Assembly (NCBI GenBank): GCA_037379345.1
Contig: CM074515.1
Span: 2,108,001-2,172,000, forward strand
Length of the DNA stretch: 64,000 nt
DNA from: Perna viridis
Taxonomy: Eukaryota
Direction of reading: 5' to 3'
The position numbers and the translations under genes are program-made. Positions 1 to 64,000 of the stretch are shown here, piece by piece (the stretch's first letter is position 1; each line of letters begins with the position of its first letter). The notes under the pieces were generated by a model, which was not told the DNA's origin, searched no databases, and saw only the letters and a list, made by a program, of their open reading frames with translations.

Positions 1-79
1 CAAGAGTTCAAATAGTTCATCACAATTTCAAAAGCATTCAAAATTATAATCAAAATCAAATTTATGGAATTCATTGGTA

Positions 80-1320
80 AAACAAGAGGCTCCCATGAGC
101 CTGAATCACTCACCTGGTTAAATTTTTGCCTTTTAAGGGCAATAACTCTAACATGGAGTTGTCAGGCAATTTTGACTCCATTTGATTCATTGGACACATT
201 TGTAAGCCTTATAATAAGGATCATTTCAGCAACTGAAAGCTATTGGCTAAACGTAACAGATTTGGAGATGTATACAAAAATCTGCTGTCTGACCCCATTG
301 TTCTATTTTTAAAAAGGGCAGCCATGTTTTTTCAGCGACAAAAATTTGTCATTTCATTAAGGATACTCTAAAAAACAAAAAGAGGCTCCCAGGAGCCTGA
401 ATCACTCATGTGGTTGAATTTTGCCTTTCAAGGGCAATAAATTAGACAAGAAATTGTCCAACAATTTGGACTCAAGAAACCTTTGATAGGATTTATCATA
501 AGGATGGTTTCAGTAAATGAAAGTCTAAATCTATCATAGTTTTCAAGACATTGGCTGAATACTGTAGGAAAATAAAAAACAGTCATTTTCCCCTGTCAAC
601 GGCAATAACTCTTATAAGAAAGCATCTGACAAATTTTATGCCTGAAGACTTTTGTAGTCCTAAAAATAAGGATAATTTCAGCTATTGAAAGAATTTGGCT
701 AAATCTAACAGTTTTGAGATATATGCGAAAAACTACTGTCTGAACCCTATGTTCTATTTTTAGTAACAGTGGCCATGTTTTTCGACGGATCAAAAAAACC
801 CACTTGAATTCTATGCAGGATACCCCAAGAAACACTTATACCGAGTTTTGTTTTAATTGGTAAAATAGTGTAAGTGGAGAAGATTTTTGAAAGAAATAAC
901 ATTAAAAATAACAAAAAACTTTGAAAAAGGGCAATAACTCCAACATGGCTTAATAGATTAAAATGAAAATTTGACCACAGATAGATCTCATCATGCTGAC
1001 CACTTTAACCCCGTCAGAATTTGGATAAACCTAACGGTTTTGGAGATATATGAAAAAAACTACTGTCTGACCCCTACATTCTATTTTTAGTAATGGTGTC
1101 CATGTTTTTCAACAGACCATAAATCCCCAAATCAGTTCTATGCAGGATACCCATAGGAACATTCATACCAAGTTTGGTTCAAATTGGTCACATAGTTTCA
1201 GAGGAGAAGGTTTTGAAAAATTAACAACAATGATAACAGACGACAGACGATGACAACGACTACAACGGACACCAAGTGATGGCAATAGCTCACTTGGCCT
1301 TTGGCCAGGTGAGCTAAAAA
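80..1320. mobile_element. Helentron-associated (HINE/DINE-1-like) non-autonomous element with internal degenerate tandem units
   Basis: ACAAGAGGCTCCC..GAGCC start repeated near 80 and 375, GACGAC microsatellite, terminal hairpin AGCTCAC..GTGAGCTAAAAA; related pieces elsewhere in the window. Family name from general knowledge of bivalve repeats. Confidence 0.55.
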
Positions 1321-1427
1321 TAAGTGTACTAAGAAATACCTGGCAGAAAACAAAACATCATTTTACATGCACTCAACATTTATGGTCTTGATTTGAAGTT
1401 ATAACTTTAGATATATTACAATTTCAA

Positions 1428-1555
1428 TCAGATTTGTAACAATCTTTCTGATTGGTTTGTTGTTTTTGGGCAATTCAGATTATTTTGTATAATCTGGATT
1501 GGTACTGTGATGGCATGTTCTTCAACTGGTCTTTGGTACATTAAATAATCGCATA
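1428..1555 (-). CDS. Candidate terminal coding exon (ICDYLMYQRP...LLQI*)
   Basis: tttatttag acceptor at 1556, phase-compatible 42-codon frame to TGA; no clear polyA signal seen. Confidence 0.25.
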
Positions 1556-1821
1556 CTAAATAAAGCTTTGATTAAGAATTAACTCTGTACTTGGACTGGA
1601 ATCCATTATAAGGATTGTATTTAATTTCTGAGCAAGCTATGATTTCATAACCAACTCCGAGACAATTTACAATTGTTAACAAAAATGCTTTTTTGGTTCA
1701 TAAACATAACCTTTCCTCTAAGTTGGTTATATCACAGATATTGGTCAAAAAACAATCCTTATAAAGAAATGATATCTTACAAATATAACCACATGTTCCT
1801 GAGACAGAGTAAAATACTAAC

Positions 1822-2049
1822 TGATGTTCCTAGTACTAATGCACTGCCTGGTGTGGGGATCAAACACCTCTGATTTAGAGCAATGCTGAACAGATACAGT
1901 CCTGTTCTGTTGGCACAGTACATACATATCTGTCCATAACTTTCCAGTAAAGACCTGCTGCCCATCCTGTTTGCCTACACAGCTAGACAGGCGATCTTGG
2001 CAAGGTTCACAAGTAGGATCATTGTAACAAATGTTCTGTATATATTCAC
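1822..2049 (-). CDS. Array exon B21
   Basis: EYIQNIC..CQDRLSSC..CQQNRT; 228 nt; donor A|gttagt. Confidence 0.87.
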
Positions 2050-5000
2050 CTGTAAATAGATAACACCAAAGCATAAAATTAATGTAATTTACTGTTGAAA
2101 TAAAGATAATACATTTACATGTAGTTAATGTTAAAAATAATGGTTCTAACTATCAAAGGTTTTTATATCACTATGAAAACAACAATTATCATGTTCTGAT
2201 CCTCATATGATACTTTAAAGTGAAAATCCTGCAATGAAATAGTTATTATTTATTTGCAATCATATCAAACCCATACAAGCACAATAATAAAGAAATACAA
2301 AACTTCACAGTAAAACATGAAATTCAGGTGATTTTCTTAAGAAGTTCATTTCACAAGATTGTCATGAATGATAAGTTCATAAGAATTCCATATGAAGGCT
2401 TGAAAGAATTTTTTTCTGTTGAAAATTGTAGGAATTATTTTGTCAGGACAAAGTTTTATTCATTTAAACTGATCATACACAATTTGTTTTTAAGACAATG
2501 TTTCTTTTTACTTACATGGTGACTGATGTTCTGGTCTGTGTTTACAGCTGACAGATGTAAATTTCTCACACTGATTGGTTACAGTGGAGAACATGTCAGG
2601 ATATGGACATTCCATTACATTCCTCCCATATCTAGTCAGCCCAACAGAACAGTTATAGTATTGTACACAGTTATCTCCCTTGGCAAGGATAGCGGTTGGA
2701 TGTGCTTTACAATATTCTGGTATTGTGTCTATAAAGTAAATAAGTAAAAGATGAACTTAATTGTATTATGATGAAATGAATAATAAAAACTGAGACTAAT
2801 TTATAGTGTCTGAAAAAGCTTTTCAATAAATTAAATAGTGTTATACAATCAATCAGTGTGCCTTTATGCTACCTCAATTTCCAAATAATAATCATTGTGT
2901 TAATCAAATAACAATTGTTCATCATTTTACATTAAAACATAAAAGTCCTACTAGGTCCATGTTGTGTGGTACATATCCTTGTTGTAGGGTTGAAGTATCC
3001 AGTCTGACACTTGCTAACTTCTATTGTTCTGTTTCTATCACATCTGATAAAGTCCTCCATCCAGAGATGGCTGGGGAAAGCATGGAGTCCATCAGAGAGA
3101 CCTCGACAACTAGGTAGTCTCCCTGGGCAGGGAACACATGCTGGATCTGTTGGCATACACAAGTTCTTCACATATTCACCTATAAACATTTTTAAAAATA
3201 GTAACAATCAGTGAAAGACCAACACATTTCTACTATATAAACTAATATTTATACATATGAAGTAAAATTAGAACCATAAAAGATACTGTCAAGCCAGCTT
3301 GTGTTATATTACAAGATACTGTCAAGCCAGCTTGTGTTATATTACAAGATACTGTCAAGCCAGCTTGTGTTATATTACAAGATACTGTCAAGCCAGCTTG
3401 TTTTATATTACAAGGTACAAACAAGTTCCACTAATTCTATTTCTGGTTACTTTGGTACATGAGATGAACCACTGAGTATGAACCAAAAATGGAACACAAA
3501 TCTGTGGTTCATGTGGAACAAACCGTATAATGGAAAGCACCCCTGGTATTTTTGCAGCTTGTACTCATTTTTTGGTGGTGTTTTTGCAGTGGACAAAAAA
3601 TCACAATGTACCCATTTAAATCACTTTATACAGTTCAAAGTTCAAATTCATTAGATCCAAATTAAGTGTCCATGATAGACACAATTACAATACAGACATA
3701 TATGATTCATCAAAAAAAATAAAATAATAATTATATCAAAGAAGTATGTAATTTGATGTATATGAGTACAATGATATATCATTTTGGATTTGTTTAGGGT
3801 GCAAGTCAATATTCTGATCAGCTTAATCAGAAGCTCTGATACCATATTGATAGAATCCTCTTTGTGACCTGGTCTATGAACAGAAGTCGCCAAGGGTTGA
3901 TACTTTACGATGTATGTTTTTGTTTTTATAACATCATACGAAATATTAAACAGCCAAATTTAAATTTTAATTTTGAATCATCTTGACAGATTAGTATAAT
4001 ATCAAAAATATAAACACTGTAAACAAATCAATTAAAGTAACCTTTGAGTTGCATTATGGAGAATGTTTATGCATTGTTATCAAAAATACACACAATTAAC
4101 ACATTTTTGTTTCCCAAACCAAGACAACCACTATCCTCTTAAATACTCATTTTGTAGAACCATAAAAATGTCAAACATGTCAATTTTCATCAACTTTTTA
4201 GTACAACATGAAGTGCATAATTCTGGAATAAGCATGAAACTTACAAGGAGCCTTTGGTTCATATCTGCTATGACACTGAACAGTAGAGAATGCTTCACAC
4301 CTCTTGGAGGTCAGAGAGAACAGATCTGGGTATTTACACTCTGATACCTCTAATGATCTGTGTGATGACAGGTAACTACAATTAAAATAGTGTCCACAAT
4401 TGGCAGGGTCAGGTAAAATCTCATCCTGATGGGATTGGCAATAATCAGGAATGTCAACTGAAAATATAAAAACAAAAACATTTCCATTTCACAGCTTCCT
4501 ATTAGAAAATAAGTAAATACATATATAAAGTAGAGTTTTTTTGTTTTAGATACAAGTTAATGGATAAACCAACACTTCCCTGAAATTTTGTTAAGGATAA
4601 AATGAACATGATGTTGCACTATATTGCCATGCTGAATATGACACATTCTGCAGTGGAAGTTGGTGTCCCAGGCAGCAATTAAAATCCTTATCATACACAA
4701 AATAAATTTTAATGACAAAGACAATGTGCTATTTCTATATATGATTCCAATGTAACCAGTATACCCACCTCTGTCAACAGTTTTAACACACAGATGTTTC
4801 CTGGGGTGGAAGTATCCCTCAGAACATTTCTCAACTGACACTGTTCTATTCCTGTAACATCTGATGAATGAATCTGTCCACAGTTTCCCCGGAAAGTAGT
4901 TTACACCATCTGGTAACCCTACACAGCTTGGTAGGCGAGATGAACAGGGGATGCACTTTGTGTCACCAGGTTTACACAGGTTCTGCTCATATTCACCTAC

Positions 5001-8000
5001 AGGCATAAAAATAAACATGAAATGTGTGTATTCAAAAACCTATAAAGACCTTAGTTCATCATATAATAGAAACAATGTGGAAAGAAGCATCAAACAACTT
5101 AACTACTATGAAACAGATACGGGTCAATTCATTTTCTATGGTTCAGAAAACGGTGACCTGAAAAAAAGCTTCATAAGTAGCAATTTTTAATGTGTACAAA
5201 AATAGAAAGAGACAAGATTTCAACTGTATAAGAGATGAAAGAAAAAAAATTCACAAAAACCTACTTACATGTAGCCAGAGGTTCCTGTAAAGGAATTCAC
5301 AAAACTCTACTTACATGGAGCCAGAGGTTCCTGTAAAGGAATTCACAAAACTCTACTTACATGGAGCCAGGGGTTCTTGTAAAGGTATACAGTTAACAGT
5401 AGTGAAACTTTCACACTTCAGAGTCACTCTGGAGAACAAATCTGGGTATTTACATTCCTTGATGTAATCTCCATATGGTGAGGCTCTAGTGGAGCAGTCT
5501 ATATACTTGGCACAGTTAGTTGGGTGTCGTTTCTTTGATGTTGGGTTTGCTTGACAATAGCTATGCAGATTTCCTGTAGTAATCACCAAATTATATTTTT
5601 TTTACAACCATATCATTCTTAAAGGAGCATTCTAATACAAATGTCAATAATCAAATGCAAATGCAGTTTGAACATACCTTCCCCATATTACTTAAATATT
5701 AAAAGCATGACTTTTTAGAAGAAGCACTTATTTACAGGTTAATTTCTTTTTTTTTTTTCTCTTTTTTTGTGTAAAAACCTCCAATAGTATTTTGTGTAGT
5801 ACCCATAGCTGCTGAACAATAATGCTTATTGTCCTTATGTATATTTTTTTATTTAGCTTTAATGAAAAAAATATCATTTACTATAGCTGAACAACCATAG
5901 GTTTAACATGTACTATAGCTGAACAACCATAAGGTTAACATGTACAACAGCTGTACAACCATAGGCTTAACATGTACTATAGCTGTACAACCATAGACTT
6001 AACATGTAATACATCTGTACAACCATAGGTTTAACATTTACTACAGCTGAACAACCATAGGTTTAACATGTACTATAGCTGAACAACCATAAGGTTAACA
6101 TGTACAACAGCTGTACAACCATAGGCTTAACATGTACTATAGCTGTACAACCATAGACTTAACATGTAATACATCTGTACAACCATAGGTTTAACATTTA
6201 CTACAGCTGAACAACCATAGGTTTAACATGTACTATAGCTGAACAACCATAAGGTTAACATGTACAACAGCTGTACAACCATAGGCTTAACATGTACTAT
6301 AGCTGTACAACTATAGGTTTAACATGTAATACAGCTGTACAACAATAGGTTTAACATGTACTATAGAAGTACAACCATAAGTTTAACATGTACTACAGCT
6401 GTACAACCACAGGTTTAACATGTACTATAGAAGTACAACCATAGTTTCTTCTTCGTATTGCAATACCAAAAAAAAAGTAACATGAAGACCATAAGAGGTA
6501 CTGCAGCTATAATACACATTACATCACCCTCCTGCCTATAGACCTGATCAACCTTTGAAAGAAAATTTTACAGTTTTAGAGAAAAGTTTAAAAAAGCCCT
6601 TTCTGTACTATTTCTTGCCATCTATTTTTAGAAAGTACAATTTCAAAGAGTGAGTTTATTGTGTGATACACCCTGCTTGTACAATCCATAAGTTATCTCA
6701 CTCAAAGCATCTTATCAATACTTATTTTCATTTTGCACATTCCTGTGATACTGAACATTCATATCAAATGTCATCAAAATCAATTGACAGGTTATGGCGA
6801 AGTTTCACTATCCAGATAAGTAAACAGACAACCAGACATACATAGTAACTCCTATCTACACACAGAGGTATAATAAGATGTTCCTTATACAGAGAAGAGG
6901 CAACAAAGGGCCTTAATGTACCTGGTTCTATACCATTAAAAAACTGTATACTTCACAAGCAAACCCAAAAACTTGAGTACAGAAGTGGCTATAAAGATCA
7001 ATACATACCTTGTTCAATCCTGTTAACACACTGAAGCCTTGTTGGATCAAACACTGACCCAGACGGACAATGTCTGACAGCTATAGTTCTATTTGTTAGA
7101 CAGGTAATATATAGATCTGTCCACAGATGGACAGGGAAGGGACGATCGCCATCAGGGACACCAACACAGGATGGCAATCTAGACTGACAAGGTTGACAGG
7201 TAGGATCATTAGCAGGACAAAGGTTCTGATTGTATTCACCTGAAAAATTACATCATGACTCAAAATTTTTCATTTGGAATTTGCAATATGAGTGTAACAT
7301 GTGAAATCCATCAACAATAAAAGGATAGATTGACTTATTGACAATGTAGCTACAGGAGTATTCAAGTTCACAATTTATCTGTTTTCTAATTGGAAGTTTT
7401 GTGAAGTTTTTATCTATCACTTCATTGAAATACTGTAAGTGGACGATGTGATAGTGGCATCATCAGTGGTTTTTCATCATTTACTCCTTAAATTGTGATG
7501 CTAATAAAAATAACATACTTTTTTGTCTATTTAAAATAATTTCAACATGAACATAGCACACATATGAAAAGGAAAGAACATTGAGTATGCTAACATACCC
7601 AAAGTATGGTTATACTCTAAACTTAAATCTACAATGTGGTTCTGCTCAACCACAGTCTGTGAAATCAATCTCATCAAATCTCCTATGGTTACCAGCATTT
7701 CTTCCCATTAAATATGAAGCCACAATTGACATGACAATCATCATCAAGGAGTTTTAGCCCTCAGTATAAGAGTTAAAGCTAATCAGTACAGAGTAAACTA
7801 TTTAAACAATGACCTAAAAAATATATGATACACAATGGACTCTTGGTTTGGTAATACTTACAAGGAGCCTGTGGTTCTAGTCTGTTTCTACAACCAACCA
7901 TCTGAAACCTCTCACATCTCTGTGTAATGGTGGAGTATAGATCAGGGTAAGTACACTCCATCTGGTACTGGTGGGTGGGATCAGAACAGTTGTAATACCG

Positions 8001-11000
8001 ACCACAGTTGACTGGGTCAGGAATTACATCTATAGGGTTTGCTTGGCAATAGGGCGGTACATCAACTATAAATAGAGGTTTATCTTAATTTTTAATCAAA
8101 TTTTAGCAATAAATGCTTCCTATTGAGCTCAGTGTTAATATATGTGTTTACCAAGTTTCATAAAAGTATGGAGGTAGGAGTAATTCTGTAAAAGAATGCA
8201 AGCAGTCTGAAAGTAAAAAAATACTTTGCAAGAGAAAAAAAACTCTCATTGTTTTATGAAAAAAGAAAGGTTGCCAGTCCATGTATTGCCTCATTTATAA
8301 TTATTTCATTCTCACAGGAGATTTACTAACCTGATGGTACATCCACCATGCAGACGTGTCTCTGTGGATGGAAGTATCCTGTTCTCATTCTCACTAGAGA
8401 GGAGATTTACTAACCTGATGGTACATCCACCATGCAGACATGTCTCTGTGGATGGAAGTATGATGTTCTCATTCTCACTAGAGAGGAGATTTACTAACGT
8501 GATGGTACATCCACCATGCAGACGTGTCTGTGGATGGAAGTATCCTGTTCTCATTCTCACTAGAGAGGAGATTTACTAACCTGATGGTACATCCACCATG
8601 CAGACGTGTCTCTGTGGATGGAAGTATCCTGTTGTACATTTCCTGATATGTGTTGTTCTGTTCTTGTAACATGTGATGTAGTCAGCTTTCCATTGGTGGG
8701 TAGGGAAGGCATGATTACCATCAGGTAGACCAATGCAGCTTGGTAATCTGTCAGGGCAAGGTTTACAGGATGACCCATTGCAAGCATTCACATCATATTC
8801 ACCTTCAAGCAATTGAAAATCATTGTATTCTACCTTACAAATTATAGATTTATATACAGATAAAAGCACATTACATGTATTGCACTATTTTCCAAGTATG
8901 TCTATAAATATGGTTAAGATTTTTTTTTTTAAATGCAAGTCAGTGAGGAACCATATCTGTTATTTTTATTAGCTTCTCCCTTTTAAACCCAGTCATGGTT
9001 GAAATAAAAAAGACTCCTATATCATCAAAGAAATAAAACTCTAATGAAAACCTAATCATAACTTTTTATATAATATTTTCTCAATTTACAGGTAAAAACC
9101 ACAAAAATTAATCAACACTCAATCATTTTCTTTATTAAAAAAATCCGTGAAATTCTAACTTTTTTGACAGTATATAACTCACATGGAGCCTGTGGTTCTG
9201 GACGTTTTTCACACTTGACTCCTGTAAACACCTCACATCTCTTTGTAACAGTGGAGTACAGATCTGGGTAAGTACATTCTGTACTTCTGGCTACATTAGG
9301 CAGGTTGGACCTTGTAACACTGCCCATACTAGGCAGGTTGACCTGTGTACAGTTGTAATAATGAGCACAATTGTTTGGGTCAGGTAAGATATCTGATGGA
9401 TTGGTTTTACAGTACTCCTTCACATCAACTGAAAACAAAACACAAACAAACAATTAAAAAGATGAGCATAAAAAAAATGATTGTATACAGCCTATAAAAA
9501 ATATCAAAATTATACCATTCTACCAAGCAATATCAAAACTTCTATACACAAAAAACAAATGTGTTTTAGAGAGAATCATTTCAATCATACACAATATTGT
9601 AAGCTCTTTCCTGGTAGGATTCAGTTAGTCTTTACTTTTCTCAATTACATGTACAATTTTATATGTCTACTGTCTGACAAACTATAAACCAATTCATTTT
9701 TAGGGATAACTATTTTCATGATGTATGATGTCAATCCAATTTTACAGCTACGTCTAGCACTTTCTCAAAGATGTTTTCCATTACAAAACTTATTTGTGGC
9801 AATATATTTATAGTTTTTCATATGAATACATAAAATTAGCAAAAAAAAATGGCTGACTAAGTGGGTTTACAGTACTTGATTTAAGGCAAAAATTTACCAG
9901 GGGCTACTTCCTTTGTACAGATAAGCTTTACTGGATGGAAGTATCCGACACTGCACTGTTTCACACTTATCGTCCTGTTCTTATAACACTGTATGTAATC
10001 TGCCTTCCATAACTTGGTCACAATTGCCTGATTACCATCTTGCTGCCCAACACAAGATGGCAGCCTACCTGGACATGGCTGACATTTAGGATCAGATGTT
10101 TGACATTGGTTCTGGGTATATTCACCTGATTAAGTGAGAAAATAATATAGGTCACGGCATTTACGCCTCTGACATGTAATTCAGGATAGAAAACCAATGG
10201 ATACTGGTAGCTACTTTGTTTGATTAATGTATAAGTTAACAATTTTGTCATATTATGTGCAAAAAAAAATTCAATGAAATAATACTGATTAAAAGTGCAT
10301 TTAAACAATTCCTCACATTTTGATTTTGGTAAAAGATTGTTAAATGGAAAAGGGGAGAGATACATTATTGATATTTCTAGTCAGTGTTGATATTCCTTGT
10401 CAGTATTGACATTCCATGGCAGTATTGATATTCCTTGTCAGTATTGACATTCCTTGTCAGTATTGATATTCCTTGTCAGTATTACATTAAAGAAGTGAAT
10501 GGAGTATTAAATTCATTGTGATGTGCAATGAACATAATAACATACAACTAAATTTTTTTTTCTATCATTACAGGTTTAACTAAGGACTTCATCTACAAAA
10601 TATCTAATGTGCCCAAAAACAAAAAAATGTTACTTACATGGAGCTTGAGGTTCCTTTCTGGAGTCACATGACACAGTAGTAAACTTGTCACATAATCTTA
10701 ATGTGGGGTTATAAAGGTCAGGATATTTACATTCTTGATGTTGTGCATTAGAACAATTGTAATATTTGGCACAGTTATCTGGGTCAGGAATCAATGCTGT
10801 TCTGTGGACTTTACAGTACTCTTGTACATCAACTAGAAATAACAATAAAAAATGTTAGTGATATACATCAACTAGAAATAACAACAAAACCTAGATCCCT
10901 GCTTACTACATACAACACCTCTGTCTTGCTAGGGATACCCCTGCTTACAACATACAGCACCTTTGTGTTGCTAGTGATACCCCTGCTTACAACATACAGC

Positions 11001-14000
11001 ACCTTTGTGTTGCTAGTTATACCCCTGCTTACAACATACAACACCTTTGTGTTGCTAGGGATACCCCTGCTTACAACATACAGCACCTTTGTGTTGCTAG
11101 GGATACCTCTGCTTACAACATACAACACCTTTGTGTTGCTAGCAGGTGTATCTTTTAGTGATTATTTCCTTTTTTATAGAATCCAACAGTTTCATAAGAT
11201 ACTTAACCATTATATCAAGTTTGAAATAAAATACTTTGAAAGGAGGAATTGTGATTACAAGTTTTGGAATAATATTAAGTTAAAGTTATTGTATCCATCA
11301 ATAACTGTATTGCTTCATGCATTTTGTATGTGGGGTACTTATAAATATTTAAATCAATGATTTCTTTGGATCACATTTCCATATGACCATACTATGCAGT
11401 GCATGTATTTCCATGAACATGTTTTCTTTATCACTTTTAAACCTAAAGTTATTTTCTTCAATTTGATAGTAATTAAGCACTTTAACAACTAAGATCAAAC
11501 ATTTTCCTGACCATGGATTTGTGTATTAGGAACATTTTAAAAGGTAACAACTACATACAGAATAACAGATTGCAAATTTGAATGACTTTGTAAATAGAAT
11601 AAGTGTCATAAATTTATGAACATGACCCTACCTGGTTGAACTTTCTTCATACATGTATTCAGTCTGGGGTTAAAATACTCATCTCTAGCACACTGTGTTA
11701 CATTAACAGTCCTGTTCTTATAACAGACAATGTACTCTGTCATCCAAAGTTGTACAGGAACTGGGCGTTTCCCATCAGGAAGGCCTACACAGCTTGGTAG
11801 TCGGTCTGGACATTGAGTGCACGATATATCCCCAGGGGTACATAAGTTCTGCTGATATTCACCTACAACCACAAACAGACATCAAGTTTTAATATCACAT
11901 TTTCTTTCTTTAACACCATGTCATCACAAAAAGAGGATAGAAACTTGAAGTAAAGAAGACAACTACCACAATTCTGAAAAATATAACACTTTAAACCAGA
12001 ATAGTAGAGTCAAACCTTTTCCTAGCAACCACCTGTATACAGCAATAACCTATTAACAACCACCTGCATACAGCAATAGCCTGTCTTAGCAACCAACTGT
12101 ATACAACAGTAACTTCTTAGAAACCACCTGTATACAACAGTAACTTCTTAGAAACCACCTGTATACAACAATAACTTCTTAGAAGCCACCTGAATACGGC
12201 AATAACCTGTGTTAGCAACCACCTCTTCACCAAAACCTGTATACGGCAATAACCTATCTTAGAAACCACCTGTTTACACCACCTGTTTACAGCAATAACC
12301 TCTAAGCAGCCACCAGTATACAACAATAACCTCTTAACAACCACCTGTATACAGCAATAACTTCTTAATAACCAACTGTATACAACAACAACCTGTCTTA
12401 GTAACCACCTGTATACAGCAATAACTACTTAGAAACCACCTGTATACAGTAATAACCTCTTAGAAACCATCTGTATACACCAATAACCTCTAACCAACCA
12501 CCTGTATACAGCAATAACCTATTAACAACCACCTGCATACAGCAATAGCCTGTCTTAGCAACCAACTGTATACAACAGTAACTTCTTAGAAAACACCTGA
12601 ATACGGCAATAACCTGTGTTAGCAACCACCTCTTCGCCAAAACCTGTATACAGCAATAACCTATCTTAGCAACCACCTGTTTACAGTAATAATTTCTTAA
12701 AAACCAGCTTTATGCAGCAACAACTTCTTAGAAACCACCTGTATACAGCAATAACCTCTTAACAACCACTTGTATACAGCAATAACTTCTTAGAAACCAC
12801 CTGTATACAGTAATAACCTCTTAGAAACCACCTGTTTACAGCAATAACCTCTAAGCAGCCACCAGTATACAACAATAACCTCTTAACAACCACCTGTATA
12901 CAGCAATAACCTCTTAATAACCAACTGTATACAACAACAACCTGTCTTAGTAACCTCCTGTATACAGCAATAACTACTTAGAAACTACCTGTATACAGTA
13001 ATAACCTCTTAGAAACCATCTGTATACAGCAATAACCTCTAACCAACCACCTGTATACAGCAATGACCTCTTAACAACCACCTGTATACAGCAATAACCT
13101 CTTAGCAACCACCTGTATACAACAACAACCTGTCTTAGTAACCACCTGTATACAGCAATAACTACTTAGAAACCACCTATATACAGCAATAACCTATTAG
13201 AAACCTCTTTGCAATCACCTGCATACAGCAATGACCTCTTAGAAACCTGTAAACCTGTCTAAGCAACCACTGTATACAGCAATAACATGTATTAAAAACT
13301 ACAAACTTACATGGAGCTTTTGGTTCAGTCCTATTTGGACAACTGACACTTTCAAACACTGAGCACTGCATGGTATTGAGATCAAATAGGTCAGGATACC
13401 GACACTCCATGTGGTATGTAGAGATCTTCATTGGTGACATAGAACGTGTTCTGCCAGCTGACATAGAACAGTTATAGTATCTACCACAGTTGTCAGGATC
13501 TGGTAGAATGTCTCTAGGATTAGCTCCGCAGTAGTCAGGTACATCAACTGTAACATTCATAGACATAAACTCAAATAACAAATATTTTAAGTCGATTAGT
13601 AACTTTAGTATAAATGTAAGTGAATTAAAGACACAATCAAAGGCTCCAGGAAGCCTGAAATTTGTCCGATTTGTTAAGGTGTTTGTACTCTGAGTGAGTA
13701 CTCTATTGAGGTAGTTAGAGTGAGTATTCTATTGAGGTAGGTACAGCTCGTTGCCTTTTGTCTGATTTGTTAAGGTGTTTGTACTCTGAGTGAGTACTCT
13801 ACTGAGGTAGTTTGAGTGAGTATTCTATTGAGGTAGGTACAGCTCGTTGCCTTTTGTCTGATTTGTTAAGGTGTTTGTACTCTGAGTGAGAACTCTATTG
13901 AGGTAGGTTGAGTGAGTACTCTATTGAGGTAGGTTGAGTGAGTATTCTATTGAGGTAGGTACAGCTCGTTGCCTTTTGTCTGATTTGTTAAGGTGTTTGG

Positions 14001-17000
14001 ACATTAATATAACAACAGTGAGCAAGTTTACTAAGAGAATGGACTTCATGCACATCTACATATAATACCCAACCTCCCTATAAAATTTCATCAAAATCTC
14101 TTGAGTGGTTTAGGAGGAGTTGTGCTTACAAGAAATGTGGACAGACAGATGGACAGACAGGGTGGTTCCTATATACCCCTACAAACTTAGTTTGCATGGG
14201 GTATAGTAACAGCAGATAACTTTTATTAGCAGTTAAAAAGCAAAAAAAAATAATAAAAACAAGATGTTGGTATTAGTCAAACTAATGGAAGACATAAACC
14301 AAACAAAACAAAAAAAAACAAAAAATGTCTTTTATTTTTCAGAATGAATATGAAAGAAGATGAAAGAAATATGAGACTTCACATCAGTATCATTTAAACA
14401 TTAATGGCTGTCAAGGTTTATGCTTGATTCCAAAAGTGCTTGAGATCAATTTAAGTGACAATCCTCTATAGCAGGTTTAATAGAAGATTGTGGAAAAATG
14501 TTAGTGAAAATAACATTACACATCCAATGACAGAATAATAGAAGTCAGAGACTCCAGGTACATAACAGGAAATTTTACCATGATAGACTTCTACAATAGT
14601 CATTAGCACTCCATTATATATGAAGGACAAACAGTTTATGTAAGTATATAGCAAGTGTACATACCAGTGAACCACTAGTGTACCTCAGTATAGAGTACGT
14701 GCACATACCAGTGGACCACTAGTGTACCTCAGTATAGAGTATGTGCACATACCAGTGGACCACTAGTATACCTCAGTATATAGCAAGTGTGCATACCAGT
14801 GGACCACTAGTGTACCTCAGTATAGAGTACGTGCACATACCAGTGGACCACTAGTGTACCTCAGTATACGGCAAGAGTACATACCAGTGGACCACCAGTG
14901 TACCTCAGTATATAGTAAAAGTACATACCAGTAGTGTACCTCGGTATACAGCAAGTATATATACCAGTGCACCAATAGTGTACCTCAGTATACAGCAAGT
15001 GTACATACCGGTGCACCACTAGTGTACCTCAGTATACAGTAAGTGTACACACCAGTGGACCACTAGTGTGCCTCAGTATATAGTAAGAGTACATACCAGT
15101 GGACCACTAGTGTATCTCATTATATAGTAAGAGTACATACCGGTGGACCACTAGTATACCTCATTATATAGTTAGTGTACATACCAGTGGACCACTAGTA
15201 TACCTCTTTATATAGTTAGTTTACATACCAGGTTTAACCTCTGTTGTACAGATCATCTTCCTGGGATGGAAGTATCCATTTGTACATTTAGTTATCTTTA
15301 TGGTTCTGTTTCTGTCACATTCAATGAAGTCAGATTTCCACATCCTACTGGGAAATGGATTTGCTCCATCAGGGAGACCAATACATGAAGGTAATCTATT
15401 AGAACAAGAGACACAACTTGCATTGGATGCTGGACAAACATTCTGCACATATTCACCTGAAGTAAAAATAATTATATTTAAACTTGTTTTATCACTTCAT
15501 GATTTTACAATTGATCAAAACTACACAAAAGTTACAGTCATGTTTTGCATGTAAAAGCAGACATACACCATTTTAGTAGTACAATTTTAGAGGTAATGTC
15601 AAATCAGGCATTAAGGATACATCATCATACCCCCAAAACTTTGAAGTACCACTAAACCTTTGTTTTAATTGACTATCATGCTTGCCTGGCTCACACAGTA
15701 CCTTATAGAACTTTCAGAAATAAATACTTACAAGGTGCCATTGGTTCATGTTTACCTGGCTCATACAGTACATTATAGAACTTTCAGAAATAAATACTTA
15801 CAAGGTGACTTTGGTTCATGTTTACCTGGCTCACACAGTACCTTATAGAACTTTCAGAAATAAATACTTACAAGGTGCCATTGGTTCATGTTTACCTGGC
15901 TCATACAGTACATTATAGAACTTTCAGAAATAAATACTTACAAGGTGCCATTGGTTCATGTTTACCTGGCTCATATAGTACATTATAGAACTTTCAGAAA
16001 AAAAATACTTACAAGGTGCCATTGGTTCATGTTTGCCTGGCTCACAGTGTACATTATAGAACTTTCTACACTTCATTACAGTAGCATCAAACAGGTCTGG
16101 ATAGGTACACTCCTTCATGTGGTGGCCATATTTACTTTGATCAGAACAGTTATAATATTGTCCACAGTTCACTGGATTTGGTTTGATCATTCCAGGATTA
16201 GCACCACATACATTGTCTACATTGTCTGTAACATATATAAATGTTGATGGTAATGTGGAGGGCAATAATACTGTAATTTAATGACTGGGGTCAGCTCTTA
16301 TAGTAAGTTAAAATTTTAAGCTTGACAAATTGTGAACTTAAAAAAAACTCAAATTAACATAAAAATAATGAAAGTGGCAGGAACAGATAAACAGACAGAT
16401 GGCCAGACACCGTGAACATTATATACCTCCTGATTTCCAAGCAGGGTGGGAATGGGGTATAATAAATGATAGGTTTGTATGAAATAGTGAAGTATGCTGT
16501 GGACAAAATATCTTGTTGACAGAATATTAATTTTACTTAGATTTATATTGATACCCACTACAAAATCACAATATATTCTATATCTTTAAACTTACTTTTA
16601 TCAACAGCATCCATACACTGCAATGTGACAGGATTGAAGACAGATCCTGGTGGACAGTTCCGTACTGCCATTGTACGATTCCGTAGACAGGTGACATATT
16701 TACTGCTCCACAAAGCCATCAGGAAGGGTCTGTCACCATCAGGTATTCCACGACAACTTGGCAGCCTTTCAGGACAAGGTTTACATGCTTGATCCCCCTG
16801 AGAACATTTGTTCTCTTCATATTCACCTGAAAATAGCAACAAGGCATTTTATGTAGGCTAATGTAGGCTAAACCCTCAAAACTAACCAGGATTCCAGTGT
16901 GTGTCTAAAACATAATATATGAGGGAATCAACAAAGTCAAAAATAAAAAAAAAAAGCTCCATGTATTTTACTTGAACAAGAACTATAAAATGTGTAGCAG

Positions 17001-20000
17001 CGTAATTTTTTTTTAAATGAATTGAGACCAAGATATTAGACAACAATAAATCGAGACCAAAAATGGTAAAATCTTGACAAGAAAGAAAGCAAAACATCTG
17101 AGGAAAATACATACAGGGAGCCTGTGGTTCTGGTCTACTATCACATTGTGTTGCCATGAAGTTATGACATGTTTGTGTCTGTGTATCATACAGATCTGGG
17201 TATGTACACTCTTTGTGTTGTCCATCTGTACAGTTGTACAGTTTGGCACAGTTCTGGTAGTCTGGTAGTACTGCTGTAGGATGTGCTTTGCAATAATCAG
17301 GAACATCAACTGCAATAAAAACAGAAAGTTATAAGTATCCTAACGACCATTAAAATGCAAGAGTATATAGGGATACCGTGTGAATATTTGGAAATACTTT
17401 TTGATAATGCTCAAACTTGTGAGTAAACTTATACTAGAGAAATAAGACAAAGTATATCATAGTAATTTATATCTGCTTGTTAATTTCAATAGAAAAGCCT
17501 AACAAAAAAAAAACGAGTGCACAAGACATTATTCTGAATTTGAGCCAACAAGTTGCACTCTCTATCTAACTACATGCATAATGGAGGGACAAGGACTACC
17601 AATTAGAATGTTCAGGCATTGAACCCATGACCTCCCACATTTGAGGCAAACAATTCTCCCTCAAGGCATTATATAAAATTTACCTGGTTGAACCTTATCT
17701 TCACATCTCCTGGTTCTAGGGTTAAAGAACTGTTTCAGAGGACACTTGGAGACTGCCATGGTCCTGTTTTTATAACATTGAACATACTGATCTTCCCACA
17801 GATGTCCTGGGAATGGCTGGAAACCATCAGCTAGACCAACACAGCTTGGTAGTCTCTGTGGACATTTTACACAAGCTGGATCACCATTCTTACACAGGTT
17901 CTGCACGTACTCACCTTAAAATAAAGAAATAGATGGAAACATATTTGATTCATAAAATTAAAAACTATCACAGTCCATGGTCAATGGTCTGAAAAATACT
18001 CATGATTTAGTTTTATATACAATGATATAAATCATATAATAAATACACAATACACAGAACCCATACAAGTATTATTTTAGATTCTATCAGACAAAGCAAT
18101 AGTCAATCCTCTTAAAACATATCAATCAAGAGACTTACATGGTGCCTGCGGTTCAAGTCTATCCTTACAGTCAACTGATTGGAATCTTTGGCATGTTAAT
18201 GTCTGTGTATCAAACAAATCAGGATATGTACACTCTGTACCACTGATTGATATCAACCGACTTGTTCTGTTCTGATTCACTTTAGTACAGTCAAAATAAT
18301 GTGCACAGTTATCATGGTCTGGAATTACCTCCCTTGGATTGGCTTTACAGTATCCTGGTACATCCACTGAAATGTACAAAAGTAAGAATCACAAAAAGTT
18401 TCAGGTAACATAATAAGTTTTCTGTCAAATTACAATTATTTATACAAACGGTTCTCAAACAGAGTCACTGTACAAACATTGAACGTACATGTTCCTATAG
18501 TCCAGACTTTACATTAAAACTTTTAAAGTGTCTGTCAAGATACTTATGATAGCTAACTGCTTGTCATGACAGATTCTGTATCTCTTGAACTTAAATGCAT
18601 AAATATTTCATTCCTACTAGTGTATATTTTCTATATAACATCATATGGTTTGTATGGAGGTTCTGAAAGCAAAATCTTGCAGATTCTAGTCAATGAAAAA
18701 TAAGGAGATATATGAGAAAATGGCCAAAACATACAAGACATCAATTTTACTGTTTACAATGGTTTTGTAAGAGTGTACCCTGAGAAAATATCTTATGCCT
18801 GTTTCTGTTGAACTTGAAAGGCAGTACAATGGCAGTGAAAACAATTAGATATTACTATAAATGATTTAAAATACCAACCATGATCTATTATTTCTGTACA
18901 AGCACGCTTTGTAGGATGGAAGTAACCCTTGGTACATTTCTTTAGTTCAATAGTTCTATTTTTGTAACAGACAGCATAGTCAGGCTTCCATTCTCTGCCA
19001 ATAAACAGGTTGTCTCCATCTGGTAAGCCCACACAGGTAGGTAACCTGTCTGGACACTTTGGACAGGTAACATCACCTGGAGCACACTGGTTTTGCTCAT
19101 ATTCACCTGTAAAATAAAGGTAATTAATAAAGTTCACATTTCATATCACACTATTCTAACAAAAGATAAACAAAATTGTAGAAATATGAGCTCCACTATT
19201 TTGACAAGATCCCTGATATGAGATTTAATGTCGACCACAGAAACTGCTAAGTTAGTTCTTAAATTATCAGTGGTAAAATGAACAGATAAAGACATCTTCA
19301 TGAAATGGTTGAGGTTAACTAAATAGAATTTCAAATGGAGTTATAACTGGTAATATCCCCTTCATCTACAGAAATGATCAGATTTTACCAGGCCTTTCTC
19401 TATAGAAATGATCAGGACCACCAGACCATCAATATTTTACTGGACCTTTCTCTATAGAAATGATCAGGACCACCAGACCATCAATATTTTACTGGGCCTT
19501 TCTCTACAGAAATGATCAGAAACACCAGACCATCAATATTTTACTGGACCTTTCTCCATAGAAATGACCAGAAACACCAGACCATCAATATTTTACTGGG
19601 CCTTTCTCTATAGAAATGATCAGGACCACCAGACTATCAATATTTTACTGGGCCTTTCTCTATAGAAATGACCAGAAACACCAGACCATCAATATTTTAC
19701 TAGCCCTTTCTCTATAGAAATGATCAGGACCACCAGACCATCAATATTTTACTGGGCCTTTCTCTACAGAAATGATCAGAAACACCAGACCATCAATATT
19801 TTACTGGACCTTTCTTCATAGAAATGACCAGAAACACCAGACCATCAATATTTTACTGGGCCTTTCTCTATAGAAATGATCAGGACCACCAGACTATCAA
19901 TATTTTACTGGGCCTTTCTCTATAGAAATGACCAGAAACACCAGACCATCAATATTTTACTAGCCCTTTCTCTATAGAAATGATCAGGACCACCAGACCA

Positions 20001-23000
20001 TCAATATTTTACTGGGCCTTTCTCTACAGAAATGATCAGAAACACCAGACCATCAATATTTTACTGGACCTTTCTTCATAGAAATGACCAGAAACACCAG
20101 ACCATCAATATTTTACTAGGCCTTTCTCCATAGAAATGACCAGAAACACCAGACCATCAATATTTTACTGGGCCTTTCTCTATAGAAATGATCAGAAACA
20201 CCAGACCATCAATATTTTACTGGGCCTTTCTCTATAGAAATGATCAGAAACACCAGACCATCAATATTTTACTGGGCCTTTCTCTATAGAAATGATCAGA
20301 AACAACATACCATCAATACTTGCTTTAAGATAGACCTCAAAAATCAAATAATGAAAACACCTGTGAGAGCTTCTAACAGTCAAATAAATGTAGGATATTG
20401 GAAACACAGTGTAACAACCAACTAGTTATATTAGATATTGACAATATAATTTGTCTCCCCTAGATACATAATGGACATTACTGACATACATGGAGCTTGA
20501 GGTTCCTTCCTGGTCTTACAGTCTACACTGGTAAACTTAGTACACATCTTCATCACAGGGTCATACAGGTCAGGGTAAGGACACTCCATTGGTTTCTGAC
20601 TGACTATAACTGGCAGACCTCCACTGTAGGTTGTTGCCATGGCAATAGAACAGTTGTAATAATGAGCACAATTGTCTGGATCAACAAGTACTTCTGTAGG
20701 GTGAGCAATACAGTACTGAGGTATATCAACTAAAAATTAAAAAAAAACAATGAACTCATAATAAAGACAAACAATAAATTGTATAAGCTGAATATGCTGG
20801 AGATGTTTCCTTAGGAACGTTAAAATGAAGTCAAATGACATTAGTATTTTTACACCTTACAAAGTATACAAGTAATCAAAGTATGACAGTTCTAATATTT
20901 ATCTTAAATTTTGTTAAAATGAGTTGCACATGCAATACCTTATGACTAACAGGAATTATGTCATAAAATCTGAAATCAACACCTGAGAAAAGTCACATAA
21001 CTCAATACAATGTGAAGAACCCATCTAAATCTAAGCATGGTAGAAGGATGCAAAAAGTCTGAAACAAGCAGCATTTGAACATAAAGTGCCTATAATGTCA
21101 ATAAATTAGCAAAACACTATAAAACACCAAATCATATCTTTTTGTAGTGCAGTTTCAACATATCCACATCTTTATAGGACTTCACAATTTTTGTATTGTT
21201 ACCTTTGAGTACATCAAATTTGGATTTCTGAGTTAAATGACATCAAAATATTTTACCTCCAGGAAAATCATTCTGACATTTCTAAGTCAAGCTACCCAGC
21301 CTTTGAGAAAAGTCATCTTGACTTTTCTTTAATCAAATGACATTAAGTTACCATGGTCTTACCATTGGGAACATCCTCATGATATTTCTGAATCAAATGA
21401 CATTAAGTTACTTTACCTTTGGGAACATCACCTAAACATTTTTGAGTCAAATGACATCAGGGTACTTTAATTACCTTTGGGAACATCATCCTGACATTTC
21501 TGAGTTCTTGGATTGAAGTAACCATGGCTACAATGTGTGATATTCAATGTCCTGTTTTTATAGCAGGTGATGAAATCTGACATCCACAATTTGTTTGGAA
21601 ATGGATTGTTACCATCTGGATGTCCAACACAGGAAGGCAGCCTTTTAGGACAGGGGAGACAAGTAGGATCTGAACTGTTACATGCATATTTGTTTTGTAA
21701 ATATTCACCTGAAAGGAATTCAGGAAAAGATCAATTATTTTCCACTTTTCTTAAAACCTGTCTACACTGTCTAACCTGTCAGCGCAGCATGACAAGAACA
21801 CAGCCAGTTGATCTATGTTCACTTTGGGCAAGTGTAAAACACTTAAACATATGGACTTACAGTTTATTACAGACACAGCAACTGGTTTGGATACAATACT
21901 GCAAAATATTTTGAAAAGTTCAGCTTTCAAAGTGTTTTCATGGATCATTTTGTACCCAATAATCTCAAAAACAGCTAGTGAAGGAGTAAATTGCTAGTTT
22001 AACTCTTTAAGCCCTTGTAAAGAGAAACAATTTATCCAAAACATTATTACAATTAGATGAAAAATTTTTAAAATTGTCTTTCAAAAAAGACATTAAGATT
22101 GAAAATACAGGTAGGGTTTTCATAAAGGAGTTCAATGTTTTGTTTTTCATAATCAGACCAGATATTAAGGGTGAAGCTCTACTTTGACCCCCTCAAGACT
22201 GAAAATATTAAATCTTTGTTAAAATCTGTTAAATAATCTTAAAGCAGAATTGTCAAAATTGTATGAGAAATAAACCATCTATATCAATTTTGAATAAACA
22301 ATTATATTACTCCATTTGGTCCCTATTTAGCACAACGGTAGAGGCCAGTGACCCCATTTTAAATAGCTAACTTCCTCAAATTTTATGACATTCAGGTCAC
22401 TGCTTCTAAAGTTATCACAAAAAAACAAAATAATTAACACTGAAGCTGGCGCTGACAACAACTTCAACCACAACAAGGACAACATCGCATGAAAATATGA
22501 CTGAAATTTTTTACAGTTGTATAAAACATTGACTTACAAGGGGCCTCTGGTTCATGTTTTGACTTGTTACATTTCACTTGTTCAAAGCCTTTACATGTCA
22601 GTGTAGTTACATCAAATAGATCTGGGTATTGACATTCCATCAGATGGTGGCCATAGTTAGATGATGCTGAACAGTTGTAGTACTGACCACATGTATCAGG
22701 GTGTGGTACAATGGCCGATGGGTTGGCTTGGCAAAATGCATCAATGTTTGCTACAAAATAATACACAGGTTAATCTATTGATCTATTTATACTTTATAGT
22801 ACTTAACTAATCTTAAAAACTCAAAGCTTATGAAAATTAGGCAATTTCTGGATGTATGGCTACAGTCTTTAAATACCAGATATGTATTAAGAGTAAGCAA
22901 CAAAAAAAGGCAAGAAATAGTCAAATCAATCCTTTCCAGCAGAATAATGACTAAGCAGAATTATGACAGTAAAACCTTAAGATATTTTTGTAAGCCTTCT

Positions 23001-26000
23001 ATTAGGAATCATTTCATTATCTGAAAACAGCTTTCTAACTATTATGGTTTTCAAGATGAAGGCAAAAACCACAAATATGGTTGATGAGACATTTCAAGGG
23101 CAATTAACCCTTTGTGGAGTTTATTTATCACTTCCTTAAGACTTGTTATAAGGATTGCTTCATTCATTGAAAATTTAATAATTTATGCAAATTAATCTAA
23201 TTTTCAAGATAGAAGCTATCAAAAATAATTATCCCTTTCTGTCTTTGAAAGACTTGTATAAGAAGCTGTATTCCATATTCAACCCATGAAAGCTTTTAAA
23301 AGTCTTATAATAAAAGTCGCTTTTTTGGTTTGAGAGATTCTTTCCACCTATAACAGATCCTGAAACAGAAGGCAATGACATGCTTTACAGGGTGCAGCTT
23401 GATACAACTGCAGAGGTTGAACCTTAGTATGGACACACCAATCAGAACCAATTGCTCCTACATTGAACAATCAATTGATTTTGGCTTTGTTAATAGTGTA
23501 GCCTAAGTTAGTATGCACAAGTCATATATAACTTTCTTCCATCATAATAAACAAAAGGTGTGAAATTATCATCTTAACAAAAAAGTGGAAAAAACTCTTT
23601 CATGAAGATTTATTGAATTTAAGTCCCAATGAGTAAAATGTAGCCCAATGATTCTGCCAATTTAACATGTGAAACAGTTTTGCTCAACATGGAATTATAA
23701 AGTATGAATGTTGTCAATATTGACATAAATAGGACTATAATTCTTCAAAGGAGTTGTCCTGTTGAAACTATCGTAGCCCTAATGATTTCGAACAATTTAC
23801 TAATTAAAAAGTAGAAAATTGTAGAACTTGTGATGCTTTATTTGGCATATCCTTTCAGAATCTCTCTCTTCTAGTTTTAGAGATTCATCTATTTATAGCT
23901 ATGGTAGTCAATCTGTTTTGATTACAAATATGGCACATTCAATTTTGAAACTACATGTGTTATAGATTATTATACCAAAAATTGTGCTTCATCAGATATA
24001 TTTTAGAAAAAAAAAGAATGTTGCATGAAGTAAATGGATGATGACCAACATCAAGTGATGATTTAATCTTACATAGTCCATTGGTTAAGGTGTTTTAAAT
24101 ATAGCACTGTCAGACATTTTACACCTGAACAGCATAAGTAACACAATTTGGATAGTTAACACTACAACAATACCTTTGACCAAATCTGGTTACTATCATT
24201 TGGAAGATTTTTCATAAAAAGTTAACAAAAGTGAGTTGTAATTATACAGAGCTACATTACAAGCTTACTAAGGTACAGACATACAGAGAGACTGTCTGTT
24301 ATATAGAGCTTTGTTACAACTTTTACCTTTAGGTATCTTGCTGAGACAATGTAACTGGTTTGGATCAAACACCTGACCAGCTGGACAATGGCGGACAGCC
24401 ATCGTCCGATTCTGCAGACATGTCACATACAAATCTGTCCACAAAGCAGACTGGACACCTTCATCTCCATCAGGTAAACCACGACAGCTTGGTAAACGTT
24501 TAGGACAGACTTCACAGGTTAGATTGCTAGGTTTACACAAGTTCTGATCATATTCACCTGTAATTGTGCAAAAGATTTTCCTTGGAAGATGTTTAGTTAA
24601 AAGAATGTAAATAAATAAATATATAATATTTAATATGTCACAGGTATTTACTTGATGATGAAGTGAGTTGTGTTCTCTTATAACATCTTTATAGGTATTG
24701 TTGTACAATTCTTAAGACTGAAATAATTCTTTTATTTGTGCTGTATCGTCCAGACTCGATGAACCGATACCTATTAAGTTTACTGGTTGGTAGCTTCCTT
24801 TAAACTTTATATGATATATATATATAAAATATTGATCTGTGGATTACAGTGCCCTCCAGAGCATGTGTCTCTGATGTTATATAGTATATATACTTTATGC
24901 TGACTGAAGATAAATCACTTTATTAGCTTTACTTACATGGAGCCTGAGGTTCTTTCCTGGTCATACAAGATACATTCTGGAATCTTTCACACTGTCTGGT
25001 TGCTATGGAGAACAAATCTGGGTAGATACATTCAGATATATCAGCAGATTTTCCTGTCTTATTCTGAGAACAGTTGTAGTACTTGGCACAGTTTGTTGGA
25101 TAAGGAATCATAGCTTTAGGATGGGTGGAACAGTAATCTGGTACATCAACTGAAATTATATTACAAGACTAATATAACTACTTTCAATTTCTTCGTTATT
25201 AATACTAAAATGTTACATTAAAATCATCAATTGTTTATATTACAACCATTCAACCATTGTTACTGTAGGAAATGTTTGATGCTTCTTTACATTATGTGAA
25301 GAACAAATCAATGAAAATCCAGAAAGTATGCATTTTATTTTGTATGAAATCAACAGGAAAAAAAGTATTTTAACTGGTAATGAACAACCATACAGCAGTA
25401 AAAACGGAGGAAACAAATAAACAACCTAAATTATTTTACAAGAGAAATTACAAACTAGAGGCCCCAGATGGAATGAATTGCTCACTTGGAGCTCATTTAT
25501 CTGCTTTATTGATATTTGATGTCAGTTTGATATAATATTTAGCAACTGAAACCTTTTCCCTATCTGCTTCAGTTCTTCTAATATTTTAAGACAAAAAGTG
25601 CAAAAAAGGAGATTTTTTATCTTTCACAAGCGGTAACTCCTATTAAAAGACTTTCCTTGCTACACATTAGTTGAAACTTTTGTTGGTTTTACCTTAAATT
25701 CATCAATCAAAAGTTTGTTCTATCTATTATGGTCATAATAGTTAAAAACTGCAAAAACATATTGATGGCCATAACTCTAATTAAGAAGTTATCCTACAAC
25801 TTAGACCCTGTGGAAACATAAGTAAAATTCTGCAAGCTTCAGAAGGACAGTCATATTCATTTTTCTCCATATGTCATAGTTTTTGTGTTATAAATTTACC
25901 TTGAAATAAGTTACCTTTCCCCTATGTTCTATAAACAGATATGGTGGCCATGTTTGCTGGATCAAGAAACAGTACACCATTTTTAAGCAGAAAAACTAAA

Positions 26001-29000
26001 TTAGACCATTTCTACCAATTTTCATTGATATAAAATATGTCAAGAAGTTTCAGAGAAGAAACTGTCTGAAGTTTGAAGTAATGTTAACAGAAGATGATGA
26101 TGATTTAGACAACAGGTGTTGAGTGATGGAAATACCTCACATGGTCATTCTGACCAAGTGAGCTAAGATCTATAAAAGTAAAGCAATTCTGACCTGTAGG
26201 TACATCTTTAGTACATGTGTCCAGTCTTGGATTGAAATATTCTCCCTGTGGACACTGTTTTACTTTCATGGTTCTATTTTTATAACATTCAATGTAGTCT
26301 GCCTGCCACATTTTGGTGGGGAATGGTTGTTCCCCATCAGGTTTCCCCACACATGATGGCAGTCTGTCAGGGCAGTGGGCACATGTTGTGTTGCCCAAGG
26401 AACATAAATTCTGTTGATAATCACCTAGAATAAATTAACAAACAAGTTCTAGTTGAGAAATACATTATTGAGGATAAAAGACACATATAGTTCATAAGCT
26501 CATGCTCATATATATATTTTTGTATTGATTTCCAGGTAATGGCTAAAATGAAAGAAACCATCAATTTTTTGGCCTGAAAAGTACAATAACTCAAGTATGC
26601 CTTATCATTATAATCATTTTTCTTTATATTATGAAACCTACACCATTGACCCTATAAGACTTTTTTGTAGAGTTCTTAAAGCAGAAGGAGGTTTTCTCAA
26701 TCCCTCATACTTAAACCAGGAGGAGATTTTCTAAATCCCTCATACTTATTGAAATAAGTTATGTTTTATCTTAGTTTCTATAAATAGACTTAGCAGCCAT
26801 GTCTACTGCCTGATCAGCATCATTGATATTATACTTTTTACAATATACCTTATAAAAATGTTATTGACAATTTTTTTTACAATCCTTTTGAGGGAATTCT
26901 GAGGAGTATATTTTTTTTGGAAATGTTAACAATTACAACTATGGCAACAACAGACAACCAAAATGATGTAAGCTCACTTGGGACTTTCGTCCAGGAAAGT
27001 TAATAAAAGCCATTTCTTGACAAAGAACAAAACAGATAATTAATTCTACAGACTTTTATGGTACTAAATAAAGACATTGTTAGATTAACTAACACTTTTC
27101 AAATTGGTTCAATTCACATTAAAATCATCAACACAAGAAATTGTAACATTACACTTACATGGAGCCTGTGGTTCTGGTTTCTTATCACAGTTGACTTTTT
27201 CAAACTGGTTACATCTTTTTATACTATCATCAAACAGATCAGGGTATTGACACTCCTTCCTGTAGTTGCCTGGCAACTGTCCTGTTGCCCTAGTAACTGT
27301 AGAGGTTGTAGGATCAGAGCAGTTGAAATAGTGAGCACAATTATCTGGGTCAGCTAGGACATCACTGGGATGGGCTTTACAATAATCTGGTACATCAACT
27401 AAAATAAAGTTTTCAGCAGTAAATATTAGCCCATCTATACTTTACATAATATGATTTCTATGATTAAGATGAACTCATCCAAATAATACATAAATAATAC
27501 TCTGTAGAAAATTTTATTGATGGTGGTTTTATGTCTTATGGCAGATATTAAATGTGTACCAGGATGGAAATAATTGACAAATCAAACAGACATTGCTTTG
27601 TACTAGTCTGACATGCCTGATTTTTATGGGCTAGCAAGTCTTATGGGGGAATGATCAATTCATCCAAGATTGTAACCACTTTAAACATAGTAATCTCATA
27701 TCAAAATCTAAACAAGTGTTTTCTTTGATAAAATTTCCTTCATTGTCAAAATCTTTATTTCTTATTCCTTGATAAAGAAGCATATCGTAATACCATGATT
27801 AGACAAAATGTCATTACAAATACAACTATACATACATTTTAAATCTTATAAAACTTTCCTTATTTCAACCATTAAATCTGAATCAATATAATAATGACCT
27901 TGTGATATTCTGACCTGTGTTTTTGACTATTTATACAACATGAAGTTGACCATGTCGTCATTCTAGGCATACCTTACTTGTAGAAGAATATTTGAGAGCA
28001 ACAAAATCACAAACAATATCTGCCCCATCTATATGATGCCACACACCAAATTTAAAATCAATTCATTTATTAAGGGCTGAGGTTTTGTGACAAAAATTTG
28101 CTCTATCTTACATATACTGAAAAATGGCCCACTTAACAGAAATTTGATAAAGGATAGCACCCAAAATCCCTATTAAAATATGCACAATCTTTATGAAGCC
28201 ACACACCAAATATGAAATCAATTCATCTATTGGGAGTCGAATTACTGTAAAAGTACCATTGTTCATGGGGTTCCAATTTTCAAGGCGTTCGTGATTAGGC
28301 CAAACCACAAAATTTGATTTTCAACAAAATGGAGATTTCCATTGATTTGATTACAGAAAACTTCACAACCATGAATTCAATAATCCATAAAATTTGAGTT
28401 TCTTATCTAAACCATGAAAATTGGAATCTACAAATAAAAGTACTTTTACAGTAACTGCAATGAAATTCAGAGGGACAGACAGATGGACAGACAAAGTGAT
28501 TCCAATATACCATCCACTGGTTAAGTGGGGGTGTAATAATATGTCTAATTCCAAAGACAAGTTATCATACATATAACTCCAAAGCTTGGCAATAACTACC
28601 CTTAGTAACATCCTTGGTGCATGTGTCCAGTCTAGGGTTGAAATATTCTCCCTGTAGACACTGTTTTACTTTCATGGTTCTATTTTTATAACATTCAATG
28701 TAGTCTGCCTGCCACATTTTGGTGGGGAATGGTTGTTCCCCATCAGGTTTCCCCACACAGGATGGTAGTCTGTCAGGACAATGGGCACATGTTGTGTTGC
28801 CAAAGGAACATATATTCTGTTGATATTCACCTAAAATAAATTTTCGAATATTTTTTTAGATTATCAAGTTCCTTTAAAAAATTTTAGATGGATAAAAAAA
28901 GTTCATTTATTTTCACTTTACTACAGTTCCACTTTAGAATCAGAGAGTGATAAGTCCATATGTATTACACACCCATTAGTTGAGAAAGTTTCATTAACAT

Positions 29001-32000
29001 TGCTGCAAGTTTAAGTTTTAGTACGAAAACAGAAAATCACCCCAATTTTACATGAATAAAGTCCTATAATTCCAACATTAAGTACAATTCTTTTAGAAAT
29101 GAGACTTCTTGAAAAATTTTAGGTTGTTAAAATACATCACCAATATTCTTCATTTGAATGATTTTAAGTTCACCTGTACTTTAAGTGCTAATAAGTATAA
29201 ATTCACAGTCAAATAGCAAATCTACCATGTGTAACTAACAAAAGGGTACAACCCCTTCTTAAATACACACAGATATACTTCAAATATTTTTCTATAAAAT
29301 TTCGAAACCAAGGTTTGATACTAACTTAAGATTTTTTTTTTTTTTTCAATCATCATGACTTTCAATATAAGATACCCGGTACACAACAGTATTATCGGTA
29401 TAAATGACACCATAGTTATTGTTTACAAATATTCTTTATTTCAATCATCATCACTTGCAATATAAGATACCTGGTACACAACAGTATTATCAGGATATAT
29501 GATGCCATAGCTCTTTTTTTTTAATTTCTAATCCAAAGTTTTCATTGCTTAACCTTACATGGTTTGTTATAAAAGATTCTCTGTTTCACAATATTTCTAC
29601 ACTAAAAAGTATATGTAGAAAACACCATTAAATACACAAATACCATTGACTTAAATAATGTTATAACATTAGAAATACTGTGAGCAAGCTAACAAAGATA
29701 ATGCACCTATTTCAAATTATCCTTATCGCAATTATCTTCCTTTAGTAATGTAGATATATCTATATATGACATCTAACCTTCATAGGAAATGTCATTCAAA
29801 TCCTTTGAGCTCTTTAGAAAGAGTTGTGTTTACAAGGTTTTAACTTTTAAAACCTTTAAATTGGGATAATATCCCTTTGGAGTAATATTACTTTATGGAC
29901 ATAAAATGTCCAAAACAAATAAAAAAATATAATATCATCAACACAAGAAATTGTAACATTACACTTACATGGAGCCTGTGGTTCTGGTTTCTTATCACAG
30001 TTGACTTTTTCAAACTGGTTACATCTTTTTATACTATCATCAAACAGATCAGGGTATTGACACTCCTTCCTGTAGTTGCCTGGCAACTGTCCTGTTGCCC
30101 TAGTAACTGTAGAGGTTGTAGGATCAGAACAGTTGAAATAATGAGCACAATTATCTGGGTCAGGTAGGACATCACTAGGATGGGCTTGACAATAATCTGG
30201 TACATCAACTACAATCACAGTTAAAAAAGGTATTGGTTTACAGTAATTTTCATTTGTGATTGACATAAAACAACTTGCCAGCTCTGAAATAAATGACATA
30301 TTAAAACTTAACAAACCTTGAACATATAGTATATACATGTAACACAGCTTAATCTATCTTAAACTTGAATAAACCAGAAAACTGTACAAAGAAACCACCT
30401 CCATCAGTTTAAAGGTTTATTGACTTGTGTAAATGGACCAGAAAACTGTACAAAGAAACCACCTTTATCAGTTTAAAGGTTTATTGAATTGTGTAAATGG
30501 ACCACATGTCATAAGTGAAAAAATTCTACAGTCTGAGGTGGTTGTGACTCAGTGATTTGGACAGGCTCTCCTCTGTTTTCTTTAATCATTTACAGTTCCA
30601 ATTTAAAAGGAACAAGTATTATGATTCTAGGTTTGCTATGTTCTTAAATATACATTTATATCATATATTCATATTAAAATATAACTTTTTTGTATAGGCA
30701 TTGTAAGTGTTTGCTTCAACTCTTTATTGTATACCATATATCACACCTCTTCACATAACATACATGGAGTATGGTTAATATATATGATATAATGAACATG
30801 ACATGGTAAAATCTGTATCACATGTGGTATCAACCCTCGACCTATACCACCCAGTGGGCCAGTGACCTTTGGGGTGGAATAGGACTCTCAGGTTGATACA
30901 GATTTTGACAAGTAATATTCAGTATATAGCAAATGAAAAGAAACTGTCATAATTTGGAGGTTATCTGTAATTTTAATGTGAAATGATATTTCTTAGTCAA
31001 ATGACATTAAGTCACTTTACCTTTGGGAACATCACCCAGACATTTTTGAGTCAATGACAACACGTTACTTTAAGTACCTTTTGGAACATTATCCTGACAT
31101 TTCTGAGTCAAATGACATCAGGTTACTTTAATTACCTTTTGGAACATCATCCTGACATTTCTGAGCCAAATGACATCAGGTTACTTTACGAATGGTAACA
31201 TCATCCTAACATTTCTAAGTAAAATGACATCAGGTTACTTTAATTACCTTTCCGAACATCATCCTAACATTTCTCAGTAAAATGACATCAGGTTACTTTA
31301 ATTACCTTTCGGAACATCATCCTGACATTTCTGAGTTCTTGGATTGAAGTATCCATGGCTACAATGTGTGATATTCAATGTCCTGTTTTTATAGCAAGTG
31401 ATGAAATCTGACATCCACAATTTGTTTGGAAATGGATTGTTACCATCTGGATGTCCAACACAGGAAGGCAGCCTTTTAGGACAGGTGAGACAAGTAGGAT
31501 CTGAACTGTTACATGCATACTTGTTCTGTAAATATTCACCTGGAACATAAAGAACACACTACAGCATAAATCTGTAATCATTCACTTAAACTTAAGTAAA
31601 CATATAATACTATATATATAGTCAGCAAGTATAAATCATCTTAATACCATTCCATCAAAAAGTGGGTGGTAAAACATCAAGTTAATTTTGGCTTTGAGTT
31701 CCAGCTGAACTTTGACACAAATCTCTAGTAATTAGAGTTAGACTCTATATCATACATCATATGAATTACTTATCCCAGCATACCAACTTTGTGTCAACAG
31801 ACCGGATTGGTCATGAGAATTTGCTTCACAACAAAGTAACATTAATACAAGTTGATTAAGTAATATTATAATGTTGAGTGATGTTTCAAAATCCAACATT
31901 CTTTTTTAGATTGTGAAAATGTATCATATAGATAATAGCTTACTTATCTGATTATGAGTTAAAAACTTCAGAATATTTAAAAAAAATATATATAAAAGTT

Positions 32001-35000
32001 TTAATGTAACCATAAAATTTTAGTTAAGTAATGTAAATCAATTTGAATCATGCTTGATATGAAATATAATTACATGGTGGATTAAATTTTGACAAGGATT
32101 TGTTCCGGTTCAAATGAATAGCATAACCAACCATTAGTTTGCCCAGCCATTTCACCCTAGGTATGAATTATTTCATAATAATTTCTAAGTTCAAGTCAAA
32201 ATTTAACTCCAAGCAAGACTCAAACTGGTAGATAAACTAATAAAAATAACTCAGAAAATAACTGGAAATTCTACTTCAATGCAATTCAACTAAATCTACA
32301 ACAACAAATCTGATTTGAACTCAAAAGTTAATTCACTGTTGCACAACACTTCATCTATAGTGAGTGTTAAACCAGCTGAGCTCCTTTATACCTACACTGA
32401 CTACATGGCTAATGTCAGATTATAGAAATCTAAACTAAAGACTTATAAAAGGTAGACTTACAAGGGGCCTCTGGTTCATGTTTAGACTTGTTACATTTGA
32501 CTTGTTCAAAGTATTTACATGTCAGTGTGGTTACATCAAATAGATCTGGGTACTGACATTCCATCAGATGGTGGCCATATTTAGATGATGCTGAACAGTT
32601 GTAGTACTGACCACATGTATCGGGGTGTGGTACAATGGCCGTTGGGTTGGCTTGGCAAAATGCATCAATGTTTCCTATAAAAGAACATAGCATTGATTAA
32701 CAGTGGATGTCATACATCATGGGAACTTATATTATGACCATGTTTCATCACAAAGTAGCACAACTGCCATTTGATAAAGTAATTTTATAATGTTGACTAT
32801 ATTACTGTAAATGAATTAGCTTTCGTGGATTCTGTAAAGGAACATATTTAAAGGATACCAATTTTTGCAGTTTAAAAAAATAATTATACAGTGTTAATAA
32901 TCAATTCCATGTGTACTGTTCTTTTGTAATTCTTCCCACCACAAAAATAACAAAAATTAGAAACCCCAAATAATTTGTTTACAGTATGCAGGTATTGGTT
33001 CCATTCTCCAATTTCTGACCAATTTCTGAGTTAAAGACCTGATTCATTAGAATATTTCAATAATCAGTCCTCAAGTAGCTATGTCACCTGACTCAAACAT
33101 TCTGCCTCCAATCATCACTCTATCTCCTATATACTGTTTTTTAAGGCAGAGAAGCATTTACTACTAATTATGAAGTCTTTGGTGTGACTCAGTCAGGGTT
33201 CAAACCCATGATCTACCTCACTTAAGGTGAGCACATTACCATGAGTCTTAATAAAATCATAGGGTACAGATGAACAGCCAGTCTGTTTTATTATATAGAG
33301 CCTCAATACAAACACTCTATGGTACAGATATACAGACTGAAACTGTACATTAAATAGAGCAACAGTACAATCTTGCTCTGATAACAGTCCTTTATATATA
33401 GAGCCTCATTAAAAGCTTACTAGGGTACTAACATACAGACAATGACAGCCTGTTATATAGAGCTTTGTTACAACTTTTACCTTTGGGTATCTTGCTGAGA
33501 CAATGTAACTGGTTTGGATCAAACACCTGACCAGCTGGACAATGGCGGACAGCCATTGTCCGATTTTGCAGACATGTCACATACAAATCTGTCCACAAAG
33601 CAGACTGGACAGCTTCATCTCCATCAGGTAAACCACGACAGCTTGGTAAACGTTTAGGACAGAGTTCACAGGTTAGATTGCTAGGTTTACACAAGTTCTG
33701 ATCATATTCACCTGAGAATTAAGAAGAAACTATCTGGTTACTGAACTTAAATCATCAAGATCATAAGAATTAAGTTACAAAAAACTTCCTTTTTTTAATA
33801 CAAACACTATAGTGGCTATATTTCTGGTAGAGCAGGAAATGATTACCCTACCGGAGCACCTGATGTCACTCCCAGTTTTTTGTGGGAAGTGATATTGCTA
33901 GTGCTCAGTTTTTCATGTAACTCCTTGTTTTTCTTATTTTCATTTTTTATATGTAATTTTTTTTGTAGATCACCATTTTTCCCTGTTTTTTTTTTGGTTA
34001 CTACATTGTAGATCACCATTTTTCCCTGTTTTTTTTTTTTTGTTACTACATTGTAGATCACCATTTTTCCCAGTTTTCAAGTTCTGGCCATGAATTGTGA
34101 TTTTGCGGTATTTGAATTTTTTAATATTTTTTTATTTGCTAATACATATCTGGATCATGTATGAGGATTTTTTTTTCTTCTTGCATGAACTTGTTAAACT
34201 TCTTGCAGTTCTTTCATGAATTTAAAACTTCTTCCTTTAGCACAAGTTAAGCACAGTGGAGCATGTGAAGAGATATGAATCTCTTTGATTAGTGGTAAAA
34301 AAATCCAACAGTTTCCATGGGGAAGGGAGTAAGCATTTCATAGGCAAACAACTCATCATTTGGATTCCCACAACTGTCTTTGTGAAGTCACCTTCCAAAA
34401 ATCAAAAATAACCTGTTCATCTATGCCTTTGGGAATACAGAATAATGGCAATTTTGAAGCTGAGACAGAAAATATCACATTGAGCCCACTAATGTCAGAT
34501 GTGATGTTCTATTAAGATGTTTTTTTTTTAAACTGACACCATTCTGTCAGCAACATCACAGTTGTTTTGATGTAACATTGTCTCTAGAAATTGCTGATAT
34601 TTTTTTAATATCATGACAGTCCCCTGAGATAGAAAATATCAGGCAGTAAAAACAATGGAAAACAATAAAGCTGATTAACATTGTTCATGATGTACCATAT
34701 CAGGCAGTAAGATTTAAGTAAAATGCATTGAAGATGAGGTCACATGCTATAAAATTTGCAATTTCCAGAACAGACTAATTTTGGTAATATTTTTCAAAAG
34801 TATTTCTTAATTTAACATCAAAGCATTTGATGCAATTTTTTAACAGAATGTTTCTTAAAGGTCACAGCGGACAAGTAATTGGGAAGGAACCATCTGTTAA
34901 CTATCAACTTACATGGAGCCTGAGGTTCTTTTCTGGTCATACAAGATACATTCTGGAATCTTTCACACTGTCTGGTTGCTATGGAGAACAAATCTGGGTA

Positions 35001-38000
35001 GATACATTCAGATATATCAGCAGATTTTCCTGTCATATTCTGAGAACAGTTGTAGTACTTGGCACAGTTTGTAGGATCAGGAATCATAGCTGTAGGATGG
35101 GTGGAACAGTAATCTGGTACATCAACTGAAAAGGTAAGAGACACTACAGAAAAACAATCCATTCTCCATAATGCTTTGTAATCAACATAAAAACTGAGTA
35201 AACATTAAGAAAATGATTAAATAAAGTAGTTATGCTAGGAAAAAAAAAACACTACTAAAATTATTTTTTTTAATTGGTAACAACTGAATAATTGATGGAT
35301 TGATAGATGGATTGATTGTTGTTATACGCCTTATGGCATATATTCCATGCTTTCAAAGACAAATCAAACAATAAGCCAGGTCATCATTGCTAACAGAAGC
35401 AACAACTCACAGGTCCCTGAAATACCACATGCTTGGTGGAGAAGCAGTGACTACCATTTTTAAAGTCTTCTGTGTGATTCAGCCTTGGTTCTATTCCGCA
35501 ACCATCTGCACTCATCGTAGACCACACAACCTAAGATAACCAAGGTAGTTGACAGTAAATTGCATTTGAAAGGAAACTACTCCAAGTTTGTGTATGCCTC
35601 TCTTTGAAACTTCATAAAAATTCTGCTAACTAAACAGCATAAACTCTTACCTGTAGGTACATCCTTGGTACATTTGTGCAGTCTTGGATTGAAATATTCT
35701 CCCAGTGGACACTGTTTTACTTTCATAGTTCTATTTTTATAACATTCAATGTAGTCTGCCTGCCACATTTTGGTGGGAAATGGTTGTTCCCCATCAGGTT
35801 TCCCCACACAGGATGGTAGTCTGTCAGGACAATGGGCACATGTTGTGTTGCCAAAGGAACATATATTCTGTTGATATTCACCTGAAATTGCATCCCCAAT
35901 ATTTTTGTCATCAAATTAGTACCTTCAATACAGGCATAAACAGAAATTGAAGAACATGCTTTGCTGTGAGTAGCTTGATATGACCACAGAGCCGGAACCC
36001 TGAACAGTTTTGGCAAGTATTGACACACTATTCAAGCTTCATACAGCTCTTAATTTTGATTGTTATTAAATATTTGACACAAGATAAGAATTTCACCAAA
36101 AGCAAAGTGGCCCCTTTTTGGTGCTTCATCATAAATCAATCATAGCCTTCCTTCCAAGGTATGGCCTTCCTGATACAATTTCAAAAAGATCTATTCACTT
36201 AAACCAAGTTATTTTCCAAACAACAAAAAATAATTGTATATTCCCCTTTCTAGTCTCTAATTCCTAAACAGTTACAGTCACAACCCCCAATAATCAGTCA
36301 AAGCCTTCCTTTTGTGGTATTTAACCTTGTGGTATGTACGATTTAAAAGTGATCCATTCACTTCTAGTCAAATTATTGTGTGGACCTTATCAAAAGCCCA
36401 TTTGGGCCCCCATTGGAACCCTTACTCCCGCATGGTTTAGGTCACAACTAAAAAAAAATCCCAGCCTTCATTTCATGGTATGGCACCTTGTGGTACAATA
36501 ACAAAGAGATTAATTCATTTATTGAAGTTTGGACATCATGAAAATGTGTTTCTGGTGCATTATTGGCCCCTTATTCCCAAGGAGTTCATGTCCCAACCCC
36601 AAAAATCATACATTTTGTGGTATGACACCTTGTGATACAATTATAGTAAGATCCATACAATTTACAAATATACTCAAGTTATTATCTGGAAACTTAACTG
36701 TCTATGGATGCTGGATGATAACAATGTCAACAATGCAGATGACAACAGCATGATATGATTATTTGACTGCAATTTTTTTTTCATAAACAGCTGTACTTTT
36801 GGTCTACATAGAATAATCTCAACCATGTGATACTCAAATAAAGTTTGCACCACATGAATAAATTCCAATCATTCCCATGCAATTAAATTTTAAATGAAGG
36901 CAATTACAAGTAAATCAACAAATGACCATACACATGGTATGTCTATGTGGTAATAAACAAAACAACCAATCACAAACATTGTTACATCCAAAATTAAATA
37001 ATACACACCTAATACTTTTAAGTATATCTCAAGTTATGTTTATGCAGAATATACCAATACTTTAGATAAATACCATTGAATTGGGTATTACTATAACTAT
37101 ATTCCAATACATTAGATATATACCATTGAATTGGTATTACTATAACTAACAGAAATATATAACAGACTTATATAAAGTAAAACCTGGGTTGGTTAATATT
37201 ATGTAAAACTATACTGAACCTGACTTGGATGCATCATCAGACCATAGATCTAAACATACATTATATAAATGTGGGGCACAAAATTACTTACATGGAGCCT
37301 GTGGTTCTGGTTTCTTATCACAGTTGACTTTTTCAAACTTGTTACATTTTTTTATACTATCATCAAACAGATCAGGGTATTGACACTCCTTCCTGTAGTT
37401 GCCTGGCAGCTGTCCTGTTGCTCTCTTAATCATAGTGGTTGTAGGATCAGAGCAGTTAAAATAGTGAGCACAATTATCTGGGTCAGGTAGGACATCACTG
37501 GGATGGGCTTTACAATAATCTGGTAAATCAACTGAAAAAAAAAGTTCTCTCTGGTAAACTGTAACTGACAGTATGTAACTTTAGTACTGCCTACTTTCCT
37601 ACCTTTCCATGAGCTGTCTATTTAACTTAGCATCATTATTGCGGCTACAAGTGGGGTAGAATAGTAATAAGCCTGTCACACAACTTCATGAAAAATGATA
37701 AAGATTACTGTTCAAAGGCAGTTTAATGACCAGAAATAAAAACAATATACTTATTTGGTGTGAATCAGAAAAATGCTCGATACAGCCTTGTGTTTTATCT
37801 CAACAGTAAGCCTCATTCATATACAAAAAAAAATGTATTGAGTATATACACTGTTATTGTCTGAGTAGGTATTTATCTGTAAATAAATTGTCAACAAAAC
37901 TGTTCTATGTAACACCAGCTATTCTCCCAATGTGCACTTAATATCAGCAATACCTTTATCAACTGGAGTTTTACATTTCTTCTGTCTGGGATGGAAGTAT

Positions 38001-41000
38001 TGGTTTGGGGAACATTTCTGTATTTGTATTGTCCTGTTTTTATAACATGTAATGAAGTCAGCCATCCAAAGTTTAGTTGGAAAAGGTTGTTGTCCATCTG
38101 GTTTTCCAATACAGCTTGGTAATCGTTGTGGACATGGTTTACATCCTGTACATTGATGGTTCTGATTGTATTCACCTACAAATATTCTCAAAACATTGAC
38201 TACCTAGGAAAGTACTGTAATAACATCAGCATAGGTAATATAAAAATAGGAGATGTGGTATGATTGCCAATTAGACAGCTATCCACCAAAAGCCAAGCAA
38301 TGAACAATTAAAATTCTACAGGTCACCACACAGTCTTCAATGGTGGACAAAACCCAGACCATAAAGCAAGCTGTAAAAGGCCCCAAAATAAATGAAGAGA
38401 AACTATTCATAAGAGAAGAATATTGACCTAATCTAGAGGAAAAAAATAAAACAAATAACAGTGAACATAAAAAACAATGACAACCACTGGACTACAGGTT
38501 CCTGGCTTGGGACAGGCACATAAAGTATGTGGTGGGTTTTAAAATGTTTGTGAGCGCTCAACCCTCCCCTAACTTGGGACAGTGGTGGGAAAATACAATA
38601 ATAAAACAAACTATAATTTAGGTTTAACTCTTGAGATATATACAAAATACAAACACTTCAACAAATAGGACAACAGACAACAAGGTGTATCTACCTCGAT
38701 AGAGTACTCGCTTTTTCTGTAAGCTGGTTCAAGATCCAAAAGCACACCTCATTTACAGACAAAAATATCAATAAAAACGTGTCCAACAGAATTTAGTGAA
38801 ATTATATCACAAAATGTCAAAGTAAAACAAGGTCATCATGCAAATGCCAAGATAAAAAGCAATGATGTCCATATAATGTTACGTGGAATTTGTTAATCTT
38901 GAACTTTGTGAAGGAACCATTAAGTGCCACCAACCTACTAGAAAACATGTAATAGAGTCCCTTAGTAAAGAACTTATTAATTAATTGATCATACAGTTGT
39001 CTGTATGTTAACCAACTTGATTAAGTAAGCCAGAAATTATAGCAATTTATACCATGAAATCAAAACTAAGAGCCACTGCGTAATAGAAAGTGTGAGAAAA
39101 TACATCCCAATCACCAAAAAAAAACTAAAGGCCCTAGATCGCTCAACTTTGAACTTATCTCACCTTATGAATATTTGAAGCCATCTAGGAATAAAAAAAA
39201 ATATTCAAATGATTGAAATCTTTTTTCTAACTGCTACAGTTCTTAAAATATAAATCAAAAAATGCAAAAAATGCTAATTTTTTAACTTTCAAGTGTAGTT
39301 ATTCCTTACAGCAGTCTTTTCTTCTAACAACTCAACTGAATCATTTGTAGGGCTGATTATAAGGATACATTTATAATCTGAAAGTTTCTTTCAGTATTAC
39401 CTGTATGATTTTCATAATAATGGCTAAAAACTGAAAATACAATATTTCACCTAAGGTCTATATCTGTATACTTACATGGTGCCTGAGGTTCTGTTCTGTT
39501 ATCACATTGGACCCCAGTAAAGTTACTACATTTCCATGTAACTTTAGAGAACAGGTCTGGGTACTGACACTCATGGGCCTTAGTTCCATCAGAACAGTTG
39601 TAAAACTCAGCACAATTTGTAAGACTAGGGATAACAGACCTAGGATTGGCCTTACAAAAGTCTGGTACTTCCTCTGCAAAACAATGTGACTTTTTAAATA
39701 AATGATACAAAATCTAACCAAAGCACAGAAGTAACAGGAAAGTATTGTACACAATCTCAAACAAAACATATGATGAGTCAATGCCAAAATAAAGTGCCCT
39801 TTAAGACAGATCATACTTTAAAATTAAAATGAAAACAAATCCTGATATCCTAGTATATGTACATAGTTTATTTTCTGTTGCAGTCATAATAATACCATAA
39901 TGTCACAAAATAATGCTATAAAATCTCAGGAAGTTTATCAAGGATAGCCCATTGATTCAGAAGTTTATCAAGGATAGCCCATTGATTCAGAAGGGTTTAA
40001 CTGATCATCACAAAATATGATCATTGTTTTAATAGTTATACTGGGGAAATCATTTTTATTGGTACAGCCAAACAGTAAATTTTCAAAAAAAAATACTATA
40101 TTTTGTGCATAATAAGCAAAATATTGGTCCTGTTTCATTGATTTTTTAAATTATTGGTATGGTAGGAACAGTACCAACTGTACTGATTCCTTTACCCGTG
40201 AGTTGTAAGTACAAATGTAGTATGACAACCCTAGTTCTACCATTGGGTTACCTTTCAAAAATTGAGAGAAATAATAATTTATTAAAATGTAATAGCATGC
40301 TTCCATTTTAGACGAAAATTCATGAACACTAACTAAAATTGAGAATAGTGAAAAGTAGTGGGAACCTGGTAAAAATGGACCCCTGACTCTAATATTATAA
40401 TGTGCATTTAGCTAAAAAAAATCAGGTACAATACAACTGAAAGCTTTATCATAAAGATGACTAATATCTATCGATTAGCAAAATCATATATACAAAAAAA
40501 TCTTCTCAAACAAGATCATTTTTGGAAAAAGGATAATTCTTGAAAAGGTAAAAGTCTCACACAAAAATCATACAGTGATTTAACCAATTTCAGGTGCAAC
40601 CTATGTCCAGTGCAATCACAAATTTGGATTTTTTGGTAGCAAAAAACAGGAGCCTGCATGGTGAAATTGAGGACAAACCACTTTTTTCAATAATATGTTC
40701 TCATTACACACAACAAAGAAAACAATTAATTGAAAACTGAAAAAAAATCAGTAGTTTTTCGTACTTAAATTCATTTTTTCTCCAAAAAGCAGCTCATACA
40801 GAATACTTGAATTAATAATAAACTTTATGAAAGAATGTTGGGAAATCAGAATAAATGTATAAATATTTCTGTAAAAGTTATACCACTGTCATATCATGCT
40901 CAGTCATGAAAATATTCATATGTGTGATTATCCAATGTGTGTTAATATGTTGCTTTGTAATTCTTTATATTACATGCCATAACTATGGCAAGCCAAAGTG

Positions 41001-44000
41001 GACAAAAATGAGCATTTTCTAATAATAAAAAATGATTTTTTAATATTGTAAATTCATTTTCTAATATTACAAATTAGATTTATATCACAAAACATTGAAT
41101 TTCTAATATTAAAAAACTATTTTTGAATATTAGAAAATGATTTTCTAATAATAGAAAATGGATTTGTCGTATTCAATGACGATTTTTTAATATTAGAAAT
41201 TCATTTTGTAATATTAAAAAATGGGACTGATTTTCTAATACTACAAAGTCATTATCTAATATTACAAATTCATTTTGTAATATTACAACAAAATGTGTGA
41301 TATTTTGAAATATTACTAAATCAGGAATTTGTAATATTAGAAAGTATAAGTGTTTTCTAATATTAAAAAATGATTTTTTAATATTATAAATTCATTTTCT
41401 AATATTACAAATTAGATTTCTAATATCACAAAACACTTTTTTAATATTAAAAATTCAATTGAATTTATAACATTAAAAAACGATTTTTTGATATAAGAAA
41501 TTTATTTTCTCATATTAGAAAATGGATTTGTTGTATTCAGTTGTGATTTTTTAATATTAGGAACTCATTTTTTATATTAAAAATGTAACTGATTTTGAAA
41601 TATTGCAAAGAGATTTTTTAATATTACAAATTCATTTTCTAATATTACAAAATGTGTGATATTTTATAATATTACTAAATCAGGAATTTGTAATATTAGA
41701 AAATGAATTTCTAATATTAAAAAATGATTTTGTAATATCAAAAATTCATATTCTAATACTACAAAATATTGATTTTTATCCACTTTGGCTTACCATACAT
41801 AACCATTTAATGTAAATGTGAGCTAATACATATTGTCTATGTAGGTCAGCATTATAGACATATAGTAAAAAAATATCCAGTCTACCTGTATGTAAACAAA
41901 ATATGTCCATCGACTGTTGTTTTGATTTTTTATCGGAGGCTTAATATTTCGACCACCGGATTAGGGTAAAGCCCATATAATTTAAAAAAAAAACACACAA
42001 CCTTCCATTTATATAGCAATACTTAGTGTAAACCTAAGATTCTCAACTAAAAGTACATGAAACATTCCCTGTTCATTTATGAAGTATCAAAACATGAACT
42101 ATATCCTTGCAGAAAATTTATTCAGCATTCGTGATGATCATTCTGGGAGGACTCAAGACTGGGGAATGAAACGACTTGAATTCTGCAACGATGATGATAA
42201 TCATTTTTACAGGTTTCTCACGGTTCAATGTTAGTAGAATCTTGGTGGCGGAGTCTAGCTTACATGCTACCTGACCGATGAATTCGGTCAGAGTATGTCC
42301 TCCTAGCGGCTGGGCTCCTATGTAGACGCGCGCGCTCTGGTCTACTCCCAGTCCCCACGTCTGGGCCTGCAAGTGTTTCCCCACTATGTCTTTGAAGTAC
42401 GTCTACGGTAGAGTGAATTCTGAAGCGTATGGCACCCCGTATTTATATTTATTCTGCTTATATAATTTATGAGATATGTTCAATTTTTAAAAAAAAGATA
42501 TCTTATAAATTTTATAAGATATCTCGTATAAGTTGAAGGGAACCATCTAGCGGAAGTCAAAAGAATGTAATCCAGGGACAAAGACGAGACATAGAAAACA
42601 GATAAATATAACAAAGAACATAAAGTAACTAAAACAATATATACAAAGTAACAAAAGTAAATGAGCAACTCGGACTCCACTAAAAACTGGGAGCATGGAC
42701 CAGGTGTACCGGTACGATAAGCTTCCTCTGCTTTTCTAGAAACACCCGCTGAAATGCTCATAAAAAGTCATATAATGTATAGTTATATCTATTAAATATA
42801 TGAGATATCTCATATCTTTTATAAGATATCAATTAAGTACAAGAAATATCTTAAATATAGAAGAAATATAAATATGGCGTGCCATAGAAGCTCGACAGAT
42901 TATAAACAGTAAATTTAAGAAGTCTACAGCTGATATTTTAATAGTTTACTATTTATACATTATTTTAAATTCGAAAATCAAGCCTAATCATTTCATCGAT
43001 AATCTGATACTTTTATGACCTTACATTACATAAAAGTCCATGTTCAGGTCTTCTCGAGTACCGGGTGCACTGAACTGCTGGAATACGATTCCACTAAGTT
43101 CATATGTATGAAGTATATGAATGTGTTTAGATATGTCCTCTACGAATTCATATGATTAGGTAGGGTAAAATAATGTAGTAGCACGGGCCATCAAATTAAC
43201 CTTCCCTCGGCCGCGGGTACATAACACTCCTGGGTGAGTAAAGCGGTGTGTTACGATTTAATAAGATTGCTCTCATCTATCTGGGTTGACGGTGATCACG
43301 ATTGAAACCACACTGTCACGTACAACGTATGTCAGGCTGACCATAAACTCTATTATTTTTTTCTAAATTACAAAACTGACATCTGAAGCTTTACTATTGC
43401 TTACATCAAGTCTAAAAACTAATAATGTGTACTGCATGGGTTCCTTACCCATGGTAAGACGGTTAGACAGTCAACCTTGAAGGCAATATGTAATTCATAT
43501 TTTATGTTCTTTGTTGTGTATGTCTGTTTTCCATGTTTGGTCTTTGTCCCTGGATTGCATTCCTTTGATTACCGCTATAACCTTGGTTCCCTTGATTATT
43601 CTTATACTTCGTCATACTCACTAGGTTGAATATCTTCGGTGCAAATTTTCTTCACTGGGTGATACACTTTAGGAGACGGACATTTGTGAAGTGGCAAAAT
43701 CGTTCTGTTCTTATAACAAGTGACGTAATCAGCTGTCCATATCTTATTTGGAATAGGGTTGTCCCCATCTGGTAACCCTACACAGCTTGGCAGTCGGTCG
43801 GGGCATTTCTGGCAGGTGGAATTTCCCTGGTTACATTTATTCTGGTCATACTCACCTGTAGTGAATAAAATACCCTTCTCAGTTAATCACACATACATCC
43901 ACATTACAGTTCAACTTGAATGTTTATTGGTTAAAAAATAATAAAAGTAGTGAAGTGGCTTAGTTAACCGTGTATATGAATAATTAAGTAAGAAGTGATC

Positions 44001-47000
44001 GCATTCGAGAGGCATTACAAAAACGAATATATAAAGCATGCAAAGAAAACGTAATAGGCCGACTTATTGGCCTTACGACCTTCGTCAAGAGCGCGGTAAC
44101 TTGAACACAGAGAGCAACCAAAATATAGTAAACTGAGCCTGGGAGTAAAAATAATCCTTTATTTCAACCACTGAGCTGTATTTATAAAACGGCTAGCATT
44201 TTCATTCTTAGCTTATATGTCAAGATTATTTATGTATTTATCTTATGTCGACTGAATTAAGCCGTTCATCTTTGGAACAACCAACTGATGGGAGTTTAAT
44301 TGGCAACAGTATCAGTGATCATAAAAAGGTTTTGATCCATGTATGCACTTATTTTTCAAATAACTGAAAAAGGTTTCACTTACAAGGAGCCATTGGTTCT
44401 TTCCTTTTATCACAGGTGACTGTTGTGAAGTTCTCACATTTGCTTGTGACAATGGAGAACAGATCAGGGTAGGTACATTCTGTTGTTGCCGACTGTTTAC
44501 TACAATCGTGGTATTTAGCACAGTTGCGAATGTCTGGAATTTTGTCTTGTGGATGTTTTTTGCAGTAAAATCTTAAAACCGCTGCAATAATGAAAACATT
44601 ACTGAGAAGCTATGCAGAGCACCATAACAGGGCATCATAACAGAGCACCATGTTAAAAGTGACCTCTGAAAACAAATCCTTCCGAATAGGAAGTTACTTA
44701 ATTGTTTCCACCTTAACAAAGAAACTGGGATGTCTAAATGGAAAGCTTTTAAGCTGAATACAATGCCATAAAATTACCATTTACCATAATATACTATCTC
44801 TCTCCTTCTCTTCTTTTATTGTTATATATTTTAATTATATGCTGTGATGTCTGTCATATATTTTAAACAATAAGAGTAGACATTAAAGAGTTTTAAAACA
44901 TACAATATATACATAAAGTCAGACAGACAGACAGACTTACGTGCATTCATCGGTTTGCACACCCTTCCCCTTGGTTCGAAAAAGTAGCCAGGCTGACACT
45001 TCGTTATCTTCATTGTTCTATTTCTGTAACATTCGATGTAATCAGGTTCACCTCTTTTCCCTGGAAATTCCTGTTTTCCATCAATTTTCCCAATACAGCT
45101 TGGCAAGCGTTTTGGGCAATTGCAAGTAGGATCACTTCCGTTGCATTTATTTTGGACGTATTCACCTGGTCGTAAAGAGAAGAAAAAGGAACAAGCCTGG
45201 TGAAACGCAACAAATGCACCATCGTATAACCCATATATATATATTTTTTTAAATACTTACAAAGATCACCAAAACATCGTCAGTAAGTGTAAACATATCT
45301 TTAAGTAAGCCCTAAAAGGCCCCGACAACAAAAGTAATAAAATCCACGGTGACAGAACGATGACACCCCTTCAAAATAAACTGAAATGGATAATAACGGA
45401 ACGAAGACACATTAATGACCAACACTGACATTAGGGCGAAATCATTTTTTTTTATACTAACCAAGAATCATGCTGCAAGCCCAGCAGACAGTTTGGAATA
45501 GTGGACAAACATCCGACATTGATAAAATCTGATTAAGGCAATCACAAATCACAAAAAAACGTGCTTCAGAAGTGATTTTTACCAACTGAATTAACAAGAT
45601 TTTACCTAAGGTGTTCCAGTATAAAATATAATTGGGATAACTGTAAATAAGTATCGAGAAGATCTCTCTTTACTTGTAGAAGTGCAGTGTAACATTGAAA
45701 TCATTATGTAATCACTTTGATGCTTAAGAGAGACCACCAATATTTATGGACACAATTTGAAGTTATCAATGTACTTACAAGGGGCTTGTGGTTCTGGTCT
45801 TAAATTACATTTTACAGTCTCAAACTTCTGACATCTGTTTGTAACCGAAGAAAATAAATCTGGATAGGTACATTCTTTAAGGTAGTTTTGTCCTAAAGCA
45901 GATCTCTTGTGACCACAGTCGTAGTATTGTGCACAGTCTACAGGGTTAGGAAGTAATGCTCCTGGGTTGTTCTTGCACGCGATGTTGGGATCAACTAGAT
46001 AACATCAATGGTTATAAATTCTTAGTTCATTACAAAAGATGTTGTCATGTTCGTATAAGAGAGTACATTGAAACTATTTAAAATGTCTCTAATTTTTTTC
46101 TGAAGTAATTGTCCGGACTATACGTTGCTTGTTACACACATACGTAAAGGTTTAAGGATGGCCTAAGTTTTATATTATCATAATCCAACATGTATAAAAC
46201 TGTGATGCTTATGTTAAGTGCTAATGTTTTCATATAAAAAGTGTAGCAATACTCAGCTATATGACGAAAGAAATGGAATTTTTTCTATTGTAAAAATGAA
46301 GGAAGCCAAACTTACGTGGACAGTTAACACCTGTATCACATGGCTTTGTTTCTTGTTCATTTCCTGTACAATTTTTTCCATTATACATCGGCGCCGGATT
46401 GTCACATGTCCTGTTCCGTACAAACACCCCTTGGCCACAGGTTACTGAACAAGCTCCAGACCACGGACCCCATTGTCCCCAGTCCCCATCGACTGTTTCA
46501 GGTAAAAAAAAAACGTTTTGGGTTGTGTTTTTTTATGATTCGAGGATTTTAAGAAGAGAAATATTGAATTCCAGGAGGAAGTGATAATTGTTAGTGTGTG
46601 GTGATACCGAAAATGACGATGAAGCACTGGCACAGGATTATACACAAAATAAATGTACTTTGACCCTTTAATATCAGCTTGAAATGTTTGACTTCGGTCG
46701 CATGCTTCGTGTTATTTGCTGTTTCTGTTATTGTTTCTTACCTCAAAGATAGAAATAATGAGTATCTTTAACAATTGATTCCTTCATTTCTATTGCTCAA
46801 CTTATTTGAAACATTTAGGCTGTATAACACTAAATCAGATACATTACAAAAATGTAGTTTGGACAACTTACTTGGTGTGGGATCAGTGCAGTCTTCGTCA
46901 ACACGCCCATCGCCATCATCATCTAAAATAGAACTTAGTGTTACAATTAAAAAAAGGCATTGGAAATTGCTTGTTTTTAATCAAATGAAGTTAAAAGCGT

Positions 47001-49786
47001 AAAACAAGTGAAGATGACTCGATTACGGTTTAAACATTAGCGAAATATATATGGTGTTATTTGAGGAAAAAATCTGAACGTAATAGATTTTGTAATTTCC
47101 GATCAGTAGAAGTAAAACAATGATACATTAACAATATAAACACCTGTTTTCATATTGTCTACGGTACAGAGTTCTTCGTCTATCTTGCCATCACAGTCGT
47201 TATCTAGCCCATCACCTTTCACTGTCGGCGTCGGTTTACATGGCTGTAATATAGAAATACAATCTAAAGATCTTGAAAAGACTATAATCTACAAAAAATT
47301 CCGTGTTCATATAACAAGGAACTCTTTAATGTTAAAAAGAAAAGGTAGTACTATTATAGTCGTAAGAGCATTCAAGTTTCCTCAAAATATCGTTATCCAG
47401 AAATAATGACCACGTCTCAGCGTAAACATGACATACAGCAGGACAAGAAAGTCAAATACGGTCATTATAAGTGGTTGACCGAACATTCCGAAAATCATTT
47501 AGTGCAACTAATTCTGCCATTTTTCATTGTACGGTATTTGATTTTTGTGCGTTTTCGAATATGGCTTTTGCCCTTTTAAGACTGGAACTTAGTCTACATA
47601 AAGACAAATATCTTGAAAAAGAAAATTAGTAAAGTTGAACTGCCTTTTATTCTACTCACCGCATTAATTTTTGCCAGTCTCATTCCTGTAGGAAAAGCAT
47701 ACGATTCATGGTATGCATGTCCATACAGATAACTTCCAAATATTGTATACGAGTCTTTGTGCACTACTTGATGAGAACCTTTAGGAATATCTACGTATGT
47801 TCCGACGAGAGACGTTCCTTCAATCGGGTTCCATTTTGTTCCTTTAGGTAAAGGTTTGCCATCCAATAACAAACCATCTTTTTTAGACGCATCAATAACC
47901 AACAGAATTTGATTTTCATATTTAAAGTACTCCGGGTGGGAGTATTCTGGAGTGGCGAAAGTATAACCCGAGTTGAACAACTCGTAGGGCGGTATAATCA
48001 TCATGGACGGATCGGCAGGTTCAAATTTGTTTAATTGACTGAGAACAAATTGCGCCATAAATACAGGCTTTGTAGCATTTATAGATTTATAAGAACTAGA
48101 AGGCAATGTGATTTGTTTCCAGTCACCAGCTTTGGCAAGAGTAAATGAGGGCATACCTGCAATATTGACAACTGTATTGTCTTCACTTGCCACAACACGA
48201 AAGTAATCCCCTACTGTTCGTTTTGGGATAGGAGCCGTTACAAATTTTTTACCCCAGGTATCAACAGGGGTAAGTTGTTCAACAAGATGGTCTTGAAATT
48301 TGCCTTGACCTATGTTCGTTTTAATGTTACCACTATATGCGGATATAGGTTTGTTGCTTTCAATATGCGCCCCTGTTAAATCTCCTACACTCTGTAATTG
48401 GAAGTTTTCATACTTGTCTAGATTCACAGTTATTTTGTCTCCTCCATGGTAAGTTTTCCCTTCAAAAGTAACAGACATATTTATTGCATTTGGCAATGTT
48501 ACGGTGACGACAGTTCCGTCTTGTGTGGCAGCAACACCGAGTTCAGTTTTACGAAATGCTGGTCCATAACACATTGCATAGTACTCGTTGCCGAGGGCGT
48601 CAGTGGGTATCCCACAGAACACGTCGTTAGAATAGTCCTCCTTATTCCCTCCATAGAAAGCAATATCTCCGTCTGACTTAATTAACAACGTTTTCGATGA
48701 TTTCACACTGCCTTTCATTCGGAACTCGTCACTTATATTTAATCTGACGACTTGTCCCGGTTTGACAGTAATAGTTTCTGATACAGGAGGCTGTTTCCAC
48801 TTGGGAGAAGTGATATGAACTTGAACAGGGTGTTTCTCTGACGTTGTTACATACAGTTCAAGGGGAAATATTGTTCCATACTCATCATTTTCCATGAAAG
48901 ACGCAATGAATTCCCTGCCTATATTGTCAGGGGGGCCTATAGAGATAAAGATGAAAACCACAATTGATTTGTTTTTGTCTTAGTGCCGTACTACTATGTG
49001 CTAGTTTTGTTATAGCGTAATATGATTCTGACATGACGAAACGCTCACGTCATTTTTTTGTGTTTGCTTTACACTATATAGTAAAGTGAAATATTTCTAC
49101 TATTAAGTGTCAGTCTTTGTAAGAATCAGGCATAAGTAAAACATGGTATGATAAAAACCACCATTTTAATAGTGAAGTTTGACTATTTGCACGATCAGAA
49201 TCAAACGGAAAAAACAAGATTTTCCATATCATGTTGGTACATCGAGATAAAATTTCATTGAAATGCACTATAAATGAACATAACTGTCAAAAACCTCATT
49301 TTTGCCACATTCTATTTAGAAATTTACGAGCAAATCCAATGATGTAGAGATCAAATAATGGGTCTTTTCAAATAGAGGAAGCACCTTGAGTGGAATTATA
49401 TTGTCAGATCGGTGGGGTTTTGTCATGTATGTTTCTGATTTTTCATATTTAGCCTGATTCTTACAAATATTCACGCTTAAATCATGCTACCTGTGTTGTA
49501 TTTTTGTTAATGTGAGTGGTTCTCTTTTTTTTGTTTTTTGTTTTGCTGTTTTTCAGGGGACGATTTTTAATCAGTTATGAGTAACAAGTCGCGTGGCTGT
49601 ACACTGACATTCCTTTGGTGCAGTAATATCATAGCAAACAGATCACCGAAATTTGTTAAAATCCGATAAAACTTACAAACAATGATGATTTATGACGGAC
49701 AGTTTTATCACAGAAGATGACTTACCTTGCCCGAAAGACAAAGTGAACCACGTAATGAGTACTAATAGCTTCCGTTCTACCGCCAT
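1822..49786 (-). CDS. Giant secreted multidomain protein, 47 coding exons seen: signal peptide, IgGFc-binding N-terminal domain, acidic Cys/Asp motifs, TSP1, then 21 x (A-type + B-type chitin-binding type-2-like domain); ~3,690 aa, 3' end uncertain
   Basis: All exons have GT-AG boundaries with compatible phases and join into one reading frame; summed exon length 11,065 nt by hand. Domains recognised from motifs, not from a database search. Confidence 0.88.
2516..2728 (-). CDS. Array exon A21
   Basis: TIPEYCKAHP..NCVQYYNC..ECPYPDMFS; 213 nt. Confidence 0.87.
2952..3179 (-). CDS. Array exon B20
   Basis: EYVKNLC..CPGRLPSC..CDRNRT; 228 nt. Confidence 0.87.
3281..3413. repeat. 33-bp minisatellite x4
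   Basis: AGATACTGTCAAGCCAGCTTGTGTTATATTACA. Confidence 0.9.
4245..4457 (-). CDS. Array exon A20
   Basis: DIPDYCQSH..NCGHYFNC..ECKYPDLFS; 213 nt. Confidence 0.88.
4769..4996 (-). CDS. Array exon B19
   Basis: EYEQNLC..CSSRLPSC..CYRNRT; 228 nt. Confidence 0.88.
5247..5385. repeat. 46-bp tandem repeat x3 containing the A19 exon end and donor
   Basis: Donor CTTAC (plus strand) ends at 5268, 5314 and 5360. Confidence 0.9.
5361..5573 (-). CDS. Array exon A19
   Basis: NLHSYCQANP..NCAKYIDC..YGDYIKECKYPDLF; 213 nt. Confidence 0.87.
5879..6443. repeat. 32-bp minisatellite x~17 with 160-bp higher-order period
   Basis: CTATAGCTGAACAACCATAGGTTTAACATGTA; variant order recurs at 5881, 6041 and 6201. Confidence 0.92.
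7009..7239 (-). CDS. Array exon B18
   Basis: EYNQNLC..CQSRLPSC..CLTNRTIAVRHC; 231 nt. Confidence 0.88.
7862..8065 (-). CDS. Array exon A18
   Basis: DVPPYCQANP..NCGRYYNC..ECTYPDLY; 204 nt. Confidence 0.88.
8305..8633. repeat. 82-84-bp tandem repeat x4 containing the B17 exon end and donor
   Basis: Donor ACTAAC ends at 8330, 8414, 8498 and 8580. Confidence 0.92.
8581..8802 (-). CDS. Array exon B17
   Basis: EYDVNAC..CPDRLPSC..CYKNRT; 222 nt. Confidence 0.86.
9183..9428 (-). CDS. Array exon A17
   Basis: DVKEYCKTNP..NCAHYYNC, 24-aa loop, ECTYPDLY; 246 nt. Confidence 0.88.
9898..10125 (-). CDS. Array exon B16
   Basis: EYTQNQC..CPGRLPSC..CYKNRT; 228 nt. Confidence 0.88.
10382..10482. repeat. 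19-bp minisatellite x5
   Basis: CAGTATTGAYATTCCTTGT. Confidence 0.8.
10638..10832 (-). CDS. Array exon A16
   Basis: DVQEYCKVH..NCAKYYNCSNAQHQEC; 195 nt. Confidence 0.88.
10891..11142. repeat. 42-bp minisatellite x6
   Basis: CTAGGGATACCCCTGCTTACAACATACAGCACCTTTGTGTTG. Confidence 0.9.
11632..11862 (-). CDS. Array exon B15
   Basis: EYQQNLC..CPDRLPSC..CYKNRT; 231 nt. Confidence 0.88.
12022..13286. repeat. ~31-bp minisatellite x~40
   Basis: TTAGAAACCACCTGTATACAGCAATAACCTC and variants. Confidence 0.92.
13311..13547 (-). CDS. Array exon A15
   Basis: DVPDYCGANP..NCGRYYNC..ECRYPDLF; 237 nt. Confidence 0.88.
13661..14000. repeat. Composite ~95-120-bp tandem repeat x3
   Basis: TTGTCTGATTTGTTAAGGTGTTTG plus nested GAGTGAGTAYTCTATTGAGGTAG subunits. 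Confidence 0.85.
14035..14206. mobile_element. DINE-1/HINE-like end fragment
   Basis: GGACAGACAG microsatellite followed by hairpin TATACCCC..GGGGTATA; similar ends near 16385-16462 and 28470-28540. Confidence 0.45.
14645..15217. repeat. ~43-bp minisatellite x13 abutting the B14 donor
   Basis: GTACATACCAGTGGACCACTAGTGTACCTCAGTATA... Confidence 0.9.
15229..15456 (-). CDS. Array exon B14
   Basis: EYVQNVC..CSNRLPSC..CDRNRT; 228 nt. Confidence 0.88.
15676..16066. repeat. 70-bp tandem repeat x5 containing the A14 exon end and donor
   Basis: Donor CTTAC ends at 15731, 15801, 15871, 15941 and 16012. Confidence 0.92.
16013..16225 (-). CDS. Array exon A14
   Basis: NVDNVCGANP..NCGQYYNC..YGHHMKEC; 213 nt; alternative in-frame acceptor 9 nt inside. 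Confidence 0.86.
16596..16826 (-). CDS. Array exon B13
   Basis: EYEENKC..CPERLPSC..CLRNRTMAVRNC; 231 nt. Confidence 0.88.
17115..17309 (-). CDS. Array exon A13
   Basis: DVPDYCKAHP..NCAKLYNCTDGQHKECTYPDLY; 195 nt. Confidence 0.88.
17684..17914 (-). CDS. Array exon B12
   Basis: EYVQNLC..CPQRLPSC..CYKNRT; 231 nt. Confidence 0.88.
18139..18366 (-). CDS. Array exon A12
   Basis: DVPGYCKANP..NCAHYFDC..ECTYPDLFD; 228 nt. Confidence 0.88.
18879..19106 (-). CDS. Array exon B11
   Basis: EYEQNQC..CPDRLPTC..CYKNRT; 228 nt. Confidence 0.87.
19383..20317. repeat. 52-bp minisatellite x~18 with 260-bp higher-order period
   Basis: TGGGCCTTTCTCTATAGAAATGATCAGAAACACCAGACCATCAATATTTTAC; variants AGACTATC at 19631/19891 and TAGCCC at 19701/19961. 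Confidence 0.93.
20490..20729 (-). CDS. Array exon A11
   Basis: DIPQYCIAHP..NCAHYYNC..ECPYPDLYD; 240 nt. Confidence 0.88.
21195..21506. repeat. Degenerate ~55-58-bp repeat containing the B10 exon end and donor
   Basis: TTACCTTTGGGAACATCA..GACATTTCTGAGTCAAATGACAT units; donors at 21474, 21416, 21362 and weaker ones beyond. Confidence 0.75.
21475..21708 (-). CDS. Array exon B10
   Basis: Near copy of B6; 234 nt. Confidence 0.87.
22538..22750 (-). CDS. Array exon A10
   Basis: Near copy of A6; 213 nt. Confidence 0.88.
24327..24557 (-). CDS. Array exon B9
   Basis: Near copy of B5; 231 nt. Confidence 0.88.
24937..25149 (-). CDS. Array exon A9
   Basis: Near copy of A5; 213 nt. Confidence 0.88.
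25452..26167. mobile_element. Second degenerate copy of the HINE-like element
   Basis: AAACTAGAGGCCCC..GCTCACTTGG start and CTCAC..GTGAGCTAA end; further relics near 23040-24095, 26570-27000 and 39125-39440. Confidence 0.45.
26194..26424 (-). CDS. Array exon B8
   Basis: DYQQNLC..CPDRLPSC..CYKNRT; 231 nt. Confidence 0.87.
27159..27398 (-). CDS. Array exon A8
   Basis: Near copy of A4/A7; 240 nt. Confidence 0.88.
28600..28830 (-). CDS. Array exon B7
   Basis: Near copy of B4/B8; 231 nt. Confidence 0.87.
29969..30208 (-). CDS. Array exon A7
   Basis: DVPDYCQAHPSDVLPDPDNC..; 240 nt; near copy of A4/A8. Confidence 0.88.
30985..31337. repeat. ~57-bp repeat x6 containing the B6 exon end and donor
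   Basis: Donor-like sites end at 31020, 31077, 31135, 31189, 31247 and 31305. Confidence 0.85.
31306..31539 (-). CDS. Array exon B6
   Basis: EYLQNKYAC..CPKRLPSCVGHPDG..CYKNRT; 234 nt. Confidence 0.87.
32462..32674 (-). CDS. Array exon A6
   Basis: NIDAFCQANP..TCGQYYNC..YGHHLMECQYPDLF; 213 nt. Confidence 0.88.
33040..33243 (-). mobile_element. tRNA-derived SINE fragment
   Basis: Minus strand reads GTGCTCACCTTAAGTGAGGTAGATCATGGGTTTGAACCC..CCAAAGACT (B-box-like head plus core); related relic at ~35295-35545. Confidence 0.5.
33481..33711 (-). CDS. Array exon B5
   Basis: EYDQNLC..CPKRLPSCRG..CLQNRTMAVRHC; 231 nt. Confidence 0.88.
34913..35125 (-). CDS. Array exon A5
   Basis: DVPDYCSTHP..NCAKYYNC..ECIYPDLFS; 213 nt. 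Confidence 0.88.
35651..35881 (-). CDS. Array exon B4
   Basis: EYQQNIC..CPDRLPSCVGKPDGEQPFPTKMW..CYKNRT; 231 nt. Confidence 0.88.
37292..37531 (-). CDS. Array exon A4
   Basis: DLPDYCKAHPSDVLPDPDNCAHYFNC..ECQYPDLFD; 240 nt. Confidence 0.88.
37954..38175 (-). CDS. Array exon B3
   Basis: EYNQNHQCTGCKPCPQRLPSC..CYKNRT; 222 nt. Confidence 0.88.
38240..38600. mobile_element. Abundant mussel-type interspersed repeat
   Basis: GATGTGGTATGATTGCCAAT..ATCCACCAAA start also present at ~51765-51820. Confidence 0.45.
39476..39673 (-). CDS. Array exon A3
   Basis: EVPDFCKANP..NCAEFYNC..ECQYPDLFS; 198 nt. Confidence 0.88.
40984..41797. mobile_element. Non-autonomous DNA transposon, IS3EU-like, filled with TTTTCTAATATTAGAAAA-type quasi-palindromes
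   Basis: 26-bp TIRs TATGG(C/T)AAGCCAAAGTGGA(C/T)AAAAAT with 2 mismatches; perfect 6-bp TSD CATAAC at 40978-40983 and 41798-41803. Confidence 0.8.
42428..42886. mobile_element. Second IS3EU-like non-autonomous element with a nested retro-derived repeat (~42535-42760)
   Basis: 23-bp TIRs TATGGCAC(C/G)CC(G/A)TATTTATATTT; flanks GAAGCG and GAAGCT (6-bp TSD, 1 mismatch). Confidence 0.7.
43622..43855 (-). CDS. Array exon B2
   Basis: EYDQNKC..CPDRLPSCVGLPDG..W..CYKNRT; 234 nt. Confidence 0.88.
44384..44581 (-). CDS. Array exon A2
   Basis: FYCKKHPQDKIPDIRNCAKYHDC..ECTYPDLFS..EPMAP; 198 nt. Confidence 0.87.
44941..45165 (-). CDS. Array exon B1 (Cys linker + 4-Cys CBM14 variant)
   Basis: EYVQNKC..CPKRLPSCIG..CYRNRT; 225 nt. 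Confidence 0.88.
45779..45994 (-). CDS. Array exon A1 (6-Cys CBM14/peritrophin-A-like)
   Basis: DPNIACKNNP..DCAQYYDC..ECTYPDLFS..RPEPQAP; AG/GT, 216 nt. Confidence 0.88.
46316..46492 (-). CDS. Exon: thrombospondin type-1 domain
   Basis: DGDWGQWGPWSGACSVTCGQGVFVRNRTCDNPAPMYNGKNCTG...C (WxxWxxW, CSVTCG, RxRxC); not represented in the ORF track in this frame. Confidence 0.92.
46872..46922 (-). CDS. 51-nt exon: DDDGDGRVDEDCTDPTP
   Basis: ttttag acceptor, gtaagt donor, phase 1-1, DxDGDG motif. Confidence 0.8.
47144..47243 (-). CDS. Exon: acidic motif PCKPTPTVKGDGLDNDCDGKIDEELCTVDNMKT
   Basis: cag acceptor, phase 0-1; DGxDNDCDGxxDE putative metal-binding repeat. Confidence 0.8.
47660..48936 (-). 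CDS. Exon: IgGFc-binding protein N-terminal-type domain (~425 aa)
   Basis: Motifs GREFIASFMEN, PTDALGNEYY, DLTGAHIESNKPISAYSGN, DHLVEQLTPVDTWGKKF, ADPSMMIIPP, ESYAFPTG; tag|GC acceptor and GCG|gtgagt donor. Confidence 0.92.
49107..49476. mobile_element. TTAA-flanked MITE (Kolobok/piggyBac-type target site)
   Basis: Imperfect TIRs with core TTTGTAAGAATCAGGC; TTAA at 49103-49106 and 49477-49480; related partial copy at ~57190-57312. Confidence 0.6.
49726..49786 (-). CDS. Coding exon 1: signal peptide MAVERKLLVLITWFTLSFGQ
   Basis: ATG in AGGATGG context, basic then hydrophobic stretch, donor AAG|gtaagt; phase 1 matches next exon. Confidence 0.8.
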
Positions 49787-50486
49787 CCTGAGTATCTAGT
49801 ATACAGTATTAATGAAAAACAACATTTTAGTTAAACCCATTGTGTTTTGTTTTTTATATTTGTTTTTGTTTTTTTTCTTTTTTTTTTTTTTGTTTTTTTT
49901 TTTTTGTTTTTTTTTTTTGTCTTCACCTTTGTTTATCTACTATAGAAATCTAACTCTCTTCGATTGTAAAATTTATGATTATATGTATAAAACGGTACCG
50001 TAACCTTTTGCACGTGAAAAAGTTTAGTGCTGTGAAAATACTTTCCAAGTTGAAAGGTCTGTTAGTATAAATCATACATTCATACTAAGTCAAAAATAAA
50101 TCAGTGAGAAATAGATTATTTATATGTACATATGCCAGTCACCAGGACAAAACTATATTTCATTCGTTTTTAGCTATTTCTTTTCTTTTCACTTAAGTTC
50201 CGGGTATTGAAACCAAATGAAACCTAAATATTGCATCGCTAAATTCCTAAAGTTTAAATTGTTAAACGTCTTTATAATATTCGTTAATCTAAAATCTAAA
50301 GCTTTAGCATGTTATGTATATTTGTTTAAACGAATGAGTCGCGTTCTGATTAAAATTTTATTGTTCAAATCAAATAAAAAAATATATACAAACTCAAGAA
50401 TATTTCGACAATGGCAAAGAACAAGAAATAAAAAGACGGGGAATGCTGACAACATGGATTATACATGTAATTTAAAATATTGTCTC

Positions 50487-50519
<33 letters not shown>

Positions 50520-51050
50520 TGGAAAGGTGTAGGGGCGTTATGCTATGAATATTGTCTGAAAATATCACATTTGTTGTAATTGCGCAAAAGTTGTTCATAA
50601 CACAGTAAAATATATTGAATAACAAAATTATGTCCACACCCAAGAAACATCTTTATCTTAACTATGTAATAATGAATGTATTCACTAAATATGAAGTTGT
50701 TTCTTGGGTGTAGACACCATTTCCTTACCGAAAAAAAATTACCAGAAAGTTACCAAAAAGTACAAAATTTGACAGAATTTCTGAATATTTGTAAAGTTCA
50801 AGCAATTCTTATGTCCTTTCGAAGCAAGAATTATCAGAAGTTTTATGTTTCCTCGTTTGTGATGGATTCAAGTCTCCATATTCATAATCAATTAAACCAT
50901 TCAACATTTAATGATTCAATTAATTTTCAGTTGAATTTTACGCCAATAAGACCCTCTATCGCCCTCCTCCTTTGAAATGTGAAATTAAAACAGACATGTC
51001 CCTGGCTGCAATCATTTTTTTAAAACCGAAACATTTCTTTCTCATCTTAC

Positions 51051-51111
51051 CTTTCAGGGGAGACGGAAGCCTATATTTGACCAGAATGACCCCCGAAGTA
51101 TTTCTTTTATA
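51051..51111 (-). promoter_or_regulatory. Candidate core promoter and short non-coding first exon of the giant gene
   Basis: Minus-strand TATAAAAG at 51111-51104, Inr-like TCATTC/TCAAAT 24-33 nt downstream, then a strong donor AAG|GTAAG at 51050; AG acceptors lie just upstream of ATG 49786. Confidence 0.45.
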
Positions 51112-53384
51112 GGGAGGCATGGCGCTGTTTACAATCTAAGGGGCTGATTTTAACTATCTTTGAAAATTAATGTGCTTGACAAGAAGTTACGACGTAAAAG
51201 GGCAATTAATTACAGCTAGCTTCCTCCCTAATGCGTTATTTACTTTTTAATTACTTAAGTAAATCTCTTCTGTATTTCCTTCCTGACTTTTCCTCTGGTC
51301 TATGGAGGGTCATTGATAAGCCTTTGATAAATTGAAAATTACAATTAGAAACGGCCTGTTATACTGTTATTTCTTACCAAGTCCTTTAACATTTTGTATG
51401 ATCAGGAATAGCCGCTTTGGAATGTTTCACCGAACCAGGCGTAACTTGGCGTCAGCTTTTGGTGTGTTCTGACATCAACGGCATCATAACAGTAAGCATT
51501 CTTTGAATATCTAAAGAATGTTGTTGTTAGAGACTTTGCAAATTACACAATTCTAGCAAATAGTTTTAAAGTACACGCGTCCCCACCGTAGATATTCTAA
51601 TTGTTATGTCCTTTTACGTTTCACGTAATCACTGCCATGTTTACCTTGTTTTGTAATTAAATTATTTCTATATACTTGATATATACTTTACTAGTTTATT
51701 TTGTTTTCTGTTCATGTGTGTGTGCTGCTATCGTCTGTTTTCTGTTTTTAATTATAAAAAAATAAGTGATGTTGTATGATTACCAATGAGGTAGTTATCC
51801 ACCAAATGCCAAGCAATGTACAACTTCTAAAACCATTTCAAACTCCTCAATCATTAGCTTTAAAAGAGAACAATAATTATAAAATTTCAATGCAATGTTT
51901 TGGTCGAAGATAGAATATTCCAGTTTAATACTATGTAATGTAAACATTTTTTTGCCTTTTACTTTTTGTCTTTATTTATTTATCATTTCTGTCCTTCTTT
52001 TTCTTATTTATAATTTTTGTATGTTTGAGTTTATGTAATCTTCATTTTAAACTAATTGTTTTGCTTACTGGTATGAATGAATATAAAAAGTGACCACTAA
52101 CACCGACAACTAACTCCGAAATGAAAATGACAGATGATTTTGAAGTGTTTACGATGGTCCGTTTTATTGCAAACACAAAACCTGTTTTTAATGTGTGCAA
52201 TTTCCAAACTCATCAGATTTTATCTATAATTTTGTCAAGAGGAGAGTGATAATATATTTGTTTTTAGGTGATTAATTCATGTTTTTGAAGTCTCGTTATC
52301 TGGAATGGGCGAAAAGTGTTAGATAGTTCTGTAACTTAGGGTTTTGTAAGTATGGTTTTCTATCATAACCATGTTTCAATTTTTATCCTCCCATGCCTGA
52401 TTCCTATTCACTGGAATGTGAAATACAGTTTCAGGCCATCCTCATTAGTTTATAATAGTCAAGAAAAACGTGAGTGACTGGTGACTATTCTTATAACTAG
52501 ATTAAGCATCTATACAAATAAATTCTAATTGGACTTTTGTCCTCAAAACGATAATTTATATTTATTTTGTTATCGAATCTCTGGTTATATAGCCATATGT
52601 TTTTGTAATAGTTGTTTGTGTTACAGTGCGCAAAGTTTGCTCTGTTTCCAAATGTTTAAGCCCGATAATATTAACTAGCAATTCCCTCCACATGAAGCAC
52701 TTTCTGGTTTATGGCGTATCATTCCGCTAGCTTATCAGTCTACTTAAAATTAGACCTTGCAAGGGTTTTTTTTATAGTTTTTATGTTCGCAAGCAAAACA
52801 AATAATAAATCGGAGGGGCGCAAAAGAAGAACTGACGCAAAAGAGTTGTAGTGCAAAAGGAAAACGCCCCCAAAAATCATAATCCAGCCAAATCGATTCA
52901 TAGGCCACAATACCATCCTATACTAACTTGTATAACGAGCTTGGATTAGTTATGATACTGGCAGAGGTGTACAAGCTTTGAAACTTTCAAGTTCGTTATT
53001 TAACATGCTACTTATAGGCCTGTCCGTATTTTTTTCTGAATATCATGTATGCTTAGTCAGTTCTTCAGCTAGGTACAATAAGTACGGGAAAGAATCCAGC
53101 GGAATCACAGTACAAAATGCTCAAAAACGCTAGGTACTATAGTGCGATCCTCGTTTATTTTAACATGTGTTACATGTAATAGTTTCGTGAAGTTTTGATC
53201 GGTATGGAACGTCAAATCCACAGAAACTGTAATAATTGAACCTCTCTTAAAACAGTCCAGCTGAATCGCTCCCAAATTATTTTTGAAAGTCTAACTGCCA
53301 ACTCAAGCCCTAAAGATAACTAAAGGACTATCATAAAATTATATTGAACTTGTAGGAAAGACATGTCAAGTTCAAAGAACTTGT

Positions 53385-53815
53385 GTTAAAGGATACTATA
53401 GACATTGTGGAATCAGTCTCATTTTCTTGACATAAACTTAGAGATCGATGGTAAAGAAACTATACGACAAACGCAATGACTTTTCATTTCGTATTGTCAA
53501 CTTTTCTTTCATCTGTGTCAACATCCCTTCAGCACCTGCGAATGGAGTTTTTATATCACATCACAACTCGTACTTTATGCAAAAGTTTTTAGACTTTTTG
53601 TATCGCGGTAGACAACTAATAATTAGGCTTCTGGGACAGGGTTATGTTGCTACGAAATTGAAGTCATCACTACAGAAGTTGTATGGTCGTCATCATGAAC
53701 TTTACGGTGTATCCATCTGCACCATGGCAGCCGAATTGTTCGAGTCATAATTTTCCTTTCCTCTTTCGTCTACCCAGGACTTGACTTAGAAAAGCACAGA
53801 ACGTTTAACCTACCG
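53385..53815 (+). mobile_element. Degenerate Penelope-like retroelement fragment (RT C-terminal region)
   Basis: KLYDKRNDFSFRIVNF..NIPSAPANGVFIS..LLGQGY..KLKSSLQKLYGRHHEL resembles the RT C-terminal motif of abundant bivalve retroelements; recognised from memory. Confidence 0.65.
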
Positions 53816-54791
53816 GTGCAAAGAAGGGGGTTGTTAGGACATTATTTGCCATTTTTGTCAATTTTACACATGAAAATGAAAAGATTTTCCAATAAAAATG
53901 AGGGGAAGGGTGTCAACCCCCTGCCCGCCCTATGGACCCACCACTGGATTTATGATTTGACACTAGATCTCGAGCTTCCCGTTTCGTTGGACTTCTGACA
54001 GTAGCGAAATTGACATTAAAACAACTAAAAGTCATCTTGGTTTATTGTTTATAACTCGTTTGAAATCAATCGAAGCTGTCATATCTGCGTGCGAAAAGTG
54101 TAAACGGTCTTTTCACGGAATGTTTGGTGTTTCGAGCTATCATTAAGAGGTGAACTTTACTACAAATTTCAGACTTTATCGAACCGAAGTAATTCTGTCA
54201 GTTCTACATGGATGTGAGCTATGGAGTACTATGACATTACATAACACCCAGGCATTGAGAACATTTCAGCATACCTGTTTTTTTAAGTGCATCCAGGGTC
54301 TGCGAAAATGTACAAGATCACTAATTGTAGTCTACTGTATGAAATTGACATTAGAAAGCTTGATTCTTCCAAAAACTTACACTTAGAACAGAAACTGTCA
54401 CCAAATGTATATTCCTGTATAGACTTTACATTTACCTAGGTAGTGAGGAACTTTTGGCGTTTCGCCTGACTGCTTTACGCTTTAGGAGTACGATATTAAG
54501 GACTACACTGACAATTTCCTTGGAGACAAAACTTTTCTAGTAAAACCCTATGAACATATGATGATCTGTGTGAGCTAGACAAAGGCAGAAACTATGGTCA
54601 GCAAGAGTGATTATTCATGTATTATAGCGAATGGAAATATAGGGAGTTATGTCAATTCGTTGGTTGGCGTGCTGCTTAATCAAAAACAAGACGTAACAAT
54701 GCATCTGTTCCTGCAAAAACTCTAACGCGTATACCTGAATCTGACACTAAAACTTGTGTTAAATGTGGATTAAGCTACAATGACACTATGA

Positions 54792-54794
<3 letters not shown>

Positions 54795-54827
<33 letters not shown>
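54795..54827. repeat. (TG)n microsatellite
   Basis: Direct reading. Confidence 0.95.
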
Positions 54828-54830
<3 letters not shown>

Positions 54831-55490
54831 AATCCATCTGCATTGTTCATCATATTTAGGCTGACACCACTATCCTATAATGTTTTGTTTCGATTATTCT
54901 AGACAGTACCGTTAAATTTCATTACAAAAAAAAATATAATGATTTAATAGATTTTTCATTACATAAAATGAACAAATGCGGTAATGAGTAAACAAACATA
55001 TTCGCTTCGGTATCGGGTACGAGAACACAATTAATTCCCCTTGGTTTTCGTTGTTTAGTTCCAACTTTGGTAGTAGGTACCTTCCACATTTACTGGAAAC
55101 TTATTTGCTGAAGTTTTGCCTCTAATTGGTAGAAAATAGGTTAAATTACATGGGATTATTTTTCATTAATCAATTCTGACTAAAAGTTGTGATTTGGTTC
55201 AGTGGAAGAAGGTTAAAATTTAGGACTTTTTAACTCAGTTCATTTGTCATGTTTACCGCATCTCCGAGTTATATGTATTAATTTCAGAAAATGACGGTAA
55301 AATTTTCTACAATTTATCTATAAATTCCTGTTTGTACATATTTTTAGGCCAGAGAAGTTTTATTCAGTTTGCGCCGGTGGAATGTTTTTTAATCTGCTCA
55401 AATGTGTATATTGAAATGCACTTGAAAATTAATTGTGGTCTAGTGCCATCACTGTGACGCTTAACTATGGTAGTATGCAATCGGAACTCC

Positions 55491-55622
55491 NNNNNNNNNN
55501 NNNNNNNNNNNNNNNNNNNNNNNNNNNNNNNNNNNNNNNNNNNNNNNNNNNNNNNNNNNNNNNNNNNNNNNNNNNNNNNNNNNNNNNNNNNNNNNNNNNN
55601 NNNNNNNNNNNNNNNNNNNNNN
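55491..55622. other. Assembly gap (132 N)
   Basis: Run of N; flanks carry an inverted repeat CAATCGGAACT / AGTTCCGATTG. Confidence 0.99.

Positions 55623-64000: not shown

Follow-up and report, generated by a model that had tools for sequence, protein, structure and literature searches.

Organisation of the locus

A gene model of 81 exons extends over ~85 kb of the minus strand of a mytilid mussel genome (C5:2,072,419-2,157,786). The window, that is, the whole stretch of 64,000 nucleotides that was analysed (C5:2108001-2172000 of a 723-Mb assembly; AT-rich, with a GC content of ~34%), covers the 5' 60% of this gene and 42 of its 74 domain exons, and the flanking genome was read for 50 kb beyond it. 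The part within the window comprises 47 spliced exons, all on the minus strand, which code for 3,688-3,702 aa depending on the donor chosen for exon 18, and it thus bears out an earlier sequence-only reading, which had described one frame of ~3,690 aa joining a signal peptide, an FCGBP_N head, Cys/Asp motifs, a thrombospondin type 1 repeat (TSP1) and 21 pairs of domains (Table 1). The same reading closed the array after 42 domains at position 1822, and in this respect it has to be corrected. Position 1822 was rejected as the end of the gene, since domain exon 42 has its phase-1 donor (A|GTTAGT) exactly there, and beyond the window the same strand continues with 32 further domain exons, in unbroken I-II order and with the same phase and borders, together with two LDLa exons. 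The TAG behind 1822 was likewise considered as a true stop and rejected; it sits directly after the donor at a conserved position, and since other type II donors also precede stops (CCG AAA G|GTAATTAA of pairs 6 and 10 is one example), it is not taken to terminate the frame.

Joined into one model, the exons give a frame of 6,124 codons (about 6,100 aa), which is stop-free in the frame check of a local script and ends in ...KDCLPLKYYGTFSINFV-TGA at C5:2072419. The predicted product of this model has a mass of ~690 kDa, a Cys content of 8.8% and 88 N-glycosylation sequons; the joined model served for frame and composition only, the Pfam, fold and family searches being run exon by exon. The intron after the signal-peptide exon and all introns from exon 3 (47243-47144) onward are in phase 1, and that between the head exon and exon 3 is in phase 0. 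All 74 domain exons have lengths that are multiples of 3 nt and are bounded by AG/GT borders, a pattern that crosses the edge of the window uninterrupted. Those inside the window (n=42, 195-246 nt each, from 45994 down to 1822) belong to two strictly alternating types and hence form the 21 pairs mentioned above, separated within the array as a whole by introns of 223-3,948 nt. The longest of these introns (3.9 kb), which is AT-rich, lies between domain exons 4 and 5, before pair 3, and includes a stretch with a GC content of only 0.245.

Table 1. Features of the gene and its surroundings. Positions refer to the window unless a C or L coordinate is given.
Feature	Position	Strand	Basis or remark
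Exon 1, ATG (49786) and signal peptide MAVERKLLVLITWFTLSFGQ	49726..49786	-	61 nt, phase-1 donor G|GTAAGT
Exon 2, FCGBP_N / IgGFc_binding head, single 1,277-nt exon	47660..48936	-	Pfam PF17517
Exon 3, Asp/Cys-rich motif PCKPTPTVKGDGLDNDCDGKIDEELC	47144..47243	-	Sub-threshold MopE-like match
Exon 4, second acidic Cys motif DDDGDGRVDEDC	46872..46922	-	Reading frame, exon borders
Exon 5, thrombospondin type 1 repeat	46316..46492	-	Pfam TSP_1
Pair 1	Type I 45994-45779, type II 45165-44941	-	Pfam, alternation
Pair 2	Type I 44581-44384, type II 43855-43622	-	Pfam, alternation
Low-GC stretch within the 3.9-kb intron	40001-42000		GC 0.245
Pair 3 (37954..39673)	Type I 39673-39476, type II 38175-37954	-	After the longest intron
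Pairs 4-6 (31306..37531)	37531-37292, 35881-35651, 35125-34913, 33711-33481, 32674-32462, 31539-31306	-	
Pair 7 (28600..30208)	30208-29969, 28830-28600	-	
Pairs 8-10 (21475..27398)	27398-27159, 26424-26194, 25149-24937, 24557-24327, 22750-22538, 21708-21475	-	Exon 24557-24327 has an alternative donor at 24285
Pairs 11-13	20729-20490, 19106-18879, 18366-18139, 17914-17684, 17309-17115, 16826-16596	-	Pairs 11-15 span 11632..20729
Pairs 14-15	16225-16013, 15456-15229, 13547-13311, 11862-11632	-	
Pairs 16-18	10832-10638, 10125-9898, 9428-9183, 8802-8581, 8065-7862, 7239-7009	-	Pairs 16-21 span 1822..10832
Pairs 19-21	5573-5361, 4996-4769, 4457-4245, 3179-2952, 2728-2516, 2049-1822	-	
First part of the intron to domain exon 43	1..1821	-	Exon 43 at L004:9184-8984, outside the window
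Interspersed repeat	~370-1320		At least 88 genomic copies
Short tandem copies of the 3' end of domain exon 43 with the start of its intron	L004:8679-8979	-	Just past the window
Two LDLa exons after pair 32	L006:4780-4890 and L006:4285-4422	-	Outside the window, phase 1-1
Intronless Peptidase_M20 ORF	C5:2088101-2089642 (L005:101-1642)	+	Outside the window
Next gene	L007:2345-588 and L010:8451-7434	-	Signal-peptide exon MKTFLFVI
Upstream neighbour	56347-58506	-	LRR_8, E 4.8e-29
Masked stretch, 132 N	55491-55622		
Paralogous array	C2:62515810-62533278	+	At least 11 type II exons
Further type II exons	C14:3667543-3684469	+	Three exons

The surroundings of the gene contain several other elements. 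In the upstream neighbour within the window, a leucine-rich-repeat exon precedes one that encodes a hydrophobic, TM-like stretch. Outside the window, the opposite strand carries an intronless ORF of 514 aa with Peptidase_M20 and M20_dimer matches; it is enclosed entirely by the intron separating exons 59 and 60 of the array, and may represent a nested gene or else a retrocopy. The repeat near the edge of the window is interspersed in the genome at 72-90% identity (85-90% for full-length copies), and its depth in the presumed-RNA contig sets runs into the thousands; just past the edge, the 3' end of domain exon 43, together with the start of its intron, is present in short tandem copies (GNRPEPQKPCKYYTAG, about three times over). 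The next gene on the same strand starts ~2 kb past the array with its signal-peptide exon; two of its exons together encode an F5/8 type C (discoidin) domain, another is rich in Thr and Pro, and a further one is a canonical CBM_14 exon (E 2.7e-8). An extension of the array gene into the discoidin (FA58C) exon 2.4 kb downstream, into which the phases would fit, was nevertheless rejected, since 300 bp upstream of that exon there is a clean first exon with ATG, signal peptide and GTAAGT donor.

The N-terminal region and the LDLa pair

The domain families named in the sequence-only reading (IgGFc_binding, TSP_1 and CBM_14) were all recovered by Pfam, the last of them in the modules described below. 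The head exon matches PF17517 over profile positions 6-297 of 297 (214 bits, E 2.7e-63), and exon 5, which reads DWGQWGPWSGACSVTCG and has the W-x-x-W and Cys pattern, matches TSP_1 (PF00090) with 54.4 bits against a cut-off of 21.6 (E 1.5e-14). Between the two, the acidic Cys motif of exon 3 (GDGLDNDCDGKIDEELC) resembles a MopE-like metal-binding motif at a score below threshold (22.9 bits against a cut-off of 27), and the same motif comes after the head in the Tegillarca and Haliotis relatives. Judged by their sequence, the two acidic Cys motifs look like calcium-binding loops. At the other end of the molecule the two LDLa exons match PF00057 with 45.9 and 41.6 bits against a cut-off of 24.1 (E 6.8e-12 and 1.4e-10).

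In a representative library the head family numbers 8,856 relatives, and a search of the PDB with the head sequence returned no match to a solved structure. The head fronts varied architectures, among them VWD/C8/TIL proteins, TSP1 arrays with LDLa, EGF/pentaxin proteins with three CBM14 domains and mucin-like TM proteins, in agreement with the finding of Lang et al. (2016) that FCGBP_N is N-terminal in many different invertebrate architectures (PMC4948705). Head-like exons number at least 28 genome-wide; one of them adjoins the array just upstream, and none lies within it.

The composition of the remaining exons bears on how the head is to be interpreted. Neither VWD, C8 and TIL nor a VWA domain was found in any exon searched by Pfam, no exon between the ATG and the stop encodes a mucin-like Pro/Thr/Ser-rich region with VWD and cystine knot, and manual inspection of the ORFs revealed no chitinase domain or TM segment in the window, as the sequence-only reading had stated, or in the rest of the array. 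Vertebrate FCGBP is likewise a giant secreted protein of repeats that starts with a signal peptide and FCGBP_N; its tail, however, consists of VWD-C8-TIL units with GDPH autocleavage, of which the mussel gene has none. With a tail of CBM14 and LDLa domains in place of VWD-C8-TIL, the mussel gene is thus not an orthologue of FCGBP.

The head had also been described as mucosal, and on this description a different function could be envisaged, in which the head would anchor the protein in mucus and the tail, at the surface of gill, mantle or gut, would capture microbes or particles containing chitin. The presence of FCGBP_N in a vertebrate mucus protein would accord with such a trap, as would a product that is secreted, multivalent, devoid of a TM segment and predicted to carry as many as 88 N-glycosylation sequons. 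Against this, no evidence ties FCGBP_N to mucin or mucus. In the paper on the structure of FCGBP the role of the N1 domain is called unclear, mouse FCGBP is found to be without N1 and attempts to reproduce IgG binding are said to have failed (PMC11796319), so that the head by itself gives no ground for postulating a mucus anchor. FCGBP_N moreover heads many unrelated invertebrate mosaics, TM proteins included (PMC4948705), and the mussel gene is without both VWD/C8/TIL and a PTS mucin region. The mucosal attribution is accordingly weak, given also the multiplicity of head exons in this genome, and we regard a mucus-to-chitin bridge or trap as very unlikely.

Two alternating module types

The whole array is built of 37 two-module units, each of type I followed by type II, making 74 modules. 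Type I, the first of the pair, reads DVPDYC...NCAxYYNC...ECxYPDLF...C..F..V.C..R.EPQAPC, and type II, the second, EYxQNxC...C.PCPxRLPSCVGLPDG...FP...W..DYI.CY.NRT....C..G..F.P....C. Type I satisfies the canonical six-Cys pattern of CBM14, C-x11-24-C-x5-C-x9-19-C-x10-14-C-x4-14-C, its Cys residues (alignment positions 6, 20, 26, 49, 62 and 70) being invariant or at least 90% conserved. Type II has seven Cys residues in the exon in addition to one whose codon is split T|GT across the border between the type I and type II exons, and the canonical second Cys is missing, departures which mark it as a variant of the CBM14 pattern. Since the number of Cys residues per pair is even, type I and type II probably form one structural unit together. 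A conserved sequon occurs in most modules, as N-R-T in type II (R and T invariant) and as N-C-S/T in type I.

Of both types 35 of the 37 copies match CBM_14 (PF01607) at E <= 0.01, with best E-values of 1.3e-7 for type I and 5.1e-8 for type II. Type II matches no other family, two type I copies match one DUF each (DUF5401 and DUF1459, E 0.001-0.007), and CBM_14 is the sole family matched by more than one copy. The scores of single exons (17-34 bits) straddle the cut-off of 22.1 bits, and orthologous multi-domain models reach 58-145 bits. Profile searches of the PDB yielded CBM14 proteins only, namely Aplysia EHEP (8in3), a chitinase CBM, squid beak CBP-3, Blo t 12 and CHIT1. AlphaFold models were calculated from the 37-copy alignments (pLDDT 82 and 74), and in Foldseek the best 11 matches listed for type II and the best 10 listed for type I are all CBM14 folds, including CHIT1, EHEP, Avr4, Der p 23, tachycitin and Blo t 12. 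The probabilities in these comparisons reach 1.00 and the query-normalised TM-scores 0.42-0.55, at E-values (0.018-1.2) that are weak, as is to be expected for domains of 50 residues. Comparison of the type II with the type I profile by hhalign gave a weak match (probability 36%, E 3.8e-4), and it is consequently on Pfam and the fold, not on their mutual similarity, that the common CBM14 nature of the two types rests. By these profile and model comparisons both module types are CBM14-like.

The exons of pairs 4-6 share 93-98% nucleotide identity with those of pairs 8-10, and the same holds for pair 4 against pair 7. The introns of these same pairs (4-6, 7 and 8-10) cannot be aligned, the likeness ending within ~20 nt of the exon borders. 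Near-identical exons separated by dissimilar introns suggest either gene conversion limited to the exons or old duplicates that have undergone intron turnover.

One gene or several

Whether the locus is transcribed as a unit is a question to which the reading frame gives only part of the answer, because the domain exons are phase-symmetric and an open frame alone cannot prove a single transcript. Exons that are all of phase 1-1 would remain in frame in any subset, and this is compatible with two or more tandem genes, that is, a head gene followed by head-less CBM14 arrays, or with alternative splicing and exon skipping so heavy that much shorter proteins result. Head-less arrays of the same module types do exist, for example the paralogue at C2:62.52 Mb and a 755-aa model of Crassostrea virginica; neither the C2 array nor the three type II exons on C14 has an FCGBP_N head exon nearby. 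The annotation of Tegillarca likewise divides the array into at least five models. Contigs of four presumed-RNA runs covering the stretch of exons 41-43 consist of low-depth intronic or unspliced pieces, with very high depth at the repeat, and hold no splice joint, so that RNA-supported junctions number zero in the contigs examined.

Several observations speak against such a division. The alternation of types I and II is unbroken throughout, and a search of the array introns (exons 1-74, the two introns flanking the LDLa exons being scanned as one span) brought to light no credible signal-peptide exon from which a second gene might start, although the same scan does detect the first exon of the next gene (MKTFLFVI|GTAAGT) just past the array. 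The intron at the edge of the window (~2.6 kb) is of ordinary size within the range of the others. A search of the genome with the type II profile placed all 37 type II exons of the locus between C5:2072461 and C5:2153163. As for the Tegillarca models, they abut within 50 bp, and in long repeat genes split models are the usual artefact of annotation. On this evidence we consider it likely that the locus is one gene, and unlikely, albeit less so than the functional alternatives discussed elsewhere in this paper, that it comprises several genes or yields mainly shortened products. The alternatives to our interpretation are not all mutually exclusive, whether they concern the number of genes, a ligand other than chitin or a mucus trap.

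Relatives in molluscs and other animals

The nearest relative of the head is a fragment from Mytilus edulis (CAG2185511.1, 76% identity). In Tegillarca granosa the model KUTeg_006031 (KAJ8316017.1), whose head is 66% identical over the part retained, shares the head, the acidic Cys motif and TSP1 with the mussel gene and then goes on to one type I module and part of a type II module, where the model is truncated. The array continues in the next model, separated from the first by 50 bp, and four more CBM14-only models on the same contig match the pair unit (neighbours KUTeg_006023/24/25/29); types I and II alternate as in the mussel, in single exons that are phase-1-like. The pair unit is also matched by CBM14-only models of M. 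galloprovincialis, Saccostrea and Crassostrea virginica. The predicted bivalve orthologues measure 236-1,071 aa, every model being truncated or split; none reaches full length and none has the LDLa insert. By these sequence matches the gene is conserved in mussels, ark clams and oysters, in annotations that are fragmented.

Literature searches for the orthologues by locus tag returned nothing, the database entries being unnamed; searches on crystalline style and peritrophin and on tandem type-2 domains in mussels gave no match; and the architecture is absent from the limpet and snail mucus papers. The statement of the sequence-only reading that no protein of this architecture has been characterised thus holds in so far as no characterised orthologue was found, and needs qualification in so far as the split bivalve models, and an abalone protein with 23 such domains (PMC6003135), precede the present description. 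The latter, idb_1745 / CLC_2232 from the shell proteome of Haliotis laevigata, is a secreted protein of 1,932 aa with a signal peptide, annotated as 'similar to IgGFc-binding protein', its best database match, and carrying 23 chitin-binding type-2 domains; nacre and the prismatic layer both yielded it, at low abundance and with as many as 87 peptides (Mann et al. 2018, PMC6003135). The contexts of its peptides (...C.ACDETQLSCRGKADG; ALCAQDPSRPLPHKGHCAKYFE) resemble type II and type I modules, respectively, a comparison of short strings and not an alignment. It differs from the mussel product in being a gastropod protein of 1,932 aa, and the presence of a head is not stated (PMC6003135). Given its low abundance in the shell, the abalone protein could be trapped there from mantle secretions.

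Among other known systems, the peritrophins of arthropods and the cuticular CPAP/obstructor proteins are likewise secreted proteins with tandem peritrophin-A modules and have the same presumed action, the cross-linking of chitin fibrils. They contain from a few to about twenty modules, as against 74 here, and are without the FCGBP_N head, TSP1, LDLa and the alternating unit of two types. Pif and BMSP are, like the mussel product, mollusc matrix proteins with CBM14, but combine VWA (and LamG) with one to four CBM14 domains, whereas the mussel gene is without VWA. FCGBP_N itself has been lost in arthropods (PMC4948705). A third comparison is offered by EHEP of Aplysia kurodai (PDB 8IN3), also from a mollusc and composed of CBM14 folds only, which among solved proteins matches the two module types best; it has, however, three modules, a mass of 25 kDa and a location in the digestive fluid, and it binds phlorotannin, not chitin (PMC10619976).

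Proposed function

In the interpretation that we favour on balance, the predicted product is secreted into an extracellular matrix, where it would act as a multivalent cross-linker of chitin fibrils. Arranged as beads on a string, the modules would coat the fibrils and cross-link them, while the head, TSP1 and LDLa parts would dock other partners in the matrix or on the cell surface. A role in a matrix is suggested by the relative in the abalone shell proteome with its 23 chitin-bd_II domains (PMC6003135), and the most likely site would be a shell or periostracum matrix secreted by the mantle; the gut lining and, after it, surface mucus are further possible sites.

Chitin binding by the modules is probable as a prediction from their sequences and modelled folds, and is put forward as such, given that Aplysia EHEP, the solved protein closest to them, shows no binding to chitin. 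Neither does Der p 23, and the residues that contact chitin are not conserved across the CBM14 family (PMC10619976). The modules might therefore, in principle, bind a different ligand, such as polyphenols or quinone-tanned DOPA proteins, or serve as structural spacers, in which case the protein would be a scavenger of tannins or polyphenols or a scaffold of the periostracum or byssus. The main argument for such a function is that EHEP (8in3/8in6), which binds phlorotannin (PMC10619976), ranks first in the sequence comparisons of both types and first or nearly first in the fold comparisons. Identity to EHEP nonetheless amounts to only 19-22%, and the aromatic residues typical of CBM14 are kept in the mussel modules (YY before the third Cys and Y/F-x-P before the last). 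Most CBM14 arrays that have been characterised are, furthermore, chitin binders, and the abalone relative occurs in a shell matrix that contains chitin (PMC6003135). We accordingly hold a non-chitin ligand or a mere spacer function to be improbable, to about the same degree as the mucus trap, and retain the cross-linking of chitin as the working interpretation.

A more far-reaching version of this interpretation may be sketched. A single megadalton-class protein of 74 modules could represent a distinct molluscan class of chitin-matrix organiser, in which the two-module unit, a canonical module and an eight-Cys variant presumably linked via the border Cys, would measure or bundle the fibrils, with the FCGBP_N/TSP1 end and the LDLa pair tethering the assembly to epithelium or matrix. 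Taken in its entirety this proposal is speculative, and we rate it as quite unlikely, if slightly less so than the non-chitin and mucus alternatives.

Implications

Tandem CBM14 matrix proteins, FCGBP_N at the front of varied invertebrate proteins and a catalogued relative in abalone were all known. What is new is the scale of 74 modules, the fixed unit of two types, the addition of TSP1 and LDLa and the perception of the bivalve models as pieces of one giant gene. To our knowledge an array of 74 modules goes well beyond any CBM14 array or peritrophin so far described. Because the public annotations of bivalves cut the gene into fragments, it is invisible in current catalogues.

Mollusc shells and several linings of soft tissue have chitin as their framework, and few chitin-organising proteins other than Pif and BMSP are known. 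If the present interpretation is true, a conserved binder of ~690 kDa with 74 modules would be a strong candidate for a cross-linker or template of chitin in bivalves. The architecture puts FCGBP_N in front of a tail for which a ligand can be predicted, and, should the product indeed act as an organiser of chitin, this enigmatic domain would for the first time be placed in a functional context.
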